The notes below the pieces were generated by a model. The model was not told where the DNA came from. It saw only the letters and a program-made list of their open reading frames with translations, and did not search any database. From a virus (Duplodnaviria; Heunggongvirae; Uroviricota; Caudoviricetes): a DNA stretch of 64,000 nucleotides. Both the position numbers and the translations under genes were made by a program. The stretch lies in the IMG/VR virus record IMGVR_UViG_3300033146_004404, positions 128,001 to 192,000 of that record, one strand, 5' to 3'. Position 1 is the first letter of the stretch; each line of letters starts with the position of its first letter. Below are positions 1 through 64,000 of this stretch, in pieces.

Positions 1-1158
1 GGCAATGTTTCTAGTTGCCCACATTATACCAGCAGGCATTTTCATGTAGTTATCATATTCACCAATTACATCTTCATTTACAGTAGGCCCATTAGGAATA
101 TCATTGCTAAGACACATTGCTGCGTCAGCAAAAAGTCCAGCTACTTTAATTGTATATCCATTATAAGGATAGTATTCACCAGATTCTTGTGTAGGCATTG
201 TTATGGTAAATGTAATTTTTGACTCAAGTGTATTTGTTTCACTAGTTTCGCCATACTCAAGAAGGACAGAGCCTGACTGCATGTATCTATATAATCTTGT
301 TGCGTAAATAAAAGCTGGTCTTCCAATTCCTCTGTATTCACCACTAGCAAATTCTTTTCCGTCATTAGTAGTTAATACATTATTTCCTGTATCACCATTT
401 AATCCGTCATAAGTAGAGTTTTTAACTGCTCCTTTAACTCCGTAATTATCTTCAGTCATTGGGTTTTCATCTTCTGTGAGAGAAGATGCGTAAATATCAT
501 TAACAGTTCTTGTTTTTACTAGTTCATGTGCCGTTCCGTCCCATCTAGTAGAATAGTAATTTGTCGTATCAACTGGACTTGTTGTTCCATCCTCAATTAG
601 AGAGTTGTTAAACGTAGTTTCTGTCCAGCCTCCATTGCTTACATGACCGTAGCCGTCTTGTCCAGTACCGTCACGACCAGCATCAATTATTTCCTGCCAG
701 TTAGCATATTCAATACCAGTTCCAAATAACATTTTTGTTGGAAAGAAAGGATATTTAAATGGTTCAGATACATCATCTCCACTATCACCTACTGGCGTTA
801 TGTCTGGATTAGGAACTGTCCAGTATTTATATCTAGCATCTCCAGAATCATAAAAAGCTGCATTATCTCCTAAGTATTGTTCGTTTGAGATCATAGTGCC
901 GTCATTATTAACGTCATCAGTATGATCAAGATCGTTTTCGCTTCTAGAGGCGAAAACGTTCGCACCATTTACTTCTCTATCTCCGTGAGTAGAAAAAGAC
1001 TCACTAGTTAAGAGGTGCATAGTAGCGTGCTTAGCCCATTTAGTTACAATGTTGTGCTGTTTTTCATGATGAAATACTTCGCCGTTTTTTAAAGCCCATA
1101 TCTCAAGCTCACCTCTAAAAGTGCTCATTCCATCTTTATTTTCTGTACTCTTTGTCAT
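1..1158 (-). CDS. Virion structural protein (baseplate/tail-associated), truncated at window edge
   Basis: Not in the ORF track. Manually read open frame from ATG at 1158 (MTKSTENKDGMSTFRGELEIWA...HNIVTKWAKHATMHLL...) runs off the edge. SD-like GAGGAAG and a late-type motif lie upstream; it follows baseplate genes. Confidence 0.7.
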   Translation of the reverse strand, partial: MTKSTENKDGMSTFRGELEIWALKNGEVFHHEKQHNIVTKWAKHATMHLLTSESFSTHGDREVNGANVFASRSENDLDHTDDVNNDGTMISNEQYLGDNAAFYDSGDARYKYWTVPNPDITPVGDSGDDVSEPFKYPFFPTKMLFGTGIEYANWQEIIDAGRDGTGQDGYGHVSNGGWTETTFNNSLIEDGTTSPVDTTNYYSTRWDGTAHELVKTRTVNDIYASSLTEDENPMTEDNYGVKGAVKNSTYDGLNGDTGNNVLTTNDGKEFASGEYRGIGRPAFIYATRLYRYMQSGSVLLEYGETSETNTLESKITFTITMPTQESGEYYPYNGYTIKVAGLFADAAMCLSNDIPNGPTVNEDVIGEYDNYMKMPAGIMWATRNIA

Positions 1159-1212
1159 ATTTACTTCCTCTTGTATATTATCTTTTAAAGGCATTATCTT
1201 CTCCTAAACTAT

Positions 1213-2838
1213 TTATGTATCTATCTTACTTGTAATTGAACTTCCTGATAAGTTTATTCCACCAGAAGGGATATAGTTTCTTGATCTTGCTGACATGTAG
1301 ATATGATCTTTCATTAAGCTATCACTATTTATATTACTAGTAGAACTTTCTAATGTAAAATCAAATTCTGTATCAGGCTTATTTTCAATATAAGGATAGG
1401 TTATAGTTTGAGCGTTAAGTGTCTCATCTATGTCATCATACATTGAATTGTTTGCAAGCAAGTTTATATTATCTTTAGGGATTGGAAAAGTTACTCTATT
1501 TACTAATCTATCCATGTTGTCCTGAGTCCAATCCCAAAGCTCTAATTCAGTAGCTATTTGTTCTTCTCCACCAACTCCGTCAGTTAATTCTTCAGCAGCT
1601 ATCCTTCTAAGAATAGTTCCTGCCATATTGGCAACGAACATTGAAGTTGATACTTCGTCAATAATTTGATTGCTGTCTTTAAGTATTAAGTTTGTAGCTT
1701 CATCTTCGAAAGGAGTTATGTTTACAACAATCTTTTTGGAAATAAAAATAGGAGTAAGGAAGTCAGTATAAGCCTGAATAGTATTTTCATCATCTTCTGA
1801 GAGACCAAGACCTTCTTCTGAAACTCCAGAGGTTAATTTGTTAATTGAATATTCGATAATATTTGTTTTAAAATAAGTATAGTCCATTCCGTAGTCAGGA
1901 ACACCATCTACATTCAGCATTTTTTTTAGTTTAGTTGGGCTATTATCTTCAAGAACTTTGTCAAACGTTAGTCCATTTCTTATCTCAGTTATTTCGTTTT
2001 CCATTGCAACAAAAGGAATAGGCATTTTATCTGGGTAAGATTCTGTTGGTTTATTAGGAGTTAAGTAATGAGCAAATTTATATTCGCTATATTCTTTTGT
2101 ATATGGGTTTACGGTTTCCGTACTAAAATAGAATCTTTTATCAAACCAGTATTCTATAATTTTTATCTCAAACCCAATAAAGTTAAAGAACAATTCAAAA
2201 GAATAATTAGTGCCTTTGATTCTATAGACTTCAATTATGTTCTTAGTTATCTCTCTAAATAGACTATCTCCAAGTGCTGTGTCACCTCTTTCAAATCCTA
2301 CAAGTTGAGCGATGTAATCAAGATATTCCTCAGCTACAGTATCAATATCCTGTATTCCCTTGATATTATCTATAATCATTGAGAATCTATCAAACTCTCT
2401 CATGAAAGCATCTTGCCAGATTTTAAGCTTTGCATTGTTAGTTATCACTTCGGCATCATAACTTGGTATGAAATCTGTGTAGTTATTTAAAAAGAATGAT
2501 TTTACAGTTCCATATTTATATGAATAGATTAGCTGTCTAACTACTTCATCATTAAAACTTCCAGAGTCAAGAATACCATCCAACCCTGATCTTAAGTCAG
2601 TATTGACTAAGAGATCAGTTATTACATATGAAGATACTAACTCACTATTATTTTCTAGTATAGTTAGTATTTCTTTATAGAAGTCAAGTCGATCCTGATT
2701 TGTTGTATCAGGATCTTCGTCATAGATATAAAGATTGTTTAATATTAAACAATCTTTGAGACCTACTTCATTTTCGTATACGTTCAACAAGTCGTCCATT
2801 CTAGTTTGGAAAACTATAGAAGCTCTTTCTAGTGCCAT
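1213..2838 (-). CDS. Baseplate wedge protein (P2 gpI / Mu gp48-like domain)
   Basis: DIDTVAEEYLDYIAQLVGF...REITKNIIEVYRIKGT..SFELFF pattern typical of gpI-like proteins; directly follows the baseplate J-like gene. Confidence 0.7.
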   Translation of the reverse strand: MALERASIVFQTRMDDLLNVYENEVGLKDCLILNNLYIYDEDPDTTNQDRLDFYKEILTILENNSELVSSYVITDLLVNTDLRSGLDGILDSGSFNDEVVRQLIYSYKYGTVKSFFLNNYTDFIPSYDAEVITNNAKLKIWQDAFMREFDRFSMIIDNIKGIQDIDTVAEEYLDYIAQLVGFERGDTALGDSLFREITKNIIEVYRIKGTNYSFELFFNFIGFEIKIIEYWFDKRFYFSTETVNPYTKEYSEYKFAHYLTPNKPTESYPDKMPIPFVAMENEITEIRNGLTFDKVLEDNSPTKLKKMLNVDGVPDYGMDYTYFKTNIIEYSINKLTSGVSEEGLGLSEDDENTIQAYTDFLTPIFISKKIVVNITPFEDEATNLILKDSNQIIDEVSTSMFVANMAGTILRRIAAEELTDGVGGEEQIATELELWDWTQDNMDRLVNRVTFPIPKDNINLLANNSMYDDIDETLNAQTITYPYIENKPDTEFDFTLESSTSNINSDSLMKDHIYMSARSRNYIPSGGINLSGSSITSKIDT

Positions 2839-2848
2839 ACTTTACCTT

Positions 2849-5800
2849 TTATAGTGTGCTATATGAGAATAACAATCCGTGAATCTGTTCACCTGAAGTG
2901 TTATATACATCATCTGATAATACAAGTAATTCGTCAAAATCTGACTCTATATTTAAGTCTTCATTGTTGTTGTATGTATTTGGGGCTGAGAAGTAAGTTG
3001 ATACATCATGACCAAAATAAGTAATGTTTAAATATCTTACTCCTGATACATCTAATACTAATCCAATAAATTCTGATTTATTTACATTTTCTGCAAGTAC
3101 TGTATTCTCAAGAGAATAAAAATTTCTAAGAGCTAAAACAACTGCTGACTTAACCTGCTCTAGTGAAGATGAAGTTTCAATATAAATATTTGCTTTAACA
3201 TCAAAAGTTGAGAATACAGGTTTTTTAAATGAATTATCAACTCCAGCTATCTTATAAGGCTGAAGTAAGTCTATCAAATCGTCCTCATCAGTTTTTAATC
3301 TGTAAGTCTCTTCATCCAAGAATTTATGCCTTCTGTCATTTATAAAGTGAGCGTAGAAAGACAAGTCAGGAATTCTACTTGTTGCACCTGAGATAATATG
3401 CATGTTAAAATATCCAAATTTCTCTTCTGCTGTTTCAGCATCAGGATCAACATAATGTTCTAGGTAATAATCTCCAGAAGGATAAATAGTTGTATTTTCT
3501 CCAGCTGCTCCTCCAAATATTGTAGCTCCAAGTAAACTTGTTTCATCATCATAAATAACAATTCTTCCAGTTTTCTTTTTGTTGTTAACGGTTAATGTTA
3601 TTTTATTACTGTCTTCAGAATTAACAGTAGCAAATACAACTGTAGCATCTTCTATTTCATTTGCTTGTACTCCCCATGTGCTATTTAAAATAGTTACTAG
3701 GCCTGAAATTGAGTCAATTTCAGTAATGTCAACTCTTATGTAGTCATTTTCATTTACTGAAATCTTTAGATATTTTAGATCTGTAATTAAAGTTCCAGTA
3801 TCAGGAGTTCCTCCGCTTCCAATTGAACTTAGATCTATAGAAGTAACCACAGGAAATCCAGTCAATTCTAATTCAAGATCGCTATTAATGCTTCCATCAG
3901 CGTTGATTACAAACAATGAGTTGTCATTAACTTCATCCTTTGTGAACTCTACATAGAAGCTTGAAACATCATAATCTATAAGTTCAGCAATTCCGTCATT
4001 CACAACTGGATCCAGTTTGTATATTGTATTGTAAATTCTATGAGCTTGGAGTTTATATTCAGGGTCAGTAACGTCAAAATTATCTGTGTAATAACTTCCT
4101 AGTTTTATTGTATCTTGTTCATTATTTAAATAATTCAAATATAAATAAGTAGGGTCTACGTCTTCATTAAATTGAATACTTCCGTGCTCATAAATGAAGT
4201 TAGCAAAATCTGCTTCTTCTGTATCTCTAAAAATGATTGTTAGTTTTCTTTGTCCGTAACAAGTATAAACACTAACATTGTCCATCCCAAAGTTTAACCC
4301 AAGAGCTTCATAAGTAACATCTCTTCCTGGAAGAGAGCTCTGAGTTATTACAACGCTTGATGTTGATCCAGTATTTGGAGATTGTAGTCTAATGAAATTT
4401 TCTTCACCTATTGTTTCAACTGAAGCAACATGAGAATAATCTCCCCAAGCTACTGGTTCAGTAGATATTGGTAGAGCTTCATAAGCTGATAATATATCAG
4501 TTGTTGTTCCACTATCTGATAATAGAACTTCTCCTGTAAATGTCTTTCTTGATATTCTAACATCACTACAAGCAATATTTGTCTTTGACTGAGCGAACGA
4601 AGCAACAAAGTCGGCATCTGCAATTCCAGTTCCAACAACTGCTGTTTCCATAGCCCCTGTTATTACCAACAAGTCCTGAGAATCTCCAGCTGTTATAGCT
4701 ATAGTACTTGCTGTTCCAGTTGTATTAGATGAAATTCTAACTTCACCGCCTTCTACTGTAGCTGTTGCATGAACTAGATTATCATAATCTTCTAAGAAAG
4801 CATTGTTAATCATATCAACTAATTCTTCTGCTGTTAATTGATTAGAAGACGCTCCTTCCGCAGCAACTAAAGTAATGTTCCTTACAGTTCCACCATTGAC
4901 AGATATGCTAAAATCATATTGAGTTCCATCTGTTACTGCGAATGGAATTGTTGTTGTGTGATTAAACTCTTGATATCCAAAAGCGCCTGCAGCATCAAAT
5001 GCAGCATTCATATAATCAATTAAAAGGTCGTAAGTCTGTGTCGTTCCAAGGTTTATTGAGAAAGTATGATTTCCGACCTTTAGAGCCCAATCATCTTCAT
5101 CAAAACTTTCAAGGTTTTCAACTATAGCAGTTGTGTCTTCTATTAACACGCCGAAATCATGGTATGCGAATACATCATTATAAGCATCCCTAAGATTATA
5201 ATTTATTAACTGAATAACACTATTGTCGACAGTATTGTTTCCAAGAGGAACAAGTTCACTATTAACTCCACCAAATGAAAGATCTATTATTACTTCTCCA
5301 TGCCCATCTATATTAAGATTAAGAAGGTTGGCGTTAAGACCGTAATCCACTTCACTTGATCCAATATAGACGCCAGTTGTTACATCTTTATTTGACTGTA
5401 GGTATGCGTGAATATTTTCTACTATCTCTTCTTTTGGAAGACCTGTATCATTATAGTTACCATAAAAAAAAGAATCTTCATCGTTATCATCAAGGTAATG
5501 ACTTGTTATGTCTTCAAGTAGTTGATAATCACCATCTTCATAGTTAGCTGTTGTTAAGCTTGCTTTCAAGTAAGGGTTGGCAACATAACTTTCATACTCA
5601 TCAGGAATTTCTTCGCTTTCATCAAGAACTGGAGCTACTGGATTTTCAATCCAGACGCTTTCTTTCCATGCATTAGGTGTAGTTAACACCATATAATTGT
5701 AGAAAGTTCTACCACCCTGATTGTTATAATCATAGTCACCACTTAATATGATTGACTTGTTATTGTTTAACGACAAAGCATTACCAAAAGAGCCGTCACT

Positions 5801-7114
5801 AAATGTTAATTTCTCATTGAAGTAATTCTCTAAGTTAAAAGTTCCCCAGTTAGCATATTTATATTTAGATGTAGGAACTTCTTCCCACCCTGATTTCTTT
5901 ATAATAACATAATTAAGAACTTCTAATGGACTTATATAAAGACCATACTTTTCATAGAATCCATGAGGAATGTTGTTATGCCCATAAGCCTTAGAAAGAA
6001 GAACGTTTATAAAACTTGAAAGAATAATGTCGTAATCTTCTTCAGTTACAGTCTTACCGGCAGCTTTAATTTGAAGTGGGCCAGAGTAAGCAGCATGTTC
6101 AATTGTTTCACTGTCTTCTGATCCAACACCTTCTGTTTTATTTAAGTAGAATACAGATGTATTTATTTCATTGTTTAATATTTCTTCAGTTATATTAATT
6201 GCATTTCTTGATATATTTCCGTCTATACCACCACCAACTCTATAAAAGATACGAATCGACGCACCTTCTGTTAGTCGTCTATCTTGGTCAGCTAAAAGTG
6301 AAGATGATCCAAATGTAATTTCTACTTCATCATCTTCAAGAACATTAACTACGTATGGAATAGCATTCTCTGTTCCATCAGCATTCTCTAACTGCTGAGC
6401 TTTTAAATTTAGAAAACTATCTACTGCAAGAAGTTCTGTCTCTGTTACTATCTCTCCATTTGTTTCTACAAGATAAACTTTAATAGAGTTTCTAACGACA
6501 GGACTTTCAGATATATTAAATACCTGAGCTTGATTAGTAGTTGAGTCAAAATCTTCAATCTTAGTTTGACCTTCATAAAAATCAACAGTAAAATTTAAAT
6601 AGTTGGCTGTGTCTAATTCGATAGGAAGTTTGTATAGGTATTCTGTTGTTGCTGAGTCATAGCCAATAGCTTCAAAGAATTTTGTGTTTCCTGCTTTATC
6701 CAATGCTGTAAGTGTTGTTGTCTCAAATGTTCCTGCTGCTTCTGAATAAACTGGTTTAAGAGTATATGCTCCACAAGCATCTTCAAATTCTATTTCAACA
6801 GGCACTGAAGCTGCTGCAGGAAGCGCAAACTTATAGCCGATAAGTTTTAGCAAGTTTATTATTGAGTTTCTTTGAGTAGCAGTTCCGATAAAGTTTTCAT
6901 TTACAACCCAATCTATTCTTGTAGCAAGCTGATCTGTAATCCAAGAAAATATAGTTGTCATCATAACACCAGCATCACTTGATAAGAAATCATCCCAGTT
7001 TCCGTTATACTCAGGATTTTCCTTAACCATGTTATAAACGTCTTCGAGGATATTACTGTATTCAAGTCCACTGAATTGAGTCTTCGGAAGTTCTAATAAT
7101 TGTTTTGTAGCCAT
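2849..7114 (-). CDS. Baseplate wedge subunit (T4 gp6 / baseplate J-like) with large central insertion
   Basis: N-terminal WDDFLSSDAG...NENFIGTATQRNSIINLLKLIGY; ITFG...YRVGGGIDGN; G.DSETIE...KTVTEEDY; J-like C-terminus. Confidence 0.85.
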   Translation of the reverse strand: MATKQLLELPKTQFSGLEYSNILEDVYNMVKENPEYNGNWDDFLSSDAGVMMTTIFSWITDQLATRIDWVVNENFIGTATQRNSIINLLKLIGYKFALPAAASVPVEIEFEDACGAYTLKPVYSEAAGTFETTTLTALDKAGNTKFFEAIGYDSATTEYLYKLPIELDTANYLNFTVDFYEGQTKIEDFDSTTNQAQVFNISESPVVRNSIKVYLVETNGEIVTETELLAVDSFLNLKAQQLENADGTENAIPYVVNVLEDDEVEITFGSSSLLADQDRRLTEGASIRIFYRVGGGIDGNISRNAINITEEILNNEINTSVFYLNKTEGVGSEDSETIEHAAYSGPLQIKAAGKTVTEEDYDIILSSFINVLLSKAYGHNNIPHGFYEKYGLYISPLEVLNYVIIKKSGWEEVPTSKYKYANWGTFNLENYFNEKLTFSDGSFGNALSLNNNKSIILSGDYDYNNQGGRTFYNYMVLTTPNAWKESVWIENPVAPVLDESEEIPDEYESYVANPYLKASLTTANYEDGDYQLLEDITSHYLDDNDEDSFFYGNYNDTGLPKEEIVENIHAYLQSNKDVTTGVYIGSSEVDYGLNANLLNLNIDGHGEVIIDLSFGGVNSELVPLGNNTVDNSVIQLINYNLRDAYNDVFAYHDFGVLIEDTTAIVENLESFDEDDWALKVGNHTFSINLGTTQTYDLLIDYMNAAFDAAGAFGYQEFNHTTTIPFAVTDGTQYDFSISVNGGTVRNITLVAAEGASSNQLTAEELVDMINNAFLEDYDNLVHATATVEGGEVRISSNTTGTASTIAITAGDSQDLLVITGAMETAVVGTGIADADFVASFAQSKTNIACSDVRISRKTFTGEVLLSDSGTTTDILSAYEALPISTEPVAWGDYSHVASVETIGEENFIRLQSPNTGSTSSVVITQSSLPGRDVTYEALGLNFGMDNVSVYTCYGQRKLTIIFRDTEEADFANFIYEHGSIQFNEDVDPTYLYLNYLNNEQDTIKLGSYYTDNFDVTDPEYKLQAHRIYNTIYKLDPVVNDGIAELIDYDVSSFYVEFTKDEVNDNSLFVINADGSINSDLELELTGFPVVTSIDLSSIGSGGTPDTGTLITDLKYLKISVNENDYIRVDITEIDSISGLVTILNSTWGVQANEIEDATVVFATVNSEDSNKITLTVNNKKKTGRIVIYDDETSLLGATIFGGAAGENTTIYPSGDYYLEHYVDPDAETAEEKFGYFNMHIISGATSRIPDLSFYAHFINDRRHKFLDEETYRLKTDEDDLIDLLQPYKIAGVDNSFKKPVFSTFDVKANIYIETSSSLEQVKSAVVLALRNFYSLENTVLAENVNKSEFIGLVLDVSGVRYLNITYFGHDVSTYFSAPNTYNNNEDLNIESDFDELLVLSDDVYNTSGEQIHGLLFSYSTL

Positions 7115-7152
7115 TAATTAACCCTTAATTTTTTATAGTTTATATACGAACC

Positions 7153-7506
7153 CTAGAATACTATCTCTAAAGATAAATTAAATTCGTCCAAATTTTCTTT
7201 TAGCTGAAGATCAATTATTACTTTAAGCCTCTCTTTATAAATCTCATCAAGAACTATCTCAATGTCTAAAATATTAACTCGTTTTTCCCAAGCTAATATA
7301 GAAGAAGTAATAACTTGTTCTAAGTCTTCAACTAATACACTGCTAAAGTTGAAAATATATTCTCTGACTCTTGAGCCAAATTTTATATTACCAACCATTT
7401 CGCCAGGAAGAGTGGTTAGAATCCTTCTTATGTTTTCTTTAACTAGCTCTTGGTCTTCTTTAATCTTTAAAAAGTCCGTTCCGTAAATTCCAATACCTTT
7501 CATCAC
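7153..7506 (-). CDS. Baseplate wedge gp25-like protein
   Basis: VKENIRRILTTLPGEMVGNIKFGSRVREYIF...I..WEKRV matches the GPW/gp25 pattern. Confidence 0.9.
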   Translation of the reverse strand: MMKGIGIYGTDFLKIKEDQELVKENIRRILTTLPGEMVGNIKFGSRVREYIFNFSSVLVEDLEQVITSSILAWEKRVNILDIEIVLDEIYKERLKVIIDLQLKENLDEFNLSLEIVF

Positions 7507-7525
7507 TATTCCTAATTTGTTTGGT

Positions 7526-7536
7526 ATTATCTTTAC
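7526..7536 (-). promoter_or_regulatory. Putative late promoter GTAAAGATAAT (gp25-gp6 operon)
   Basis: Intergenic, 19 nt before the gp25-like start; the motif recurs before many structural genes. Confidence 0.7.
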
Positions 7537-7541
7537 AACTA

Positions 7542-9119
7542 TTATGAAATTTCTTTAATTATTCTTAAGTCTTCAGATGTTATATAATCTGCGCTAAAAA
7601 TGACCCCATTAAAGAATATTTTATAACTTTCTTTGTAAGCTGTGAAGATATTTCCTTCATCGTCATACGTAGTTCGATAAGGGTCTTCTACCCTTGCATA
7701 GACTATGTGTGTTATCTCAGCATAAATTTCTTTGACGTTTTCATTGTCAGATAAAATATAGCACCAATCTCCAACCTCAAGACCATCAGGGTTTGCTATA
7801 AACAATCTCCTATAATAATCTCCATCTACCTGAGCTCTCTTAACTATAAAGAATTTCTTATACCACTCTAAGGAATTACTTTGTTCGTCAAGAACTTTGT
7901 TTATTACAGCATTACCTTTCTCGATAGTCATTATATCTTTTAAAGTTCCACCTACTTTTGACAGGCGAAGATCTAATATATTAAATCTGTCTTCGTAAAG
8001 TTCCTCTACAGCTTCTGTTATAAGATATGCATTTATATACGCTATTCTATTACTTAACATAGTAGAGTTTCTAACTGTCTGTATGTTGTCCATTAGTTCA
8101 ATCATTCTTGTAAATGTGTATCTATCTGCAACGTTTTCCCATACTTCAATTAGATCAATAACTGTATCTAATCCAGTTAATATAATAGCATTATCAGCGT
8201 CTTCGCTCTTAGGATTAAACTCAAGGTAGTGTCTACTCATTCTATAAGACAGTTCAAGATTTGCTATTGTTTGAGCTGCCATGTGAAGAATTATTGTAGT
8301 TCCTGCAGTGAAAGTGGATGTAATTACTGCATCATCAGGAACAGTTCCTTTTTGTCCGTATGGCGCTAACAGAATTCTACTTGGTGTATCTTTAGCTGCA
8401 AAGACTTTTCCAAAAGAAAAATTTGTGATGTCACCAGTATTAACAAGAACAAGCTCTCCTGTTGGATCCCAACCTTCAGCCATGTATCCGTTTTCAGGAT
8501 CTGACTGATATCCTGCATATCCAATAGCCATATAATCTTGTTCATTATCCTTTAATGAATAATCTATCTCGGAATAAGGGCCGGCGATAGTTGTTTCAAT
8601 ATTACCAGTTCCTCCTCCAGAGGTATACCATGTATTAAAAGTTCTAACCATTGCAATAAGATTGTTTTCAGTAGTCTCAAAATCTTTTACGTATATCACA
8701 TTCGAGTCTTCACACCAAAACGAATATTTAGTAGGTCTAATAGGATAACTTACAGTAGTTCCTTCTCTTGTGTTTAAGTGAAACTCGTTGCCAGTTTCTA
8801 GCTTTCCTGCACTGTGAAGTTTCATATTGTCCCAATATGATTTCTCTTCATAATTATTATCTGCGTCTAACCCTGTATAGATTACTTCTAGTTCATCGAG
8901 AGATGGGTGGTATTTTCCGGTAAGGTATCTATATTCATACGCTAGTCCAGTAAGTTCAGCATTAACTCGTCTAAAGATTCCGTTATTAGCTCTATCAGCT
9001 TCAACTTTATCAGCATATGTAAGGTCAATCTGTTTACCCATTTGTTCCAAGACATATTCATCAGCGATAGCTTTTGTTTTAGTAAGTTCTCTTCTCTTTT
9101 CTGTTGTGAATGTTGCCAT
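7542..9119 (-). CDS. Hypothetical virion protein in baseplate operon
   Basis: 525-aa ORF tightly packed between baseplate genes; no recognised motif. Confidence 0.55.
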   Translation of the reverse strand: MATFTTEKRRELTKTKAIADEYVLEQMGKQIDLTYADKVEADRANNGIFRRVNAELTGLAYEYRYLTGKYHPSLDELEVIYTGLDADNNYEEKSYWDNMKLHSAGKLETGNEFHLNTREGTTVSYPIRPTKYSFWCEDSNVIYVKDFETTENNLIAMVRTFNTWYTSGGGTGNIETTIAGPYSEIDYSLKDNEQDYMAIGYAGYQSDPENGYMAEGWDPTGELVLVNTGDITNFSFGKVFAAKDTPSRILLAPYGQKGTVPDDAVITSTFTAGTTIILHMAAQTIANLELSYRMSRHYLEFNPKSEDADNAIILTGLDTVIDLIEVWENVADRYTFTRMIELMDNIQTVRNSTMLSNRIAYINAYLITEAVEELYEDRFNILDLRLSKVGGTLKDIMTIEKGNAVINKVLDEQSNSLEWYKKFFIVKRAQVDGDYYRRLFIANPDGLEVGDWCYILSDNENVKEIYAEITHIVYARVEDPYRTTYDDEGNIFTAYKESYKIFFNGVIFSADYITSEDLRIIKEIS

Positions 9120-9127
9120 TGTTTTAC

Positions 9128-11266
9128 CTATAAATTCTTTATTATTACTTTTATACTAGCTACTAAGTCAGCTTCTTCTGCTTTTAATCTAATTATAAAT
9201 TCATCTATTAAGTTTACTGAACCTGCTTTTGTGTCAATTGCTGTTACGTAAGCTTCTGTAAGCTGTGCTTTCTTATCAATTATTGACTGAGCTTTTGTTC
9301 CATCTTGTGTGATAGTCCAATCAAGTCCATCGTTGTCAATAAAAACTCCAGCATTTCTAATCATCTCATCTTTAATTTTTTCTATCTTTCCTGTAGCTAT
9401 AAAGTAAAGTTCATCTTTAATCTGCTCACAAGGTTTACAAGCCTTGCATGGAATTATTGATTCATGTATAATTGTTTTAGCTGCATCTGCTATTTCTTTA
9501 TTGATTTCTCCATTAAATAATTTAACCATTTCTGTAAGCTTAAGTGGATCAATATAATCAGGAACGTCTGCTGCTGCGATGTTAAGAGATGTCTCATCAA
9601 GATTCTTCTTGATATTTAGAGATAGCTCACTTTTAAACCAATGCAACATATTGCATAATTGTTCAGCAAATCCACAAGTGTCTCTAACTTCAATAAGTTC
9701 ATCAATTATCATCTGTTTAGTATCTGCATAAATTTGATCTTTAAAAGCTATCATTTCAGAAGTACTATCTATTACTTCAGCAGCTACTGCTATAGCATTT
9801 GCTTCTTTAGTTGAAACTCTTAATAGTCCAAAATCACTATTTATGTTAAAACTAACACAGTCATCTAATACAACTTTTGTTGTATCAAACCCAACGTTGT
9901 CAATGCTGTAAATTACGTTTTGTAATATTTGTATTTTATTACTTTGTATTAATTCTTCCACTACAGCTATTGTAGTAATATCTTCTATTGAACCTGCTAC
10001 ATTATTTACTTTCTTGCTTATTTCTCTATTGAGCTCTAGCTCAGAGGCAGCTTCTATATCTAACTTAGGGAAAACTGATCCGTCGGTTTTATTATAAGCA
10101 GTTAAATTAAATACAAGCATGTTTCTTAATGCTTGTATGACGTTATCAGCAGCAGCTTCAGCTAAGCCAAAGTCTGCGAATCTTTCATTATCAGCTGTAG
10201 GAATAGATTGAGAAACAGCAAATTGTCTTCTAAGAAGTTCTTCTGTTTCAGCAACAGCAACTTTTTTGTTCATCTCTAACATACCGTCGAGCATAGCTTT
10301 CATCGCTTGTTTATCTTCAACGTCAGCATTTGCCATATCAGGAATGCTCAATACATCCATTTCTTCTTTGTTTACTTCTGCTATAATGTCTTGAACAACA
10401 GTCTTTTTTCCACATCCAAGTCCTGCAATTATATATTCTATAATGATATCTCTTAATGCTACAACGTCAGCCAGATCTTCCAATACAGGAATTGGGTTCC
10501 CTTGAGTATAACTTTGAATAGACGAATTTATTGATCCTTCTACTGCTCTAATGGCAGCAAGTGCATCAAGAACATCAGGACATCTTTGTTTAGATACTTC
10601 GAAATTAACTAATACTTCTTTTGTTACATTTTCAATATTTACTTTTGTTGTTACTATAAGATTTGTAATAACAATGCTTTGCTCGTTTGTAATAACTTTT
10701 GTGTATAAAGGAATATTTAATAATATATTCTTTAATAGTTCTATTAAATAAGGAGCAAACCCAATCAATACCTGTAATACCAGCTGAGCTATATCAGCAA
10801 TAAGTTCTCCAATAGCCATAAAGTTACATACAGCAATATCATTTATCTGCGATGCCACTTTTACAGCAGGTTTTGCTATCAGAAAAGCTTTTCTTCCATA
10901 ATCAAGATATTTATAGACACCAATAGCTTTAGATACTGGCTTAATAAGACTCTTCGCTACGGAGTTAGCAACAATAGTAGGAGATCTTCTAGCTGTTTTT
11001 AACAGCCTTTCCATCTCACGAATAGATAAAGCATTTTTTTGATTATCTATTCCTAAGTATTTAGCGACTGTAATTGTTTCTACTGAATAGCTCTTAACTG
11101 AGTATGTTTTTGACTTTCCAGCTAAAGCTCCAGAAGTTGCTTTTGCGGCAGCAGCTTGTTTCTTAGCGGCAGCTATTGATGCATCAGCCTTTCTTTCTTC
11201 TTCCGCTGCTTGTTTCTTTGCTTTCTTAGCCTTCTTTTTTGCTTTACATATTGAATTACAGCCCAT
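9128..11266 (-). CDS. Hypothetical helical protein downstream of spike gene
   Basis: 712-aa ORF with K/A-rich N-terminus, a hydrophobic helix and a CxxCxxC motif. Confidence 0.55.
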   Translation of the reverse strand: MGCNSICKAKKKAKKAKKQAAEEERKADASIAAAKKQAAAAKATSGALAGKSKTYSVKSYSVETITVAKYLGIDNQKNALSIREMERLLKTARRSPTIVANSVAKSLIKPVSKAIGVYKYLDYGRKAFLIAKPAVKVASQINDIAVCNFMAIGELIADIAQLVLQVLIGFAPYLIELLKNILLNIPLYTKVITNEQSIVITNLIVTTKVNIENVTKEVLVNFEVSKQRCPDVLDALAAIRAVEGSINSSIQSYTQGNPIPVLEDLADVVALRDIIIEYIIAGLGCGKKTVVQDIIAEVNKEEMDVLSIPDMANADVEDKQAMKAMLDGMLEMNKKVAVAETEELLRRQFAVSQSIPTADNERFADFGLAEAAADNVIQALRNMLVFNLTAYNKTDGSVFPKLDIEAASELELNREISKKVNNVAGSIEDITTIAVVEELIQSNKIQILQNVIYSIDNVGFDTTKVVLDDCVSFNINSDFGLLRVSTKEANAIAVAAEVIDSTSEMIAFKDQIYADTKQMIIDELIEVRDTCGFAEQLCNMLHWFKSELSLNIKKNLDETSLNIAAADVPDYIDPLKLTEMVKLFNGEINKEIADAAKTIIHESIIPCKACKPCEQIKDELYFIATGKIEKIKDEMIRNAGVFIDNDGLDWTITQDGTKAQSIIDKKAQLTEAYVTAIDTKAGSVNLIDEFIIRLKAEEADLVASIKVIIKNL

Positions 11267-11275
11267 TATATTTCC

Positions 11276-12346
11276 TTATGCTTTTACTTTATGAGTAGCA
11301 GTTAAGACAGTTCCATCTTCCATTCTATAAGAGAATGGAACTGAAGCAGTTACTACATATTCATTACCTAGACCGCCAAGCATTACTTCATCTCCTGATA
11401 AAGTAATTTTACTTTTACCATAAATATTCACTTCATCTTTACTTACTGTAACGCTTGCATCTTTAGTCTTTAAATTGACTTCTTTTGGATTACACGTAAC
11501 TGATGTTGTTCTTCCTGTATTGCTATTAGTTGATTGAAGCTTTACTTCGGATTCATCTATTTCAATTAAATTTTCTGTTTTAGCTTTAGAACTATTAGAT
11601 ATTATCTTTATATCTTTTTCTATAATTTCAATTCCAAAGTAATCTGTAGTATCACCTTTTCCTTCAACGTAAGACTTAATATTTATAGCTGTAACGCCTT
11701 TATTAGAAGATGTTTTATCAGTGTTTGTTTTAATTGCTATCTCTTGGTAATCAGAAGGAGTAAAAGCTCCATTGCTTTCATTCCAAGAAGAAACATGAGT
11801 AAGAGTATATTCATCTGCAGACATAACAGTTAAGTTTTCTGTTCTGTGATTGTCCCAGTTCATAGAACTAGCATTTCCAGACTCTGTTGATTTTTGTCTT
11901 ATTACTATACACCCACCATCAGATTTCATTTGAGATCCATTAGCTGAAACTCCATCAGTGCCAACACCTTCGAATTCTAATTGGTCGTTTGGAACAGTAG
12001 CCCCTATGAACTCACCATCGGCATCAAATGTTGGTCTAGCGAATGACCCCATCCAAACAGCTCTATCTGTATTTCCATCTAAGAAACTTACCATTCCAAC
12101 TGAGTTAACTTGCGGTAATGAAAACATTCCATGTCCGCTTCCGCCACCTATAGGCATACCAACAAAGCATTTAATGTCATTAGCTAATTCTTTAGTGAAA
12201 GCATCTTTGTTGTACCCTTGAGATAAATCCCATTCAATTGTTTCATTATAAAAAACAGAGACTCGAACTCTTAAGTATCCTCTTTGAAAAAACTCTGAGT
12301 TATCTGTAACTATTGCTTGGTAGATACCAAACTTTGGATATGCCAT
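11276..12346 (-). CDS. Baseplate central spike (gp5/gpV-like OB fold plus beta-helix)
   Basis: GIYQAIVTDN...GYLRVRV...GHGMFSLPQVNSVGMVSFLDGNTDRAVWMGS is the gp5/VgrG OB-fold pattern; beta-repeat C-terminus. Confidence 0.8.
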   Translation of the reverse strand: MAYPKFGIYQAIVTDNSEFFQRGYLRVRVSVFYNETIEWDLSQGYNKDAFTKELANDIKCFVGMPIGGGSGHGMFSLPQVNSVGMVSFLDGNTDRAVWMGSFARPTFDADGEFIGATVPNDQLEFEGVGTDGVSANGSQMKSDGGCIVIRQKSTESGNASSMNWDNHRTENLTVMSADEYTLTHVSSWNESNGAFTPSDYQEIAIKTNTDKTSSNKGVTAINIKSYVEGKGDTTDYFGIEIIEKDIKIISNSSKAKTENLIEIDESEVKLQSTNSNTGRTTSVTCNPKEVNLKTKDASVTVSKDEVNIYGKSKITLSGDEVMLGGLGNEYVVTASVPFSYRMEDGTVLTATHKVKA

Positions 12347-12355
12347 TATATCTCC

Positions 12356-12658
12356 TTAAACTATTTCTGATACTTTTTTAGGTGTAGGAACTTTAATAAC
12401 TCTTCCAGTATAGTATCCTTCTGGCGAGTCGTTTATATCATTTATATATGTAATTACCCAATGTAGATCACCTGTACCATAAAACAGGTTAGATATTAAG
12501 TCTGGTCTAAAATTAAAAGCTAAAGGAATTGTATAAAGAGATATGCTGTCGTCGTTTAATCTTTCCTTTAATGCTTCTGTATCTAATATTCCTTTTTGGT
12601 TATGCTGAATATCATCATTCCAAATATCTGGAAAAAATTGAAATCTTGAATATGACAC
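12356..12658 (-). CDS. Baseplate wedge gp53/LysM-like protein
   Basis: RPDLISNLFYGTGDLHWVITYINDI...G..IKVP. Confidence 0.8.
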   Translation of the reverse strand: MSYSRFQFFPDIWNDDIQHNQKGILDTEALKERLNDDSISLYTIPLAFNFRPDLISNLFYGTGDLHWVITYINDINDSPEGYYTGRVIKVPTPKKVSEIV

Positions 12659-12669
12659 GTTTTATCTCC

Positions 12670-14184
12670 TTAAAGCGTTGGCACTATTGAATAATAATCT
12701 TCAAAGCTTGGCAACACACCAATATACATAGGATCTATTTCATTAAGAGTTACAGTAACTTCAAATGTCATTAGGTCTACTATTCCATTATTATTCTTAT
12801 TTAATATAACTGGTGAGTTATCCCAGTCTTTCTTTATATCTACTTTAGAAACTACAAAGCTTCTATGATATACTTTAGTAGAACTAGCCATTTTGTATGG
12901 ATATGTTAATAAGTTATTGAAAGGCACTGTTTGTGTTACTTCTTCGCTATGATTAACTTGCGTAGTATCACCAAAAACAATTTTTACTACAGGAGGTCTA
13001 TAGAAAGATCCGGCTTCTTTTGATGTTTGTGGAAATACTAATCCTCTATATGCCATCTCTATGCTCTGTATATTTCTAAGTGTAAATATTTTCATCCAAC
13101 TATCTACACCAGAATTATCTCCAGTCTTAACACTTGTATCATCAGCATCTGGTGTTAATACAGTATAAGTAGTTGTTAAGTTTACTGAAGAACCTTCTGT
13201 TTTTATATATGATTGAATGTCACCAATTCTGCTTAAAATTGACGTTGCTTCATATTTAGCAGCTCTTCCAGATTCAGATATCTTAGGATTGAACTCAAAA
13301 GGTATTGTATACTTAGAAGAAATGCCGCCTTCAGTATTTGGATTTACTGGATAGACATGTAGAGCTCCAAGGTTTGAAATCTGCCCTTTTACGTTAAGGC
13401 TTTTTGTTATCTGGTCATAGCTCATAGTATCTGCTGAGTATGGAACATTAATTAAATTAGACGATTTAAAGAAAGGACTTAGGTTAAAGAAATCTATTTC
13501 ATTATCGCTTTTAATCTTTTTATCTTCTGTTATAGTTACTTCAGTATAGTTATCTTTAGTTGTGTCTTTTGATACATCAGTGAGTTTTTTAGTTTTTATC
13601 TCATTACTGATGTTTCCTATTTCAACAGAATCTTCAGCTATATTTATCTTAGAGCTTTCAACATCTCTTATTAAACTATTACTTACGTTCGACTTGTCTG
13701 CTTTTCCATATGCATCGATTAATTTTGGAATAATAAATAATTCATTTTCTGGCTCAATGGAAGGAGACAACTCTTGCTTACCTTTGTTGTCTTGAGTTAC
13801 CTTAAAGTCTGTTTTTGATTTAGATTCATATGTAGCGGATGATGGCAACCCAGGAATTTGTTTTTCTTCTGTCGTCCAAGTACTTATAGTTAAATCAGAA
13901 TCAATCGGTTCTATAGGGTATTCCCTCGCTGCTCCAAAAGCTCCTAAGTTATTAATATTCGTTACTTCAAAGAGACCCTGAAGTGCATCAGTAGGATCCT
14001 CTTGAGGTTTAGCGTCTTTTCCGGCTATTTCTCCTAACAGTCCAAATTCAATTTTTTCCTCAACTAATTCCTCTATTTCAATAGCAGTATCTTCTTTTAC
14101 TGTTTCTCCATGAGTAGGAGGATTTAATTCTATGTTCTCTGGATCTACTAGAGATAGATTATAGTTTATGTAATTCTTCTTCAC
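12670..14184 (-). CDS. Putative tail tube initiator / baseplate-tube junction protein
   Basis: IPFEFNPKISES...A.YE..SILSR...PPVVKIVFG pattern of tube-initiator proteins; located between tape measure and LysM genes. Confidence 0.55.
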   Translation of the reverse strand: MKKNYINYNLSLVDPENIELNPPTHGETVKEDTAIEIEELVEEKIEFGLLGEIAGKDAKPQEDPTDALQGLFEVTNINNLGAFGAAREYPIEPIDSDLTISTWTTEEKQIPGLPSSATYESKSKTDFKVTQDNKGKQELSPSIEPENELFIIPKLIDAYGKADKSNVSNSLIRDVESSKINIAEDSVEIGNISNEIKTKKLTDVSKDTTKDNYTEVTITEDKKIKSDNEIDFFNLSPFFKSSNLINVPYSADTMSYDQITKSLNVKGQISNLGALHVYPVNPNTEGGISSKYTIPFEFNPKISESGRAAKYEATSILSRIGDIQSYIKTEGSSVNLTTTYTVLTPDADDTSVKTGDNSGVDSWMKIFTLRNIQSIEMAYRGLVFPQTSKEAGSFYRPPVVKIVFGDTTQVNHSEEVTQTVPFNNLLTYPYKMASSTKVYHRSFVVSKVDIKKDWDNSPVILNKNNNGIVDLMTFEVTVTLNEIDPMYIGVLPSFEDYYSIVPTL

Positions 14185-14226
14185 TCAATTCTCCTAATCA
14201 TTTTTACTACTATTTTTATGCTCATC

Positions 14227-17200
14227 TTAGGTTCCGCTTCCATAAGCATCATAACTACTACGCTTAATTTTTTTGACAAAGTGACTTGCTTCTGCTATCT
14301 CTGTCTGTTTCTTAACTTCTTCTGCCTGCTGAATAATGACAACTTGTTTTATTTCTTCTTTTTCAATTAATGTATCTAGCTTTTTGTTTGTCTTTTCTGC
14401 TTCTTTAAGCGCTTTCTTTTGAGCTGGACTAGTAACAACTTTTCTGGCATCTTCTGTTTTAACAAATTCTGTAGCAGTTGCTTGCATAATAAATGGCATT
14501 AACTTGGTTGTTGTAGTTTCTGTATCAGGATCCGTATTTTCTGCTGTTTGCTCTGATAAGTCTAATTGATTTGAAGTATATTCATCCATTCCATTTAAAT
14601 CTACTTTAGGAATCTCTCCAAACTCTGAGTCTTTAAATGATTTTCCTATTGTTTCAGAGGCTTCAATCATTGCATCTCCAGAAGACTTAAATGATCCTGC
14701 CATTGCCTTCATTCCATTTATCATCGCCTGTTCTTTTGGAGTTGCTTTCTTCCCCATATCAGCAATAAACTGTCCTAGTTTAGCTATATTTTCAATCAAG
14801 AAACTTATTACTTTAAGTAAGTAACCTAATACTTTTAAGATTGGAGGAAGCGCTGCTTTCACAAGTTCTATAAAGATAGGAAGTATTGCCTTCATTACTT
14901 CTACGAGGACTCCCATGATAGGACCAAGTAAACTTCCTACTATTTCAACAAGTGGAAGTAAAGCATTAATTAATTGATCGAATACTGGCATTAACTGCTT
15001 TTCTATTATTGGCATCAAACGTCCTACTACTTTATCAAAAACTCCTTTAAGTTTATCCATTATTTTTCTGAATCCATCCATCTTCATCATTGCGCCGATT
15101 AACATGCCACCAATTAAAGCAATTGGCCCACCAATTTTTGATAGTCCTGCGCTAGCTAATTTTGTTGCTCCGCCTATTCCTTTGGCGAAAGTTTTTGCTC
15201 CCTTTGCGAAAGTTTTTGCAAGCCCTTTCGTCAAACTTCCTTCACCGACTGCTCTCAATGCTTTTAGCCAATTTTTAGGATTAATTCTCTCTTTAACAAC
15301 TTCTGCCCCAGCGATAAAAGAATCTCCTAGTTGCCCGATTCTTTCTTTAAGTCCAAGAACTAAGTTATCTTTTACCTGAATGGCTGCAGCTGCTAGTTTT
15401 GCACCCATAGGTTCAATAAGAACATCTAGGTCAGTTCCTGCTAAAGCTCCTAGCTGAGCTTTCTGGTTTGCATTAATTTCTTCAGTTAAGGCTTGCCATC
15501 CATCAGTTCCTTCTTCAAAACCTTGTCTCTGTGCTAATAAAATCTCTTCTGATGCAGCAAGACGATCATATTCTCTTTGAGTTATTGCAGAAGTCGTACT
15601 TAAAATATCGTTAAGTTTTCCTTTAGATTCTTCTTGTGATTCAAGAACTTTAAGTTCTTGTTTCTTTTGATTTTCAAGATGCTCAGTTTGTGCTTTATGT
15701 AATTCAGTGTTTTCTGATCTAATTCCTCTAAGTTTCTTTCTTTCTTCATCTAACTCCATTAGCTTTTCACTGCTGATACCAGCTTCAGTTTTTGCTGCTT
15801 TTATCTCTTCTAGTCGTGCTTCAATTATTCTATTAGAACTATCAAGTTCTGATAGTGTCAATTCAGCCAGTTCTTTCTGTCCCTTTATTCTAATTAAGTC
15901 TGAGTTAGCTCCAGCTAACTCAGACTTGAGCTCAATAGCTTGCATTTTTCTTTGTTCTTTTGATAGATTCTTTAAGTAAGATTTTTCTCTTGCATGCGAT
16001 CTTGTCTTAACATCCTCAAGTTTATCAAAAGCTTTTTGCTGAACTTTTCCTTGATGAGCAAGCTCTTTACTTATTAATTTTTGTTCTCTCCCTTGAGCCC
16101 AAGTGAGTTTACCTGTTCTACTTATTAAGTCAAGTTGATCAGCTCTTGTTCTTAAATCCTGTATTCTATTCTCAACTGCTTTCTTGTCATTGTCTAAAAA
16201 GTTAATTTTCATCTTAGCATCTTGTCTAGTTAGCTTAATTGCTTCCAACGTATTTTCATTTGCTCTCTCAATCCATTTACTGATCATACTAACTGGCTTT
16301 GCTCCAGCTGAAATCTTATCTAGCCATTCCGCATTTGCCTCTGTTAATTTTTTTGCTGAAGCGTTTATATTTGTATTTGATAGAATTTTAAAATAGTTTG
16401 CTGAAGCTTTTGTTGCAGCATAGTTGCTGCTTTCTATAATTCTGTCTTGTAAATTTGTAGTATAGTTTTTGACGGCTGCTGCCATTATTCTAACGAACTT
16501 CTTAGAAGATTTTTGAGCACCCATCTCCATAGACTCATCCATTCCAGTATCAAGAGATTCTCTTAGTTGTTCTCCTATTTCTGTATTTACAGAGAAGAAC
16601 TTCTTTCTAAATATTTTAAACGCAACGACTGCAGCAACAATACCACCAACTATAGCAACTGCAATTCCTTTACCGCCTTTTCCTGAGAACATTCCCATGA
16701 AGTTTTTAGCGTATCCAAGTAGTTTATCAAAGTTTTTAGCTATGAATGTTGCCGCCATGTTAATTAAAGGCATTGCTTTTGAACCAATTTGAACAGCAAG
16801 TGCTTTAAATTTTTCCATACTTGTCGAGAGTGCTTTTTGAGCTGTAGCTTGTTTTTCCTGTTCTTCTGACATCTTACCTGCACTTCCTGTCATTCCAGCG
16901 AACGTCTTTTCTAACTCTCCTGTATCCATCTCTCCCATTGCTCTTAAGTCTGTTAAACTCATTCCCATTGACTTAGCCATTTGAGAAGCAGCAATTGGAT
17001 TCATATTCTTAAGCTCTGCTCCAAGATCTTTAAATCCTCCAACTAAAGCTGCAGGGTCTATATTTCCAGACATAGCATCTTCCATTGTGACACCAAGTTT
17101 ACTAAACAATAACATATTATCTTGTATAGCACCAGGATCCATTAATTTTTCTATGAAGCCTGCAGCTACTTCTGCTTTTATACCAACGCTTGCGAATGCT

Positions 17201-17979
17201 CCAGCTAGTTTTGTAACTCCTGTTGAGAATTTCGCAACATCTGCTGATGATTTTCCAAGCTGTCTTAAGTTTGTAGTTGACCCAACTATTGTTTCACTAA
17301 GTCTATTGACTTCACCTGAAGTTAAACCAAAAGCTCTTTGCGCTCCAACCATTCCTTTTAATACATTTTTTATTTGTTTAGTTCCAAGGCCGCCCATTTT
17401 ATATAAGCTACCTGTAAGATTTTGAACTGCGTCATCACTTGCTCCAGTAATTTCTCCAAAATGAGCTCCAGCTATAGCTAAGTTTCCGACATCTTTTGTT
17501 GCAACACGCATTCCCCTTAATACTTTAATCCATTCTTTTGATCTATCCAAAGAGATTCCAGTAGCCATTGTAGTGTCAGTTACAGCCTCTGTTAATGCTC
17601 CTACTGACTTTCCACCTTCTCCCATCCTATATGACAGGTCTGTCATCTCCTGATTTAGACTAAATACCGAATGGACTATATCTCCAAAACTAAAAATAGC
17701 AAAACCTCCAAGAATTGTTCCGACAATTCTTTTAGCCATACCTGCTACTTTCTTTAATCCGTCAAGAAGCTTATCTGTATGAGCGCTTGTTTTTTCTGAG
17801 TTTTCTGCTATGTCATCATAATCTTCATTTAGCATATTTGAAGATTTGGTTGTTTTTTCCATTGTTTTATTTATTTTTCCAGAGACATCATTGATATTAT
17901 TCATGCTGCCTTCTGCTTTCTTCATGGACTCGTCTAAGCCATTAGATATGTTTAAAAATAAATCTGCTGAATTTGCCAT
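14227..17979 (-). CDS. Tail tape measure protein
   Basis: 1250-aa A/G/K/M-rich helical protein with coiled coils, hydrophobic segments and amphipathic repeats (LLPLVEIVGSLLGPIMGVLVEVM); tail-module context. Confidence 0.85.
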   Translation of the reverse strand: MANSADLFLNISNGLDESMKKAEGSMNNINDVSGKINKTMEKTTKSSNMLNEDYDDIAENSEKTSAHTDKLLDGLKKVAGMAKRIVGTILGGFAIFSFGDIVHSVFSLNQEMTDLSYRMGEGGKSVGALTEAVTDTTMATGISLDRSKEWIKVLRGMRVATKDVGNLAIAGAHFGEITGASDDAVQNLTGSLYKMGGLGTKQIKNVLKGMVGAQRAFGLTSGEVNRLSETIVGSTTNLRQLGKSSADVAKFSTGVTKLAGAFASVGIKAEVAAGFIEKLMDPGAIQDNMLLFSKLGVTMEDAMSGNIDPAALVGGFKDLGAELKNMNPIAASQMAKSMGMSLTDLRAMGEMDTGELEKTFAGMTGSAGKMSEEQEKQATAQKALSTSMEKFKALAVQIGSKAMPLINMAATFIAKNFDKLLGYAKNFMGMFSGKGGKGIAVAIVGGIVAAVVAFKIFRKKFFSVNTEIGEQLRESLDTGMDESMEMGAQKSSKKFVRIMAAAVKNYTTNLQDRIIESSNYAATKASANYFKILSNTNINASAKKLTEANAEWLDKISAGAKPVSMISKWIERANENTLEAIKLTRQDAKMKINFLDNDKKAVENRIQDLRTRADQLDLISRTGKLTWAQGREQKLISKELAHQGKVQQKAFDKLEDVKTRSHAREKSYLKNLSKEQRKMQAIELKSELAGANSDLIRIKGQKELAELTLSELDSSNRIIEARLEEIKAAKTEAGISSEKLMELDEERKKLRGIRSENTELHKAQTEHLENQKKQELKVLESQEESKGKLNDILSTTSAITQREYDRLAASEEILLAQRQGFEEGTDGWQALTEEINANQKAQLGALAGTDLDVLIEPMGAKLAAAAIQVKDNLVLGLKERIGQLGDSFIAGAEVVKERINPKNWLKALRAVGEGSLTKGLAKTFAKGAKTFAKGIGGATKLASAGLSKIGGPIALIGGMLIGAMMKMDGFRKIMDKLKGVFDKVVGRLMPIIEKQLMPVFDQLINALLPLVEIVGSLLGPIMGVLVEVMKAILPIFIELVKAALPPILKVLGYLLKVISFLIENIAKLGQFIADMGKKATPKEQAMINGMKAMAGSFKSSGDAMIEASETIGKSFKDSEFGEIPKVDLNGMDEYTSNQLDLSEQTAENTDPDTETTTTKLMPFIMQATATEFVKTEDARKVVTSPAQKKALKEAEKTNKKLDTLIEKEEIKQVVIIQQAEEVKKQTEIAEASHFVKKIKRSSYDAYGSGT

Positions 17980-18030
17980 TGTTTCTCCAAATACCTGTTT
18001 ATGTTATCTTTTCAATTATTCTTCATAACG

Positions 18031-19983
18031 TCAAGTTTCGATTCCTGTTGTTGGATATCTTTGAACCTCAAGAATTGTTTTAAATCCTGAAGCGTTGATG
18101 TTGTGAGTAATCTTCTTTATTAGATAATATCCAGTTAGGTAACTCTGGCTCAATATCTTTTTATTTGAACTTTTACTATATTCATTATAGCTTCTGTATA
18201 CGTTTATCTTTATGTAATATTGAAATGGCTGTAGTGAAGAATCAAACATAAAGAACGGATCTCCAAGTATCTCAATAGTTCCAGTAAATATACCATCATT
18301 CATATTTTGAACTACTTTCGTAGCAATTACATTAGCTCCCCCTTCTCCATTATCTTCAACAATCTTATTTACTAATGAGAAACTTCCATTATTAATTTTA
18401 TCAGTCAATGCAGATGTTATATCAGCAGGTGCTGATCCTTGATTGTTATCCGTTTCCTTATTAGGTGCTGAAATCAAAGCGTCAAGATTTTCACCTTTAA
18501 CTACAATACTCTGATTAAGTTGGACAAAATCCAAACTATTTTTTACGTTAAAATTTTTTATTAATGAAGTAGGTGACTGCATATAATCATAACTTCTAAC
18601 AAAACCTTGCTTTGTATTATCAAGTCTTCTATAGAAGAATCTGATAATAACTATAGTGTCAGTTATTGCTCCGTCTCCAAGATCTGTCGTTTGTTCATTT
18701 ATAGAATATGTATATTTAATTGGCTCAAACGCTGTAGAGTCATATTTCTTAGTAGTGTTATCCATTATCTTCTTTACAACTTCAGCATCTGTTATGTACT
18801 TATTAGTATTTTTATTTCTTAAAATACAAGGAACTTTACTAACAAAATCGTTAAGAAGATTTTTCAATGACATAAATTCATTTATAATTTTTCCTGTCAT
18901 TTCCCCGTTTGCGCTTGTTTCATATCTTGGTTCACCACCAAGAGACAAACTTATATTAAGCCATTTTGCACTTTCTTCTAAGTCTTTTCTTTGTGCTCTT
19001 GTTAAAGATCTTGGATAGGTTTTAGAAGCTCCTTCTTTCGACGATACTGCCCATTGTATTGGAAGATCACTCGGAACTCCATAATCAACATTTGAACCCA
19101 AAGCACTAGTCACGTCATTAGGCAATATTGGTTTTGATGGTGCCGATGATGTACTTCCTGCTAATACTCCTTGCACTACTTGAACTCTTCCTCCAGTAGC
19201 TGAGTATATTTGCCGAGCTATACCATTAAATAGTTTCTTCGGAGTTCCTTTCATTAAAGCAAAGCGTTTAATTATTTTAGTCTTATCTAAGAATGAATTT
19301 GAAATAGAAACTCCTTTTACATCAGCAGACATTCCTTTTTGGGTTAGATTAAACTCTAGCCCCATCATCATGAAGTAAGTCCATGGGCTTTTAATATAAA
19401 GAGATCCTTTTTTTGAATTTGTAGTTCTAGCTTTCCATTCAGGAGATGATTTCAAAGCTGGTCTATAAACGTCTGTGCCGCCTCCAGGATCAGAGTATCC
19501 AAATCTAATTCTAAAATTTATATTAGATGAAGGATTTGGCATAAATTCTAGCACTGCTTTAGGAGTTGCCTTTGCTAATGAATTCATAGCAATTTCATTC
19601 CCTCCTTTAACTGCAACCATAGACTTTATTATGATGTTCTCAAGTCTCTCAAGATCTTTATCAAACAATTGAAGCTGGCAGTTTATAACTCCACCAGAAT
19701 CTTCTAATGTAACGTTCTCAAAGTAATTATCAAATCTTAATGAACTTTCATCTCCTTGTTTGAGAGGAACTGAATAAGTGTCACTAGCCGCTCGTGAAGT
19801 TACTGTAGTCCACTCATTTTTAGAAGATGGAGTTATTTTATTTAAATTTGATTCTTCTGTTATATTTGTTCTAAATTGAATTTCAACCCAAGGGATTGAA
19901 GGTAGTATTCCAGTCGCACTTTGGTTTGTGTTGTTTGCATCTAGCTTAAATGAATCTTCTGCTCTTACTATTTCTTTTGCCAT
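18031..19983 (-). CDS. Baseplate hub protein (gp27/gpD-like)
   Basis: IRFGYS motif and C-terminal TIEILGDP...LTGYYLIKKITHNINASGFKTILEV. Confidence 0.75.
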   Translation of the reverse strand: MAKEIVRAEDSFKLDANNTNQSATGILPSIPWVEIQFRTNITEESNLNKITPSSKNEWTTVTSRAASDTYSVPLKQGDESSLRFDNYFENVTLEDSGGVINCQLQLFDKDLERLENIIIKSMVAVKGGNEIAMNSLAKATPKAVLEFMPNPSSNINFRIRFGYSDPGGGTDVYRPALKSSPEWKARTTNSKKGSLYIKSPWTYFMMMGLEFNLTQKGMSADVKGVSISNSFLDKTKIIKRFALMKGTPKKLFNGIARQIYSATGGRVQVVQGVLAGSTSSAPSKPILPNDVTSALGSNVDYGVPSDLPIQWAVSSKEGASKTYPRSLTRAQRKDLEESAKWLNISLSLGGEPRYETSANGEMTGKIINEFMSLKNLLNDFVSKVPCILRNKNTNKYITDAEVVKKIMDNTTKKYDSTAFEPIKYTYSINEQTTDLGDGAITDTIVIIRFFYRRLDNTKQGFVRSYDYMQSPTSLIKNFNVKNSLDFVQLNQSIVVKGENLDALISAPNKETDNNQGSAPADITSALTDKINNGSFSLVNKIVEDNGEGGANVIATKVVQNMNDGIFTGTIEILGDPFFMFDSSLQPFQYYIKINVYRSYNEYSKSSNKKILSQSYLTGYYLIKKITHNINASGFKTILEVQRYPTTGIET

Positions 19984-20055
19984 TAATTTTCCTCTGGTAT
20001 TATCTTTTCAATAAAAAAGTAAAGTTATACTTATAATGAATATAAGGTTTGTAAT

Positions 20056-20223
20056 ATGAAATTTAGTGAAGTAAAGAAGATGATAGGCAAGAAGGTTTCA
20101 AGTAAAAGACTTAAAGAGATCATAAATAAAATAACTCCTTCTGAGTTTCAAAAAGAGATTAGAGGGAAAGGATCTATATTAGATATAATAAAAAGGAAAA
20201 TAAAAAATGAAAAGGACTCATAA
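20056..20223 (+). CDS. Small basic hypothetical protein (55 aa)
   Basis: Manually read ORF MKFSEVKKMIGKK... with TAAGG upstream; overlaps the start of the next ORF. Confidence 0.45.
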   Translation: MKFSEVKKMIGKKVSSKRLKEIINKITPSEFQKEIRGKGSILDIIKRKIKNEKDS

Positions 20224-20404
20224 AGAAAGCATAACATTAAACGTATTAGTAATTGCATCTCTGTTAGCTGTAATAATCACACCTTTTGTAAACTTTGGAA
20301 TTCCAATGCTTATTCTTGAAGTGTTAGCTCACATAGTAGTTTCAGGAGTGTGTTTAACAGCAATTGTAGTTGGTTTTGTGTTAAATCTTATGAACGTTCA
20401 GTAA
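20207..20404 (+). CDS. Small two-TM membrane protein
   Basis: 65 aa, two hydrophobic stretches, AAGGA upstream. Confidence 0.55.
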   Translation: MKRTHKESITLNVLVIASLLAVIITPFVNFGIPMLILEVLAHIVVSGVCLTAIVVGFVLNLMNVQ

Positions 20405-21028
20405 CTAAGGTCTATTGATGTTAGTTACATTAGTAGTAGACACAGGATTATTAACTGATAATGTAGTTATCGGTCTTGCGTTTATTGCTGTGTTTATTCT
20501 ATCCGTTAATTCGGTTGGTGAATAAGCAACCTTCACTTTAGTAAAGTTAATTTCAGCTGGCTGTAAAGTCTTATTTAATTGTGTTATCCACGGATCATTA
20601 AAAGGATAAACCATTCTATCAAAATGAGTCCATCCAGCACTTACCATCCTTGGCTGTATTATCATGTTTGAATGATATCTTCTATAAGCAGTCCTTGCTA
20701 TATTAGGTCTATTCATTTTTAAAAATCTATAAAACAAATGCGGTTGCATCTGCTGACTACCTTTCTTTATTAAATAGATAGTTTTCGCTAGCCACATCTT
20801 ATCACTCATGTTTAAATAATGGAGATTGATTCCGTCAGTGTAGTGACCTGAAACATGAACGAAAGTTCTTGGGCCTGAGTATAAAACTAAAATTAACGGA
20901 TTCGGATCTCTCTTCCAGTTCGAATATCTCATTGAGTAGATACAGCCAAAAATTAATTGTTTTCCGTTTGTTCTCTGTAGAGCATATCTCCTACTTCTTA
21001 ATTTCGAGAGTAACCAAGAAACTATCAT
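20405..21028 (-). CDS. DNA end protector protein (T4 gp2-like)
   Basis: G.IYSMRY...DPNPLILVL...GINLHYL resembles the gp2-family D.FPL...GLNLHYL motif. Confidence 0.6.
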   Translation of the reverse strand: MIVSWLLSKLRSRRYALQRTNGKQLIFGCIYSMRYSNWKRDPNPLILVLYSGPRTFVHVSGHYTDGINLHYLNMSDKMWLAKTIYLIKKGSQQMQPHLFYRFLKMNRPNIARTAYRRYHSNMIIQPRMVSAGWTHFDRMVYPFNDPWITQLNKTLQPAEINFTKVKVAYSPTELTDRINTAINARPITTLSVNNPVSTTNVTNINRP

Positions 21029-21030
21029 AA

Positions 21031-21213
21031 TTAGCTACCACCAGTTTGGATTTGTTCTTTTAGTTCTACGTAGTATTTACCTGAAGATGTCATTGAGACT
21101 ATAACACCGTTGAACTGAAGTTTTGTTTTAGTATTTACAACTTCACAGTTACCAGACTCCTCTTTTGAAAGAAACTGCCAGTTACTTTTATCCATTTCAA
21201 TTAATACTTTCAT
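21031..21213 (-). CDS. Hypothetical protein
   Basis: 60-aa ORF coupled to both neighbours. Confidence 0.5.
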   Translation of the reverse strand: MKVLIEMDKSNWQFLSKEESGNCEVVNTKTKLQFNGVIVSMTSSGKYYVELKEQIQTGGS

Positions 21214-21464
21214 TATCTTTTAGCCATACTTCTTTTTCTTTTAGCGTTGATAGAAGCCATCTTACTCTTCATCTTTCTTGCTGCACGTTTTCCAGCTCTC
21301 TTTCTTTTGCGAATTTCAGATGGAGACATTTTAACTTCTCTTCTACCTTCTTCGTTGTTTAGGATTTTATATCCTTCTCTGTCAGTAGTATATCTAATTT
21401 TCCACTGACCTTTTCTAACAACTCTTTCTCTTTGCATCATTTCAGTTATTTCTTTTAATTTCAC
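21213..21464 (-). CDS. Small very basic protein, possible internal head protein
   Basis: R/K-rich; N-terminus MKLKEITE; AAGGAG SD. Confidence 0.6.
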   Translation of the reverse strand: MKLKEITEMMQRERVVRKGQWKIRYTTDREGYKILNNEEGRREVKMSPSEIRKRKRAGKRAARKMKSKMASINAKRKRSMAKR

Positions 21465-21540
21465 GTTTAAACTCCTTTAGTTCTTTTCCAGTCAATTAAA
21501 TTATATTCTAAGTTTTTCAAATTACTTTCCTCTCTACTGT

Positions 21541-21585
21541 ATTATCTTTACGTAAATACTTTTGAAATACTGCTGTAAAGATAAT
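21541..21585. promoter_or_regulatory. Divergent pair of putative late promoters
   Basis: GTAAAGATAAT on minus (21541-21551) and on plus (21575-21585), each pointing at its downstream gene. Confidence 0.7.
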
Positions 21586-21619
21586 AATAACAGTAGTTAG
21601 CAAATAGGAGATTAGTAAA

Positions 21620-22117
21620 ATGATACTAGAACAACTTTTAGAAGAAATAAAATATGGAAAAGAATTCGTTGACTCTAAAAATACAATAAAAGATATAGGC
21701 AGCTTTATTGACGAGGACTATGACATACTTCTTGTTGGTAAAAGATCTTCTGCTTTACTTGAAGGCTGTGACAACACAAAATCTTTTATTAAAAAATTAA
21801 ATAGAGCATCAAGAAACTACCAAGAGTTCGAGAACAAGATTCTTGAAGGAACTAAAGTTTCTTCCATTTATGCAAAAATGAAAATGGATTCAATTGTAGA
21901 GGATATCAATGCTTCAATAACTGAACTTGATAAATCACCAAAAATCTTAAGAGAGTCAAATAAAGATGCAGTTGTAAAAACTATTGCATGTCTTGAACAC
22001 GGGATTTCACTTATTGCCGAACATACATCTTTAGGTGCAAGACAGATAACTGAAGGTAAACAAGTTTTACAGTCTTTCATAAATAAAGAGAAGCGCCTCA
22101 TAGAAGAGGTACTATAA
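21620..22117 (+). CDS. Hypothetical late protein (leader-family related)
   Basis: AGGAG SD, late motif at 21575, N-terminus MILEQLLEEIK. Confidence 0.65.
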   Translation: MILEQLLEEIKYGKEFVDSKNTIKDIGSFIDEDYDILLVGKRSSALLEGCDNTKSFIKKLNRASRNYQEFENKILEGTKVSSIYAKMKMDSIVEDINASITELDKSPKILRESNKDAVVKTIACLEHGISLIAEHTSLGARQITEGKQVLQSFINKEKRLIEEVL

Positions 22118-22149
22118 AAAAAAGACATCCAATTGGATGTCTTTTTTTT
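22116..22149. terminator. Bidirectional intrinsic terminator
   Basis: A-tract + GACATCCAATTGGATGTC + T-tract between convergent genes. Confidence 0.85.
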
Positions 22150-22164
22150 ATTTTCTTCTACTTT

Positions 22165-23805
22165 CTAGTATTTTCTAGTATTTTCTAGTATTTTCTGTTT
22201 AAGGGTTATAGTAGCTTCGTTCGTAGGCTTCTTTTTCATAACTTCAGCAATTTTTTTATCAACTTCTTCAGCCATAATTTTTTTAAAATAATTCATAACT
22301 TTTACTTTGTTTTTAGAATATTCTTTCTTAGCGTCTTCAAGTTCTTTAAGTCTACCAAGCTTAGCAGCAAGTCCAGGAACTTTCTTTAAGAATTCCTCTC
22401 TTGGCGCTTTTCTTTTCATGACGCTTAAAGCTTTAACTCTTTTACTAATAGGAACGATCGCTTTATATTCTTCTCTCATTTTCTTAGGCATCAATCCAAA
22501 AAGTCCCATACCACCAGCATTTGTAATACCAGCATGTCCGCCCATTTCTTCATCTATAATGTTAAAAGCCCAAGTATTATATTTATTTTCAAACTTAGCT
22601 CTAACTTTAGTTAATGACTCTTTCATTATTTCAACAAGGTTAATTGCATCTTTAACTTCTTTAGGAGCTTCAGGACTAAGTGACATCTGGAAGAATCCCA
22701 TTCCATTCCAACTTCTAATCATTGAAAAGTATTTTTTAACATCTGGATCATCATTAGGAACTGTAAATCCAAGATATCTAGAAGGCTGTTTAGCACCAGA
22801 AAGTTCAGATAGCACAATATACTTTCCTGCTTTCTTAAAATAAAGTTCTTTATCTTCAAAGTCTTTTACATTCTTTTCTTTTAATTTTTCTGGAGAGTTA
22901 AGGAATTTTGATTTATTTCCTTTCTTAACTTCCATTGCTAATTCCCTGAAGCCACTTTTTATAAGCTGTTTTCTAATTTCATCTGCTTCTTTCTGGCTAG
23001 GCTCTTTCTTTCTATTTAAAGCGTTCTGTCCTTTATTTGCTAAATTTATAGCTGCAGCTAATTTCTTAGAATAAGTATACATTGACATTAAACTATCACC
23101 GCTGTTTTTAATAAACAGTTTAGAAGCAACAGGAGACTTCATTGGGCCTCTAGCAAACTGAGAAAGATAAATGAACAATCCATTAATTATTTTAAATTCT
23201 TTCTTAGCGGATGGTTTAAGTCCAAGTGCTGAAGAAAGTTTTTCTTTAAAAGTAGCACTATCAGTATCTGAAAATGCTAATACTGCTTTTGCATCAACAC
23301 CTTTAGAAACTATTTTAGTTGCTAAATGTTCTGTATCTGATCTGAAATCTGTAGCGCCGGTCTTTCCGCCACCTGTTGAACGTGGAGTTTCAGTCTCATG
23401 ATGGTCTGAATGAAAGTTGATTGCACCGTTTTTAATTAATGCAGCTACTTTAGGGCCAAATTTTTCAAACCTGTCAAAGTCAACAACAATAATTACTTGA
23501 TTAGCTGATTTCTGTAAAGCTTTCTCTACATGCTGTTGGGTAGAACCATCTGTTACATCTTTATATACGATTCTACTATCTATAATTTTATAGATCTGCT
23601 TGTCTGTCTTTCCTGGATTTTTCTTCTTGAATTTTTTGAAAAGCTGGTTGTGTAACTGTTTTCTAATCATCTTCGCTGAACCAAGTCCGTCCGCATCGTC
23701 ATGGTGTAAAATTTTAAATGACTGAGCAGTAGGAGGTAATCTAATACCTGCCTCGTTGATCATTTCAGCTTTGCTCTCATTTAATATACTCATAAAATTT
23801 TTCAT
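22165..23805 (-). CDS. DHH/DHHA1-family phosphoesterase
   Basis: HHDDADGLGS, VVDFD, SDHHE, SDTDS and C-terminal GGH motifs in the canonical order. Confidence 0.8.
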   Translation of the reverse strand: MKNFMSILNESKAEMINEAGIRLPPTAQSFKILHHDDADGLGSAKMIRKQLHNQLFKKFKKKNPGKTDKQIYKIIDSRIVYKDVTDGSTQQHVEKALQKSANQVIIVVDFDRFEKFGPKVAALIKNGAINFHSDHHETETPRSTGGGKTGATDFRSDTEHLATKIVSKGVDAKAVLAFSDTDSATFKEKLSSALGLKPSAKKEFKIINGLFIYLSQFARGPMKSPVASKLFIKNSGDSLMSMYTYSKKLAAAINLANKGQNALNRKKEPSQKEADEIRKQLIKSGFRELAMEVKKGNKSKFLNSPEKLKEKNVKDFEDKELYFKKAGKYIVLSELSGAKQPSRYLGFTVPNDDPDVKKYFSMIRSWNGMGFFQMSLSPEAPKEVKDAINLVEIMKESLTKVRAKFENKYNTWAFNIIDEEMGGHAGITNAGGMGLFGLMPKKMREEYKAIVPISKRVKALSVMKRKAPREEFLKKVPGLAAKLGRLKELEDAKKEYSKNKVKVMNYFKKIMAEEVDKKIAEVMKKKPTNEATITLKQKILENTRKY

Positions 23806-23807
23806 TT

Positions 23808-24167
23808 TTAATCCTCATCCTCATCTTCATCGTCTCTTTCTTTAACTTTACCTTTGAAGATTTCTTCTATTTCTTTTTTAACAAGTTCAAGCTTATCCAT
23901 TGCAACTTCATGAAGTTTTTCAACATCTGCTTCTTTTTCATCGTCATCATCTCTACCTCGTCCAAGACCAGGACCAGAGAATGGCCCGCCCATACGCATG
24001 CCATTTCCTCTATTGCAAATGTCACGTTTGATGAATTTTAATTCTCTAAGCAGATTAGAGAACGCTCCAAGAAGTCTACTTTCAGCTTCCATAGTTTTAA
24101 ACTGACTGACATCAGATTCGTTTATAATCACTCCTGAGTTTTTTTTCATTTCTTCCATTAGGTTCAT
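23808..24167 (-). CDS. Leader-family hypothetical protein
   Basis: N-terminus MNLMEEMKKNSGVIINE; AGGAG SD. Confidence 0.7.
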   Translation of the reverse strand: MNLMEEMKKNSGVIINESDVSQFKTMEAESRLLGAFSNLLRELKFIKRDICNRGNGMRMGGPFSGPGLGRGRDDDDEKEADVEKLHEVAMDKLELVKKEIEEIFKGKVKERDDEDEDED

Positions 24168-24176
24168 TTTTTTCTC

Positions 24177-24506
24177 CTAGAAAACTTCTTCTTCAGTTTC
24201 CTTGTCCTTATCTTCACTATTTAAGTCTTCATCATTTTTCTTGACTCTAACTTGCACTAAAGGATATTTTTGTTTATCTATTCTTATGCTTTTACCAGTT
24301 TGTTTGAAATCAGCTACTGCTTCTTTCCCTATCCACTTTTTGAAAAGCATGAAGTCGTTTAAGGATTTTTCAAGAACAAAAGCTTTGCCTGTGTCAATTT
24401 GTTTCATTACTACTACAGGGCCTGATTTAATTTCACTTTCTAAAAATTTTACTTTCTGTCCTCTTTGTGTCTCACTTTGCTGTGTTATAAATTCATTTAA
24501 TGTCAT
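24177..24506 (-). CDS. Hypothetical protein
   Basis: 109-aa ORF, N-terminus MTLNEFI, AAGGGA SD. Confidence 0.6.
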   Translation of the reverse strand: MTLNEFITQQSETQRGQKVKFLESEIKSGPVVVMKQIDTGKAFVLEKSLNDFMLFKKWIGKEAVADFKQTGKSIRIDKQKYPLVQVRVKKNDEDLNSEDKDKETEEEVF

Positions 24507-24599
24507 GGTTCCCTTCTGAATTTTGATATATGTCGGAAATTAATTTCCGACATAGAGAACCACAGTTCTCATTAATAATATAGTAGAAATCAGAGATTT

Positions 24600-25412
24600 C
24601 TACTTAGTAGATTTTCTTGCTTTAACTTGTAAGTCTTTCAGAAATCTAACAGTGTTTTTAGCAACAACACTATTTTTTGCTAAACCACTTAGTCCAACTA
24701 TAATAGTTCCAATAGCAGCTACTACTTTACCAGCTATAGTACCAATATTTTTTACTTGTACTATAGGACCTAGTGATTTATTATGCTCTGTTTCTAATTG
24801 CCACAACGCACCTTGGTTAGCTACTTTCTGCGCATCAAGTACTAGAGCTTTTCTGCTTTTATCGAAAAGCATTTCAACGCCTGTAACTTTTTCAGCAGCT
24901 CCAATCAAAACTTTTGCTTCTCCATCTATAGGATTAGGTCCTATATCATGAATGAATCCCTCGATTTCCATTGAGGAAAAAACAGCAAATGCTATAAATC
25001 CAATTACAGCAAATATACCTCCAGTTATAATTAAATGGTTTAGCGTATCATCTTTTTTAATTAGTTTTAGAAATTCATAATATTGTTTTTCTAAAACTTT
25101 ATATTCTTTTTTCAGTCTTGAGACTGAAGCCTTGTCTTTTTTTTGTTTTGCTGTGATAAGATCTTTTTGTAAGCCTTCGAAATTTCTAAGAAGTACTTTA
25201 CAATTTTTTATTGCACCTTCTGTGAGTTTAGCGTCGCCTTTCTTGCCTTTGCTTTCAAGTTTGTCTTTTCTAGTCTCTAACTTTCTTATCATTTTTCTCA
25301 TTGCTTTTAGCTGAGACTCTGATGACCTTAAACCTTCATTAAGTTCATAAACTCCTGAGTTTAACTTAATCTCTTCCATTAACGACATAATACTATTATC
25401 TATATTGCTCAT
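24600..25412 (-). CDS. Leader-family coiled-coil protein with two hydrophobic segments
   Basis: LMEEIKLNSGVYELNEG leader; TM-like LIITGGIFAVIGFIAFAVF; late motif at 25442. Confidence 0.7.
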   Translation of the reverse strand: MSNIDNSIMSLMEEIKLNSGVYELNEGLRSSESQLKAMRKMIRKLETRKDKLESKGKKGDAKLTEGAIKNCKVLLRNFEGLQKDLITAKQKKDKASVSRLKKEYKVLEKQYYEFLKLIKKDDTLNHLIITGGIFAVIGFIAFAVFSSMEIEGFIHDIGPNPIDGEAKVLIGAAEKVTGVEMLFDKSRKALVLDAQKVANQGALWQLETEHNKSLGPIVQVKNIGTIAGKVVAAIGTIIVGLSGLAKNSVVAKNTVRFLKDLQVKARKSTK

Positions 25413-25522
25413 ATTTTTACCTCTATTCTCTTTATTATAATATTATCTTTACAAGTACGTTTTTTTTCTTTTCTGTTTTTTTTGGTAAGATATGTCGTAT
25501 ATACATAAAGGAGAAATAATTA

Positions 25523-26371
25523 ATGGCAAATGAAAAAGCACCAGCTGCTCCAAAAATAGACATGAGCAAAATAGCTAATGTTCCTAACAGAGCTAAAAAG
25601 AATGGTGGCAATAAGTTTAATTTTACACAAGAAGAAACGGCTTCTCTTCCATCAAAGGGACTTCTATATAGAAATATAACTGAAGATAAAGACATTCTTA
25701 ATGGACAGATAAAAATGTTCAACATGACAGTTAAAGATGAAGAAGTTCTTTCAACATCTAGGTTCCTAAAATCTGGGGCTGCTACAAGAATGGTAATAGA
25801 TAATTGTATCTCTTCTGACATTGATGCTAAAGACATCCTACTTTATGATAGTAATTATCTTTTGTTTTTCTTGAGAAGTATTTCCTATGGAGATGAATAC
25901 AAATTCAAACTAAAATGTAGTAATAGTAGCTGTGAAAAAGAGTTTGGACATACAGTTAAAATATCTGAACTTGAATTTAAAGAGTTACCAGATGATATAA
26001 AAGAACCTTTTGTTGTAACTCTTCCTAAGACTAAATATAAAGTTATGTTTGTATTACCTAGATTAGAGCATTCAGAAGAAATTCATAATAGAAGTAAAAA
26101 CAGAGAGAAAACAACTTCTTCATCAGATCAAAGAATGGTTGATAATTTAATAGTAACAACCATTAAAATAATTGCTCCAGACGGATCAGAAGTTCCTCAT
26201 GGAGACTGGGAAGATTTTTTTGAAGCTATTCCTTCAATGGATAGAGCGACATTAAGTGACGCTTCTAGTTATACGACTGGAGTAGATAAACTCGAAGGGG
26301 TAGTATGTCCATACTGCGAGACTGATTACTCGGGTTCGATCCCTATAGGTGCCGAGTTTTTTCGGTTCTAG
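25523..26371 (+). CDS. Baseplate hub assembly / tail assembly chaperone (T4 gp26-like)
   Basis: LPSKG..Y, MTVKDEEVL, D.NYLLFFLRSISYGDEY, CxxxxC and CPYC zinc motifs, ends EFFRF. Confidence 0.8.
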   Translation: MANEKAPAAPKIDMSKIANVPNRAKKNGGNKFNFTQEETASLPSKGLLYRNITEDKDILNGQIKMFNMTVKDEEVLSTSRFLKSGAATRMVIDNCISSDIDAKDILLYDSNYLLFFLRSISYGDEYKFKLKCSNSSCEKEFGHTVKISELEFKELPDDIKEPFVVTLPKTKYKVMFVLPRLEHSEEIHNRSKNREKTTSSSDQRMVDNLIVTTIKIIAPDGSEVPHGDWEDFFEAIPSMDRATLSDASSYTTGVDKLEGVVCPYCETDYSGSIPIGAEFFRF

Positions 26372-26552
26372 TGAAGAAAATTTAGTTCACATACAAGAGA
26401 GCGTCTTTTATTTAGTTAAATGGGGCTTCAGATATGCGGAACTAAAAGATATGCCTTTATTTGAATACAATAAGTATGTAAAAATGCTTAATGAATACAA
26501 TGCTGAAAAGCAAAAGGCAGCTAATCCAGGAGGCACGACAAGGCCAGTTTAA
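26349..26552 (+). CDS. T4 gp51-like short protein, probably made as a frameshift extension of the upstream gene
   Basis: FYLVKWGFRYAELKDMPLFEYNKYVKML resembles gp51/tail-chaperone C-parts; overlaps the upstream ORF in the +1 frame; no good SD. Confidence 0.65.
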   Translation: MPSFFGSSEENLVHIQESVFYLVKWGFRYAELKDMPLFEYNKYVKMLNEYNAEKQKAANPGGTTRPV

Positions 26553-26573
26553 AAGCACTCATTGAGTGCTTTT
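26551..26573 (+). terminator. Intrinsic terminator
   Basis: AAAAGCACTC-ATT-GAGTGCTTTT hairpin. Confidence 0.7.
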
Positions 26574-26589
26574 AAACGTCATGTATTAC

Positions 26590-26618
26590 TTGACAAAAAA
26601 AGAATAATATGTTATACT
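26590..26618 (+). promoter_or_regulatory. sigma70-type promoter, conserved 29-bp repeat, copy 1
   Basis: TTGACA-AAAAAAGAATAATATGT-TATACT, 17-bp spacer. Confidence 0.85.
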
Positions 26619-26708
26619 AATTACAGGAAGCGGCGGAGAGGCTCCGGACGACTAACAAAATAGGCTGGAAATTATAATATAGAATTTTAATAAGGTCTTG
26701 AAGAAAAC

Positions 26709-26737
26709 TTGACAAAAAAAGAATAATATGTTATAAT
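26709..26737 (+). promoter_or_regulatory. sigma70-type promoter, copy 2 (SSB)
   Basis: TTGACA-N17-TATAAT, same spacer. Confidence 0.9.
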
Positions 26738-26828
26738 TAAGTATAAACACCCGAAAGGGAAAACAAATTAAAAATGCCCAAGTGTCCAACACCCCAAAGG
26801 GAAAATGACAAAACGGCAAGGAGAAAAA

Positions 26829-27665
26829 ATGAACGCACAAGAAACAAAAGCAATGCTAGCGGCAATGGAATCGGACAACAAGAAAGGTGGAGGATCATTC
26901 TGGTCACCACAACCTGACGAAAACGTAATTCGCTTTCTACCCCCAAATAAAGCTGCTGGAGAAGTAATGCCTTTCTTTCATCACAAAGTTCACTGGATTG
27001 ATGGAACACCTTATGAGTGTATTGCTCAAACATTCACAGATAAAAATGGAAATGTACATGAAGCAGAAATATGCCCAGCTTGTCAGAAATCTAAAAAATT
27101 CTACAAGATTGGTGAGAAGGATTCCGAAGAAAGAGAAATTGCTTATGAGCTATCTGGAAAAGATAGATATGTTTTTAGAATTGTTGATAGAGCAAAGAGT
27201 GATGATGCAGTTGCAAAACCTGAATTTTACGAAGTTGGGCCAACCATCTACAAGAAATTTTATGGTATTATGAAAGGTGGAAGATATGGAAATATCGTTC
27301 ATCCATTAGAAGGAAGAGATTTTATTGTCGATAAACAGGGAACTGGTCGTCGAACAAACTATGACAATAGTGCTCCAGATCCAAATATTACACCAATATT
27401 TGCTGATAGAGAAATGCTGAAAGAAACTCTTACCTATGTTAAGGAAATGAAATACAGTGAATTAATTGAATTTCCTACAGCTGACACTATTAAGAAAGCT
27501 GTTGAAGAGTTCCTTAACCCTGATGAAGTAATGGCAGCACCTGTTAAAGGACAAGCTGTAGAAGTTGGAAACGGAACAGTGGCCACAGAAATTACATCCT
27601 CAGACGTAAAAGCTGAAGAAGCAGATACTGATGCTGTAGATGACATCCTAAGTGAATTCACTTAA
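26829..27665 (+). CDS. Single-stranded DNA-binding protein (T4 gp32-like)
   Basis: FW.P...N.IRFLPP, H...C...CPAC zinc site, G.DF...K.G.G..T.YD.S, acidic tail DDILSEF. Start moved to ATG 26829, which has an AAGGAG SD. Confidence 0.9.
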   Translation: MNAQETKAMLAAMESDNKKGGGSFWSPQPDENVIRFLPPNKAAGEVMPFFHHKVHWIDGTPYECIAQTFTDKNGNVHEAEICPACQKSKKFYKIGEKDSEEREIAYELSGKDRYVFRIVDRAKSDDAVAKPEFYEVGPTIYKKFYGIMKGGRYGNIVHPLEGRDFIVDKQGTGRRTNYDNSAPDPNITPIFADREMLKETLTYVKEMKYSELIEFPTADTIKKAVEEFLNPDEVMAAPVKGQAVEVGNGTVATEITSSDVKAEEADTDAVDDILSEFT

Positions 27666-27669
27666 GATT

Positions 27670-27691
27670 AAACACCCTTCGGGGTGTTTTT
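27670..27691 (+). terminator. Intrinsic terminator with UUCG loop
   Basis: AAACACCC-TTCG-GGGTGTTTTT. Confidence 0.85.
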
Positions 27692-27704
27692 AAAAGAAGG
27701 TAAA

Positions 27705-29669
27705 ATGGCAAAAGAAAAAGAAGTAGTAAAAGAATCTTCTGTTTTTGATAGTCTTGATGACATGATTAAAAAGCAATTCAATAACGTAATTGACCTTTCT
27801 AAAGTGGATGGAAAAGTAAAAACTTGGTATGACACTGGAGTTACAGTGTTAAATTATGCTATGTCAAGAAATTTGAGATATGGTATTCCTGGTGGAAGAA
27901 TTACATCGTTTTCAGGATTAAGTGGTTGTATTTTTGATAATACAATTATTAAAGTTAATAGAGGTAAAAGAACTGAGTGTGGAGAGTATACAGTAAAAGA
28001 ATTATATCAAAAAATGGGATATGATGAAAAATATACTGGAAGAAAATTTGATATGTCTTTACCTACGAATACATTTTCTTTTAAAAAAAGCTGTATAGGG
28101 CATAATGAAATTGTTGAAGTTATTGACTCTGGTGAAAAAGAAACTTTCATGTTAAAAACAGAGAGTGGAAAAACAATAATTGTATCAGAAGAACATCCGT
28201 TCAAAGTTCCTGATGAAAACATAAAAGGAAGAGGAGATCCAGAAAAAGATGACTTTGTCGCTTTGAAAGATTTAGTTGTCGGGGAAACAGTAATGGTAAA
28301 GTCTTCTGCTGATCAAGAAGTTGACTTTGGAAGTAGAAAGAAAAACGGAAGAGGAATAAATGATATTCAATATCCTACGAATACTTGGAGAAAAGAGACT
28401 AATGATGTTTTAGAGGGTTTAGCTAAAAAAGAAAATAATAAAAATCATTCTGTTAAACAAAACTTTAGAGATTTTAGACATAATGATTTTCATTGGGAAA
28501 AAATAGTTTCTATCAATAGCGTTGGAAAAAAACACACTTATGACATACGAATGAAAAAGCCATATAGTAATTTTGTAGCTAATGATTTTGTAGTTCACAA
28601 TACAGGTAAATCACTTATTGCAGCAACTGCTATGAGAGATCCACAGATAGATATGATTATTGTTCTGGAAACAGAAGGTGGTGGTCACGCAAAAGAACTT
28701 ATTGAGTTCGCAGGAGTTGATCCTAAAAAAGTAAGAATTGTAAAAGCTCATACTTTTGGTAATTATAAAATAAATAAAAAAACAAACAAAATTGATGAAG
28801 TTGCCGATTCGAAGTTTCCTGCTAAGTTGGAATCTCCTGATAATCACTTTGTTGAAGGCGCAATAAGACAAACGAAGAAAATTGTTAATGCCTTACAGTT
28901 TAATAAGAAGTTAGAAGATGCTAAAATTCTTTTAATTCTTGACTCACTTGGAAACTTGCAGTCAGTTAGAGAGTTCTCTGGAACTGTTGATATGGGAGCA
29001 AGAGCGCAGGATGTTGGTAGATTTTTTAGAACGTTCGACACAGCATTTGAAAAGTCTAACATAGGTTTTGTTTTTACGAATAAAATTTATGTAAACCTTG
29101 GAAATATCTACGATCCTTATAAAGAGACGGGTGGAGTAAATGCTGAATATAATCCTTCAGTTTCTTGTAGGTTTACTGAGATGGCAGCACATGCTGAAGT
29201 TTCAGATAAAGAGATGTCAGCCGAAAAAGACCGGAGAAAAACTTCTCTTGGTTCCTCTTTGAAAAGTATTAGAGGACAGATTATAAAATCTAGGTTTGGA
29301 ACAGAAAGAAGAAATTGTTGGTTCTTGCTTGACTTTGCAGTTGGGCCAGTTAAACATTCTGGATTATTCACACTACTTAAAGATTTTGGATTAGTTTCTA
29401 AATCTGGTAGTAGATACTCTGTTAATGGATGGAGAAAAGATAATTCTTTTTATAAGAAAGACTTCATTAAATTGTTAATGGAAGATGAAGAAGCTAATCT
29501 TGATATCTTCCAAGCTCTATTGGATGCTAAAGAAGTTAGCATGAAAGAAGAAAAAAAGAACTTGAATGTCAATGACTTAACAGAAGTTAATAACATAGAC
29601 GATGAAGAAGATGATGAATACGCAGCTTCAGAAATGATAAATGCTATGGAAAATTTAGAAGAAGGATAA
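27705..29669 (+). CDS. recA: RecA/UvsX-like recombinase, intein-containing
   Basis: DTG...LN.A....GIPGGRITSFSGLSG|TGKS Walker A, LETE, LILDSLGNL Walker B, TGG, IIKSRF; ATG 27705 with GAAGG SD. Confidence 0.9.
   Translation: MAKEKEVVKESSVFDSLDDMIKKQFNNVIDLSKVDGKVKTWYDTGVTVLNYAMSRNLRYGIPGGRITSFSGLSGCIFDNTIIKVNRGKRTECGEYTVKELYQKMGYDEKYTGRKFDMSLPTNTFSFKKSCIGHNEIVEVIDSGEKETFMLKTESGKTIIVSEEHPFKVPDENIKGRGDPEKDDFVALKDLVVGETVMVKSSADQEVDFGSRKKNGRGINDIQYPTNTWRKETNDVLEGLAKKENNKNHSVKQNFRDFRHNDFHWEKIVSINSVGKKHTYDIRMKKPYSNFVANDFVVHNTGKSLIAATAMRDPQIDMIIVLETEGGGHAKELIEFAGVDPKKVRIVKAHTFGNYKINKKTNKIDEVADSKFPAKLESPDNHFVEGAIRQTKKIVNALQFNKKLEDAKILLILDSLGNLQSVREFSGTVDMGARAQDVGRFFRTFDTAFEKSNIGFVFTNKIYVNLGNIYDPYKETGGVNAEYNPSVSCRFTEMAAHAEVSDKEMSAEKDRRKTSLGSSLKSIRGQIIKSRFGTERRNCWFLLDFAVGPVKHSGLFTLLKDFGLVSKSGSRYSVNGWRKDNSFYKKDFIKLLMEDEEANLDIFQALLDAKEVSMKEEKKNLNVNDLTEVNNIDDEEDDEYAASEMINAMENLEEG
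27927..28601 (+). mobile_element. Intein in RecA P-loop (225 aa, no recognisable endonuclease)
   Basis: Starts CIFDNT, block B SEEHPF, ends TYDI.M..PYSNFVANDFVVHN/T. Confidence 0.9.
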
Positions 29670-29672
29670 ATA

Positions 29673-30005
29673 ATGGCAAAAGAAAAAGTTAAAGATTTAG
29701 AGGCAAGAACAAGCATTTCACCTCTAGGAGAAATGATAATAATCAGCTTTCATAAAGCTGAAAAGAAAAACAAAACAGAGTCTGGGCTTATTCTAATGGA
29801 CAATGGCGAAGACAAGTATCATTCAGTAGTTGACGCTATTGGAAACAAAGTTGATCTTGAGACATGTGGATTTAAAGTTGGAGATAAAATAATCTTTAAT
29901 CAGCACGATGTAATGTCGTTTAATGAAACTGATCCAGAGAATCCTTTGAAGGAAATCCAGAAAGGGCTGATTAAAGCAGACTCTATCTGGGGAGTTTACG
30001 CATAA
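29673..30005 (+). CDS. groES: Co-chaperonin GroES-like
   Basis: ISPLGEMIII...KTESGLIL...V.AIG...FKVGDKIIF...I.GV. Confidence 0.85.
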   Translation: MAKEKVKDLEARTSISPLGEMIIISFHKAEKKNKTESGLILMDNGEDKYHSVVDAIGNKVDLETCGFKVGDKIIFNQHDVMSFNETDPENPLKEIQKGLIKADSIWGVYA

Positions 30006-32396
30006 TTGAAGCTTCTTATTACTGACTCTCACATAGCTTTAGGCGGAGTTCCGGATTTGTTGATTAAGGACATAAAAGCCGAGTTCACATTTAAGGACAT
30101 GTCTAAAACTATGACAAGAGGCGGGTTTGATAAGAGGAAAGTTAAAAATGTTTGCTTTGCTGGTCAAAAAGGCAAAGCCCTCGTTTTTAGAGCTGGGTTT
30201 TTAAAGGAGCTTCTGCTTTATTTAAAATCAAGTAATGTAAAACTTGAAGAAATTCAAGATAAAAGAACAAAACTAATAACAGAAAAATATACAGATGGAG
30301 AATTACGAAAGTATTTCAATCCTGATTTTAAATATGTAAAGCATCAAATAGGATCGCTTCAGGCAATGCTTAAGACAAATATTGGCATAATAAAAGCACC
30401 AACATCTGCAGGAAAATGTTTTGGCGAAAATACTGAAATTCTGATGTTTGATGGTTCTATAAAGAAAGTGCAAAAAGTAGTTGTAGGAGATACTATAATG
30501 GGTTGGGACTCAACTCCAAGAAAAGTTTTGTCTACAACTTCTGGAGTTGATACTCTATATAAAATTAAAAACTTAAAGGGTAATGGTTTTCATATAGTTA
30601 ACAGCTCTCACGTTATTACTTTAAAAGCTACAAGAACTTTATCAAAAGAGATAAAAAAGAATGATGTTATAGACATATCATTAAAAGAGTATCTTTTAAA
30701 GAATAAAGACTTTAAAAAAGTATTTAAGTTATTTCAAGAACCAGTTATTGCTTGGCCCGAAGCGAGTCATAAGCTAGATCCATATTTTCTTGGAGTGTGG
30801 CTTGGCGATGGTAGAAGTAACGCTCCTTCTATTACTTCTATAGATAATGAAATTATCGAGTATTTATATGAATATGCAGAATGTTTTAGCGACTTAAGTG
30901 TTTCTGTTTACGAGCAAGAAGATAGATGCAATAATTATGTATTGACAGGACGAAAGAAACAGAAGAATGCTATAACAGAAGAGTTAAGAAGGCTTAATCT
31001 CATTAATAATAAACATATCCCAAACGATTTCTTGATAGATAATTTTGAGAATAGACTAAAGTTACTTGCAGGATTATTAGATACAGATGGCTATTTAGAT
31101 AAAAAGAGAGGAGTGTTTGAGTTCTCTCAGAAAAATAAAAGATTGTCAAGCGAGGTTGTTTTTTTAGCTAAAAGCCTTGGGTTTTATGCTTCTATGAACA
31201 AAGGAAAAAAGAAGTCACAAAATGGAATTGAAGGGTTGTATTATTCATTGTATATAGCTGGAGACATTTGGAAAATACCGACGAAGATAAAAAGAAAACA
31301 GGCTTCCCCAAAGATTAAAAAAAAGCATGAGCTGAAAGATCCAACGAAAATAGGATTTAGCGTTAAAAAATTGGATGAAGGTGATTACTATGGATTTACT
31401 GTCGATGGAGATGGAAGATTTATGCTTGGCGACTTTATAGTTTCTCATAATACTGAAATAATAATTGCATATTTAATGATAACTAAGCTTCCTTGTTTAG
31501 TTTTAGTTGACAGTGTTTCTTTAGCGACACAGACAGTTAGAAGGTTTACTGAAGCTGGACTTAGTTGTGGAATTTGCACTGGAAAAGGAAAGATTGATGG
31601 AGATCATGTTGTTTCAACAATAGGCTCTTATAAAAAACTTGGAGATTTAACTAGGTATAAAACTGTTATTGTTGATGAGTGTCATATAGTTGGCAGCAAG
31701 AGCTTTCAAGAATTTTTTGAATTAACAAACTATCCTTATAGATATGGATTTTCAGCGACTCCGGACGGAAATGATAAGTATAGATTTGCTACTGTTAGGC
31801 AGCACATCGGCGATATCTTATTTGAGATCTATACAAAAGAGTTGATAGAGAATGATGTAATGGCTAAGCCTGTCATAAAATTCTTGACAGTGGATTGTAT
31901 AGCTACTCCTTCGTGGGATTCAGCGTATGATAAATGTATAGTTAATAATAAAAGAAGAAATGAAAAGGTTATAGAGATTGCTGAAGAGCATAAAAATGTT
32001 CCTGTTTTAATTTTATATAAGATTATCGAACACGGAAAGGTCTTGGGAAAAAAGATTCCTAATTCAGTTGTGTTGAGTGGATCTGATAGCAATGCTGTTA
32101 GAGAAGAAGCAATAGCAAAATTTATTTCTGGTGAAATAAAATGTTTAATTGCAAGTAACATTTTTAAACAAGGTATTTCAATCAGCAATATAGAAGTGCT
32201 GATAAATGTTTCAGGCGGCAAGTCTAAAATAGAAGTATTACAGAAAATAGGTAGATCGCTTAGACTAAGCAAAGGTAAAACAACTGCTTTAGTTTATGAT
32301 TTTATGGACTTAGGGAATAAGTTCACAGAGAAGCATTCATTGCAAAGAGAAGATCTTTATAAGAAGAATGGATTTACCGATATAGAGCATTTATAA
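30006..32396 (+). CDS. uvsW: SF2 DNA helicase (UvsW-like), intein-containing
   Basis: HQ..., APTSAGK|T, VDECH, GFSATP, QGISI, QKIGRSLR. Confidence 0.85.
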   Translation: MKLLITDSHIALGGVPDLLIKDIKAEFTFKDMSKTMTRGGFDKRKVKNVCFAGQKGKALVFRAGFLKELLLYLKSSNVKLEEIQDKRTKLITEKYTDGELRKYFNPDFKYVKHQIGSLQAMLKTNIGIIKAPTSAGKCFGENTEILMFDGSIKKVQKVVVGDTIMGWDSTPRKVLSTTSGVDTLYKIKNLKGNGFHIVNSSHVITLKATRTLSKEIKKNDVIDISLKEYLLKNKDFKKVFKLFQEPVIAWPEASHKLDPYFLGVWLGDGRSNAPSITSIDNEIIEYLYEYAECFSDLSVSVYEQEDRCNNYVLTGRKKQKNAITEELRRLNLINNKHIPNDFLIDNFENRLKLLAGLLDTDGYLDKKRGVFEFSQKNKRLSSEVVFLAKSLGFYASMNKGKKKSQNGIEGLYYSLYIAGDIWKIPTKIKRKQASPKIKKKHELKDPTKIGFSVKKLDEGDYYGFTVDGDGRFMLGDFIVSHNTEIIIAYLMITKLPCLVLVDSVSLATQTVRRFTEAGLSCGICTGKGKIDGDHVVSTIGSYKKLGDLTRYKTVIVDECHIVGSKSFQEFFELTNYPYRYGFSATPDGNDKYRFATVRQHIGDILFEIYTKELIENDVMAKPVIKFLTVDCIATPSWDSAYDKCIVNNKRRNEKVIEIAEEHKNVPVLILYKIIEHGKVLGKKIPNSVVLSGSDSNAVREEAIAKFISGEIKCLIASNIFKQGISISNIEVLINVSGGKSKIEVLQKIGRSLRLSKGKTTALVYDFMDLGNKFTEKHSLQREDLYKKNGFTDIEHL
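30417..31451 (+). mobile_element. Intein with LAGLIDADG endonuclease (345 aa)
   Basis: CFGENT start; FLGVWLGDG and LLAGLLDTDG motifs; ends YYGFTVDGDGRFMLGDFIVSHN/T. Confidence 0.95.
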
Positions 32397-32401
32397 TTAT
32401 G

Positions 32402-32452
32402 AACGCTTCCAAGTTATGTAAAGATACATATATAACTCGGAAGCGTTTTTTT
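32402..32452 (+). terminator. Long hairpin plus T-tract after helicase; loop carries a late-motif variant
   Basis: AACGCTTCCAAGTTAT...ATAACTCGGAAGCGTT followed by T run; GTAAAGATAC at 32418. Confidence 0.7.
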
Positions 32453-32493
32453 GTCTTCCATATAATGTAAAGATAACATAAAGGAAAACATTA

Positions 32494-34461
32494 ATGGCTA
32501 ATTTAGAAAATATAATTTTTCAAGAACTAGAAACTGACGATATAAAAGATGCTATGCTCGTAGAAGGGGCATTGTCTTTAACTCCTATGTTGGCTTTCTA
32601 CACACTCAAAAGAAATACAATGAAAACTCTAAGAAAAGTAGAGAAAGAGACTGTCGGAGAAGCTAAGAAAAGAGCTAGAAAACTTAAAGGAAAAGCTTTA
32701 ACTGCAAGAGAGAAAATAAGAGCAAGCCAGGGATCAGCTGGTGGATCGAAAGGCGAAAACACAGTATATAAACTAACTAAAGAACAGATAGAAGTTTTGT
32801 CTAAAGTTTTTGAAAAGCATGGGCCAGAAATAATAAAAGACATAATGAAGTTTAGAAAAGAAGTTCTTGCTCCATATCAAGTAATTAAACGAACAGTTAA
32901 AAACAATAAAATGCTTACTTCTCAAGACACTTTTGGAATGACAAAAGAACAGTTCATCTCATCTCTTGAGTCAGGAAGAAGAAAGATTGAATCAAGAAAC
33001 GACAGAGATTCTAACTTTGAAGATTTTCAAGAAAGAATTGACAAGCAAGATAGAATTATACAAGATCTTGAAACAACAAGAGACGGAATTAGAGAAAAAA
33101 AAGAAATTCCACCAAGGATTTTAGCAAGAATACTTAAAGAGTATGGAGTTGGAAGAAAAGAGTTTGAACAGTTCTCTTTAAGTGATTTAAGCAAGGCATA
33201 CAACAATATCAAGAACGCTGGAGAGGAACTTGGAGAGCTAGGTGGTGATGATGACAACTCATTAGAGAAAGCTGCTGCTATAAATCAAAAAGTAAAAGAA
33301 ATAGTAGATTACAGGAAAGGTAGAGTTGCTAAAAGTGATGCGAAGAAAAGATATGAAAAAAACAAAGCTATAAGACAAGGCAAGGAATTAAATGCAGACG
33401 ACGATGGAGAAGTAAATGAATCATTAATTCTTGAATATAAAATTGACTTAACTAAGAATAAAAATTTTAGCCTTGCTGGCGGTGGTTTCAATAGTGCTCT
33501 TGGGTTATATTTTCTTAGAAAGAGCATAATAGCTGAGCTTAAGCCTGAAAGACCTGATTCTGTATATAGAGAAACTTACTTTAAAATAATCGACGAACTA
33601 ATAAAATCAACTAAAGAAAAAAAAATAGAGCTTTCAACAAAACAAGTTAAAAGTAAAGCAAGTATAGAATTTAATGAAAAAGAAAGAAAAATCTGGGAAT
33701 TAAAACCTGGAATTAAATATCAGTCTGGAAAAATTGGCGATTATATTCAAAAACTTAAAGAAGAAGATTTTTTTAACCCTGAGTATATTCATAAGTCACC
33801 TGCGTTGTTAAAAGCAGAAAAGTCAATTGAAGCAGGAATTAAAAGATTTGAAAGATCTCTTAAGAGAAAGATAGGTGATGAAGACTTTAAAGAACTTAAA
33901 AAATATAGATTAATAAATGATCTCATTGTAGTTAGTGATTTAAAATCACCAGATAAACTTTTCAAGTCGCCTGACGAAATTAGAAAAATGAGTATTGAAA
34001 AGAAAGCTGATGCATTTCTTTCAGATGAAAATTTCGAAAGAAGAATTAAGGAAATTCTTAGAGCTGAATATGATTCAATAAGAGAATTAAATAGTGCTAG
34101 AAGAAAAGCTGTTGAGCTGTTTGAAATTAAGAGAAGTCAGGACGATGGAGACATTGCTGATAAGTTTGAGGAAGTTCTTACTAAAATAAAGAAGAGAAAG
34201 GAACTTAAACCTAATAAGGTTGACAAGGGCGATGTTAACGTTGCCGATGCGGACAAAAAGATAGATATTGATGATATAGAAAAGTTGCTTGTTACGTTAA
34301 ATAAAAAAGATTATGGCAACGAAGACAATAATTATAACACAGATAATGATAGACTGAGATTGATGATCGATAAGTTTAAGAGTCAGAATGAAAAAGCTGA
34401 TGAAGAGCTTGAAGATCTTTCATTCTTACTTAATAATTTTAAGACTAAGGCGCTTAGTTAG
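32494..34461 (+). CDS. Hypothetical highly charged helical late protein
   Basis: 655 aa; late motif at 32467; AAGGA SD; LVE/VNE/ILE candidate cleavage sites. Confidence 0.65.
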   Translation: MANLENIIFQELETDDIKDAMLVEGALSLTPMLAFYTLKRNTMKTLRKVEKETVGEAKKRARKLKGKALTAREKIRASQGSAGGSKGENTVYKLTKEQIEVLSKVFEKHGPEIIKDIMKFRKEVLAPYQVIKRTVKNNKMLTSQDTFGMTKEQFISSLESGRRKIESRNDRDSNFEDFQERIDKQDRIIQDLETTRDGIREKKEIPPRILARILKEYGVGRKEFEQFSLSDLSKAYNNIKNAGEELGELGGDDDNSLEKAAAINQKVKEIVDYRKGRVAKSDAKKRYEKNKAIRQGKELNADDDGEVNESLILEYKIDLTKNKNFSLAGGGFNSALGLYFLRKSIIAELKPERPDSVYRETYFKIIDELIKSTKEKKIELSTKQVKSKASIEFNEKERKIWELKPGIKYQSGKIGDYIQKLKEEDFFNPEYIHKSPALLKAEKSIEAGIKRFERSLKRKIGDEDFKELKKYRLINDLIVVSDLKSPDKLFKSPDEIRKMSIEKKADAFLSDENFERRIKEILRAEYDSIRELNSARRKAVELFEIKRSQDDGDIADKFEEVLTKIKKRKELKPNKVDKGDVNVADADKKIDIDDIEKLLVTLNKKDYGNEDNNYNTDNDRLRLMIDKFKSQNEKADEELEDLSFLLNNFKTKALS

Positions 34462-34469
34462 GAGAGTAT

Positions 34470-35237
34470 ATGGCTTTTGTAAATGGCTTCTGGCAAGAAG
34501 AGACAATATTTGAAAAGAAGAAAACTGAAGAGAAGATAAAACTAAGACCATCTCAGGTAAACTTACAATTCCTCTCTGGAAGGCCAGCTAAGGGAACTTA
34601 TATTGTAAGCCATTCAGTTATAATTCAATCTATAGGAGCAGAACCTATTCAGTTAAGAGGTTTGAATAAAAAAGTTTATGAAGATTGCTTAATAAAGAGT
34701 ACTAAGCGGCTAGATCAGAAATACATGAAATTAACTAAGTACACAACAACAAAAGCTACGTTTGAGTTCGATGTTAATAAATGGTTAAAAGATTCTTTAT
34801 ATAATGTCAAACCAAGCAATAGAGTGTCTAGGTTTGAGCAGGTATTCAAGTTGAAAGTATCTCCACCAGAAATGATATCTTATTCAGTATCTAAGATTCA
34901 TTTTGATAAATTTATACTTAATAAATTTATGAACTATATGGATAAAAACAGAAAGAGCAAAGTTTGGTTTAAGAATTTTCTGTCTAATAAAATGTTTTCC
35001 AAAAAAAGCAGAATAATCTCACTTATGTTTGACTATGAATATAATTGGCAAGAAAATAAATTTCTTGCCAAACTTAAACCCTTATATATAATGGGTTTAT
35101 TATTTGCGGTAGGAAATACAGCGAATAAACTAAGAGGAAAAAGTTATATTAAATTTAATTTTGACAGTAAAGTTAGAAGAAAGGTAGCGAGCTACAATAA
35201 CGGATTTAACGGCTTTAAAAATAAGCGTTATTTTTGA
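34470..35237 (+). CDS. Hypothetical basic protein
   Basis: 255 aa, AGGAG SD. Confidence 0.6.
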   Translation: MAFVNGFWQEETIFEKKKTEEKIKLRPSQVNLQFLSGRPAKGTYIVSHSVIIQSIGAEPIQLRGLNKKVYEDCLIKSTKRLDQKYMKLTKYTTTKATFEFDVNKWLKDSLYNVKPSNRVSRFEQVFKLKVSPPEMISYSVSKIHFDKFILNKFMNYMDKNRKSKVWFKNFLSNKMFSKKSRIISLMFDYEYNWQENKFLAKLKPLYIMGLLFAVGNTANKLRGKSYIKFNFDSKVRRKVASYNNGFNGFKNKRYF

Positions 35238-35238
35238 C

Positions 35239-35267
35239 TTGACTAAAAAAGAATAATTTGGTATAAT
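35239..35267 (+). promoter_or_regulatory. sigma70-type promoter, copy 3 (Hsp20)
   Basis: TTGACT-AAAAAAGAATAATTTGG-TATAAT. Confidence 0.85.
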
Positions 35268-35329
35268 AAAATATATTTGCCTCGTATGAGGGAATAAAAA
35301 AAACAATAAATGCTTAAAAGAGGTTTATT

Positions 35330-35755
35330 ATGACAAAGAGAAGTTACGATTTACAAGACATGTTCGATGATATTTTTATGGACATAGCTCCAGCACTAGG
35401 TGCAACATGCATCTACCCAGCACAAAGTTTCCCGCCATTAGATGTTATTTTAGACGAGAAGACAAAAGATCTTCTTTTTAGATTCGCCATAGCTGGATAC
35501 AGCAAAGACGAAGTTGATGTTTCATTTACTGAAAACATCATGACTCTATCTATTGAGCCAAAGAAAAAAGAAAGTGAAAGAAGTTTAAAGTTCCTTAAGA
35601 AAGGAATTAAAACATCTTCAGTAAAAGCAAAGTATGAAGTTCCAGTAACGAAATACAGAGTAGATTCAACTACAGCAAAAGTTGAGAATGGAATATTAGA
35701 AATTTTCATTCCTGCACTTGAAGAAATTAAACCAAAAAGTATTAAGATAGAATAA
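35330..35755 (+). CDS. Small heat-shock protein (Hsp20/IbpA-like)
   Basis: FPPLDV...FAIAGYSKDEVDV...KGI...AKVENGILEIFIP....KPKSIKI. Confidence 0.9.
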   Translation: MTKRSYDLQDMFDDIFMDIAPALGATCIYPAQSFPPLDVILDEKTKDLLFRFAIAGYSKDEVDVSFTENIMTLSIEPKKKESERSLKFLKKGIKTSSVKAKYEVPVTKYRVDSTTAKVENGILEIFIPALEEIKPKSIKIE

Positions 35756-35777
35756 GCTGCGGGTAAAGCCGTTAAAT

Positions 35778-35808
35778 AAAAAAAGGCATCCAATTGGATG
35801 CCTTTTTT
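35778..35808. terminator. Bidirectional intrinsic terminator
   Basis: A-tract + GGCATCCAATTGGATGCC + T-tract between convergent genes. Confidence 0.85.
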
Positions 35809-35822
35809 GTTGGTTGAGTGAT

Positions 35823-36362
35823 TTAGAATACTGGTGTAGTATCGTCATCATTTCCTTTAAGTGCGTAATCGTATTTAAATGTAGCAGTACATTCAGATAT
35901 TCCATCGTCGTCGTAAGAAAGTCCTTCACCCCAAGTTATAGCTGTAGGCCATAAGTAATAAATGTTCCAAAGTCTTACGATTCCACCTGCTGGGTCTAAC
36001 TGTCCCATTGTTGCAGAAGTGCTGTACTGTGATTTGAAATACATCTGTCCAGTAATTGGGTTATAAATACTCTGCGACCAATCGTAAAGGATCTGTCCAG
36101 CAGAATTTCCACCTGCGATGTAATCATAAAAAGAACATGCAAGGTCGTTGTACGTTGGTTTTCCGGCAGTCCAGAATCTTTCGTTCAATCTCTGCTGTTC
36201 AGTTGCATTAAATGTAATACTTGGAATTGTTGCTGTGTGCATTGCAAAGCCAAGTTCTGCTGCGTCTCCACCACCTGGAACGGCTGCGAGTTGCATAACG
36301 AATCTGTTTTTCTTTATAGATTCTAATCCTGAGCTTCTACTTGTTGTTAATGATATAGCCAT
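35823..36362 (-). CDS. Tail tube protein (T4 gp19-like)
   Basis: KNRF...P.I......N....AGK..YND....FYD...LYDW...WP.....LSY......TF.YDY. Confidence 0.85.
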   Translation of the reverse strand: MAISLTTSRSSGLESIKKNRFVMQLAAVPGGGDAAELGFAMHTATIPSITFNATEQQRLNERFWTAGKPTYNDLACSFYDYIAGGNSAGQILYDWSQSIYNPITGQMYFKSQYSTSATMGQLDPAGGIVRLWNIYYLWPTAITWGEGLSYDDDGISECTATFKYDYALKGNDDDTTPVF

Positions 36363-36460
36363 TAATTTTCTCCTAATTGTAGTTGTTATTGTAATCTTAA
36401 CTTACCACGTAAATAAGATAGTTGTATAAAAAGTTATCAAAGAAAATTCATTGAGGATAT

Positions 36461-37051
36461 ATGAACAGAAAAGAATATCAAAAAAAGTATAGAGAGCTTA
36501 ATAAAGAAGAAATTACTGAGTATAAGAAGGTTTGGTATAATGAAAATTCCGCTGCTATTCTAAAAAAAAGTGCTGAATATTACCAGAGTAATAAAGAGAA
36601 AATAAAGGAGAAGAATAAAAAGCGAAAGAAGCTGAAAGAAAACCTTGATTCTAATTACAAAACAAAAGTTAATGTAGCTACTTCTATAATGACAGGGATA
36701 GCAAATCAGGAATTTAGCGATAAGCTTAGTAGGTTTCTTGGTTATTCTTTCTTAGACTTAAAAAAGTATTTAGAGGATCTGTTCGCTGAAGATATGACTT
36801 GGAAAAACTTTAGTGTAAGTCAAGTAAAGGATGGATCATGGCATATTCATAATCATATTCCAACTTATATATATAATTTTTATGATGAAAGTGACATAAA
36901 AAAATGTTGGAGTTTAGAGAACTTATCTCCTATGTGGAATAAGTATGCTAACAATACATTAAATTGGGAAATAATTAACGATATGGGCTTGTCAGAACTG
37001 TTACCGGAGATAGTCCTTGTTGAAGACATAATAGGTGATATAAAGAAATGA
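36461..37051 (+). CDS. HNH-type endonuclease-like protein, possibly degenerate
   Basis: KEY...N-terminal repeats; LGYS...LK.YLE..F...MTW.N...WHIHNHIP...CWSLENLSPMW..N; the usual HIDHI motif is altered. Confidence 0.65.
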   Translation: MNRKEYQKKYRELNKEEITEYKKVWYNENSAAILKKSAEYYQSNKEKIKEKNKKRKKLKENLDSNYKTKVNVATSIMTGIANQEFSDKLSRFLGYSFLDLKKYLEDLFAEDMTWKNFSVSQVKDGSWHIHNHIPTYIYNFYDESDIKKCWSLENLSPMWNKYANNTLNWEIINDMGLSELLPEIVLVEDIIGDIKK

Positions 37052-37332
37052 AGTTTAATACTATGGTTAAAAAGTTTGTATATTTTCTTGAGAATAAAAG
37101 GGAATATAGTGAGAAGTATGCTTCTATGATAATGGAAGAATCTACAGCGTGGAATAAGGAAGAAGTTTTAAAAGATTTGGTTAAACAAGTTGGTATTTTT
37201 GTGGAGTATGAAGAAGTGAAAGATTCTAAGGTTGATTTTAATTATCTTCCATTCTGCGAGAAGTTCAAACAAAGAGAGCTAAAAGTCTTGACAAAAAAAG
37301 AACAATATGGTATAATTACATATGATAAATAA
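37048..37332 (+). CDS. Hypothetical protein
   Basis: 94-aa ORF, ATGA-coupled to the previous gene. Confidence 0.5.
   Translation: MKFNTMVKKFVYFLENKREYSEKYASMIMEESTAWNKEEVLKDLVKQVGIFVEYEEVKDSKVDFNYLPFCEKFKQRELKVLTKKEQYGIITYDK
37288..37316 (+). promoter_or_regulatory. sigma70-type promoter, copy 4 (gp47/gp46 operon)
   Basis: TTGACA-AAAAAAGAACAATATGG-TATAAT inside the 3' end of the upstream ORF. Confidence 0.85.
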
Positions 37333-37522
37333 AGAATACGTTGAAAAGAAAAAAGAGCTAGACGACCTTGCAGAAGTAATCACTGCAGCAAAAAAAATAG
37401 GTGAATTGAAAAAAATAATTAGTGAAGAAGAAAAACTGGGATCTCTTAAAATGAATACAAAAAAAATAATAGAAGCTCAAAATAAAATGGCTACTGTTTT
37501 ACGAGAGGTGACAGATGAGTAA
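37322..37522 (+). CDS. Hypothetical coiled-coil protein (likely leaderless)
   Basis: ATG 5 nt after the -10 box. Confidence 0.6.
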   Translation: MINKEYVEKKKELDDLAEVITAAKKIGELKKIISEEEKLGSLKMNTKKIIEAQNKMATVLREVTDE

Positions 37523-38498
37523 AATATTAATCACTTCAGATTGGCATATTCAATCTGGGATTTATACAAGCATTGGGATGGACTATATTGATTATCTCTC
37601 AACGTTTTGTACAGAAAATGGCATAGAGGATATTTTTATTGCTGGCGATATATTTGAGAAATCAAGTAAGATCAGTAATGATGCATTTATTCCACTATTC
37701 TTTAAATTCATGGAGCTTAAAAAGAAAGGCTTCAAAATAACCATAGTACTTGGAAACCATGACATCTATTCAGTCGATAACGATAGCTTGGTAGAGACGT
37801 TCGCTGTGTTTGGAAAAGTATTTAAAGAAGTTGGACAAATAGAATTAGGTGGAAGAAAAATTGATTTACTTCCTTATACAAAAGATCCAAACAATATTCC
37901 TCCAATGGGAGATGTATTAATCACACATCTAAGTATTGCAGATTTTGCATTTGATAATAAATATCATGTAAGTGAAAAAGCTGGATTCTCAAGAAAACTC
38001 TTCGAGGATTATGACAAGGTATTTACAGGACATTTCCACAGACCGCAAAGCAAAGACAATATTATTTATATGGGATCTCCATATCAAATGAACTTTGGAG
38101 AAATAGATCAGCAGAAAGGATTTATTGTTTTTGATCTGGAAACAAATGAATATGAAAGACATATGTATACTGGTGCTCCAACATACAAAAGGATAAAAAG
38201 CAAAGACTATAATAAAGTTGATGTAAATAATTGTTTCGTTCAGGTTGAAATTGAAGAGAAGCTAGATAGTTACGTTCAGCTCAAACACATACTTTATGAA
38301 AAAGGAGCTATTGAAGTATCTCCCGTATTTATAGAAAATGCTGATGCAGCGGCAAAAATAAATAATGATTCAAAAATTGATGTCAATAATTCTGTTCCTG
38401 ACATGATTAAAGAGTACATAAATGACAGTATTGAAATTGAAGGTATTAAAGCAGATAAGCTTATTAAGATTTTTGATAAGCTTCTAGGGGAGATGTAG
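37515..38498 (+). CDS. Recombination endonuclease (T4 gp47 / SbcD / Mre11-like)
   Basis: SDWH, GDIF, GNHD, GHFH, Y.GSPYQ.NFGE. Confidence 0.95.
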   Translation: MSKILITSDWHIQSGIYTSIGMDYIDYLSTFCTENGIEDIFIAGDIFEKSSKISNDAFIPLFFKFMELKKKGFKITIVLGNHDIYSVDNDSLVETFAVFGKVFKEVGQIELGGRKIDLLPYTKDPNNIPPMGDVLITHLSIADFAFDNKYHVSEKAGFSRKLFEDYDKVFTGHFHRPQSKDNIIYMGSPYQMNFGEIDQQKGFIVFDLETNEYERHMYTGAPTYKRIKSKDYNKVDVNNCFVQVEIEEKLDSYVQLKHILYEKGAIEVSPVFIENADAAAKINNDSKIDVNNSVPDMIKEYINDSIEIEGIKADKLIKIFDKLLGEM

Positions 38499-38659
38499 TG
38501 AAAACAGTAAAAGGAAGAGTTAAAGCATTACCGACTTTATTTAAATATTACTTAGATGATATGATCTTTATTTCTTTGACTAATGAAAAAATATCTGTGT
38601 TTCATGATGGATCAATAAAGAGAACTATCAGTTCAAAAACAAAAGGAGCTAGAAAATAA

Positions 38660-40834
38660 ATGAATTTACAGGCAGTAAAATTTAAAAATTTTAAAAGCTA
38701 TCCTGATGTTGAGACTGTAGTAGACTTAAGCTTCGACGGAATAAAACTTTTACTTGGCCCAAACGGTGCAGGTAAATCTACATTCTTCGATGCTATAGTC
38801 TGGGCCATCTATGGAAAAAACAAAGATGGTGTTGACGGAGTCATCAACAGAAAGACTAAGAAGAATTGTAAGGTTGAGGTATGCTTTAAAATATCAAATA
38901 GCAATTACTCAATTATTAGATATAGAAAGCATGACACAAATGGAAATAAACTATTATTTTTCAAGAATAATAAAAACATCTCACAGAGAACAACAGGAGC
39001 AACGCAGGAGTTAATAGACAATACAATTCAGATATCGTACAACACAATGATATCTTCAATAGTACTGTCATCTGAGTTGTATACTTCTTTTCTTAGATCT
39101 TCAAGATCAGATAGGCTAAAAACGATTGAATCTATTCTATCACTTAGATCTATAACAGATTACTATACGAAGTTAAGAAAGTTGAAAGGGCCTATTGACG
39201 AAAAAGTAACTGACGTTGAAAATGAAAAGAGAAAAGCAGAAGTCTCAATATCAACACTACAGGAAAGCGTTGAAGAATATAAAAGTAATACTAAAGAACT
39301 ATTATTAGGATTAAAAGCAAAGAAAGAAAAGCTTCAAGAGGATGTTTTTGATTTAACAAAGAAAATTGCTGAGTATGATAAGATTGATGTTGATAAAGAA
39401 ATAACTGCAAGAAAAACTTATGAATTAATAACAGAGAAAAATAATAAACTTAAAATAAGAAAAATAGAAGAAGGAGCAAGCAAACAAAACATTACAGACT
39501 TAACGAATCAGTATAACGATATTCTTGACGAGATTAAAAAGCTTGAAGAAATTGATATTCAAACTAACTTAGAAGAGAATAGAAAATACGAAGAAGAAAC
39601 AAAAACTAACGAAAAGATAAAAGCAGCTGTAAATAAACTACTCTTACTTAAAGTTGAAACTAGCGAAACTAAGAAATCAATAGCAGAAAAGAAAAGACAA
39701 AAAAATAAAATAGATGACGAGATTGAGTTAACTTCAGCAAATATTGATGTTTGTCCAGTATGTGGTTCTGTGGGGCAAGAAGAAAAAATAAAAGAGTTTA
39801 TAAAGGTGAAGCAGGCAAGCTCAGATAGTCTTAGCTCTACAATTACTGAGCTTGCTGAAGCAACAGTCAAGATAGATAAAAAAAATGAAGACATTGACGC
39901 TGCTATATTAAAAATAAAGAAGAAGATCGTACAGGTGTTTACTCCAAAATATGAAGAAGATTATCTTATTGAGTTAGATGATACAATAAAGGTTAAGAAG
40001 CATAAGAGCCTCATGTTAAACAAAGATATTATAAATGGAGAAAATAACAATAGAGAAATAAATAAAAGAGTTGAAGGTATAGATGCCGAGATAAAGAATA
40101 ATTCAGAAGGGATCGAAGAGCCTTCTTATCACATGGTATTCTTAAAAGATTTGAAAGAAAGAATTGAAATAATAAAAGACGAAGCAGAAGAGAAAAGAAT
40201 GGAAATTGAGAAGATTGATGTAGAGGCAAGATCTTCATATAATAAAGAATATATAGATACTATCGCAGTTAATATAGAAGCACTTAAGAAAGAACTTACT
40301 AAGATCAAAAAGAAGCATAATAAAGCAGTTGATGATCAGAACCATTATGAAGCTTTACTTACAATCTTTTCTAATAAAGAATCAGGTTTTAAAAAGTTCT
40401 TCATAAATAAAATGATAGGTGTGTTTAACGATAGAGTTAATTTCTACTTGCCATTCTTTTTTGACGAGCAGATAGACATACAATTTGATAAAGAGCTTCT
40501 GGATAAAATAATTGTTGACGGAGAGGAGGTTAGTTTTACTTCATTCAGTTCAGGACAGAAGACACGGTTTGACTTAGCTGTATCGTTCTCTTTGTTTATG
40601 ATGGTTAAAACATTCTTTCCTTCAACAATTAATCTTCTAGTATTTGATGAGATATTAGACATGAACCTTGATAAAAAAGGTTTTAACTCTGTTAAAGAAA
40701 TCATTGACAACTTAGGTGAGAACAATACAGTGTTTGTTGTTTCACATCAGGATTACTTAAAAGAGAAATTTCAACATAGTATAAAAATTGGAATGGACCA
40801 TAATAAATTTAGCTACATAGTTGGAGAAGATTAA
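38660..40834 (+). CDS. Recombination ATPase (T4 gp46 / SbcC / Rad50-like)
   Basis: GPNGAGKS, coiled coil with CPVC hook, FSSGQ signature, LVFDE, VSH. Confidence 0.95.
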   Translation: MNLQAVKFKNFKSYPDVETVVDLSFDGIKLLLGPNGAGKSTFFDAIVWAIYGKNKDGVDGVINRKTKKNCKVEVCFKISNSNYSIIRYRKHDTNGNKLLFFKNNKNISQRTTGATQELIDNTIQISYNTMISSIVLSSELYTSFLRSSRSDRLKTIESILSLRSITDYYTKLRKLKGPIDEKVTDVENEKRKAEVSISTLQESVEEYKSNTKELLLGLKAKKEKLQEDVFDLTKKIAEYDKIDVDKEITARKTYELITEKNNKLKIRKIEEGASKQNITDLTNQYNDILDEIKKLEEIDIQTNLEENRKYEEETKTNEKIKAAVNKLLLLKVETSETKKSIAEKKRQKNKIDDEIELTSANIDVCPVCGSVGQEEKIKEFIKVKQASSDSLSSTITELAEATVKIDKKNEDIDAAILKIKKKIVQVFTPKYEEDYLIELDDTIKVKKHKSLMLNKDIINGENNNREINKRVEGIDAEIKNNSEGIEEPSYHMVFLKDLKERIEIIKDEAEEKRMEIEKIDVEARSSYNKEYIDTIAVNIEALKKELTKIKKKHNKAVDDQNHYEALLTIFSNKESGFKKFFINKMIGVFNDRVNFYLPFFFDEQIDIQFDKELLDKIIVDGEEVSFTSFSSGQKTRFDLAVSFSLFMMVKTFFPSTINLLVFDEILDMNLDKKGFNSVKEIIDNLGENNTVFVVSHQDYLKEKFQHSIKIGMDHNKFSYIVGED

Positions 40835-41262
40835 TGGAAATAGGTAAAGAAATCGAGGCTATTTTATCAGAGATTAAGTTTAAACATGACATTGTTGATA
40901 AAGTAAAGAAAACTTTTGGGCTTGCCTATTTGAAAGACGGAGTCATCATAAAAATTTTATATAATTTTGAATTGATTGCTGAATTGTGGAGTCTATATAC
41001 TACAGCTACAGCAATTGGTGATAAAAGCATGGTGTCAACAATACTTACAGAAAATACTTCTGGAGGTATTGTTGACACCGGTGACACAATGATTAACATT
41101 AAAGATGTTAGTGCGATGGTGCCTGTTTATCGCTTCAGGAATGACACTCAAGAAGCTAGAGAAGAAATGAGTGCTAGGATGGGAGAAATGGAACTCTATT
41201 TATTTGGTTCTAATGCTTTCGACGACAATGATGAAGATGAAGACGACTACGACGACTATTAA
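40834..41262 (+). CDS. Hypothetical protein with acidic tail
   Basis: 142 aa, coupled to the gp46-like gene. Confidence 0.6.
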   Translation: MEIGKEIEAILSEIKFKHDIVDKVKKTFGLAYLKDGVIIKILYNFELIAELWSLYTTATAIGDKSMVSTILTENTSGGIVDTGDTMINIKDVSAMVPVYRFRNDTQEAREEMSARMGEMELYLFGSNAFDDNDEDEDDYDDY

Positions 41263-41292
41263 AAAAGGCAACCAATTGGTTGCCTTTTTTAA
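41259..41292. terminator. Bidirectional intrinsic terminator
   Basis: TTAAAAAAGGCAACCAATTGGTTGCCTTTTTTAA perfect palindrome that contains both convergent stop codons. Confidence 0.85.
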
Positions 41293-42785
41293 TTCATATT
41301 ATTTTTAATTTTATTTTCTGCCTCAGCTGCTCTAACTTTATTTGGTTGGTTGGTATTATTCTTTGCTTTTCTAGCGGCACTTCTCATAGCCCTACTGTTA
41401 CGTTCTTTTTTCTTATTTTCATCTCTTGCAGTTTCAGCTTTATTGTATATCTTAAGAGCTTCTGGATCCATTGGATTCATGCTAGCATATTTTTCAGCTG
41501 CTTCGGGAGAAATGTACTTAGCAACTAAAGCTTTGCCTGTAAAAGCATCTTTAACAGCAGTAGCTTTATTTGTTATTGCTTCTGTTCCTTTTTTAACATA
41601 CTTTTGATTAGCAATGCTTTGAACTATTTTTTGAGGTTTAGGTATTTTATCAAGGTTCAATCTCTTTTTAAGTGTTTTTGATGCAGCACCAAGAGCAGTA
41701 CTTTCTCGTGCGTTTTTAAACTTCTGGGTTGCTTTTATTGAAATTTCAAGATCGTATTTATTTGATACATTATTAGAAGCATTTTTAAGTTTTCTAGCTT
41801 CTGACGAAGCTTTTATTCTCTTAGTAGAATTCGATTTTGATTTAAAATTTACTTGCTGATCTCTTGCTTTGTTTATAAGATTGTTCATCTCTTTATTATA
41901 CTTATTAATAAGTTTTCTATTTTTAGCTTGTATAAGAGGGTTTTGAATTACTTTGAAGCGCTCTTCAAACTTACTTAGATTTTTTTGTTTTATTGCTTCT
42001 ATTTCATCGGCGATAGAGTTAGGACTATCTTTACTCATTCTTACTTTTGAATCTGGATCTATTTCTTCAGGCTCTTCATAAGTAGATCCTTCTGCTTCAG
42101 CTTTTGCTTTTGCTTTTGCTTTTGCTTTTGCTTGATTAACCCTTGACCTGTCATATGTTGTATCTTGTTCGTTTTCAGGCTTTCCAATTGAGTTTCTAAT
42201 TTCTTCACTTTCTGCACTGGCTTGTTTAGCATTTGCTGCCATTACTGCTGGATCAGTTTCATCTGTTTTATCATCTGTTTTATCATCTGTTTTATCATCT
42301 GTAGTTTTAGTGCCTTCAGCTCCAGCTTTATTTTTATTATTTTCGGCTTTAGCTTCTCTTCTGTACTTAGTTACCGTTTTCGTTGAGCTAGTAGTAATTG
42401 CGCTAATGATTTTATCATCTATTTCTTTAGCTTTATCTTTAACGTCATCTCCAGTATTTCCTTCTGTATTGAAGTTAAGCTTCTTCATCTGTTCCTTATC
42501 TTTGCTAAGGACTGATATTGCAAAAGCTAAATCATAGAATGCTGAAGACGGGTCGTTAAAAATTTTTACCATGGCTGAAGTAGGATTCTTTTCGATTCGA
42601 GTTTTAAGTTGAAGAACAAGATCTTGATCTATCTTTTTAATCACTTCCTTTGCTTTAGCAACAACTTCAGGAATTCTTTTCCATTGTTTCCCAAGCCCTT
42701 GAGTTTTAATTATTTGTTTGAAGCTATTGTTATCTTCATTTTCATTTAATGTCTTGTTGTTATAAAATTCTCTAAAAGAGCTCAT
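41289..42785 (-). CDS. K/A-rich late protein, putative internal head protein
   Basis: N-terminus MSSFREFYNNKTLNE resembles the T4 capsid-targeting sequence; TDDK and KA repeats; triple late motif upstream. Confidence 0.6.
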   Translation of the reverse strand: MSSFREFYNNKTLNENEDNNSFKQIIKTQGLGKQWKRIPEVVAKAKEVIKKIDQDLVLQLKTRIEKNPTSAMVKIFNDPSSAFYDLAFAISVLSKDKEQMKKLNFNTEGNTGDDVKDKAKEIDDKIISAITTSSTKTVTKYRREAKAENNKNKAGAEGTKTTDDKTDDKTDDKTDETDPAVMAANAKQASAESEEIRNSIGKPENEQDTTYDRSRVNQAKAKAKAKAKAEAEGSTYEEPEEIDPDSKVRMSKDSPNSIADEIEAIKQKNLSKFEERFKVIQNPLIQAKNRKLINKYNKEMNNLINKARDQQVNFKSKSNSTKRIKASSEARKLKNASNNVSNKYDLEISIKATQKFKNARESTALGAASKTLKKRLNLDKIPKPQKIVQSIANQKYVKKGTEAITNKATAVKDAFTGKALVAKYISPEAAEKYASMNPMDPEALKIYNKAETARDENKKKERNSRAMRSAARKAKNNTNQPNKVRAAEAENKIKNNMN

Positions 42786-42808
42786 TCGTTTTCTCCATTT
42801 TTGTTTAT

Positions 42809-42844
42809 ATTACCTTTACTATTACCTTTACTATTATCTTTACT
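42809..42844 (-). promoter_or_regulatory. Three tandem 12-bp late-promoter motifs
   Basis: + strand ATTACCTTTACT ATTACCTTTACT ATTATCTTTACT, i.e. AGTAAAG(A/G)TAAT x3 on minus. Confidence 0.7.
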
Positions 42845-42872
42845 TGACAAAAAAAGAATAATATGTTATAAT
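42844..42872 (+). promoter_or_regulatory. sigma70-type promoter, copy 5 (DnaE part A)
   Basis: TTGACA-N17-TATAAT, consensus spacer. Confidence 0.9.
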
Positions 42873-42890
42873 TAATTAAAAGGAGCAAAA

Positions 42891-44180
42891 ATGGCATATT
42901 CACATCTCCACGTCCATTCCCATCTTGGGAGTCAGCTTGATGGAATCGGAACATCGGAACAATACGCTAAATTAGCAAAAGAAATGGGACATCCATCTCT
43001 AGCAATAACAGATCACGGAAAAATGAACGGTCATTACGATCACTTCCTAGCTTGTAAAAAACATGGGATTAATCCTATATTTGGAGTTGAAGCATACGTT
43101 GAATTCGAGCTAGAACGATTTGAAGAAAAGAATGGAAAACAGAAAAGAGTTAGAAATAAGAATATGCACTTAGTCCTCCTTGCAAAGAACGAAGTCGGTT
43201 ATAAAAATCTTCTTAAGCTGAACTATAAATCTATGTCTGATGAAAAACATTTCTATTACAAGAATCATATAACCATAAAAGAACTCTTTGAAAACAAAGA
43301 AGGGATAATCGTAGGAACAGCTTGTATGGGATCTCCGTTCGCAAGACTATATAGAGACAAAAAAATAGTAGAAGCAGAGAAGTTATTTAAACTATTTAAG
43401 AATCAATTCGGTGAAGACTTCTATGCTGAGTTACAAATAAATGAAATAGATCATTCCATTGATAACTTTGAAGAAGGACAGAAATCTGTAAACGCATTTA
43501 TTTTGAGGTTAGCTAAAGAGTATGATGTTCCAGTTGTGCTTACTGGTGACGTTCATTATTCAAAAAAGGGGATGGCAAAAATACAAACACTAGCAATAGC
43601 AATCAGTAGAAAAGTAACTCTTGATGAACTTGATTGGGAACTTGAAGGAAAGAGTTTGTTTTATATGGACATTCCTGACTTTAAAAAATTCAATGAAGAT
43701 TGGGGTTATGGATATACAAATCAGCAGATCGAAGAATGGTGTGAGAACACTCAGCTTATTGCTGATAGATGTGACTTTCAATACAGAGAGAGGAATAGAG
43801 TTCTCCTTCCAACGTTTTCGGAAGATGATGATGCTTTATTAATAAAAGAAAGTATGAAAGGATTAGCTGAGAAATTAAAAGTTGAAGACTTTAAACATGC
43901 TCCAAAAGAATATAGAGAAAGATTAGCGAAAGAACTTGAGATCATATTAAGGAAGGGGTTTGCTTCATATATTATGATATTATGGGATGTGTTTAATTTT
44001 GCAAAAGAAGAAGATATAATGCGAGGTCCCGCTCGGGGCAGCGGTGGTGGTTCATTACTTTTGTATGCTCTTGATATAACAACATTAGATCCAATAAAAT
44101 ATGAACTCATCTTTGAACGTTTCTTGTCGGATCAGAGATCCGTAGATGTTGTTTATGATTGGTTTGGTGAAATAAAATAA
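42891..44180 (+). CDS. dnaE: DNA polymerase III alpha, part A (PHP domain plus start of palm)
   Basis: HLHVHS, AITDHG, GVEAY, HLVLLAKN.VGYKNL, GDVHY, RGSGGGS, LIFERFL. Confidence 0.95.
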   Translation: MAYSHLHVHSHLGSQLDGIGTSEQYAKLAKEMGHPSLAITDHGKMNGHYDHFLACKKHGINPIFGVEAYVEFELERFEEKNGKQKRVRNKNMHLVLLAKNEVGYKNLLKLNYKSMSDEKHFYYKNHITIKELFENKEGIIVGTACMGSPFARLYRDKKIVEAEKLFKLFKNQFGEDFYAELQINEIDHSIDNFEEGQKSVNAFILRLAKEYDVPVVLTGDVHYSKKGMAKIQTLAIAISRKVTLDELDWELEGKSLFYMDIPDFKKFNEDWGYGYTNQQIEEWCENTQLIADRCDFQYRERNRVLLPTFSEDDDALLIKESMKGLAEKLKVEDFKHAPKEYRERLAKELEIILRKGFASYIMILWDVFNFAKEEDIMRGPARGSGGGSLLLYALDITTLDPIKYELIFERFLSDQRSVDVVYDWFGEIK

Positions 44181-44191
44181 AGGAAGGTATA

Positions 44192-44359
44192 ATGGAAAAA
44201 GAATACACAGTGAAATGCGTTGAGTGTGGCAATAAATTTAAGGCAAGGTTTGAAGCGGATAAGCTTGATGGGTATGAAACATTAGCTTATTGCACAGAGT
44301 GTAATGACGTTAAAGAAGTTACTTTATCTGGAGCTTTTCAAGCAAAGAAAAAATCTTGA
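44192..44359 (+). CDS. Small zinc-ribbon protein (55 aa)
   Basis: Manually read MEKEYTVKCVECGNKF...YCTECNDVK..., AAGGAAGG SD; below the ORF-track cutoff. Confidence 0.7.
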   Translation: MEKEYTVKCVECGNKFKARFEADKLDGYETLAYCTECNDVKEVTLSGAFQAKKKS

Positions 44360-44384
44360 CAAAAAAAGAATAATATGCTATAAT
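44356..44384 (+). promoter_or_regulatory. sigma70-type promoter, copy 6 (helicase)
   Basis: TTGACA-AAAAAAGAATAATATGC-TATAAT. Confidence 0.9.
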
Positions 44385-44391
44385 TGAGTAT

Positions 44392-45708
44392 ATGGAAGAA
44401 ACAAAAGAAAAAATAAATGATATTATCAACACTTACTTAGATGGCTTTCAAGACCTTGGTTATGAAATAACGGAAGATATAAAGAAAGCTTTGTTGTTCG
44501 CAGAATTTTCAAAAAAGAATTTAATAATTTCTGGTTCAGCGGGAACTGGAAAATCAACATTTATAGAACTATTTAAGAAAAATTCAAAAAAGTCAGTCGT
44601 AACCCTAGCCCCCACTGGGGTTGCGGCTGTTAACGCAAACGGAGTAACCATACATTCGTTTTTTAAAATGGCAATAGGTATAGCAAACAAATATTCAGTT
44701 TCAAAAGAAGCTAAAGAAGTAGTTAATAAAGTCGATGTTATTATCATTGATGAAATCTCAATGGTTAGAGCAGATCTTATGGATGCTGTAGATTCACATT
44801 TAAGAATCCTTACAGGAAACGCTGATAAGCCTTTTGGTGGAATTAAGATAGTTGCTGTTGGAGATTTATTTCAATTGCCTCCAGTAGTTCAAAGCGGAAC
44901 TCCGGACTTTGCTTATATTAGAGATAACTTTTATTCAAAGTGGTTTTTTAGTGCGCCGGAGGTCGGTGAATTTAACGTAGTTGAATTAAAGAAGATCTTC
45001 CGTCAAAGCGAAGAACAGTTCATTAATACTTTAAATAGAATTCGTGTTGGAAAGCAGTCATGGGATGATCTCAAACTAATAAATACAAGAGTAGTAACAG
45101 AAGAGGAGTTTGGTAAAGACGGAGAAGATTATATTTATTTAGCGTCTACTAATAAGACAGCTGATAACGTAAACTCCGAGAGGTTAAAGAAAATAAATGA
45201 ACCATCGTTCTTTTTTCACTCATCTACTAAGGGCGATTACCCAAAAGGGTCTATGCCAGCTCCGGAAATAATTGAGTTAAAAAAGGGCTCTCAAGTAATG
45301 ATGCTTAGAAATATAGCAGCACACAATCTTTATAACGGCCAGGTTGGAAGAGTAATTGCTTTAGGTGAATACTTTATCAAAGTTAAATTTGGGAAAGCAG
45401 ATTATGTAATTAATAAAGAAATCTGGTTGAACAATGAATACTCGTTAGTTGATGGAAAAATACAACTGAAAGAACTTGGTTCATATACTCAGTATCCTTT
45501 AAAACTTGCTTATTCAATAACCATTCATAAAAGTCAAAGTAAAACTTATGAGAAGATTTTTATTGATTTAGGTGGCGGTGCTTTCAGTGCCGGACAGACT
45601 TATGTTGCTTTATCAAGATGCAAGACTCTTAATGGAATTGGCCTTAAGTATAAAATTGAAAAAAGAGATATAATAGTTGATAGAGTTTTAAAAGAGACTT
45701 TTCTTTGA
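44392..45708 (+). CDS. Pif1/RecD-like SF1B helicase
   Basis: GSAGTGKS, APTGVAA, TIHSFF, IIDEISM, GDLFQLPPV, YSITIHKSQ, YVALSR. Confidence 0.95.
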   Translation: MEETKEKINDIINTYLDGFQDLGYEITEDIKKALLFAEFSKKNLIISGSAGTGKSTFIELFKKNSKKSVVTLAPTGVAAVNANGVTIHSFFKMAIGIANKYSVSKEAKEVVNKVDVIIIDEISMVRADLMDAVDSHLRILTGNADKPFGGIKIVAVGDLFQLPPVVQSGTPDFAYIRDNFYSKWFFSAPEVGEFNVVELKKIFRQSEEQFINTLNRIRVGKQSWDDLKLINTRVVTEEEFGKDGEDYIYLASTNKTADNVNSERLKKINEPSFFFHSSTKGDYPKGSMPAPEIIELKKGSQVMMLRNIAAHNLYNGQVGRVIALGEYFIKVKFGKADYVINKEIWLNNEYSLVDGKIQLKELGSYTQYPLKLAYSITIHKSQSKTYEKIFIDLGGGAFSAGQTYVALSRCKTLNGIGLKYKIEKRDIIVDRVLKETFL

Positions 45709-45733
45709 CAGAAAAAGAATAATTGAATATAAT
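45705..45733 (+). promoter_or_regulatory. sigma70-type promoter, copy 7 (DnaE part B)
   Basis: TTGACA-GAAAAAGAATAATTGAA-TATAAT. Confidence 0.8.
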
Positions 45734-45769
45734 ATAATATAATAGACTTATTACCGAAGGAGATAAAAA

Positions 45770-46672
45770 TTGAAGACTTGGACTGAGCTTAAAGATTTTT
45801 GTGAAAAAAGCGAACGTTTTTTAGACTTAAGCGAAGAAGAAAAAAAAAGATATAAAAAGGAAATTGCTGTAGCAAAAAGATTTTATTCCAATAAAAGAAA
45901 TCTTTTTGACGAACTTCAAATAAAAAAGGATAGAATTGATAATAGATACATAATTCCTTTTTTATTAAAGCTTACTGACTGTATTGCCAACAAAAGACCT
46001 GCTTATATTCAGGTAAAGTCAGGAGCTTCAGGAGGGATAGACATAGACACCGATTGGCAGGGTGATGGTAGAGAGAAAATCTATAATTATCTCGTTGAAA
46101 AATATGGAATAGAAAGAGTTCTTCATGTAGGAACTTTTTCAGCTCTTGGGCCGGCATCAGCAGCAAAAGATGTTTTAAGAGCAAATAAAATTGACTTTGG
46201 TAAATCAAATGCCTTCACTAAAGTTCTTGAAAAGCAAGAAAGTTGGGAAGAGAATCTTGAGAGAATTAAAGGAACAGATCAAGCCAACTGGAGATTCTAT
46301 GAAGAGAATAAAGAAGTTCTTGAAGATGTTCCTCACTTAATTGGAAAGATAAGACAGTGTTTGCCTTGGAATCAAGATGTAGATATCATTGACGAATATG
46401 GAGTTAAAACAAAAAAGCTCATAAAGTTTATAGATCCAGCCCAGGATTATATTTCTTATATGGATAAAGATGGAAATAAACAATATACTAAAAATTATGA
46501 GGTATTCCCTTCTGGAAAGAAGAAGATATATGAAATAACTACCTCAAAAGGAAAAAAGATAAGAGCGTCTGCTAATCATAAATTTTTTTTAAGAAGTGGT
46601 GAAATTAAAAGATTAAAAGATTTAAAGAATGACGATGAAATCATCATTGATAGTAATTCCGCCTCCGTGTAA
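45770..46672 (+). CDS. dnaE: DnaE part B (palm DID motif) fused to split-intein N-half
   Basis: IDIDTDW..GREKIYNYLVEKYG..RV..VGTF...LIGKIRQ then CLPWNQ...SANHKFF (intein blocks A and B). Confidence 0.9.
   Translation: MKTWTELKDFCEKSERFLDLSEEEKKRYKKEIAVAKRFYSNKRNLFDELQIKKDRIDNRYIIPFLLKLTDCIANKRPAYIQVKSGASGGIDIDTDWQGDGREKIYNYLVEKYGIERVLHVGTFSALGPASAAKDVLRANKIDFGKSNAFTKVLEKQESWEENLERIKGTDQANWRFYEENKEVLEDVPHLIGKIRQCLPWNQDVDIIDEYGVKTKKLIKFIDPAQDYISYMDKDGNKQYTKNYEVFPSGKKKIYEITTSKGKKIRASANHKFFLRSGEIKRLKDLKNDDEIIIDSNSASV
46358..46669 (+). mobile_element. Split intein N-fragment (104 aa)
   Basis: Cys1 CLPWNQDV; SGKKKIYEITTSKGKKIRASANHKF; LKDLK..DEI; then stop. Confidence 0.9.
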
Positions 46673-46699
46673 AGGTAATGTAAACACGGAGGTGGAATT
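46655..46699 (+). promoter_or_regulatory. RBS-occluding hairpin with late promoter at its loop
   Basis: AATTCCGCCTCCGTGT / ACACGGAGGTGGAATT 16-bp stem (one G-U); GTAAAGGTAAT at 46669-46679; GGAGG in the 3' arm. Confidence 0.8.
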
Positions 46700-46702
46700 T
46701 AT

Positions 46703-47572
46703 ATGAAGTGCTTAATATGTGGAGAAGAAGTAGAGAGAAGTAGTTTTCATTTTCATTTAAAAAAACATAATATGAAAATGAAAGAGTATTATGTAAAATT
46801 CAATTTTGACTTTACGAAAAAAGATTATTTAGAAAATGAATATTGTAAAAATGAAAAATCACTGAAACAGATAACAAAAGAATGTGAAGAGAAATATAAT
46901 ATTTCAAATTTAAAAAGTACTGTACTTGATTTTGCTAAAGAATTTTATATAAAAAAAAGAACTATTTCAGGTGCTGGAAAATTGTATTTTGAAAATAATG
47001 AAATTTGGAATAAAGGGTGTACGAAAAAAGATAATGCTTCTGTAGCTTTATATTCAAAAAAGAAAAAAGAGCTTTATAAAAAAGTAAGAAAAAAACTAGA
47101 AAGTTTATCTATAAGTGAATTACTAAAGTTTAATATTCAACAGAATAAAAAAATTAGAAACATACTAAGAAAAAAGCTTATAGAAAAACAAGATAATATC
47201 TGTCCTATTTGCGAAAGCAGTTTAACAAATTTAGATAAAAGATTGCAACATATCCATCATATAGACAGAGACAATTCAAATGATACAGAAGAAAATTTAA
47301 TCGTTTTGTGTGCAAGCTGTCATACAAAATTATCTGGGCACAAACACAGACTTAAAGAACTTGATTTTATATTATCTTATGATGACTTTGTTAATAATTT
47401 AGAACTTGTTAGATATGAAATATCTAAAATAAAAAAAAATAAAGAAGATATGATGTGTCAATTAGAAAGCGTTGATAAATTTGATAAAAAAAAGTATTAT
47501 GAAAATATAAAGGAGAATGGAAAATGCTCGATAAACATATCAAAATTAAAACTGACAGAATTTATTCAATAG
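46703..47572 (+). CDS. Free-standing HNH homing endonuclease between split-intein halves
   Basis: N-terminal CLIC...H...H finger; CPIC...HIHHIDRDNSNDTEENLIVLCASCH. Confidence 0.9.
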   Translation: MKCLICGEEVERSSFHFHLKKHNMKMKEYYVKFNFDFTKKDYLENEYCKNEKSLKQITKECEEKYNISNLKSTVLDFAKEFYIKKRTISGAGKLYFENNEIWNKGCTKKDNASVALYSKKKKELYKKVRKKLESLSISELLKFNIQQNKKIRNILRKKLIEKQDNICPICESSLTNLDKRLQHIHHIDRDNSNDTEENLIVLCASCHTKLSGHKHRLKELDFILSYDDFVNNLELVRYEISKIKKNKEDMMCQLESVDKFDKKKYYENIKENGKCSINISKLKLTEFIQ

Positions 47573-47964
47573 TTGAAAAAGAAGAAGAAGAAACATATGA
47601 TATTCAAAACTTTCAAGATGATTGCTTTTTAAAAGAACCAAATTTTTTTGCTGATGGTTTTCTCGTTCATAATTCTGGAAAGCATGCTGGTGGAATCGTA
47701 ATTAGTGACAAACCAATTTATAACTATATTCCTGTTGATAGAGTTCAGGGAGAAGTTGTTACAGCATTTCCAGAAAGTGGAAGCAACACTGTTCTTGATG
47801 AGATCGGTATAATAAAATATGATATTTTAGGTATATCAATCTTGGATGTTATATCAGAAGCTATAGGTATGATAGACGAAGACATTTATTTAATTGAAGA
47901 TGACGATGGAATTCAGAAAGCGGTCCCTGCATCTTACATAGATAACATAATAAAAAAACTTTGA
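47524..47964 (+). CDS. dnaE: Split-intein C-half (50 aa, 47524-47673) fused to DnaE part C
   Basis: DRIYSI....EETYDI...PNFFADGFLVHN|SGKHAGGIVIS...IPV...GIIKYDILG; own AAGGAG SD inside the HNH gene. Confidence 0.9.
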   Translation: MLDKHIKIKTDRIYSIVEKEEEETYDIQNFQDDCFLKEPNFFADGFLVHNSGKHAGGIVISDKPIYNYIPVDRVQGEVVTAFPESGSNTVLDEIGIIKYDILGISILDVISEAIGMIDEDIYLIEDDDGIQKAVPASYIDNIIKKL

Positions 47965-47976
47965 GGTAATTTATTC

Positions 47977-49488
47977 GTGACTGATTTTGCATTATTGAAC
48001 TATAAAAAAAGAGAAAAAAAGAAAAAAATCATTGATGGCTTTTTATTAAATGCAAAGCAGGACGATAAAACACTCTTTAAGTGCTTGGTGTGTGGAAAAG
48101 AAACAAGTAAGACAATCTCTGCTTTGATTAAAAGAGGTATTGATTATAAAAAAATAGACGTAGAAAATAACGATACGATTTTTATGTGTCGAAAACATTC
48201 TCAAGAAGCTATAACTGAAAAGAAATATGGAGTTAAGAATAATTTTCAAAATCCAGCTTCAATAAAAAAGATCAAGAAAAAGAGAGAAAAAAAAAGAATA
48301 GAAAGTGGAGATCCTCTCTATTTTTTAAATCAAGGTGATCTTATCGTTTTTACTTGTGAAGTATGTGGAAAGAAAACATCCGTTCAGAAAAGAAAATACA
48401 CTAGTAATTTATGCAGAGAATGCAAGATAAAAAAGGCTAATAGAGAGAAAATTCTTCCTGTGATATTAAAAAGGCTTAAAGGCAACAATATTGAATTGTT
48501 AAAACCTTATTCTAACCAGAGAGAGTTAGAAGAAAACGTTCTTTATGATTTTAAGTGCTTAATTTGCAATAATACCTTTAAGGATCATCTTCACTCTCAT
48601 ATTCCAAGATGTCCTACTTGCTATCCAAAATATTCTTCAATTGGTGAAAAAGAAATAAAAGTTTTTATAGAGTCTTTAGGTTTTGATGTCATAGAAAACG
48701 ACAGAAAGATTCTTAGTGGCCTAGAGTTAGATATTTATATTCCGGATAAAAAAATAGCAATAGAGTTTAATGGTCTTTATTGGCATAGTGAGCAGAAAGG
48801 AAAAGATAAAAACTACCATTTAAACAAAACATTAAAATGTGCAGAAAAAGAAATTCAGTTAATTCACTTCTTTGAAGATGAATGGTATAATAAAAAAGAA
48901 ATAGTGAAATCCATTATTGCAACAAGATTGGGGATAGTAGGTAAAAGAATTTATGCTAGAAAGTGTATTATAAAAAATGTGACAAATAAAGAGGAAAGAA
49001 GATTCTTAGAAGAAAATCATATTCAGGGATATTATCCTTCTTCTATTAAGCTAGGCTTATACTATGAAGAAGAATTAGTTTTAATTTTAACTTTTGGAAA
49101 ATCACGATTTAGTAATCACGATTTTGAGTTAATAAGATTTGCTAATAAATTAAATTCTTCTGTGGTTGGTGGATTTTCTAAGCTTTTAAAATCTTTTAGA
49201 AAAGATAATAAAGGAAGCTTAATAACCTTTTCAGAGAGAAGGCTGTTTTCAGGAAATGTTTATGAGAAGAGCGGTTTCTCGTTTTTAAAAACGACCTTAC
49301 CAAATTATTACTATGTAGACGAAAACTATAATAAGAGATTTAATAGAATGAAATTTCAAAAGCATAAATTAAAGAATTTGTTAAAAGAGTACAATGAAGA
49401 ATTAACAGAGAAGGAAAATATGATAGTTAATAACTATGATAGAATTTGGGACTGTGGAAATAATTCTTTTGAAATAAAAAAACTTTAA
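47977..49488 (+). CDS. Homing endonuclease, zinc ribbons plus Vsr/DUF559-like nuclease (Hef-like)
   Basis: Several CxxC; S.GEKEI..FI, LELDIYIP...IAIEFNGLYWHS, IYARKC, NHIQG, RIWDCG. Confidence 0.8.
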   Translation: MTDFALLNYKKREKKKKIIDGFLLNAKQDDKTLFKCLVCGKETSKTISALIKRGIDYKKIDVENNDTIFMCRKHSQEAITEKKYGVKNNFQNPASIKKIKKKREKKRIESGDPLYFLNQGDLIVFTCEVCGKKTSVQKRKYTSNLCRECKIKKANREKILPVILKRLKGNNIELLKPYSNQRELEENVLYDFKCLICNNTFKDHLHSHIPRCPTCYPKYSSIGEKEIKVFIESLGFDVIENDRKILSGLELDIYIPDKKIAIEFNGLYWHSEQKGKDKNYHLNKTLKCAEKEIQLIHFFEDEWYNKKEIVKSIIATRLGIVGKRIYARKCIIKNVTNKEERRFLEENHIQGYYPSSIKLGLYYEEELVLILTFGKSRFSNHDFELIRFANKLNSSVVGGFSKLLKSFRKDNKGSLITFSERRLFSGNVYEKSGFSFLKTTLPNYYYVDENYNKRFNRMKFQKHKLKNLLKEYNEELTEKENMIVNNYDRIWDCGNNSFEIKKL

Positions 49489-49499
49489 AGGAAGTAAGC

Positions 49500-49724
49500 A
49501 TGAGCAAGAAAAAGAAAACTGTCAAAGAAGAGATTGCCTCTAAAAATGAAGTAGAAGTAGAAGTGAAAGCTCCTGAAGTAGAAGTAGAAGTAGAAGTGAA
49601 AGCTCCTGAAGTAGAAGTAAAAGTGAAAGCTCCTGAAGTAGAAGTAAAAGTGAAAGCTCCTGAAGTAGAAGTGAAGCAGACGCCAAAGTCTAATTACGAA
49701 ATTAGAACTGGAGTAAAGAAGTAA
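49500..49724 (+). CDS. Small low-complexity repeat protein (EVEVKVKAP)n
   Basis: 74 aa, AAGGAAG SD, followed by a terminator; ~27-bp tandem DNA repeats. Confidence 0.65.
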   Translation: MSKKKKTVKEEIASKNEVEVEVKAPEVEVEVEVKAPEVEVKVKAPEVEVKVKAPEVEVKQTPKSNYEIRTGVKK

Positions 49725-49758
49725 AAAAAGAGTTGGTTTAAAAACCAACTCTTTTTTT
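49724..49758 (+). terminator. Intrinsic terminator
   Basis: AAAAAAGAGTTGGTTT..AAACCAACTCTTTTTT. Confidence 0.8.
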
Positions 49759-49760
49759 AC

Positions 49761-49789
49761 TTGACAAAAAAAGAACAATATGGTATAAT
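49761..49789 (+). promoter_or_regulatory. sigma70-type promoter, copy 8
   Basis: TTGACA-AAAAAAGAACAATATGG-TATAAT. Confidence 0.9.
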
Positions 49790-49808
49790 GTAATATAAGG
49801 AGAAAAAA

Positions 49809-50027
49809 TTGGCTATAAAAAACAAAGAAGTAATGGGGCTAATTAACCAAAAAACAAAAGAGATGGAAAAGCATCTTAATAGTATTGAAGAAGAATTAAA
49901 AAAAGATGAAGATCGATTTAGTAAAGCAGCTGTGTCATTAAGTGTTGGTAAAGTTATGAAACTTCATCAAGATATAGCTTTTTTTCTCGGCGTTCATGAT
50001 GACAATCCAAAATACCTAGGCAACTAG
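49809..50027 (+). CDS. Hypothetical early protein
   Basis: TTG start with TAAGGAG SD. Confidence 0.65.
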   Translation: MAIKNKEVMGLINQKTKEMEKHLNSIEEELKKDEDRFSKAAVSLSVGKVMKLHQDIAFFLGVHDDNPKYLGN

Positions 50028-50075
50028 AGTTTATCGTGCTAACTCTAAATTTTTTTATGACGTAAAGATAAAGTA

Positions 50076-51001
50076 ATGAATAAATTAACCATTAATGAAG
50101 CAAAAAAGAGATTTAAAGAAAAGCACGGCGATAAATATAGATATTTTAATTTTTGTAGATATGAAGGAACAAGCCAAAAAATTAAAATAATATGTCCTAT
50201 CCATGGAGAGTTCTTTCAGAGTGTAAAAATGCACCTTGCTGGTCAAGGCTGTAGATTATGTAGTTATGAAAAAAGAGCAAGTCAATCAAAAAAAACAAGC
50301 CTTGTTTTTATAACTGAATCCAAAGAAGTTCATGGTGACGAATACGACTATTCAAAGGTCTTTTATTTAAGGAAAGACAAAAAGGTAAAAATAATATGTC
50401 CTATTCATGGAGTTTTTTTGCAAAGACCTGATGTTCATTTAAATGGAGCTGGATGTCCTACTTGCGGAAGAATAAAAAGTGACTTAAGTAGAAGAAAAAC
50501 TACAGAAGATTTCATTAATCGTTCTGTAAAAGTACACGGTAATAAATACAACTACGCTAAAACAAAATATGTTACAGCAAAAGAAAAAGTGTTAATATGT
50601 TGTAAAAAGCACGGAGAATTTTTACAAAGACCAAATAACCACTTAAACGGAGCTGGATGTCCTGTTTGTTGTGAGAGCAGGGAGAGAAGGAAATAGAGGA
50701 AATTCTTACAGAAAGAAAAATTGCTTTTACAAGACAAAAACTTTTTAAGGGTTGTAATGGAGTAAAGAGAGCTCTGCCTTTCGATTTCTTTTTAGAAGAG
50801 TTAAACGTTTGTATAGAATACGACAGAGTTCAGCATTATAAGCCAATAGCTTATTTTGGAGGTTCCGAAAAACTAAACAAGACCCAGTAAGCAGATAAAA
50901 TAAAAAATCTTTTTTGTAAAAAAGAAAAAATAAAATTAATACGAATTCCTTATTATGAATATAAGAATATAGAGGAGTTTCTTATGGAGAAAATAAACTA
51001 A
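50076..51001 (+). pseudogene. Decayed homing endonuclease (ICP.HG.F.Q....HL.G.GC repeats plus Vsr-like domain)
   Basis: ORF stops at 50696. Another frame from ~50681 reads GEKEIEEIL...LPFDFFL....CIEYDRVQHYKP...FGG, has an in-frame TAA at 50888, then LIRIPY to a stop at 51001. Confidence 0.85.
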
Positions 51002-52318
51002 ATGTTAAAAAAACTACAGGAAATGGTAGATGATCTTTCATCTACTAACTCAAAGAATGAAAAACTTGAGAGACTTAAAAAATACGATGATGAATTTACT
51101 CTTGCATTGATTAAGTACGCTCACGATCCGATGATACAATTTAATGTGACGTCGAAAACTATAAAAGCTTACACAGGCTCTCATAAAAATAGAGTTATGG
51201 TAGAGGATGACATATTCTCTTTGCTAGATCAGTTAAAAGACAGAAAACTCACTGGTCACGCAGCACTTGCAGCAGTAAGAGAATACGTAGATTCTTTTAA
51301 ACAGTATGAAGATCTTATCTATTCAATCATAGATAAAAATTTAAAAATAAGAATGAGTGACAGCTCAATAAACAAAGTATTCCCAGATCTCATCCCAGAG
51401 TTCAAAGTGCAACTCGCAGACAAATATAATAAAGACAGACTTCCTCCATTCAAAACAGAGAAGTGGTACTCATCAAGAAAACTGGACGGTGTTAGATGTA
51501 TTGCAGTAGTGGATTTTACTTTTGGGAAAGAAGTAGTGGACTTTTACAGCAGGACTGGCAAAGAGTTCTTCACGCTTGGCGTCGTAGGTGTCGCAATAAA
51601 AAAAGAATTAAAAAAAATTTATACCAACGAAAAATTCATCTTAGACGGCGAAATGTGTATTGTTGACGAGAAAGGTGATGAAAGCTTTTCTGAAGTTATA
51701 AAGCTTGTCAGAAAGAAAGATTATTATATAGAAAATCCAAGATATAAAATCTTTGATATAATTCTTTTTGATGACTTTATAAAGAAATCAGGAAAAACTC
51801 TTTTTAGTAAACGCTATGATAAATATATGCAGATTAAATCACCTTCTGGCATTCTTGATCCTGTAAAACAGACAGTCATTGAAGACGAAGAAGATTTTAA
51901 CATTTGTAATGTCGAAGCTATTACGAATGAATGGGAAGGGTTAATAATAAGAAAAGATTGTGAATATGCCGGAAAACGTTCTAAGAACATGCTAAAAGTA
52001 AAACAATTTCATGAAGCAGAATATGTTGTTAAAAGTATTGGAACTGATATGGTTAGATATATTGATGAGACTACTGGAGTTGAAGCTGAAGAAGAAATGC
52101 TTAAGCGAATTAACATAATCCACAAAGGAAACAATGTCGGTGTTGGTTCTGGATTTTCTTTACAGCAGAGAAAAGATTTCTTTAAAGACCCTTCATTAAT
52201 AATAGGAAAGACAATAACAGTTAAATTTTTTGAAGAGTCAATGGATGCCAAATCAGGAATGTATTCATTAAGGTTTCCAGTATTGAAAGCGATTCATGGA
52301 AAAGAGAGAGTAGTGTAA
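51002..52318 (+). CDS. ATP-dependent DNA ligase
   Basis: KLDGVRC, YSRTGK, LDGE, IFD, EGLIIR, KRSKNMLKVK, VGSGF, SLRFP. Confidence 0.95.
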   Translation: MLKKLQEMVDDLSSTNSKNEKLERLKKYDDEFTLALIKYAHDPMIQFNVTSKTIKAYTGSHKNRVMVEDDIFSLLDQLKDRKLTGHAALAAVREYVDSFKQYEDLIYSIIDKNLKIRMSDSSINKVFPDLIPEFKVQLADKYNKDRLPPFKTEKWYSSRKLDGVRCIAVVDFTFGKEVVDFYSRTGKEFFTLGVVGVAIKKELKKIYTNEKFILDGEMCIVDEKGDESFSEVIKLVRKKDYYIENPRYKIFDIILFDDFIKKSGKTLFSKRYDKYMQIKSPSGILDPVKQTVIEDEEDFNICNVEAITNEWEGLIIRKDCEYAGKRSKNMLKVKQFHEAEYVVKSIGTDMVRYIDETTGVEAEEEMLKRINIIHKGNNVGVGSGFSLQQRKDFFKDPSLIIGKTITVKFFEESMDAKSGMYSLRFPVLKAIHGKERVV

Positions 52319-52350
52319 AGATAATTATATAAAAAAGTAAGGATTATATA

Positions 52351-53814
52351 ATGACTTTAATAGAAGAGATTAGAAGAAACTCTGGGGTTGAGTTAAATGA
52401 GACAATTCATGGACGATTAACAATAAGAGCTATAAAAAAGATTCAGAAAGAAGTTGATAAAATGTATTCTAAGGAAGCAGCTTCCTTAGACTCTAGTTCC
52501 AGTAAAGCTGATAAAAAAGATCTTGAATATTTTGGAATTTTTAGAAGAAGAGTTAGCGAAGTAGTGATAGAGCTTGAAACCCTTGATAAGAAGACTAATT
52601 CATCAAGAGGATTTGAGAGAAGAATGAATAAAGAGAAATTCAAATCTCTTGAAACTAAATATTCTGCTTTAATTTCTGCTTCAAGACATATGAAGAAATC
52701 AAGAAAGTTGAAAATATTAGGGGTTCTAGTTCTAACTTCAGGAATAAGTATGTATATAGCCACCAGAATTGGTGTTGATCTTCCTAATCCTGGTGGCTTT
52801 AATGCGTGGATAAATATGTTATTAGTTGGTGGTGGAATGGGGGCTCTTGGATCGTCGGATTTGAAAAACATGCAAAAAAACGAGGAAATGGATAAAGCCC
52901 TTGTAAGGCTAGTATCAGAAGAGCTTGAGAAAAAGTCTAAGGGAGACTATAAAAAAAAGAGCAGTAAATTAGATGAAAGCGTAAGTGATAAGGTTGAAAG
53001 TTCAAAGAAAAGGATCTTTAGAAAAATAAGAATAGCAGTTGAGCTATCACGAAAAAAACGTTCAAAGAAGTTTTTTGCTGGCTTGTATAAAATATTGAAA
53101 AAGAAAGGTCAGCAAGAAGAAAAAATAGATGAAGCTTTAATAACTAAGGCTGATATTAAAATGCTTTTCTGGGGACATAATTCCCCAGAAGAAACTAAAT
53201 CAGTTAATAAAATGACTAAAGATATTTTACGTATTAGCTTTAAAGAGATAAAGAATATAGATAAGATAGAAAAATCTGTAGATAAACTTTTGAGTCTACT
53301 TATTAAGAATGAATATGATAAACAAGATGAGAAAGATTACAAAGAAATACAGAAGGTCTTTAGAAAAAATAAAATAAAAATTGAAAGTGTTATAGGTGGA
53401 GATTCTGATGCTCAAGGAGTTCATCAGTTAGAATCTAAAAAAACAGTTTTTTCTGTAGATATAACAAAGAATAGAGAAATAGTAAAATCTACTATTATTC
53501 ATGAATTAACGCATAAGAAACAGTCAGAGCTCTTAAAGAAATACGCCCCAAGAACTTGGAAACGTCTTTGGATGAGAATAAATGACAAAGATTATCACGA
53601 TATTGCAATGGAAGTAGGTGCTTTTCATGAAGAGTATGTTTATTTAATAGAGAAGATGGAAAAAGCTGACAAGAAAACAAAAAGAGTATTATCAGCTTTT
53701 TTAATAGAAGAGATTTTCTACAGAGATAACTTAAAGGACAATATTTTGAGGGACTATCCAAAAAATGATCCTGTAGTAAAATTTATAAAGAGAGTTAAAG
53801 TAATAAAAATATAA
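52351..53814 (+). CDS. Leader-family protein: coiled coil, two hydrophobic helices, C-terminal HExxH zincin-like domain
   Basis: MTLIEEIRRNSGVELNE; IIHELTHKKQ...Y....MEVGAF; late motif at 52315. Confidence 0.65.
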   Translation: MTLIEEIRRNSGVELNETIHGRLTIRAIKKIQKEVDKMYSKEAASLDSSSSKADKKDLEYFGIFRRRVSEVVIELETLDKKTNSSRGFERRMNKEKFKSLETKYSALISASRHMKKSRKLKILGVLVLTSGISMYIATRIGVDLPNPGGFNAWINMLLVGGGMGALGSSDLKNMQKNEEMDKALVRLVSEELEKKSKGDYKKKSSKLDESVSDKVESSKKRIFRKIRIAVELSRKKRSKKFFAGLYKILKKKGQQEEKIDEALITKADIKMLFWGHNSPEETKSVNKMTKDILRISFKEIKNIDKIEKSVDKLLSLLIKNEYDKQDEKDYKEIQKVFRKNKIKIESVIGGDSDAQGVHQLESKKTVFSVDITKNREIVKSTIIHELTHKKQSELLKKYAPRTWKRLWMRINDKDYHDIAMEVGAFHEEYVYLIEKMEKADKKTKRVLSAFLIEEIFYRDNLKDNILRDYPKNDPVVKFIKRVKVIKI

Positions 53815-53826
53815 GAAGGGAATATA

Positions 53827-54210
53827 ATGCTAGACATAGATAAAGAAGTGCTGAATGAGAAGTATAATAATGGAGACATGGAATACTTTTTTAGTAAAGC
53901 AGAAAAAATTGCTGACTTCTTACTAACTAGAAACTATAAAGTTTTTGATAGCGAAAAAAGAGCCGATATGGTTCAAGAGTGCCTTGAAAATCTTTGGAAG
54001 AAACAACTCCAAGGAAAGATAGATGGATCTAAAAACCTAATGGCTTTCATTTGGAAAAATTCAGATTTTAGGATAAAAGAGATATTCAGAAAAGAGAATA
54101 ACAGGAACAGAATTGCTCCTTTTATTTCATACGATAATGAAGAATTTGAGTTTCTTAAGGGAATCGGCAGCGAGAAGTATAATAAAGAATTCTTTGAAAT
54201 GCTTGCTTGA
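53827..54210 (+). CDS. Putative late sigma factor (sigma region-2 only, T4 gp55-like)
   Basis: EKIADFL...DMVQECLENLWK......SKNLMAFIW.....IKEIFRKE resembles sigma region 2 / gp55. Confidence 0.6.
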   Translation: MLDIDKEVLNEKYNNGDMEYFFSKAEKIADFLLTRNYKVFDSEKRADMVQECLENLWKKQLQGKIDGSKNLMAFIWKNSDFRIKEIFRKENNRNRIAPFISYDNEEFEFLKGIGSEKYNKEFFEMLA

Positions 54211-54212
54211 TC

Positions 54213-54321
54213 TTATTCTCTCCTTGTAAAGATAAAGGAGAGAATAATTATTTTCTCCCTGTAAAGATAATATAAAGGAGAGAATAATTATTTTCTCCCT
54301 GTAAAGATAATATAAAGGAGA
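54213..54321 (+). repeat. Three tandem 34-40 bp hairpin units, each with late motif and SD
   Basis: TTATT(C/T)TCTCC(T/C)T-GTAAAGATAA(TATA)-A(A)GGAGAGAATAA repeated at 54213, 54248 and 54288. Confidence 0.9.
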
Positions 54322-54325
54322 AGCT

Positions 54326-55027
54326 ATGACCTTAAGAAAGAAGATAGAAATGACTTCTATCAATGAAGAAAATGAGTATTTAGTAGAAGGAATTCGATTC
54401 TTCAAAACTTCAAAAAAAATCACTTCATATATAAAAAAAATAGAAAAAAAGAATACCAACGGATCTCTTGATGGCCTAATAGAGCGACTTGAAAGAGTAT
54501 CTAAAAACTTTGAAGTCGCCGAAAGAATGCACCAAACTGGTAGAAAAACTGAAGCAAAACAATTATATTTACAGTACAAAAAAGATAATATTTTATTAAT
54601 GACTGCTCTAAATAAAGAATCAACTAAGAAAATATTAGTAAGACTAGGAATAGGATTAATTGTATTACAAGTTCTTTTAAGTATGACTACCGGAATTGGT
54701 TTATATGAAAGATTATTTATGAGAGGAGCATCGACAGCAGCAAGAATGGCTGGAAGATCAGGAGCTTTAGTTTCAACTGAAGTTCTTAGCGATAATCTTC
54801 CTGGCTCATCAGGGGCTCCTTCTTTAGAATCCCTTGACGCATCGCAACTCGTACTAAACAATGAAATAAAAAACTTAAAGAAAGATGTAGGTTTTTCTAA
54901 AGATGCAATAAAAGACAAAGCTAAAGAACTTGCAGCTCTTGAGAAGTTTGAAAAAGCACTAAAAAAGTTTAATAAAGCAAATGGAAAAGGACTAAGCATC
55001 TTAGATAAGATATTAGGTAGAAAATAA
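54326..55027 (+). CDS. Late membrane-helix protein, paralogue of the next gene
   Basis: LVEGIRFFKTSKKI..YIKKIEKKN..G..D.LI..L; hydrophobic ILVRLGIGLIVLQVLL. Confidence 0.7.
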   Translation: MTLRKKIEMTSINEENEYLVEGIRFFKTSKKITSYIKKIEKKNTNGSLDGLIERLERVSKNFEVAERMHQTGRKTEAKQLYLQYKKDNILLMTALNKESTKKILVRLGIGLIVLQVLLSMTTGIGLYERLFMRGASTAARMAGRSGALVSTEVLSDNLPGSSGAPSLESLDASQLVLNNEIKNLKKDVGFSKDAIKDKAKELAALEKFEKALKKFNKANGKGLSILDKILGRK

Positions 55028-55062
55028 TTTAATCTGTAAAGTTAAGTATATAAATAATAACA

Positions 55063-55797
55063 ATGGAGAAAACTATGAATTTAATGGAAGAAATTACAAG
55101 TAATGCTGGTGTAGAGTATCTTGAAAAATCTATTTCCCTTGAAGAAGATTTAAAAAATCCAGACAACTTCTATATAACAGAAGGTCTTGTGTTTTTTAAA
55201 ACTTCTAAGAGATTAGAGAAATATATCAAAAAACTTGAGAAAAAGAATAAAGACGGAGCTATTGATATTTTGATAAACAAGCTAAAAGACACACGAGCTA
55301 ATTTTGTCAAAGTTGAAGCTATGCACAAAAACGGCGAAAGAAAAAAAGCTAAAGAACTATACAAGAAGCTAAGAACTGATAACGTAGGAATAGTTCGAAT
55401 GATGAGAAAAGATTCTATGAAAAAAGCTTTAATAACTGCTGGTGTTGCAGGATTAGCTCTTACAGCAGTAGGATTTGCTGTTTATGGAATGGGCGGATTT
55501 GGTATAGCTGGAGCAAAAATTGCTTCAGGCGTAGGTGCATTAAAAGGCAAGGCTGCAGAAGGAGCAGGTGCATTAAAAGGCAAGGCTGCAGACGTATTTG
55601 GAAAAGGCGCTGAAGCCCCAGGTGTTAGAACTGGATTTGGCCAAGATGTAGGCAACAAAGCTTATCAGGGAAGAAAAATTTTAGGCGCTAATAAAATTAG
55701 AACATTAGAAGCTATTCCTGCGACTCCTTCTGATTCTCAGTACTTAAAAAATATGGAGAAAATGCAAGCAGTTATTTCTGGTCATCGAAACGTTTAA
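55063..55797 (+). CDS. Leader-family membrane-helix protein
   Basis: MNLMEEITSNAGV; ITEGLVFFKTSKRL..YIKKLEKKN; G/A-rich hydrophobic segment; GALKGKAA repeat. Confidence 0.7.
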   Translation: MEKTMNLMEEITSNAGVEYLEKSISLEEDLKNPDNFYITEGLVFFKTSKRLEKYIKKLEKKNKDGAIDILINKLKDTRANFVKVEAMHKNGERKKAKELYKKLRTDNVGIVRMMRKDSMKKALITAGVAGLALTAVGFAVYGMGGFGIAGAKIASGVGALKGKAAEGAGALKGKAADVFGKGAEAPGVRTGFGQDVGNKAYQGRKILGANKIRTLEAIPATPSDSQYLKNMEKMQAVISGHRNV

Positions 55798-55821
55798 GAT
55801 ATAGATCAACTAGATAATTAA

Positions 55822-55850
55822 TTGACAAAAAAAGAATAATATGTTATAAT
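55822..55850 (+). promoter_or_regulatory. sigma70-type promoter, copy 9 (DnaE part D, leaderless)
   Basis: TTGACA-N17-TATAAT, ATG 6 nt downstream. Confidence 0.9.
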
Positions 55851-55856
55851 TCTTAT

Positions 55857-58205
55857 ATGAGAATACTAAGAAAAATAACAAAACGAGAATTGAAAGATCA
55901 TCTGTATGAACTTAATACAGATGATCTTAGTCTTTATAAGGAAGCTAATAACCCTAATTCAATTGGAATCTTCCAATTGAATGGCGCTCTTGCTAGTGAG
56001 ATTATAAAGAAAGTTAGACCTTCATGCTTCGACGAAATAAATGCTGTGTCTGCATTCGCCAGACCAGGAACCTCAAGCTTCGTAGAACAATACGTAGAAA
56101 ACAGAGAAACAAAAAAATCTCCTTATTCAAATCAAGTAGCTGACTTGCTTACTGAAACAAACAGTATTTGTTTATATCAGGAACAAGCCATGTCTATTTT
56201 TAACAAGATAGGTGGGTTCTCACTCGAAGAGTGCGACGGAATCAGAGGTCTTATGAAAAAGCTTGGAAAGGCAGATAAGAAAAAAGAAGATCTTGATAGA
56301 TGGAATGTTATCATAGCTCAGTTTAATAAAGGCGCAGTTGAAAAAGGCATGTCAATCAAAGATGCTAAAATGATAGCAGCCGACCTTTTGAAAATGAGTT
56401 CTTATAATTTTAACAAGTGTTTCTCTGGCGACATGGTTATAGATAAAGATAATTCTACTGGCTGGGTTCCTACTATAGAAGAAATGTATCTTACAAGAAA
56501 CGATAGAGAGTGGGCCAAAAATAACGGGCATGATTTTCTTCATTATAAGTATAAAACAAAGGGGTATGTCTCTGGATTTTCTTTACAGGAAGATGGAAAG
56601 CTCTATAAGAATAAAATAAAAAATATTTATTTTCAAGGTAAAAAAGATGTTTATAGAATAACTCTTGAAAACGGAAAGATGATAGAAGTCACTGATAATC
56701 ATAGGTTTCCGGTAATAATTGAAGGCGAAGTAGAATATAAAAGTATTGATTCTGGATTATCTATCAATGACTCTCTTTTATCTAACGATGGATATGAGAT
56801 AACGGATTTTAAAGGAAAATATAATTTTACAAAAAAAAATAATGAAACAAGAAAATTTAAAACTGCAGTTTACTATGGAAGTGGAGAAAAAAATACTGGT
56901 TATATAAATGGTGAGTCTATTAAATTTAAAGAGAATAGAAAAATTCTTCTAGAACAAGCTGAAAATATTTGTCCTATTTGCGGAAATAATATAAATAGAA
57001 AAGAATGCCATCATATCGATGGCAATAGATACAATAACGAACTTGAAAATCTTATAGTCCTTTGTCCTTCTTGCCATAAAAAAGAAGATTATAAAATTGG
57101 CAGAAATAGAAAAGGAGATAAGGGGAAAATTACATCTTTATCTAAGATCGTTTCCATTGAAAAGATCGGTGAAAAAAATACGTATGATGTCGAAATGAAC
57201 GCACCTTTTCATACAGTTTCTGTAAATGGAATAGTTGCTCACAATAGCCACAGTACAGCATATGCTTATATAGCGGCACAGACACTTTACCTCTCATATT
57301 ATTTCCGTAAGTATTTTTATGCTTCTGTTCTTCACTATGAAGTTGGAAGAGATAAGTACTTAATAGAGAGATTGAAAGCGGTTAAGAAACAAGGCTTTAA
57401 CATTCTTCCTCCAAACATCAATAAGTCAAAAGTAGCAATCTCTCCAACTGGAGATGACAATATTGTTTTTGGCTTATTCGATATTAAAGGAGTTGGTGAA
57501 GTTCCTGCAACTACAATAGTTTCACTACAGCCATTCGGTTCATTTGAAGATTTCTTAATAAGAATTCTTGGGCAGAAAGTGTCAGTAACGGTAATAAAAG
57601 CACTGATTGGAGTTGGAGCTTTTGATGAGATTTATAACCTTGATAGAAAAAGACTGATCGAAACTTTTGATATTTATTGGAAAAATAAAAAGAGTACGAA
57701 AGTACCAGAAAAGCTTTTAGCTGTCTGGGAGGCCGCTCAGGAAGAAATCAGGGCAATTCCTGACATGACCGCTTCCATTGAAGAACTTAGAGATTTAGAA
57801 AAGAAGTACTTTGGGTTCAATTTTTTCTTGAGTCCATTCAACGAAAAATTTATTGATGCTGTTGATTTAATGGTAACTAAGGGAATGATCTATAGAAACT
57901 TTGAAGTTATTAAAACTGGATCTATGAAGGTTCCAGCAATAGTTAGCGGCATAAGAATACTTAATGACAGGAACGGAAATGAGATGGCATTTCTTGAGCT
58001 TGAGGATATTGAAGGTGAATCAATAAGTATTCCTATCTTTCAAAGTTTCTGGAAAGTATTGAAAGCAAGATTTATTCAGGGAAAAGTTCATATGATAAAT
58101 CTTTATTACAATAAAGAACAAGAGCAGATAATGTTTGGAAGTAAAAGGTTCATAAAGAAAGAAACAGAAATATCAAGACTTGTGAAACGATTAGATAATC
58201 TTTGA
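55857..58205 (+). CDS. dnaE: DnaE part D (fingers, HhH, OB fold) with cis intein
   Basis: GIFQL, A..RPG, LYQEQ.M, YNFNK|SHSTAYA, ILPPNINKS, FGL..IKGVG, OB-fold NGNEMAFLELED. Confidence 0.95.
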   Translation: MRILRKITKRELKDHLYELNTDDLSLYKEANNPNSIGIFQLNGALASEIIKKVRPSCFDEINAVSAFARPGTSSFVEQYVENRETKKSPYSNQVADLLTETNSICLYQEQAMSIFNKIGGFSLEECDGIRGLMKKLGKADKKKEDLDRWNVIIAQFNKGAVEKGMSIKDAKMIAADLLKMSSYNFNKCFSGDMVIDKDNSTGWVPTIEEMYLTRNDREWAKNNGHDFLHYKYKTKGYVSGFSLQEDGKLYKNKIKNIYFQGKKDVYRITLENGKMIEVTDNHRFPVIIEGEVEYKSIDSGLSINDSLLSNDGYEITDFKGKYNFTKKNNETRKFKTAVYYGSGEKNTGYINGESIKFKENRKILLEQAENICPICGNNINRKECHHIDGNRYNNELENLIVLCPSCHKKEDYKIGRNRKGDKGKITSLSKIVSIEKIGEKNTYDVEMNAPFHTVSVNGIVAHNSHSTAYAYIAAQTLYLSYYFRKYFYASVLHYEVGRDKYLIERLKAVKKQGFNILPPNINKSKVAISPTGDDNIVFGLFDIKGVGEVPATTIVSLQPFGSFEDFLIRILGQKVSVTVIKALIGVGAFDEIYNLDRKRLIETFDIYWKNKKSTKVPEKLLAVWEAAQEEIRAIPDMTASIEELRDLEKKYFGFNFFLSPFNEKFIDAVDLMVTKGMIYRNFEVIKTGSMKVPAIVSGIRILNDRNGNEMAFLELEDIEGESISIPIFQSFWKVLKARFIQGKVHMINLYYNKEQEQIMFGSKRFIKKETEISRLVKRLDNL
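56418..57245 (+). mobile_element. Intein with HNH endonuclease (276 aa) at the FNK/SH site of DnaE
   Basis: CFSGDM start; TDNHRF; CPICG...HHIDGNRYNNELENLIVLCPSCH; ends TYDVEM.APFHTVSVNGIVAHN/S. Confidence 0.95.
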
Positions 58206-58242
58206 TGTAAAGGTAATAATATCAAACGATAAAAGGAAAAAT

Positions 58243-58899
58243 ATGTTATTAACAGAAGAGATTAGAAAGAATGCAGGGTATGAAATAGATGAAGGTCGAT
58301 ATTTGACAGAAACAGAAAAAGAGTTTTTAACAGAAGCTAAGAAAAGAGCTTCTGAAAAAATTAATGATGTTTTAGACATCCTAAAGAAACAAGAAAGAAG
58401 AGCTCGTTTACATGCAGAAGAGTACGGCTCTTCAGAAGCTCGATCATACGCAACTAAGTGGGAAAAAGTAGTTGAATCCACTGAAAAATTTGTAAAAGAC
58501 TTTGCCCAGACTGAAAAGGATCTAAAAAAAACTAAGTTTAATAGAAATAGAAAAGAGTTTTTTAAGGCTAAAATTGAAAGGTTGAAAAAAAGCCATAAGT
58601 TATTATATGCTGAAGCTAAGGAATTAGATAGAGCTAGGAATGAAGCTAAGAAAGTTGCAAAGAAAAGTATTAAGTTTTCATATGCTGCTATAGTGATAGC
58701 ACCTTTAATTTTAGGTTTAGGGTCAGCTATATTTCCTCCTCTTGCAGCATTTTTAGCAGCAGTAGTAGCTTCTACAGTCACTGCAGTACTTCCTTCAGAA
58801 CATTATAGAAAAAAATCGGATAAGATGAAAAGCGCAGCTAGAAATAGATTAGTTAATAGTAGAGATGAGGATGAATTGTTTAAGAGCGTGACTGATTAA
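58243..58899 (+). CDS. Leader-family coiled-coil protein with hydrophobic hairpin
   Basis: MLLTEEIRKNAGYEIDEG..LTE; long apolar stretch FSYAAIVIAPLILGLGSAIFPPLAAFLAAVVASTVTAVLP; late motif at 58207. Confidence 0.7.
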   Translation: MLLTEEIRKNAGYEIDEGRYLTETEKEFLTEAKKRASEKINDVLDILKKQERRARLHAEEYGSSEARSYATKWEKVVESTEKFVKDFAQTEKDLKKTKFNRNRKEFFKAKIERLKKSHKLLYAEAKELDRARNEAKKVAKKSIKFSYAAIVIAPLILGLGSAIFPPLAAFLAAVVASTVTAVLPSEHYRKKSDKMKSAARNRLVNSRDEDELFKSVTD

Positions 58900-58901
58900 T
58901 A

Positions 58902-59321
58902 ATGAGGCTTAACCATAAAACTTTAATAGATGATAGACAAGTAACTCCATTTCTAGTACAGGGAGCTAACGTCTATTGTTTTGACGAGAAAAAACAAACT
59001 GTTATTCTTGATGTTGAAAAATTTAAGAAGAGCAAGAAAAATATTGTAAGATCTATTATGCCAAGAGCAGTAATTAGAAGAAAGAAAGCTTCCTTTAATT
59101 ACGCAGGAAGTGGAATAATTTCATTAATAGGATCTGCTGATTATAAAACAATAAAGAAGAAATCTACTAAGAAAAAAATAGATCTCTCTTATACTGCGGA
59201 AGGTTCTATTAAAGTTTTCGGCGCTTCTAATACAAGTATGGAAAATAAAACGTTTGTAGTCCCTCCTATTATAGATAATACTAGGTACTTAAGACCTACG
59301 TTAGACGATGAGTACATTTAG
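58902..59321 (+). CDS. Hypothetical protein
   Basis: 139-aa ORF in operon. Confidence 0.55.
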   Translation: MRLNHKTLIDDRQVTPFLVQGANVYCFDEKKQTVILDVEKFKKSKKNIVRSIMPRAVIRRKKASFNYAGSGIISLIGSADYKTIKKKSTKKKIDLSYTAEGSIKVFGASNTSMENKTFVVPPIIDNTRYLRPTLDDEYI

Positions 59322-59327
59322 GAGAAA

Positions 59328-59660
59328 ATGATGGATTTTAGAGAAATATTAAACGAAGAATTAAACGTACAGTTTGTAAATAAAGAGCTTGCTGGATTAG
59401 AAGCTTCTAAGAAGCAGTTAGATGCAGTGGTTCAACAGAATCCATTAATTGGAAAACAAATAGCGGCACCTATAGCTGAAATAGACAAGAAAATAACAAG
59501 TCTTAAATATGCCGTTGCCGAATATGTTAATAAAGAGAAAATGCAAAAGAAAGCTGGAGTCGGTTCACAAACCCAAGCACAGCCTACTTTACCTACGCCT
59601 GCTGCAAAACCAGCTCCAGCAACTCCTGCTGCAGCTCCAGCAGTAAAACCAGCTCAATAA
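59328..59660 (+). CDS. Hypothetical protein with P/A-rich tail and CTS-like start
   Basis: MDFREILNEE; AGGAG SD. Confidence 0.6.
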   Translation: MMDFREILNEELNVQFVNKELAGLEASKKQLDAVVQQNPLIGKQIAAPIAEIDKKITSLKYAVAEYVNKEKMQKKAGVGSQTQAQPTLPTPAAKPAPATPAAAPAVKPAQ

Positions 59661-59664
59661 AATA

Positions 59665-59693
59665 TTGACAAAAAAAGAATAATATGGTATAAT
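59665..59693 (+). promoter_or_regulatory. sigma70-type promoter, copy 10
   Basis: TTGACA-AAAAAAGAATAATATGG-TATAAT. Confidence 0.9.
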
Positions 59694-59712
59694 TAAAGCA
59701 AGGAGAGAGTTA

Positions 59713-59958
59713 TTGAATAATTTTTGCAGCAATTGTAATACCAGAAATGTTCCCGATAGTTTAAAGAAAAAATTTAACGAAAATTATAAACCCACTTTTT
59801 TGAATTGCCCTCAAGACGATCCAAATGTAGCTGGGTGTTTAATAAAGAACTCGAAAATAAATTGGAGTAGCTTTTGTAATTACTTATTTGATCATAAAAT
59901 GCTAACAGTTGATGAAGCGAGTACGATGGCGACTATGGGACTCTTTATAAAAAAATGA
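59713..59958 (+). CDS. Small Cys-rich hypothetical protein
   Basis: TTG start, AAGGAG SD, CxxC. Confidence 0.6.
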   Translation: MNNFCSNCNTRNVPDSLKKKFNENYKPTFLNCPQDDPNVAGCLIKNSKINWSSFCNYLFDHKMLTVDEASTMATMGLFIKK

Positions 59959-60524
59959 CAAAAGAAGAAGCTACGTATAGATTAGCTTCCGCCTACATTA
60001 AAGAATATAGGCAAGTAGGTGGATACTTATTTACAATGAAAAATGTAGATAGAACAAAGTGGATAAAATTCTTTGAGAGAGCAGCAGGATACCGATCTAT
60101 AGTAGGATGGAGTCCTGAAGAGCACGTCAAAAGCTGTTTTGAAAAACATGGTAAGATACTTCCTTTCAGAATTTTTGGAAAAACTGCAATAGAAGCATGG
60201 GAAGAATATAATCACAGATATAAGAATAAAATTAAGAATGATTATATAGTTCAAATGCTAGATTCATACAAAAAAATCAAAAAGTGGAACAAACAAGAGT
60301 ATGACCCTACATATTACAGAAGTAATATTCTATTGATGAAAAGAAAAACTTTATCAATCTATTTACTTTGTCTATCTAAAGAATATAGAATTTTGAATAA
60401 AGAGCAGCATTACTATACAGAAGAAGAGCTTGATATAAAAAGGGTAATTGTATTCACTAATAAAAAAGTATGGAATAAAATGATAGAAGTCTTAAAAGAC
60501 GACTTCTATCAAAAGGGAGAATAA
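59955..60524 (+). CDS. Possible helicase loader (T4 gp59-like)
   Basis: Weak pattern resemblance (YRL...IK, KFFERA..Y, A...WEEY..R.K, K.LSIY); adjacent to the rnh-like gene, and T4 gene 59 lies near rnh. Confidence 0.35.
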   Translation: MTKEEATYRLASAYIKEYRQVGGYLFTMKNVDRTKWIKFFERAAGYRSIVGWSPEEHVKSCFEKHGKILPFRIFGKTAIEAWEEYNHRYKNKIKNDYIVQMLDSYKKIKKWNKQEYDPTYYRSNILLMKRKTLSIYLLCLSKEYRILNKEQHYYTEEELDIKRVIVFTNKKVWNKMIEVLKDDFYQKGE

Positions 60525-60526
60525 AT

Positions 60527-61489
60527 TTGAAGGTACTAATCGATCATATGAACTATCTGTTTATAGGATATCATTCAGCAAGAAGAAGTTTTAAAGAAGA
60601 GACAGGAAAAGATGAAATTCTAATGGAAGATATGGGATTTTTTTATCACATGCTTTTCAAGAATTATAACTACCTCTTCAAAGATTATGGAAACTTAATA
60701 ATCTGCCATGAAGGAAAAGGATCTCTAGATTGGAGAAGAAATATCTATGATGACTATAAAAGAAATCGAGATAAATCAAAACAGGAGCAATCATATCTTG
60801 ACCTGAAGCAGACATTCTCAGTTATAGAAAAACAACTTGATTATTATCCTACGAAACAAATTAAAGTGGATGGAATGGAAGCAGATGATGTGATGTTTGC
60901 TTTAGCTTGTGAGTTCGCCAGTAAAGGTGAAGACGTTACAGTAATTTCGACTGATAAGGACATGATTCAGTTAAAAAATTATTATGATAATATTGATGTA
61001 TATAATTCAATAAAAAAAACGTTCTATAATAAGAGCGAAAATATTGTAATGGAAAAAGCAATCTGCGGAGATTCATCAGATAATATTCCTGGGTTGTATA
61101 GAGTTGGGCCAAAGACTCTTGAAAAGATGCTTGTAGATAAAGATCTTTGGAGAAAGAAAATGGCAGGTGGAAATAAAGAGATTTATGAAACATTTTCACA
61201 GATTGTTGATTTGAGTGCTTTCCCTAAAGAGAAACATGAAGAAGCAGTCAAACAGTTTTATGATAAAAAATATAATTTATTTGATCCAAATCAAATAGAA
61301 CTATTCTATTATGAGAACAAAATGGCAGACCATTTATCAAGATGGGGAAGAGAAGCTGGAGATATAATTGATACTCTTGTTTCGCAAGGATATAAGACAG
61401 CAAATTATGATCCATTTAAAAACACGGACGTTTCAGTTGAAGCGGAAGTAAATACTGAAGTAGATGACTTTTTACAGGACTTTGTATGA
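60527..61489 (+). CDS. rnh: 5'-3' exonuclease / T4 RNase H-like (FEN family)
   Basis: LID..N, WRR.IY.DYKRNR, EADD, ISTDKDMIQL, GDSSDNIPG...VGPKT. Confidence 0.9.
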   Translation: MKVLIDHMNYLFIGYHSARRSFKEETGKDEILMEDMGFFYHMLFKNYNYLFKDYGNLIICHEGKGSLDWRRNIYDDYKRNRDKSKQEQSYLDLKQTFSVIEKQLDYYPTKQIKVDGMEADDVMFALACEFASKGEDVTVISTDKDMIQLKNYYDNIDVYNSIKKTFYNKSENIVMEKAICGDSSDNIPGLYRVGPKTLEKMLVDKDLWRKKMAGGNKEIYETFSQIVDLSAFPKEKHEEAVKQFYDKKYNLFDPNQIELFYYENKMADHLSRWGREAGDIIDTLVSQGYKTANYDPFKNTDVSVEAEVNTEVDDFLQDFV

Positions 61490-62508
61490 TAACAGTGGGC
61501 GTAGGAAATACAGGAATGAAATTAGCTAGAATGTTTGATGAAGATTCTATTCTTATTTCTACTGCCCATCAAGACTCTGAAAACTTTAAGGACTATGAAG
61601 TCCATACTTTTACAGAGGAAGGATGCGGCAAGAAATTCGGGACTGGAGTCAAACTTTGGAAAGGAATTACAAATCAATTAGAAGATTTGCTCGATGGAAT
61701 TGAGAATGAGAAAGTTGTTATTTTTTCAAGTTTAGGTGGTGGTTCTGGAAGTTCATCACTTCAGTTTCTATCTAAGATCCTTTTAGCTAAAGAGAATAAA
61801 GTTTTTATAGTTGGAGTTCTTCCATACAAGAAAGAAGTTGTTCCTCCATTAGCAAACGCAGTTCAATCAATAAATAGCTTAATGCCATTTATCAATGACG
61901 TAACTGTTATGCTTTTTGATAATCAAACTCTTCTTAAAGAATATGAAAATTCTTGGAAGGATGTAAATGAAAGCATCATAATGAAAGTGAATTATGTAGT
62001 GAATCTTCTTAAGAAACATTCTGTAGATGGATATTCTCCATTAACTATAGATCAATCAGAGCTTGAATCAGTTGTATTCGGCGGTGGTTTTATAGATGTG
62101 TCAGATGATTTCTTAGAAGAAACAACTCCTAAGTTTCATTATGGAAAGATGGACGCTCAAACAAAAAACGTGTTAATTGCTATGTTTGTAGATCAATACG
62201 TTTCTGACAGAAAAATGGAAGAGTATCATAATACTTTGACTTCAGTTCAAATGAAGTATTCAGGAAGAGTTAAAAACGCTAGAATGGTTACTGGGATAGT
62301 TAGAGGTAGAGTTCTTGGATCCAAGTCAAACTTAAACTTTAAAGATAGAGCTTATGTTACAATTGCTTCAGGATTAAATGTTGAGAAATACTCGATTAAG
62401 ATTGAGAAGCTTAGAGATGAAGCAATAGAAAAGGCAACTATCTTTTCATCAAAAATAGTTGGAGCAAAAGTTGTTAGCAGCAAAGATTCTAAATTGTTAG
62501 ATATTTAA
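61486..62508 (+). CDS. phuZ: Tubulin/FtsZ-family GTPase (PhuZ/TubZ-like)
   Basis: VGVGNTG, EGCGK..G.G, SSLGGGSGSS tubulin signature, VLP..E, FDN, IDQSE. Confidence 0.85.
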   Translation: MITVGVGNTGMKLARMFDEDSILISTAHQDSENFKDYEVHTFTEEGCGKKFGTGVKLWKGITNQLEDLLDGIENEKVVIFSSLGGGSGSSSLQFLSKILLAKENKVFIVGVLPYKKEVVPPLANAVQSINSLMPFINDVTVMLFDNQTLLKEYENSWKDVNESIIMKVNYVVNLLKKHSVDGYSPLTIDQSELESVVFGGGFIDVSDDFLEETTPKFHYGKMDAQTKNVLIAMFVDQYVSDRKMEEYHNTLTSVQMKYSGRVKNARMVTGIVRGRVLGSKSNLNFKDRAYVTIASGLNVEKYSIKIEKLRDEAIEKATIFSSKIVGAKVVSSKDSKLLDI

Positions 62509-62509
62509 T

Positions 62510-62538
62510 TTGACAAAAAAAGAATAATATGCTATAAT
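62510..62538 (+). promoter_or_regulatory. sigma70-type promoter, copy 11
   Basis: TTGACA-AAAAAAGAATAATATGC-TATAAT. Confidence 0.9.
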
Positions 62539-62557
62539 TACTATAGGAGAAAGAAAA

Positions 62558-62851
62558 TTGGGAAAAAGAAAAACAGCATTAAAAAAGAACAATCCTAATA
62601 GACACAAAGCTTTAGTATTATTGAGAAATCATAATTACATTGAAAACTTTGTAATGAAAAATGGGGTTGAAGTTGCTTTTAATCCAATGAAAACTTTTCT
62701 TATGCTAAAAGAGTATAAGCACGAAGAATTCAAAAAGGGATTAATGAGGTTGGCTTCTAAAATTGCACTCGGAGAAAAGAAATACAATGAGATGTCAGAA
62801 GCTAAAGGGTTAGCAGAAGCAGAAAAAATAATGGCAGAGGCGGGAATATAA
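62558..62851 (+). CDS. Hypothetical early protein
   Basis: TTG start, AGGAG SD. Confidence 0.6.
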   Translation: MGKRKTALKKNNPNRHKALVLLRNHNYIENFVMKNGVEVAFNPMKTFLMLKEYKHEEFKKGLMRLASKIALGEKKYNEMSEAKGLAEAEKIMAEAGI

Positions 62852-63091
62852 ATGTTAGATCCATCAGAAAAGAAAGCAGTTCAGGAAAATTTCCAGACAT
62901 GGTTAGAGATTCAGGACAGAAGAAAAGAACTTACAGTTGAGAATAAAGACGTTGTAGATTTAACAGCATCTCTCTTGGGACAGAAGACAAAAATGGTTAA
63001 TAAGCTATTTAAAGTTTTACAGAATAAAATGGAAAATGGCGAAGATGAACTGGAAGAACTTTATAGTTTAATGACAGACATAGAAGCATAG
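62852..63091 (+). CDS. dsDNA-binding protein (T4 DsbA / GapR-like)
   Basis: Size and pattern K.L....KD.......LG...KM.NKL...E.LY resemble T4 DsbA, which neighbours rnh. Confidence 0.5.
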   Translation: MLDPSEKKAVQENFQTWLEIQDRRKELTVENKDVVDLTASLLGQKTKMVNKLFKVLQNKMENGEDELEELYSLMTDIEA

Positions 63092-63118
63092 TAAAGATAA
63101 ATAATAGAGAGGTCTATT

Positions 63119-63478
63119 ATGAAAAACGACAATAACGATTTATTAGCTTGGTATGATAAAATATTAAACGAAGAGGAAGGGCTTGGAACTTTTACAGTTC
63201 CAGTTCTTCAAAATCAAGAGCAGCAAGAACCATCAATTGTGCAGACACAAGAACCGCCAGAAGGCGATCAGTCGCAGTTGGCGAAAGATCCTGTTGTCCA
63301 GAAAGACAAAGGCAATTCATTAGTTGCTTTTGTCATAGCTAAAAAAATTCAAGACATATTAGTTAGAGTTGCCGGCCTTGAAGAACCTTACGAATCTGAT
63401 TCTGAGGAACGACAAATGATGGTCGACAAATTGAAAAAACTTTATGAAAAACTTGGAGAACATATAGGAAGCTTATGA
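63119..63478 (+). CDS. Hypothetical late protein
   Basis: Late motif at 63091, GAGG SD, ILNEE candidate cleavage site. Confidence 0.6.
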   Translation: MKNDNNDLLAWYDKILNEEEGLGTFTVPVLQNQEQQEPSIVQTQEPPEGDQSQLAKDPVVQKDKGNSLVAFVIAKKIQDILVRVAGLEEPYESDSEERQMMVDKLKKLYEKLGEHIGSL

Positions 63479-63684
63479 ATTTAAGTCTTATAGAAAAAGA
63501 GGCTATGTTTCAAGATCTCAAAGAAATCAAGAAAACTAATGCTGCAATAGCAGAAACTAATAAAGCTATTGCAGTATTACTTAAAGGCATGAATGATTTC
63601 TTTAGGTCTATGGAAGAACTTGAAACTAAAGATGACGGAAGTTATCAGAAAGAACTAAGTAAAGGGTATGGGCCAAAAATATGA
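63475..63684 (+). CDS. Hypothetical protein
   Basis: 69 aa, ATGA-coupled. Confidence 0.55.
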   Translation: MNLSLIEKEAMFQDLKEIKKTNAAIAETNKAIAVLLKGMNDFFRSMEELETKDDGSYQKELSKGYGPKI

Positions 63685-64000
63685 GCGATGAATATGAGCG
63701 ATAAATATCCTCCTCTATTGAGTTTCCAGGACTTACAAAAAAACGGAAAAGCTCGTCTATATGGGGTTTTCACTTAAAAATAACGAAGGGTTGGATGGTA
63801 AAAACGATAGAAGCTTTAGTATCAGTAAAGTTTTTTATGAAAAACAGTAAGATCTTTCAACATTTTATAATTGAAAAAAAGCGTGGAGTTTCTAAGTATT
63901 TACTTGATCCACGCTTTTTAGTTTATGATAGATTGGAAGAAAAAATAAAAGAATTTGCTCTGTCGAATATTTCTGCTGATTATCTCTTTACAGAAAGGAG

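Follow-up and report, generated by a model that had tools for sequence, protein, structure and literature searches.

The locus analysed here encodes several late proteins that open with the same short peptide, and it raises the question of what that peptide does. The source genome (201,184 bp) is that of an uncultured phage distantly related to phage T4; the window, i.e. the whole stretch of DNA that was analysed, comprises 64,000 nucleotides of it. A first-pass annotation had described five late ORFs sharing an N-terminal leader on different bodies, together with a second group of genes having starts like the T4 capsid-targeting sequence (CTS), and had read both as a modular signal that addresses cargo to the head. 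We conclude that the leader is probably a propeptide of the T4-CTS kind, directing its proteins to the prohead and being cut off there by the head protease.

Leader peptides of the late genes

All five ORFs were found where they had been placed and with the starts that had been quoted (p1 to p5, Table 1), subject to two small corrections: the p2 leader begins at residue 9 of its ORF, and the likely start of p4 is the ATG at 55075 (MNLMEE...), which has GGAG 7 nt upstream. All six frames of the 201,184-bp genome were translated and scanned with the regular expression L.EE[ILMV]..N[SA]G (L-x-E-E-[ILMV]-x-x-N-[SA]-G), which returned exactly five matches, each beginning 5-22 residues past a stop codon and therefore located at the N-terminus of an ORF. 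A profile of the five leaders, run genome-wide as the first-pass annotation had proposed, recovered only the same five (E = 3e-17 to 3e-15). The five leaders vary in their synonymous codons (CTA/TTA, GAA/GAG, AAC/AAT, TCA/TCT/GCT/GCA, GGA/GGG/GGT), so that the leader is conserved as a peptide, not as a DNA or RNA element. The long-leader consensus is M-x-L-x-E-E-I-x-x-N-[SA]-G-[VL]-x(1-4)-[LI]-x-E, and [LI]-x-E occurs no more than 9 residues after the invariant Gly in 13 of 15 long leaders, compared with 14% of background N-termini (P = 2e-9). As read from sequence, the long leader is an N-terminal tag of ~17 residues on unrelated late proteins, ending in the predicted cut motif of the head protease.

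Table 1. Leader-bearing genes and late motifs in the window, in window coordinates.
Feature	Position	Strand	Description
83-aa basic ORF	21213..21464	-	GTG start, MKLKEITE; weakest of the second group
165-aa protein	21620..22117	+	third leader type, LLEEIKYGKEF
DHH-family phosphoesterase-like protein	22165..23805	-	short leader MKNFMSILNE-SKAEMINE, then AGIRLP
p1	23808..24167	-	119 aa, soluble, acidic; long leader MNLMEEMKKNSGVIINE
109-aa protein	24177..24506	-	short leader MTLNEFI
p2	24600..25412	-	270-aa late protein, basic; long leader MSLMEEIKLNSGVYELNE; two hydrophobic segments
Late motif GTAAAGATAAT	25443..25451	-	40 nt upstream of p2
498-aa basic protein	41289..42785	-	short leader MSSFREFYNNKTLNE (MSSFREFY), behind three late motifs
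Three tandem late motifs	42810..42842	-	upstream of the 41289..42785 gene
Late motif	52316..52324	+	36 nt upstream of p3
p3	52351..53814	+	487 aa, basic; leader MTLIEEIRRNSGVELNE; one hydrophobic segment; C-terminal HELTH motif
Three tandem late motifs	54227..54310	+	upstream of p6
p6	54326..55027	+	p4 paralog; degenerate leader MTLRKKIEMTSINEENEYLVE, then G
Late motif variant GTAAAGTTAA	55037..55045	+	upstream of p4
p4	55063..55797	+	leader MNLMEEITSNAGVEYLE...ITE, then G; coiled coil, hydrophobic segment
Late motif variant GTAAAGGTAA	58208..58216	+	36 nt upstream of p5
p5	58243..58899	+	218 aa, basic; leader MLLTEEIRKNAGYEIDE; two hydrophobic segments
110-aa protein	59328..59660	+	p5-operon gene; short leader MMDFREILNE

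Stripped of their leaders, the bodies have no BLAST similarity to one another, with the sole exception of p4 and its paralog p6. Their earlier description as different holds only in part, since four of the five combine the leader with a basic coiled coil and a hydrophobic segment. Very basic composition together with hydrophobic segments of membrane type is found in four of the five long-leader proteins of the window, and p6 also has a hydrophobic segment. For p3, a search of 5.8 billion proteins found no relatives, leaving it an orphan; orthologs of p1 in the contigs G005 and L183 retain the leader. The long-leader genes map to 151.8-153.4 kb and 180.3-186.9 kb of the genome.

For every leader gene, the nearest same-strand upstream promoter-like element is the late motif, GTAAAG(A/G)TAA, which bears out the earlier assignment of these genes to late-motif units. 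The motif lies 25-46 nt from the start in p2, p3, p4, p5 and p6; p1 and some genes of the second group are operon-internal. The first-pass annotation had named equal frequency in early genes as counting against its proposal; genome-wide, however, leader-type N-termini head 12 of the 92 ORFs in late-motif units and none of the 101 in early-promoter units (Fisher P = 9e-5).

The second group was likewise as described, with all five quoted starts present. The T4-CTS-derived pattern [FY]xE[FYIL][ILYN], picked post hoc, occurs within residues 2-6 of six N-termini versus 0.65 expected from the internal rate (P ~6e-5). Positional orthologs of the 498-aa basic protein in G004 and G007 retain SF(R/E)E(F/Y), and orthologs of the DHH-like protein retain [LI]NE immediately before [AS]GIRL. 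In other genomes, some p4-family members also start with the N-terminus typified by LLEEIKYGKEF. Leaders of at least three types, namely long, short (M-x-x-F-x-E-[FY]-[IL], MTLRE[FI]IL) and third (LLEE[IV]KYG), coexist and exchange; orthologous bodies can bear a long leader in one phage and a short, T4-CTS-like one in another. The short and third-type leaders seem to share the job of the long one, because they replace it on orthologous bodies.

Head protease, leader/body border and related phages

The genome contains a T4-type head module, identified by matches to Gp23 (3e-58), Portal_T4 (3e-71) and Peptidase_S77 (PF03420, 4e-20 to 5e-21); in the Peptidase_S77 alignment the catalytic residues H85 and S140 (T4 numbering) are invariant. 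In T4, L/I-x-E is the motif behind which gp21 cleaves, the N-terminal 10 residues of IPIII are enough for packaging, and the CTS is the sole part conserved among diverse T-even internal proteins (PMC9026906, PMC3012670); its T4 sequence is recorded as MKTYQEFIAE (PMC8442874). Opposite FLTE↓A, where T4 gp23 is cut during maturation, the capsid protein of this phage has LLNE↓DELNE↓AP and that of G004, a 208-kb relative, has ILME↓E. In the scaffold protein, Glu residues with L or I at P3 show only a mild excess (31% versus 20%, P = 0.03).

The border between leader and body can be followed in the p4 family, a widespread group (265 cluster representatives) whose members share G[LI]xFFKxSK[KR] in the body and have a coiled coil as well as a hydrophobic segment. 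In 79 representatives this motif lies close to the N-terminus; its Gly is preceded by Glu in all 79, and P3 is L or I in 78. The part ahead of the border varies in length (3 to 51 residues) and in leader type; one representative has just MNE ahead of the Gly. This invariant [LI]xE-G could be part of the folded body and not a cleavage site. The same [LI]xE at the border of a variable leader and a conserved body was found in three cargo families (p4, DHH-like and a G006 cargo), the last by comparison with a distant homolog.

A DNA-pattern scan of IMG/VR found the leader on other bodies in the related contigs G004-G007. G004, whose capsid protein is 38% and whose protease is 48% identical to those of this phage, has at least 11 genes beginning M[TN]LRE..., and six of its leader genes stand in tandem between the portal-adjacent and scaffold genes, where T4 has genes 67 and 68. 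One of these six encodes a Ferritin-domain protein (PF00210, 2.5e-16) in which the domain begins only at residue 33, past the leader, showing the leader to be a separate module fused to it. The G009 genes run portal, X382, 177 aa, p4-family gene, protease, 78 aa, scaffold, capsid protein; in three further contigs a p4-family gene lies ~1 kb or less from the protease gene, and Peptidase_S77 is also present on six of nine further fragments with p4-family genes. In the window genome, the five long-leader genes stand outside the head module, not between the portal and protease genes.

We propose that, late in infection, the leader would attach its proteins to the scaffold core while the prohead assembles, and that the gp21-type serine protease would then cut past [LI]-x-E, freeing the mature protein inside the head. 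The short and third-type leaders would serve the same role, and the cargo would be present in the virion and delivered into the host. The core of the earlier proposal, a modular addressing and cleavage signal of the T4-CTS kind on varied late proteins, withstood the computational tests that were run: the protease is present, L/I-x-E stands at the capsid-protein maturation position, leader genes lie in the head modules of relatives, a ferritin fusion exists and leaders are interchangeable, with [LI]xE unchanged where leader and body meet. Its further suggestion that the cargo is injected as effectors is weaker.

Alternative roles and comparison with known systems

We know of no T4 internal protein with membrane-type hydrophobic segments. 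Such segments in four of the five window proteins therefore leave room for a membrane-tether or lysis role in a subset. In the first case, p2 to p6 and the p4 family would stay in the cell membrane, the leader would hold the nascent prohead core to that site of assembly, and the [LI]xE cut would detach the prohead, so that the bodies are never packaged or injected. We consider this unlikely. It would suit the hydrophobic segments of p2, p3, p4, p5 and p6, the invariant cut-site motif immediately past a variable leader and the protease gene adjoining p4-family genes in several phages, and T4 proheads do assemble on the membrane and detach following gp21 processing (PMC9026906). However, the same leader is borne by soluble proteins (p1, the G004 ferritin-like protein, five small G004 head-module proteins and a 293-aa G006 protein), and, other than at the portal, it is difficult to see how the shell could enclose a leader while the body stayed outside. 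A tether would also have no need of the C-terminal SLT transglycosylase found on 8 of 65 p4-family members.

A lysis or envelope function is another reading, in which the basic coiled-coil membrane proteins would be XhlA-like holin partners or membrane-anchored murein hydrolases and the leader a capsid-unrelated pro-region or regulatory peptide. The SLT fusion of some family members, the predicted late expression of the leader genes and PHROG hits in families annotated as 'hemolysin' (p2, 4.8e-4; p4, 0.012) would suit it. We hold this to be improbable: those PHROG hits are weak, a Pfam search with E up to 0.1 matched no family, XhlA included, and such a role would account neither for the soluble leader proteins nor for the six G004 leader genes lined up within a head module, nor for the nearness of the prohead protease gene or the T4-protease motif at every leader/body border. 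Recognition of the leader by a modifying enzyme (e.g. radical-SAM), a chaperone or a degradation system, or its survival as a mere remnant of one ancestral gene, is very improbable. At least eight radical-SAM-like ORFs (at 12.9 kb and 99-113 kb) and a GroES-like protein, identified by eye in the genome, speak in its favour. On the other side, none of the radical-SAM-like ORFs adjoins a long-leader gene or lies within ~39 kb of one, leader genes in relatives keep company with head genes and the head protease, and the ferritin fusion speaks against simple paralogy.

The preferred reading, a prohead-targeting propeptide, has its closest parallel in the CTS of T4 IPI, IPII, IPIII and Alt, which is removed by gp21. 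Both are short N-terminal peptides on otherwise unrelated proteins (a propeptide in T4, a predicted one here), end in L/I-x-E, occur in a genome encoding a gp21-family protease and head a diverse cargo with fast turnover, and the short leaders here ([FY]xE[FY][IL]) resemble the CTS pattern in the post hoc comparison given above. The main leader differs in its length of ~17 residues and its own consensus, LxEEIxxN[SA]G[VL], which has no significant T4 similarity: the long-leader profile had no match in the T4 genome, and against the 10-kb T4 head locus its best match was the gp67 N-terminus (LIEAIKSN; E = 2.2, not significant). Here, moreover, there are three or more exchangeable leader types side by side, basic membrane-segment proteins, a ferritin-like protein and a DHH-like enzyme belong to the predicted cargo, and one relative carries six cargo genes in tandem inside its head module.

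The T4 prohead core proteins gp67 and gp68 provide a second comparison. On both sides the proteins are small and have L-x-E close to their N-termini. The gp67 start MEGLIEAIKSND resembles LxEEIxxN, albeit without significance in the 10-kb test given above. The six tandem genes of G004 and the p4-family gene of G009 lie between the portal gene and the protease or scaffold genes; the long-leader genes of the window genome, in contrast, sit elsewhere. In giant phages (phiKZ, 201phi2-1, SPN3US), propeptides of many head proteins are removed past Glu by a gp21-like protease, and the host receives ejected cargo that is paralogous or variable. The motif there is S/A/G-x-E, whereas here P3 is L or I, as in T4, in the leaders, the capsid protein and the p4-family border; PMC9026906 describes no shared leader of this kind for those phages. 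Encapsulin cargo-loading peptides are similar in that a short terminal peptide sends varied cargo, including ferritin-like proteins, inside an HK97-fold shell, but encapsulins are without portal, protease processing or DNA, whereas a complete tailed-phage head module is present here.

Implications for T4-like phages

The predicted cargo comprises soluble proteins, among them ferritin-like, DHH phosphoesterase-like and small acidic ones, and proteins with a basic coiled coil and hydrophobic segment. The latter, some of them carrying SLT in other phages, are read as ejection or pilot proteins. More tentatively, a deep-branching T4-like lineage may load membrane-inserting basic coiled-coil proteins and soluble enzymes via exchangeable leaders and eject them for pilot or counter-defence functions, a possibility that we regard as doubtful at present. 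Should it be true, a contractile-tail phage of T4 type would possess a podovirus-style set of ejection proteins with at least three interchangeable leader types.

If the leader does target proteins to the prohead, one address peptide with many capsid passengers would be an old and diversified feature of the T4 superfamily and not a peculiarity of T-even phages, with address peptides that are lineage-specific within the superfamily. The p4 family, with its 265 clusters often beside the head protease, would gain a role, and from the invariant leader/body border the mature N-termini can be predicted to the residue. Leaders would then provide an annotation key that picks out, among the many orphan late genes of uncultured T4-like phages, those whose products are probably virion-internal and delivered with the DNA; as such, these products would be the first to meet host defences.

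Leader-bearing proteins in the phage genome

The five late proteins (p1 to p5) that the first-pass annotation had described as sharing an N-terminal leader were all present, with the N-termini quoted there. The regular expression L.EE[ILMV]..N[SA]G, applied to a six-frame translation of the whole genome (201,184 bp, G+C ~32%, a single IMG/VR record, of which the window covers bases 128001-192000), matched exactly five times, each time at an ORF N-terminus, and a profile HMM built from the five leaders, a check proposed in that annotation, retrieved those five alone from the genome. Because leader codons vary at synonymous positions among the five, the conserved unit is the peptide, and a DNA- or RNA-level element was ruled out as its basis. 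A role as a tag recognised by radical-SAM enzymes was rejected, since the radical-SAM-like ORFs of this genome are without linkage to the leader genes.

The claim that the bodies differ held in that no BLAST similarity was found once the first 30 residues were removed, the exception being p4 and its paralog p6, whose leader is decayed. The start of p4 is probably at 55075 rather than at the annotated 55063, in which case four of the five leader proteins begin M-x-L-x-E-E, p2 carrying 8 additional residues. Net charges of +15 to +38 and hydrophobic membrane-type segments were found in four of the five, and in p6; p1 is small, acidic and soluble. A protein-based locus search found no relatives of p2 or p3, and p3 is an orphan, without homologs among 5.8 billion proteins. 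Its C-terminal domain (residues 290-487) contains a HELTH (HExxH) motif, for which an Atlas structure search gave weak ArdC/IrrE/Peptidase_M78-type metallopeptidase look-alikes (TM 0.4-0.5); this lead was unsupported by our AF2 model of the region (pLDDT 67), for which a Foldseek search of the PDB was empty at an E cut-off of 0.001 and the top VIA-align wide hit reached a Z of 4.8.

Intergenic regions contained two obvious promoter types. The early promoter is sigma-70-like and near-invariant (TTGACAAAAAAAGAATAATATGGTATAAT; >25 almost unvarying copies genome-wide, e.g. 5' of window positions 42891, 55857, 59713 and 62558), and the late motif, GTAAAG(A/G)TAA(T), lies 25-45 nt 5' of structural genes; the T4 late promoter TATAAATA was rejected as the late signal. 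Judging from an extended -10 and from strong GGAGG ribosome-binding sites, the host may be Gram-positive-like. As had been proposed, the nearest promoter-like element 5' of each leader gene was the late motif, and in the suggested comparison with early genes, leader-type N-termini occurred in 12 of 92 late-unit ORFs and 0 of 101 early-unit ORFs (P = 9e-5).

No close cultured phage was found (best capsid-protein identities ~25-32%), and blastn of the leader-gene neighbourhood against the phage collection gave zero matches. The four tandem paralogs and the radical-SAM-like ORFs listed below may form a tag-plus-maturase system, unrelated to the long leader.

Features of the phage genome and of related contigs (window coordinates unless stated)
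Feature	Position	Strand	Remarks
ORF with third leader type	21620-22117		plus strand; own start LLEEIKYGKEF
DHH-like protein	22165-23805	-	DHH-family phosphoesterase-like; 546 aa, very basic, predicted propeptide
p1	23808-24167	-	long leader
p2	24600-25412	-	long leader
RecA/UvsX-like recombinase	27684-30005	+	by eye; apparent intein; GroES/gp31-like co-chaperonin next
p3	52351-53814	+	long leader
p6	54326-55027	+	p4 paralog
p4	55063-55797	+	long leader
p5	58243-58899	+	long leader
FtsZ/tubulin-type GTPase look-alike	61486-62508	+	by eye; GGGSGSS loop
Four tandem paralogs	genome 34575-36189, outside window		95-172 aa; common start MKKR[IR]GFVSNSSSSSF
Head module, T4-type	genome ~65.5-77 kb, outside window
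Major capsid protein	head module		Pfam Gp23, 3e-58
Scaffold-like acidic protein	head module
Prohead protease	head module		Peptidase_S77, 4e-20; genome 68597-69199, minus strand
Portal	head module		Portal_T4, 3e-71
Large terminase	head module		with intein
At least 8 radical-SAM-like ORFs	genome ~99-113 kb		amid tail-fibre genes; CxxxCxxC near N-terminus
Ferritin-like protein, contig G004	L042:6961-7488 (166961-167488)	-	PF00210, 2.5e-16
HD-domain ORF, contig G006	L047:13848-14414		by eye; SpoT/RelA-type (p)ppGpp hydrolase look-alike, HxGQxR...LLHD; absent from window genome

Leaders in related phages

A search of IMG/VR with a back-translated DNA pattern of the leader matched other contigs. In a separate pattern scan of metagenomes, unrelated protein families dominate the matches listed, and the true leaders there come from the same phage clade only. 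The close relatives are three fragments (G005, G006 and G007; 27-32% G+C), of which G006 encodes a capsid protein 77% identical to that of the window phage, and G005 and G007 have many genes in common with the window genome at 30-81% identity. In these fragments the leader is carried by a p4-family protein, by a p1 ortholog and by a 293-aa soluble protein inserted beside the terminase gene. The last, a G006 protein, has no ortholog in the window genome; its AF2 model was unusable (pLDDT 44), and an Atlas features search gave zero named families.

G004, a contig of 207,680 bp with 55 ORFs in common (capsid protein 38% and protease 48% identical), is the most informative relative. At least 11 of its genes start M[TN]LRE[EDQ][IV]..N[SA]G or with a truncated version of it (e.g. 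MTLREFILKE, MTLREILNE); six form a tandem run in the head module, bounded by a conserved gene beside the portal gene and by the scaffold gene, with one directly between protease and scaffold. By position in the T4 record, T4 genes 67 and 68 occupy the slot matching this array. The G004 leader proteins are mostly small and soluble, so the leader is not bound to membrane proteins. One of the six is a ferritin-like protein whose domain starts immediately behind the leader, at residue 33, so that the leader is a module joined to a domain with an origin of its own. Encoded within a T4-type head module, this protein may be an iron-binding or DNA-protecting content of the capsid, reminiscent of encapsulin cargo.

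In the head modules of G001, G002, G003 and G006, each phage has its own non-homologous small genes in two slots, one flanked by X382 (a head-module gene) and the protease and the other by the protease and the scaffold; their starts (e.g. L055:9169-9678, L057:8277-8669) resemble MEVKNFIDNSLNE, MATVKSFIDESLEE and MKLSSRIKRSASLNE. The leader motif is internal in a 223-aa protein of G003 (KEDILHNAGLILNEE).

p4-family members were found on nine further IMG/VR fragments, six of which, only 16-44% complete, co-encode a Peptidase_S77. The gene order in G009 is portal, X382, 177-aa gene, p4-family gene (leader ...SIRTNSGVEEL...), protease, 78-aa gene, scaffold and capsid protein, and on three other contigs a protease gene, a gene like that at 21620 and a p4-family gene adjoin. 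Of 65 family members, eight end in an SLT transglycosylase domain, and one contains a 2OG-Fe(II) oxygenase domain.

The second group of starts in the first-pass annotation, short and resembling the T4 capsid targeting sequence (CTS), is real and present in the genome. A CTS-derived pattern, picked after inspection of the data, is enriched at N-termini; stronger support comes from the comparison of relatives, where long and short leaders exchange on orthologous bodies and positional orthologs with bodies past BLAST recognition retain a short leader (SFREF(Y), SFREY, SFEEY).

The leader/body border and the prohead protease

In 13 of 15 long leaders, an [LI]-x-E ends 3-9 residues (usually 4-6) past the invariant Gly, compared with 14% of other N-termini (P = 2e-9). 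Six aligned clade members of the p4 family have an invariant Glu-Gly with L/I at P3, directly before the body G[LI]xFFKxSK[KR], and the leaders ahead of it vary in length and type. A p4-family profile run against 1.84 billion cluster representatives retrieved 265 relatives, 196 of them with an E no higher than 1e-10, and among the 150 listed, 79 had the body motif within their first 60 residues. In these 79, Glu preceded Gly in 79/79 and P3 was L/I in 78/79, and the preceding stretch of 3-51 residues was a long leader, a short leader (MNINEMLLQE, MATIEEILNE) or the third type, LLEEVKYGxDY. A variable N-terminal piece meeting a conserved body exactly at a protease motif has the look of a propeptide; the p4-family LxEG could instead belong to the fold. 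This border pattern recurs in orthologs of the DHH-like protein (slash at the border: ...MINE/AGIRLP, ...KLNE/SGIRL, MLLNE/SGIRLP, ...LLLNE/SGIRIP) and in the 293-aa G006 protein, the sole distant homolog of which begins MKPTEYIDLLLE. The DHH-like protein has HHDDADG and DHH motifs (Pfam DHH 9.4e-5, under the cut-off) and is conserved in G004, G005, G009 and at locus L183.

The prohead protease aligns with T4 gp21 (sequence from NC_000866), and H85 and S140 (T4 numbering) are invariant throughout the clade. T4 gp23 is cleaved after FLTE; in the alignment this position corresponds to LLNE, then ELNE/AP, in the window phage and close relatives, and to ILME in a distant relative. For the scaffold protein, the excess of L/I at P3 of Glu is only slight. 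The rule for gp21 is given in a review as L/I-x-E (PMC9026906). As far as sequence tells, the T4 processing machinery and its rule are present in the window phage. Predicted cuts fall after INE17 in p1, LNE17 in p3 and LLE16 in the G004 ferritin-like protein, and the predicted mature N-termini of p4 and the DHH-like protein are G37 and A19.

Predicted packaging route

What the sequences show are the leader features with their statistics, the late context, the protease, the link to head modules and the modularity; the route itself is predicted by analogy with T4 (PMC9026906, PMC3012670). While the prohead assembles, the leader would bind its scaffolding core; the protease would cleave after [LI]-x-E and set the body free within the head, and some bodies would exit with the DNA. 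The spacing of L3 and I7, with the break at N-[SA]-G, might reflect a short amphipathic helix that gives way to an extended cut site. Complex prediction with scaffold and leader alignments scored 0.00, giving no verdict either way. For the basic proteins with membrane segments, a membrane tether freed by the protease, or a role in lysis, are the rival readings; ejection or pilot proteins are favoured.

The system would work like the T4 CTS/internal-protein system, whose sequence-testable features were all found here apart from leader similarity: the long leader has no significant sequence similarity to the T4 CTS. The leader profile had no match in the whole T4 record, and against the T4 head locus the leader HMM ranked the gp67 N-terminus first at a non-significant E = 2.2, a lead only. 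What is new here is the 17-residue leader consensus, at least three leader types that coexist and replace one another, a tandem array of predicted cargo genes in a head module, ferritin-like and DHH-like proteins as predicted cargo, and a widespread p4 family whose members have membrane-type segments and in some cases an SLT domain.

What the first reader, a model, noticed from the sequence alone, without database searches (positions are those of the whole stretch)
42891..58205. Replicative DnaE fractured into four genes; only one of three junctions is intein-spliced and the active site is shared across pieces
Seen: four ORFs carry successive DnaE motifs over 15 kb, separated by unrelated genes. 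A (42891-44180) has PHP, RGS and FERFL..R. B (45770) has DID. C (47524) has HAGG and KYDILG. D (55857) has fingers, HhH and OB fold. A, B and D each have their own copy of the 29-bp promoter. Known: E. coli DnaE uses D401/D403/D555 for catalysis, and RGS plus R390/R396 for dNTP binding. Here those map to B (DID), C (KYD) and A (RGS, Arg pair). B and C are joined by a split intein, but A/B and C/D show no intein or intron signatures. Inference: the enzyme is a non-covalent heterotrimer A + (B-C spliced) + (D spliced) that needs two protein-splicing events. All pieces are intact and co-regulated, which argues against decay.
Basis: partly seen in the sequence, partly recalled or inferred. Interest (0 to 1): 0.93.

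Follow-up and report, generated by a model that had tools for sequence, protein, structure and literature searches.

The report
Phage DnaE polymerase in three pieces
An uncultured jumbo phage encodes its only detectable DNA polymerase (DnaE type) as four genes that should mature into three separate proteins sharing one active site, a layout conserved across a large clade of related phages and later invaded by inteins and homing endonucleases.

Summary
Four + strand ORFs carry successive DnaE (Pol III alpha) segments in order, and no second DnaE or family A/B polymerase was found on the 201 kb contig.

The heterotrimer reading is supported by comparison. Relatives with 49-79% identical A pieces keep the A|B and C|D breaks at the same residues. 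In them, B-C is one intein-free gene and D has no intein, with exactly the predicted splice junctions. All pieces are under purifying selection. No intron or intein lies at A/B or C/D.

Additions:
- Standalone A proteins form a family of hundreds of clusters on contigs up to 259 kb.
- A and B overlap by a duplicated palm segment of about 100 aa with complementary decay. A keeps RGS and the Arg pair. B keeps DxD.
- A and BC have fused or split more than once.
- A complex model scores 0.90 against 0.00 for controls, possibly through likeness to solved DnaE.

The promoter is a general early promoter. Iyer et al. 2021 described a minimal Pol III alpha split at the same boundary, so I rate this a new variant of a known kind. 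The scan had already noted the duplicated-palm idea on this same DNA.

The parts
42844..42872 (+). Early sigma-70-type promoter (TTGACA-N14-TGnTATAAT) upstream of A
   Evidence: Exact pattern match, one of 10 in the window against 0.15 expected.
42891..44180 (+). DnaE piece A (429 aa): PHP domain plus the palm N-part (NTP-binding: R382-G383-S384, R410, R416). It ends in a 13-aa tail (44139-44177) that is a degenerate copy of the catalytic strand.
   Evidence: Pfam PHP 2e-33 and DNA_pol3_alpha profile positions 3-99. RGS, R410 and R416 are invariant in 48 family members. The tail consensus is ..R[ST]PDVV[YF]D[YW]FGE.
44392..45708 (+). PIF1-like helicase gene between A and B, with its own promoter at 44356-44384. 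The ATG lies 8 nt after the -10 box.
   Evidence: Pfam PIF1 2.3e-29. Also present between A and B in L005 and L008 but absent in more distant relatives.
45705..45733 (+). Promoter upstream of B (perfect -35 and -10 hexamers, 17-nt spacer, TG out of register)
   Evidence: Repeat family D3/D5. Conserved in L005 and L008.
45770..46357 (+). DnaE piece B, extein part (196 aa). Residues 1-88 are a degenerate duplicate of the palm N-part. Catalytic D91 and D93 (IDIDTD) sit at 46040-46048, followed by the thumb region up to GKIRQ.
   Evidence: Pfam DNA_pol3_alpha profile positions 103-193. Homology of the N-part comes via P0080 (profile 3-260) and hhalign at E 2.2e-5 against 0.13 for the reversed control.
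46358..46672 (+). Split-intein N-half (104 aa, starts CLPW, block B SANH) and the stop codon
   Evidence: Pfam Intein_splicing 6.3e-9. Related to the N-part of D's intein at E 5e-6. The same allele occurs in P0018.
46659..46695 (+). Hairpin (11-bp arms) spanning B's stop codon and covering the GGAGG ribosome-binding site of the HNH gene
   Evidence: Read directly from the sequence. Dassa et al. 2009 (PMC2677866) describe the same feature for endonuclease genes in fractured genes.
46703..47572 (+). Free-standing HNH homing endonuclease gene between the intein halves. It overlaps the start of C by 49 nt.
   Evidence: Pfam HNH 1.4e-4. PHROG HNH endonuclease families. 48% identical over 54 aa to the HNH inside D's intein, E 1e-12.
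47524..47673 (+). Split-intein C-half (50 aa, ends VHN, +1 Ser), with its own AAGGAG ribosome-binding site
   Evidence: Translation and upstream DNA. The same allele occurs in P0022.
47674..47964 (+). DnaE piece C, extein part (96 aa): SGKHAGG, catalytic K98-x-D100 (KYD, D100 at 47821-47823), and a conserved C-terminal tail
   Evidence: Pfam DNA_pol3_alpha profile positions 207-260. K and D are invariant in BC proteins and the tail motif IYLIEEDGI.K.VP.SYI is conserved.
47977..49488 (+). Free-standing homing endonuclease gene immediately after C. It is absent at this place in relatives.
   Evidence: phrog_3339 homing endonuclease 3.2e-117. The C-D gap is 0.8 kb in L005 against 7.9 kb here.
55822..55850 (+). 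Promoter upstream of D. The ATG lies 7-8 nt after the -10 box, so a leaderless mRNA is predicted.
   Evidence: Exact pattern match. Promoter and spacing are conserved in L005 and L008.
55857..56417 (+). DnaE piece D, N-extein (187 aa): finger domain up to FNK
   Evidence: Pfam DNA_pol3_finger 2.7e-27, profile positions 17-152.
56418..57245 (+). Contiguous HNH intein in D (276 aa; C1, block B TDNH, HNH core, ends AHN, +1 Ser)
   Evidence: Pfam Intein_splicing ending at residue 463, plus HNH. The intein-free allele FNK|SHSTAYAY occurs in L005.
57246..58205 (+). DnaE piece D, C-extein (319 aa): rest of the fingers, HhH domain and a C-terminal OB-like region
   Evidence: Pfam HHH_6 1.3e-16. The OB fold was not confirmed by Pfam.

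Best explanation
The phage makes a full-size C-family (DnaE-type) DNA polymerase from four genes that mature into three polypeptides held together without covalent bonds.

Maturation (inferred):
- A (429 aa) is used as translated.
- B and C are joined by trans-splicing of a canonical split intein into a 292-aa B-C protein.
- D removes a 276-aa HNH intein in cis and becomes 506 aa.

The active site is composite:
- A supplies the PHP domain and the NTP-binding half of the palm (RGS, R410, R416).
- B-C supplies the three catalytic carboxylates (D91 and D93 from B, D100 from C), the KxD lysine and the thumb.
- D supplies the fingers, HhH and the C-terminal region.

The A|B-C and B-C|D breaks are ancestral traits of a large clade of uncultured, tubulin-encoding jumbo phages. 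The inteins and homing endonucleases are later invaders.

At the A/B break the two proteins overlap by a duplicated palm unit of about 100 aa with complementary decay. A's copy keeps GS and the Arg pair but lost the second Asp. B's copy lost GS and the Args but keeps DxD. The dead copies (A's tail and B's N-part) most likely serve as the docking surface.

Shown here: the anatomy, conservation of the break points, purifying selection, the intein-free alleles, and the absence of introns or inteins at the two breaks. Inferred: splicing activity, assembly, the composite active site and the replicative role.
For: - Domain order runs across the four ORFs.
- There is a single DnaE set and no PolA or PolB hit on the 201 kb contig. 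SSB, helicases, Mre11/Rad50-like proteins, ligase, FEN and a DnaB-like gene lie around it.
- The same break points occur in L005, L008, the P0236 contig (258.6 kb), the P0178 contig (203 kb) and L011, with different genes between the pieces.
- Intein-free alleles have exactly the predicted junctions.
- About 100 of the 120 best hits to A are standalone proteins of 405-441 aa, down to 44% identity. At least 8 clusters at 50% identity are standalone BC proteins of about 290 aa.
- Invariance is complementary: RGS, R410 and R416 in A; D-x-D and K-x-D in BC.
- dN/dS is 0.06-0.11 for A, 0.17-0.25 for BC and 0.04-0.15 for D.
- Natural fused A+BC proteins keep both the tail and the N-part. Their model superposes on Taq and E. 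coli Pol III alpha (2HPI, E 1.6e-36, TM 0.64).
- Fused and split forms are interleaved on the tree.
- Complex model of L005 A + BC: score 0.90, best of 3 controls 0.00. That mark was reached by 58 of 80 solved complexes and 2 of 110 mismatched pairs. The runs agree in at least 89% of contacts and the partner's pLDDT is at least 81. The interface includes A 382-385 and 416-428 and BC 81-101 and 243-251. These are halves of a protein whose structure is solved, so the pass may reflect that likeness.
Against: - There is no biochemical or expression evidence.
- The contig is estimated 80% complete, so another polymerase could lie in the missing part.
- No beta-clamp gene was detected.
- The complex model may pass from memory of solved DnaE structures, and D was not included in it.
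- dS is saturated (above 1), so the dN/dS values are approximate.
- B's N-part is only weakly constrained (dN/dS 0.2-0.57). The tail and the stretch before DxD are low-confidence in the single-chain model.
- The duplication homology is moderate: hhalign local E 2.2e-5 at Prob 76, global P 3.5e-4.
Confidence: 0.8

Rival explanations
1. B-C plus D form the polymerase on their own, using B's own degenerate palm N-part as a structural element. A is only an accessory PHP proofreading or pyrophosphatase subunit, and its palm fragment does not reach the active site.
For: B starts with a recognisable copy of the whole palm N-part, so BC and BCD proteins contain a topologically complete palm. A's PHP ligand-like residues are invariant (H7, H9, D17, H42, E67, H93, C145, D220, H222).
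Against: B's copy has lost the GS motif and both arginines in every member, whereas these are invariant in A across 46-83% identity. The complex model puts A 382-385 and 410-416 at the interface with the DxD and KxD strands. A polymerase-beta-like nucleotidyltransferase without a GS motif would be unprecedented (established knowledge of the fold).
Confidence: 0.1
2. The A/B or C/D pieces are joined covalently after all, by an unrecognised mechanism: an atypical short split intein, a trans-splicing intron or translational bypass.
For: A and C end in conserved short tails, and B has an N-terminal extension. Atypical split inteins with very short N-halves exist (own knowledge). A group I intron does sit in B of the relative L008.
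Against: - There is no HINT match in A's tail, B's N-part, C's tail or D's start.
- There is no Cys/Ser/Thr-plus-HN junction logic.
- B's N-part is modelled as helices.
- Natural fused proteins retain both tail and N-part in one chain, so these segments are not removed.
- Rfam found no intron at the four junction flanks, even with short-query filters that did find the L008 intron (against 75).
- Each piece has its own promoter and start.
- The pieces lie 1.6 and 7.9 kb apart.
Confidence: 0.04
3. The pieces are decaying remnants of a polymerase gene broken by mobile elements, or an assembly artefact. Replication relies on another enzyme.
For: The region is crowded with homing endonucleases and inteins. 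The contig is about 80% complete.
Against: - All frames are open.
- dN/dS is far below 1.
- Catalytic residues are invariant.
- Identical break points occur in independent assemblies from many samples, at 49-79% identity.
- No other polymerase family was found.
Confidence: 0.02

Closest known systems
Minimal split DNA polymerase III alpha of 'group 2.2' jumbo phages (Iyer, Anantharaman, Krishnan, Burroughs, Aravind 2021, Viruses 13:63, PMC7824862; read)
   Same: A phage Pol III alpha palm is divided into separate proteins at the boundary between the NTP-binding subdomain and the Mg2+/template-binding subdomain, and is predicted to reconstitute one catalytic enzyme.
   Different: That version is described as minimal, with no PHP or other Pol III domains. 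It is in two pieces encoded far apart and accompanies a family B polymerase. Here the enzyme is full size (PHP, palm, thumb, fingers, HhH) and in three pieces, and no other polymerase was detected. The break carries an overlapping duplicated segment, and inteins have been added on top. Sequence relatedness between the two sets was not tested.
Fractured genes: split intein halves with a free-standing homing endonuclease gene between them (Dassa et al. 2009, NAR 37:2560, PMC2677866)
   Same: The B / HNH / C arrangement has all the parts: IntN ending the first gene, a free-standing endonuclease gene whose ribosome-binding site is masked by a hairpin, and IntC starting the next gene. That paper lists three metagenomic DnaE loci of this kind.
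   Different: Those loci have one intein-mediated break each. Here the same polymerase also has two breaks with no intein, plus a contiguous intein.
Cyanobacterial split DnaE (Wu, Hu, Liu 1998; Caspi et al. 2003; cited in PMC2677866)
   Same: A replicative DnaE is encoded in separate genes and joined by a naturally split intein.
   Different: The cyanobacterial case has a single break at another site, no endonuclease gene, and a covalently restored full-length protein. Here two of the three breaks stay non-covalent.
Phage Aeh1 NrdA-a/NrdA-b 'genes in pieces' (Crona et al. 2011, NAR 39:1381, PMC3045599)
   Same: An essential phage enzyme is split into two genes and reassembled without RNA or protein splicing. 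Terminal tails at the break are needed for function, and the active site is assembled from fragments.
   Different: That break was made by insertion of the mobE endonuclease gene, and its tails come from the insertion. Here the A/B tails are degenerate duplicates of the enzyme's own palm segment, and the break is older than any particular inserted gene.
Contiguous phage and bacterial DnaE (for example Enterococcus phage VPE25, 1288 aa; gut phage contig MT835501, 1153 aa; Taq 2HPI, E. coli 2HNH)
   Same: Same domains in the same order, and the same catalytic motifs. The summed length of the mature pieces (429+292+506 = 1227 aa) is in the same range.
   Different: These are single polypeptides with no duplicated palm segment.

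Membership tests
C-family DNA polymerase, DnaE type (Pol III alpha) | N-terminal PHP domain | tested here: met
   Pfam PHP 2e-33 in A. Invariant H7, H9, D17, H42, E67, H93, C145, D220 and H222 in 48 A proteins. Reading these as the nine metal ligands is from my own knowledge.
C-family DNA polymerase, DnaE type (Pol III alpha) | Pol-beta-like palm with a GS motif, DxD and a third Asp | tested here: met
   All motifs are present and invariant, but they are spread over A (RGS, R410, R416), B (D91, D93) and C (K98, D100).
C-family DNA polymerase, DnaE type (Pol III alpha) | Finger domain and HhH domain | tested here: met
   DNA_pol3_finger 2.7e-27 and HHH_6 1.3e-16 in D.
C-family DNA polymerase, DnaE type (Pol III alpha) | C-terminal OB fold | tested here: inconclusive
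   No Pfam OB hit in D at E <= 0.01. The relative P0037 has only a weak tRNA_anti-codon hit (0.026).
C-family DNA polymerase, DnaE type (Pol III alpha) | Catalytic core on one polypeptide | tested here: not met
   Three mature polypeptides are predicted. The breaks are conserved in relatives.
Fractured gene (split intein plus free-standing homing endonuclease) | IntN with Cys1 and block B; IntC ending HN followed by a Ser/Cys/Thr nucleophile | tested here: met
   CLPW...SANH in B and ...VHN|S in C. Pfam Intein_splicing 6.3e-9.
Fractured gene (split intein plus free-standing homing endonuclease) | Endonuclease gene between the halves, with a regulatory hairpin over its ribosome-binding site | tested here: met
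   HNH ORF at 46703-47572. Hairpin at 46659-46695 covering GGAGG.
Fractured gene (split intein plus free-standing homing endonuclease) | An intein-free allele with the predicted ligated junction exists | tested here: met
   L005 BC and eight other BC clusters read GKIRQ|SGKHAGG or close variants across the junction.
Fractured gene (split intein plus free-standing homing endonuclease) | Trans-splicing activity | not testable with these tools
   This needs co-expression of B and C and detection of the 292-aa product.
Intein or intron at the A/B and C/D breaks | HINT domain with splice-junction residues, or a group I/II intron core | tested here: not met
   No HINT hit outside the two known inteins. 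No Rfam intron in short-stretch scans of all four flanks, although the same scan found the L008 intron at 65 bits. Fused natural proteins keep both tails.
Minimal split Pol III alpha of jumbo phages (Iyer et al. 2021) | Split between the NTP-binding and Mg2+-binding palm subdomains | tested here: met
   The A/B break lies between FERFL..R and DxD.
Minimal split Pol III alpha of jumbo phages (Iyer et al. 2021) | Minimal architecture without PHP or other Pol III domains, alongside a family B polymerase | tested here: not met
   PHP, finger and HhH domains are present. There is no PF00136 hit on the contig.

The most novel reading that the evidence does not exclude
The A/B break arose from a tandem duplication of one palm unit (NTP-binding helices plus the catalytic strand) followed by complementary decay. 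Neither A nor B-C can then form an active site alone, and the two dead copies have become a dedicated docking module. Because that module tolerates being either a linker or a chain end, lineages flip between fused and split forms. This would be a natural, evolutionarily stable three-chain Pol III alpha with an obligate inter-subunit active site, serving as the sole replicase of a widespread clade of jumbo phages.
Probability: 0.5. Interest if true: 0.78.

Novelty: new variant of a known kind. Interest (0 to 1): 0.72.

Why it matters
- It would show that a full-size replicative C-family polymerase can work as three non-covalently assembled chains, with the dNTP-binding and metal-binding halves of the active site on different proteins. 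This is directly testable by reconstitution.
- It offers an unusually readable example of gene fission by duplication and complementary decay, with fused, two-piece and three-piece relatives all available for comparison.
- The clade is also a rich source of natural inteins at motif-level sites (RG|S, GKIRQ|S, SLEE|C, FNK|S), and relatives of the window's DnaE-borne split intein are abundant.
- Annotation pipelines that discard 'fragments without an intact active site' will miss this polymerase in many large phage genomes.

Tried and rejected
- Megablast of the 16.5 kb region against deposited phages found no match.
- tblastn of A and BC against deposited phages found only contiguous DnaE at under 38% identity. 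The two I checked, VPE25 and the gut contig MT835501, are unsplit.
- The first Rfam scan of 20 kb and the 11 kb scan of L008 found no intron. The 11 kb scan was a false negative for L008, because a 261-nt query then gave RF00028 at 65 bits. I therefore rescanned the window's junction flanks as short stretches, and all were negative.
- I considered an atypical split intein at A/B (13-aa tail plus an 85-aa N-part) and rejected it. There is no terminal Asn or nucleophile, the N-part is helical, and both segments are retained in natural fused proteins.
- Direct BLASTP of A's C-terminus against B's N-terminus paired only the tail with the DxD strand (E 0.14). Profile methods were needed.
- My first promoter pattern had the wrong spacer and found nothing.
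- The look-up of sequencing runs: none was listed and no RNA holder was listed. RNA-level joining could therefore not be tested with reads, and read laying was not used.
- The PolA/PolB search in larger relatives failed because only L008's 61.8 kb record is held; L012, L009 and L011 were not searched.
- Binding of D to B-C was not modelled, because the single complex job went to A + BC.

Full report
**What is there**

The window is bases 128001-192000 of a 201 kb IMG/VR viral contig with about 32% GC, estimated 80% complete. Pfam assigns consecutive parts of DnaE (Pol III alpha) to four + strand ORFs:
- A (42891-44180): PHP plus palm profile positions 3-99.
- B (45770-46672): palm positions 103-193 plus an intein N-part.
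- C (47524-47964): palm positions 207-260.
- D (55857-58205): finger positions 17-152, an intein with an HNH domain, then HhH.

The genes between the pieces are:
- a PIF1-like helicase between A and B;
- an HNH endonuclease gene between B and C;
- between C and D, a homing endonuclease (phrog_3339, 3e-117), a second endonuclease-like ORF, an ATP-dependent ligase and several unknown ORFs.

The contig holds only this one DnaE set and gives no hit to family A or B polymerases. The surroundings form a replication and recombination module: gp32-like SSB, an intein-bearing helicase, Mre11/Rad50-like proteins, FEN and tubulin, with a DnaB-like gene just outside the window.

**The promoter**

The 29-bp element is TTGACA-N14-TGnTATAAT, a consensus extended -10 sigma-70-type promoter. 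It has ten + strand copies in the window against 0.15 expected. These lie upstream of A, PIF1, D and several unrelated ORFs. B has a copy with perfect hexamers. The claim that A, B and D each have a promoter is therefore true, but it is a general early-gene promoter and says little about specific co-regulation. The promoters of B and D are conserved in two relatives. D's ATG lies 7-8 nt after the -10 box in all three, which predicts a leaderless mRNA. C has its own AAGGAG site inside the end of the HNH gene.

**The two inteins**

B's extein ends at GKIRQ and is followed by a 104-aa IntN (CLPW..., block B SANH). C begins with a 50-aa IntC ending VHN, with Ser at +1. An 11-bp-arm hairpin spans B's stop codon and covers the GGAGG of the HNH gene. 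This is the 'fractured gene' arrangement of Dassa et al. 2009, who also listed three metagenomic DnaE loci of that kind.

D carries a contiguous 276-aa HNH intein between FNK and SHS.

The free-standing HNH is 48% identical over its nuclease core to the HNH inside D's intein (E 1e-12). B's IntN also matches the N-part of D's intein (E 5e-6). The B/HNH/C arrangement therefore looks like a broken copy of the same kind of intein that is still whole in D.

**Relatives settle the main question**

| Relative | A | Between A and BC | BC | D |
|---|---|---|---|---|
| L005 (A 74% identical) | 429 aa, same end | small ORF, PIF1 | 295 aa, one intein-free gene, GKIRQ\|SGKHAGG | intein-free, FNK\|SHSTAYAY |
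| L008 | same breaks | includes PIF1 | group I intron between SGASGG and IDIDTD (RF00028, 65.1 bits, E 1.3e-16) | split intein plus endonuclease gene at SLEE\|C |
| P0236 contig, 258.6 kb (A 49%) | 421 aa | 34-nt spacer | 291 aa | 513 aa, no intein |
| P0178 contig, 203 kb (A 60%) | 424 aa | guanylate kinase, ligase, two ORFs | 291 aa | 510 aa, no intein |

These relatives share the Mre11/Rad50 ... tubulin synteny. The A|B-C|D division is thus a stable trait of a phage lineage, and the inteins, the intron and the endonuclease genes are later additions.

**How widespread it is**

- Searching with A returns 977 clusters at E <= 1e-20 within the length range searched. About 100 of the best 120 are standalone proteins of 405-441 aa, down to 44% identity, on contigs up to 259 kb.
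- An exhaustive search with the intein-free BC finds at least eight 50%-identity clusters of standalone proteins of 285-297 aa. It also finds B-type and C-type halves carrying the same split-intein allele as the window.
- Two other architectures exist. A+BC is fused in one chain of 708-714 aa (P0006, P0011, P0014 and others). BC+D is fused in 839-940 aa proteins that start exactly where B starts (P0037, P0080). The P0037 contig has a separate 461-aa A followed by a LAGLIDADG gene.
- The A/B break is therefore the more widespread of the two.
- No deposited cultured phage in the collection shows the split. The nearest deposited homologues are contiguous.

**No hidden covalent join**

- No HINT match exists outside the two inteins.
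- Short-stretch Rfam scans of all four junction flanks are negative, whereas the same kind of scan detects the L008 intron.
- The natural fused proteins contain A's tail and B's N-part in one continuous chain, so these segments are not spliced out.
- Each piece has its own promoter and start codon.

**Selection and active-site logic**

Between the window, L005 and L008, dN/dS is 0.06-0.11 for A, 0.17-0.25 for B-C and 0.04-0.15 for D. dS is saturated, so these values are approximate.

In 48 A proteins, R382, G383, S384, R410 and R416 are invariant. In nine BC proteins, the DxD aspartates and the K-x-D are invariant. By the standard alignment to E. coli DnaE, these correspond to R362/G363/S364, R390/R396, D401/D403 and K553/D555. 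That mapping rests on established knowledge of the family and was not recomputed here. The NTP-binding and metal-binding halves of one active site are thus each conserved on a different chain.

**An overlap, not a clean cut**

B's first ~88 residues are not novel sequence.
- P0080's N-terminus matches the whole Pfam palm profile (positions 3-260), and B's N-part aligns to it in one continuous alignment.
- A profile-profile comparison of B N-parts with A C-termini gives local E 2.2e-5, against 0.13 for the reversed control. The global score is 22 against a maximum of 14 in 40 column shuffles.

B's copy lacks GS and both arginines.

Conversely, A's conserved tail (..R[ST]PDVV[YF]D[YW]FGE) lines up without gaps with the canonical PDxDxDF strand, with the second Asp replaced by Val.

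So one palm unit is present twice, with complementary decay. The tests here support it at moderate strength.

**Fusion and fission**

On a quick maximum-likelihood tree of A parts, rooted on contiguous DnaEs, all split and fused forms make one clade (SH-aLRT 98). One fused pair branches first. Five other fused forms are interleaved with split ones, so at least two changes are needed. This is what would be expected if a covalent link at this junction is functionally neutral. The tree is a short search with long outgroup branches, so the order of events remains tentative.

**Structure predictions**

- The fused P0006 model (pLDDT 72.5, pTM 0.63) superposes on Taq, E. coli and M. tuberculosis Pol III alpha (best 2HPI, E 1.6e-36, TM 0.64). 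The tail and the stretch before DxD are low-confidence, and B's N-part is modelled as helices.
- The complex of L005 A with L005 BC scored 0.90, and the best of 3 controls scored 0.00. That mark was reached by 58 of 80 solved complexes and 2 of 110 mismatched pairs. The runs agree in at least 89% of contacts and the partner's pLDDT is at least 81.
- The confident interface includes A's RGS (382-385), R410-R416 and the tail (416-428). On BC it includes the N-part (35-67), the DxD strand (94-101) and the KxD strand (243-251).
- These are halves of a protein whose structure is solved, so the pass may come from that likeness. It supports the geometry of a composite site but does not show binding.

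**Comparison with what is known**

- Split inteins in DnaE and fractured genes are known.
- Non-covalent reassembly of a phage enzyme split at its active site, with tails at the break, is known for Aeh1 NrdA.
- Most relevant, Iyer et al. 2021 reported a minimal Pol III alpha in 'group 2.2' jumbo phages that is split at the same subdomain boundary. It lacks PHP and the other domains and accompanies a family B polymerase.
- Two surveys of bacterial C-family polymerases do not report a non-intein split. One of them discarded fragments without an intact active site.
- What appears new here:
  - a full-size DnaE in three non-covalent pieces as the only detected polymerase of a large phage clade;
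  - the duplicated-segment overlap at the A/B break;
  - the repeated fusion and fission;
  - the density of mobile elements at motif-level sites.

**Verdict**

I rate the finding a new variant of a known kind. The main open points are biochemical: splicing, assembly and the composite active site. A second open point is whether a complete genome holds any other polymerase.

Noticed in passing
L008:10262-10463: A 202-nt group I intron (RF00028, 65.1 bits, E 1.3e-16) interrupts B of a relative exactly between SGASGG and the catalytic IDIDTD codons. It has a U.G pair at the 5' splice site and a terminal G. An 11 kb Rfam scan missed it and a 261-nt scan found it.
   Followed up: yes
L008:12713-15523: In this relative D is itself fractured. 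A split intein lies at SLEE|C, a different site from the window's FNK|S intein, with a 294-aa endonuclease gene between the halves.
   Followed up: partly
proteins P0244, P0260 (relatives of A): Some A-family members of 471-476 aa end in an intein N-half inserted inside the RGS motif (GRG|C...). That makes a further fracture site and implies DnaE in more than four genes in those phages.
   Followed up: partly
window:27684-29669 and 30006-32396: There are two more intein-bearing genes in the same replication module: a 661-aa ORF with an Intein_splicing domain, and a ResIII/Helicase_C helicase carrying a LAGLIDADG intein.
   Followed up: no
window:61486-62508: A tubulin/FtsZ-family (PhuZ-like) gene lies downstream of the DnaE region. 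A tubulin gene sits at the syntenic place in a 258.6 kb relative.
   Followed up: no
window:44356-44394 and 55822-55859: The start codons of PIF1 and D lie 7-8 nt after the -10 box with no Shine-Dalgarno sequence, which predicts leaderless mRNAs. For D this is conserved in L005 and L008.
   Followed up: partly
window:54213-54310: There are three tandem copies of a 35-40 nt unit with inverted-repeat character (TTATTTTCTCCCTGTAAAGATAA...AGGAGAGAATAA), just before the ORF at 54326.
   Followed up: no
window:49514-49683: A 27-33 nt tandem repeat inside the 74-aa ORF at 49500-49724 encodes a reiterated Glu/Val/Lys-rich peptide.
   Followed up: no
window:50076-50696: A 206-aa endonuclease-like ORF (phrog_681) is built of three 204-nt internal repeats, each with zinc-ribbon-like Cys/His motifs. 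It may be a fragment of a larger homing endonuclease.
   Followed up: no
window:51002-52318 versus L012:11865-13169: The ATP-dependent DNA ligase gene lies between C and D in the window but between A and BC in the 203 kb relative. The genes filling the DnaE gaps are shuffled among lineages.
   Followed up: no

Follow-up and report, generated by a model that had tools for sequence, protein, structure and literature searches.

A split intein and an HNH gene interrupt DnaE

The only DnaE gene of this large, uncultured phage is very probably a fractured gene, in which a split intein and a free-standing HNH homing-endonuclease gene have been inserted together as a mobile unit. The window, that is, the whole 64,000-nucleotide stretch that we analyzed, comes from a 201-kb record with a single DnaE, which is encoded in four pieces (A, B, C, and D). 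The features of the unit and its surroundings are as follows.

45705..45733, + strand: sigma-70-type early promoter of piece B (TTGACA, 17 nt, TATAAT; 12/12)
45770-46672, + strand: DnaE piece B, an ORF of 300 aa (extein plus N-intein)
45770..46357, + strand: N-extein, DnaE palm segment (GGIDIDTDW ... HLIGKIRQ), 196 aa; Pfam DNA_pol3_alpha positions 103-193, PHROG 405 positions 444-550
46358..46672, + strand: N-intein half, 104 aa (CLPWNQ ... SANHKFF ...); Cys1 is Cys197 of B, block B S-x-x-H with His74; Pfam Intein_splicing
46655..46699, + strand: RNA hairpin with a 16-bp stem (46655-46670 pairs with 46684-46699)
46703..47572, + strand: free-standing HNH homing-endonuclease gene, 289 aa; identified by Pfam HNH, PHROG HNH families, and homologues
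47510..47515, + strand: Shine-Dalgarno sequence (AAGGAG) of piece C, within the 3' end of the HNH ORF
47524-47964, + strand: DnaE piece C, with its own Shine-Dalgarno sequence (C-intein plus C-extein)
47524..47673, + strand: C-intein half, 50 aa; block F (TYDI) and block G (FLVHN)
47674..47964, + strand: C-extein, DnaE palm end, starting with the +1 Ser (SGKHAGGIVIS...); Pfam DNA_pol3_alpha positions 207-260
56418..57245, + strand: intein of 276 aa in DnaE piece D, contiguous and with an HNH domain in frame, at FNK/SHS (outside the split element)

In piece B, Cys197 opens the N-intein directly after residue 196 (...LIGKIRQ), and two in-frame TAA codons (46670 and 46676) close the gene. An earlier sequence-only reading had placed a 104-aa N-half in B, ending in SANHKF and followed by a stop. 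The length and the stop were correct; SANHKF, however, is block B, and the N-half continues for about 25 residues beyond it. The same reading had assigned to the start of C a 50-aa C-half ending in FLVHN before a Ser, and both the ORF and the motifs were found there. It had also proposed that a free-standing HNH gene fills the gap and overlaps the start of C. Indeed, the HNH ORF lies on the same strand as the halves, between 46672 and 47524, and shares 49 nt with C in a different frame. An equivalent overlap of 49 to 52 nt is present in the related loci L015, L018, and L019. The HNH ORF is in one frame with B, 10 codons apart.

The alleles of two close relatives, L005 and L006, define the boundaries of the insertion. 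Both read HLIGKIRQSGKHAGGIVVS, with an uninterrupted RQSGKHAGG, and the C-extein is contiguous with the B extein in both. The window therefore carries a precise insertion of 1,316 nt (46358-47673), which is not a multiple of 3 and sits exactly at the predicted extein junction. Removal of the intein restores the normal host protein sequence, as these two alleles read RQSGKHAGG exactly; the junction LIGKIRQ-SGKHAGGIVIS that had been predicted from the letters of the window thus holds. The aligned N-extein is 79 to 83% identical to intein-less relatives. The insertion point is in the DnaE palm, between Gln (..KIRQ) and Ser (SGKHAGG..). Literature searches for InBase site names returned nothing for the RQ/S site, and PMC4760082 gives the Pol III alpha sites a to g by domain only. 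The RQ/S insertion site is possibly new.

The two halves carry the residues of a class-1 intein

The Pfam Intein_splicing model matched piece B with an E value of 6e-9 (36.3 bits versus a cut-off of 35.8). The block A nucleophile Cys1, which directly follows the N-extein, was invariant among six aligned alleles. Block B reads S-A-N-H in the window and conforms to [ST]xxH across alleles, with an invariant His74 (alignment A1). The C-half reads TYDI ... FLVHN/S; Asp26, His49, and Asn50 were invariant in the six alleles, and the +1 residue was Ser or Cys only (6/6), the Cys version being that of the L010 and L011 types. From these motifs, the element appears to be a class-1 intein (HINT splicing domain) in split form, which would be expected to act by trans-splicing.

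Identity among the alleles ranged from 36 to 77% in the N-half, the upper value being that between the window and L009; at the distant end it was 39 to 51% in both halves. Comparison of the window with L009 gave dN/dS ratios of 0.07 (N-half) and 0.14 (C-half); synonymous sites were saturated. Across both exteins and both intein halves, omega was 0.07 to 0.16. Judged by these substitution patterns, the intein halves are maintained by selection.

We also modeled the two halves as a complex. The model reached an ipSAE of 0.77 versus 0.00 for the best control; of solved complexes, 58 of 80 score this high, as do 2 of 110 mismatched pairs. The runs shared at least 92% of their contacts, and partner pLDDT was at least 73. 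Since split-intein complexes have already been solved, this score is a measure of likeness more than an independent proof. The model supports the association of the halves into one fold.

Could the intein halves act as a clasp that holds B and C together noncovalently, with no peptide bond formed? The split NrdA of phage Aeh1 would be comparable; its fragments assemble without splicing (PMC3045599). Moreover, at the breaks between A and B and between C and D, DnaE consists of separate polypeptides without inteins across the phage clade, so unspliced breaks are tolerated and covalent joining is not obviously required. These two breaks are not explained by recognizable introns, since an Rfam search of 42700-58400 returned no intron and no other RNA family. 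A clasp, however, needs no Cys1, block B His, terminal Asn, or +1 nucleophile, and all class-1 splicing residues are invariant across alleles that are just 36 to 77% identical in the N-half. We consider the clasp improbable for this reason and favor trans-splicing.

The HNH gene belongs to a dedicated family and has lost one module

The HNH ORF encodes an N-terminal CxxC/H..H finger and one intact module (CPIC ... HIHHID ... ENL ... CASCH). It matched Pfam HNH with an E value of 1.4e-4 (22.4 bits versus a cut-off of 21.4) and PHROG HNH families with E values down to 1e-9. Its homologues were 48 to 70% identical, and every homologue found sits between DnaE split-intein halves. By these alignments, the gene is a member of a small dedicated family with tandem HNH modules in the full-length members. 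The window copy lacks the second HNH module owing to an in-frame deletion of about 62 aa; this module was present in five of five full-length homologues (alignment A4). The window enzyme may be decaying or nicking only. Because the second module is missing, homing by this copy is possibly impaired.

The state of the endonuclease differed from locus to locus. L005 and L006 have an empty site; L013, L015, L018, and L019 have a full tandem HNH gene; the window has one module, L009 a remnant, and L010 and L011 none.

The visible degeneration of the HNH gene, with a module lost in the window and only a remnant in L009, would also suit a decaying locus, in which the insertion inactivated this DnaE segment and the phage uses the host polymerase or another enzyme. 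The selection described above, however, acts on both exteins as well as both halves. Wherever a relative has enough sequence, pieces A to D are all intact and conserved, and no second DnaE is present in the record. A decaying locus is accordingly very improbable, and we retain the fractured gene as our reading.

The split is conserved among relatives

At least eight other metagenomic contigs are split at the same site or one residue away, and none is contiguous. Separate N and C ORFs were found in independent samples (L009, L010, L011/L012, L013, L014, L015-L017, L018, and L019/L020). An exhaustive HMMER search with the N-intein identified five cluster representatives that share a K[IT]RQ/C site, all of which end 90 to 107 aa after Cys1. 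No contiguous form at the K[IT]RQ/C site was seen among the best 150 of 296 HMMER matches. In L010 and L011, 109 to 164 nt without an endonuclease gene separate the halves, and the N and C ORFs are still separate. In loci with three ORFs, the gaps between the N-half and the HNH gene were 2, 45, 46, and 50 nt, and in L015 these two ORFs are in different frames.

A single bifunctional HNH intein, either recoded, recently broken, or disrupted by assembly or sequencing errors, would account for the shared frame of B and the HNH ORF 10 codons apart and would parallel the in-frame HNH intein with a related HNH core in piece D, but it is the least credible alternative, given the two in-frame TAA codons between B and the HNH gene, the separate strong Shine-Dalgarno sequence and ATG of both the HNH gene and C, the frame change needed between these two in an insert whose length is not divisible by 3, the recurrence of the three-ORF layout in independent samples with varied gaps, and the separate N and C ORFs of alleles that lack the endonuclease gene. 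We rejected the shared frame as a sign of a recently broken contiguous intein, as the gap lengths in relatives differ and the frame relation is therefore not fixed.

A hairpin precedes the HNH gene

The right arm of the hairpin contains the HNH Shine-Dalgarno sequence (GGAGGTGG), and its loop contains the stop codon of B and the motif GTAAAGGTAA (46669-46678). The minimum free energy was -29.9 kcal/mol (z = -5.5), and none of 200 shuffled sequences folded as well. We counted 16 copies of the loop motif in the window (0.7 expected); each lies immediately upstream of a gene, among them a baseplate-wedge gene. We regard the motif as promoter-like; its putative late nature derives from its position and from one annotated late gene. 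Hairpin and loop motif are kept in five loci, with compensatory changes at 4 of 13 pairs. This covariation is modest; in some loci, several of the pairs no longer form.

The promoter of piece B is one of five copies of a conserved promoter box of about 30 nt (repeat family D3). The copies precede A, the Pif1 helicase gene, B, a small ORF at 49809, and D. Since no D3 copy is present before C, C is most likely cotranscribed with B.

Proposed model

According to our model, the sigma-70-type promoter before B would drive an early joint transcript of B, the HNH gene, and C. On this transcript the 16-bp hairpin would mask the HNH ribosome-binding site, so that B and C are translated and the nuclease is not. 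The basic N-half (net charge +4) and the acidic C-half (net charge -6) would then come together in one HINT fold. Class-1 protein trans-splicing (Cys1, S/T-x-x-H, block F Asp, His-Asn, and +1 Ser) would yield a seamless ...KIRQSGKHAGG... palm, which would function together with pieces A and D, themselves encoded separately. A further transcript, made late in infection from the promoter-like loop motif, would not include the 5' arm; its Shine-Dalgarno sequence would be free, and HNH protein could be synthesized. During mixed infections, intein-less dnaE alleles would be cleaved by the nuclease near the RQ/SGKH codons, and repair would copy in the whole element (homing). Nuclease activity is the least certain step, since one of the two HNH modules is lost, and both the activity and the target are presumed.

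Comparison with known split genes

Dassa, London, Stoddard, Schueler-Furman, and Pietrokovski (2009; PMC2677866) described fractured genes in ocean and lake metagenomes, in which a free-standing homing-endonuclease gene lies between the halves of a split intein. A likeness to these had been pointed out by the sequence-only reading, and the layout, the hairpin, and the overlap all agree with it. As in those loci, the N-extein/N-intein gene, the endonuclease gene, and the C-intein/C-extein gene are adjacent on one strand, and the half lengths fall within the reported ranges (N, 88 to 105 aa; C, 33 to 54 aa). A hairpin that contains a phage late-promoter-like element is likewise present in the 5' untranslated region of the endonuclease gene (hairpins were reported in 15 of 16 loci). 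The 3' end of the endonuclease gene overlaps the C-half gene, by 6 to 69 bp in the reported loci and by 49 bp here. The host is again a replication enzyme, and the DnaE site is not the cyanobacterial one. Since three fractured DnaE loci with split inteins at noncyanobacterial sites are already in PMC2677866, the arrangement in DnaE is not itself new. Conversely, the endonucleases of that study were of the GIY-YIG or Vsr-like type, and HNH was merely predicted to be possible; here the gene is of the HNH type. The loop motif also differs, being GTAAAGRTAA instead of the T4-type TATAAATA.

A 2025 survey (bioRxiv 10.1101/2025.01.02.630785) reports HNH in frame, and split inteins with Vsr-like endonucleases only. 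Our literature search found no description of an HNH gene between split-intein halves, which is not proof of absence. The HNH-type endonuclease and the decay series are what is new here.

The cyanobacterial DnaE split intein (Ssp or Npu DnaE) resembles the present one in being class 1, naturally split, and located in the Pol III alpha subunit. It lies in the fingers, before CFNKSH, whereas the present one lies in the palm, before SGKHAGG. This difference of site, also claimed at the outset, is confirmed by the position of the FNK/SH region, which is in piece D and holds a separate contiguous HNH intein. In cyanobacteria, the two halves are encoded far apart and no endonuclease gene accompanies them, and the sequence likeness is marginal (PDB matches with E values of 0.04 to 0.06).

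The gp41-1 intein pairs Cys1 with a +1 Ser. This split intein from a cyanophage-like helicase (6QAZ and 6RIZ) and a DnaB mini-intein were the best PDB matches of the N-half (E values of 4.5e-5 and 1.9e-5, respectively). For gp41-1, only a stretch of about 50 residues aligns; the present halves, of 104 and 50 aa, exceed those of gp41-1 in length, and the host protein and the site differ.

The nrdA gene of phage Aeh1, split by the HNH gene mobE (Gibb and Edgell; Friedrich et al.; as summarized in PMC2677866 and PMC3045599), also has a free-standing HNH gene between the halves of an essential gene. The ribosome-binding site of mobE is sequestered in a late-promoter hairpin, and its 3' end overlaps the downstream half (PMC2677866). 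The present HNH gene is flanked by a complete split intein; in Aeh1, by contrast, NrdA lacks an intein and is assembled from its halves noncovalently (PMC2677866 and PMC3045599).

The intein of piece D and a possible evolutionary series

In piece D, the contiguous intein occupies FNK/SH, at a distance of three residues from where the cyanobacterial intein is inserted. The HNH core of the piece D intein shares 48% identity with that of the free-standing HNH protein over 54 aa, and a 58-nt DNA stretch is 76% identical (repeat D5).

A broader interpretation is possible but on balance doubtful, namely, that the split intein and its dedicated tandem-HNH endonuclease are one co-evolving mobile unit specific for the DnaE RQ/S site, that the lineage captures stages of its evolution in one gene, and that about nine split-intein pairs may be orthogonal. 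If this were true, the stages would include the empty site and the split intein with a full, a half-decayed, a remnant, and no homing-endonuclease gene; piece D, where a related HNH core is already fused in frame into a contiguous intein, would be a further one. Such a series would be direct natural evidence that bifunctional inteins arise as free-standing endonuclease genes invade mini-inteins. The locus and its relatives themselves provide a clear natural series of the homing cycle, with stepwise decay of the endonuclease gene and retention of the split intein, on which an essential polymerase has come to depend.

The HNH type extends the 2009 catalogue of fractured genes, which previously held GIY-YIG and Vsr-like types only. 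Protein ligation makes wide use of natural split inteins, and there is demand for new pairs that are fast or orthogonal; this family offers several diverged alleles, with Ser as well as Cys at +1. About nine natural allelic pairs, in +1 Ser and +1 Cys versions, might under the broader interpretation be orthogonal to existing tools. That the window itself holds a new orthogonal pair, as the sequence-only reading suggested, is a plausible prediction. In annotation, loci of this kind can easily be mistaken for pseudogenes or for a number of separate "DNA polymerase III alpha" fragments.

We found no close relative among cultured phages; DnaE genes of isolates match B and C at 25 to 44% identity only. 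A match of the C-intein to Bacillus phage KLEB27-3 was spurious, as the DnaE of this phage has no intein at this site. The KLEB27-3 DnaE is interrupted at a more downstream position, where an HNH gene separates its parts.

The DnaE of the phage is spread over four ORFs

The window (bases 128001-192000) comes from an IMG/VR virus record of 201 kb that is ~80% complete according to CheckV. Its GC content is ~32%, and a search for cultured relatives found no close one. The record encodes a single Pol III alpha (DnaE), which is distributed over four ORFs, A to D.

Features of the DnaE region (a slash marks an insertion point)
42891-44180, DnaE piece A, PHP domain and start of the palm
45705-45733, promoter of B, a perfect sigma-70-type sequence within a conserved box present in five copies
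45770-46672, DnaE piece B, middle of the palm
46703-47572, free-standing HNH ORF, 289 aa
47524-47964, DnaE piece C, end of the palm
55857-58205, DnaE piece D, fingers, HhH and C-terminal part
56418-57245, contiguous intein in D with in-frame HNH, 276 aa, at FNK/SHS

Genes unrelated to DnaE separate A from B (a zinc-ribbon ORF and a Pif1-type helicase) and C from D (a Hef-like homing endonuclease, a ligase, and others). Neither an intein nor a recognisable intron was found at the A/B break (42891-44180 / 45770) or the C/D break (47964 / 55857), and the split-intein finding is limited to the B/C junction. Both breaks are kept in all relatives with enough sequence, while the intervening genes vary; the metagenomic contig L009 has the ligase between A and B. 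Evidently, this clade builds its polymerase from at least three polypeptides.

A split intein and an HNH gene lie at the B/C junction

The B extein ends in HLIGKIRQ at residue 196 and is followed, from Cys197, by a 104-aa N-intein (block A, CLPWNQ; block B, S-A-N-H) that stops at TAA 46670, with a second in-frame TAA two codons on. The HNH ORF that follows is preceded by a strong SD (GGAGGTGG) and encodes the motifs CPIC ... HIHHID ... ENL ... CASCH. Piece C has its own SD (AAGGAG, 47510-47515) and starts 49 nt upstream of the HNH stop in a different frame. It opens with a 50-aa C-intein (TYDI ... FLVHN), after which SGKHAGGIVIS follows. The B and C exteins abut, since they cover positions 103-193 and 207-260 of the Pfam profile DNA_pol3_alpha and 444-550 and 548-618 of the PHROG 405 polymerase profile, respectively. 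The sequence-only reading had described a 104-aa N-half closing B before a stop, a 50-aa C-half opening C and ending in FLVHN before Ser, an HNH gene in the gap overlapping the start of C, and halves flanking a normal DnaE junction. All of these sequence statements are correct; for the last, two intein-less relatives (L005 and L006) are uninterrupted at the junction.

These two IMG/VR relatives, 79-83% identical to the window in the B/C extein, both read HLIGKIRQSGKHAGGIVVS there in a single frame. Compared with their DNA, the window carries a 1316-nt insert (46358-47673) exactly between the Gln and Ser codons. As 1316 is not divisible by three, the insert cannot be one open frame. This comparison indicates that the B/C extein junction is real.

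The split is conserved in other loci

We used the N-intein as the query in an exhaustive HMMER search of 1.8 billion representatives, which gave 296 matches at E <= 1e-3. Among the best 150 of these, five occupy the same DnaE site (K[IT]RQ/C), and because all five stop 90-107 residues past Cys1, each represents an N-half; none of the best 150 was a contiguous intein at this position. The contigs of the split-bearing loci come from several independent samples.

Content between the N and C ORFs in split-bearing metagenomic contigs
L013, L015-L017, L018, L019/L020, full-length HNH homologue, 351-360 aa
L009, no more than a 65-aa remnant from the 3' end of HNH
L010, L011/L012, 109-164 nt without an endonuclease gene
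L014, unrelated 124-aa ORF

Where measured (L015, L018, and L019), the HNH homologue overlaps C by 49-52 nt, and in L013 the insertion site is displaced by one residue (RQM/SKH). In a 5.8-billion-protein collection, every homologue that we found for the HNH protein lies within the same DnaE split-intein context. Taken together, these alleles show that the split is conserved and not an accident of the window's assembly. Across loci, 2, 30, 45, 46, or 50 nt separate the N-half from HNH. Given this variation, B and HNH share a frame in the window by coincidence, and we rejected the shared frame as a sign of a recently broken contiguous intein.

The intein appears functional

In an alignment of six alleles, the N-half is 36-77% identical to that of the window, and the C-half with 12 extein residues is 49-76% identical. 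Cys1, [ST]xxH including its His, the block-F Asp, the terminal His-Asn, and a Ser or Cys at +1 are invariant. Between the window and L009, dN/dS was 0.07 for the N-half, 0.14 for the C-half, and 0.16 for the B extein, with synonymous sites saturated; the intein halves are thus constrained at least as much as the B extein. The halves are complementary in charge (20 K+R and 16 D+E in the N-half, 6 and 12 in the C-half). Using alignments built for this analysis, complex prediction gave an ipSAE of 0.77, compared to 0.00 for the best control; 58 of 80 solved complexes reach this mark, as do 2 of 110 mismatched pairs. Contact agreement between runs was at least 92%, partner pLDDT was at least 73, and the tightest predicted contacts joined an N-half strand at residues ~58-62 to C-half residues 13-17. 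The prediction supports binding of the halves, as a likeness and not independent proof, because split-intein complexes have already been solved. The nearest solved structures were a DnaB mini-intein (E 1.9e-5) and gp41-1 (E 4.5e-5), and the match to Npu DnaE was marginal (E 0.04-0.06).

The halves could instead act only as a noncovalent clasp between B and C, an idea favored by the clade's tolerance of unspliced DnaE breaks; we consider this improbable. Judged by its sequence, the intein looks catalytically complete and functional.

Comparison with known fractured genes

Dassa et al. (2009; PMC2677866) defined the fractured-gene arrangement from 26 metagenomic loci, with hairpins carrying late-promoter elements and overlaps of 6-69 bp. 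The window resembles these loci in its hairpin and its endonuclease/C overlap (49 nt), so the proposed match to this layout is borne out. In contrast, their endonucleases were GIY-YIG or Vsr-like, whereas the window has an HNH, a type that the authors wrote "could fracture genes." A 2025 survey of actinophage inteins reported HNH only in frame and split inteins only with Vsr-like nucleases (bioRxiv 10.1101/2025.01.02.630785), and our literature search turned up no description of an HNH gene located between the halves of a split intein. We therefore class the arrangement as already known, here with a new endonuclease type and a well-populated allele family.

A hairpin may control expression of the HNH gene

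A 16-bp stem (-29.9 kcal/mol, z -5.5), formed by 46655-46670 and 46684-46699, buries the HNH SD, and the loop holds the B stop codon and the motif GTAAAGGTAA. The hairpin and loop motif recur in four other aligned HNH-bearing loci; 4 of 13 pairs have changed on both sides, and some are broken. The window contains 16 copies of GTAAAGRTAA where 0.7 would be expected (20-fold enriched), for example at 42810-42843 (three copies), 54226-54310 (three copies), 50062, and 58207. Every copy is found a short distance upstream of a start codon and in the orientation of its gene; one of these genes encodes a baseplate-wedge protein, and the motif is probably a late (or middle) promoter element. None of the five copies of the sigma-70-type box precedes C. 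B and C but not the nuclease would likely be translated from early read-through transcripts, and a late transcript from the hairpin loop would free the HNH SD. This is the logic established for mobE of phage Aeh1 and described for the endonucleases of 15 of 16 fractured genes (PMC2677866).

Mobility and endonuclease decay

The closest extein relatives of the window lack the element and more distant ones have it, with inteins closer to the window's than their exteins are: L009 shows 64% identity in the extein against 77% and 74% in the intein halves, and L015 shows 54% against 61% and 64%. This pattern matches the prediction of a homing cycle. The eight-row tree had no starred branch, and therefore we claim no direction of gain or loss.

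All five full-length HNH homologues have two modules. The HNH of the window has one, after an in-frame loss of ~62 aa, and may be inactive or a nickase only; further stages are the 3' remnant in L009 and the absence of the gene in L010 and L011. The loci form a graded series of decay from full to absent. The split intein is intact at every stage, which is expected when an essential gene has come to rely on it.

A related HNH module is fused within piece D

The insertion site of the contiguous intein in D is three residues from the cyanobacterial split site. Its HNH core resembles the free-standing HNH, with 48% identity over 54 residues and 76% DNA identity across a 58-nt stretch. L006, L009, L010, and L011 have D pieces without this intein; D measures 782 aa in the window, compared to 505-510 aa in L009, L010, and L011. 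Thus, the genome holds related HNH modules in both free-standing and fused states, which fits the endonuclease-invasion model of intein origin and is no proof of descent.

Other elements in DnaE loci and nearby genes

Three relatives carry a small group I intron in B, placed exactly at the catalytic motif GASGG/IDIDTDW (L006:6258-6443, L005 ~6255-6460, L009 ~3775-3980; Rfam Intron_gpI, 65.1 bits with a cut-off of 50, E 1.6e-16). The whole-locus scan at the gathering threshold missed it, and it was found by searching the short stretch alone; the window lacks it. In L006 (8719-11529), a second split intein, distinct from that of the window, fractures D at LEE/C(D)SIRG, and its halves flank a 294-aa HNH-like gene; the D of the window is uninterrupted at this site (GGFSLEECDGIRG). 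The cultured jumbo phage vB_BauM_KLEB27-3 of Bacillus (OM634661.1, 4378-8748) has a two-ORF DnaE with an annotated HNH gene between the ORFs; its break lies elsewhere than the window's, after GLFQIELI, and no intein halves were evident there in the translations.

In the window, a 21-nt direct repeat (47949-47969 and 49473-49493, 86% identical) flanks the Hef-like homing-endonuclease gene (47977-49488, 503 aa; PHROG 3339, E 3e-117). Each copy spans the last codons and stop of the preceding ORF, and the repeat looks like the insertion footprint of an endonuclease cassette directly after C. Farther on, 50076-50696 encodes a 206-aa protein with three ~68-aa repeats that all carry a CPIHG...GCxxC zinc motif (PHROG 681 "endonuclease," DUF723/DUF4379), and with the motif GTAAAGATAA upstream; it looks like the DNA-binding remnant of another homing endonuclease.
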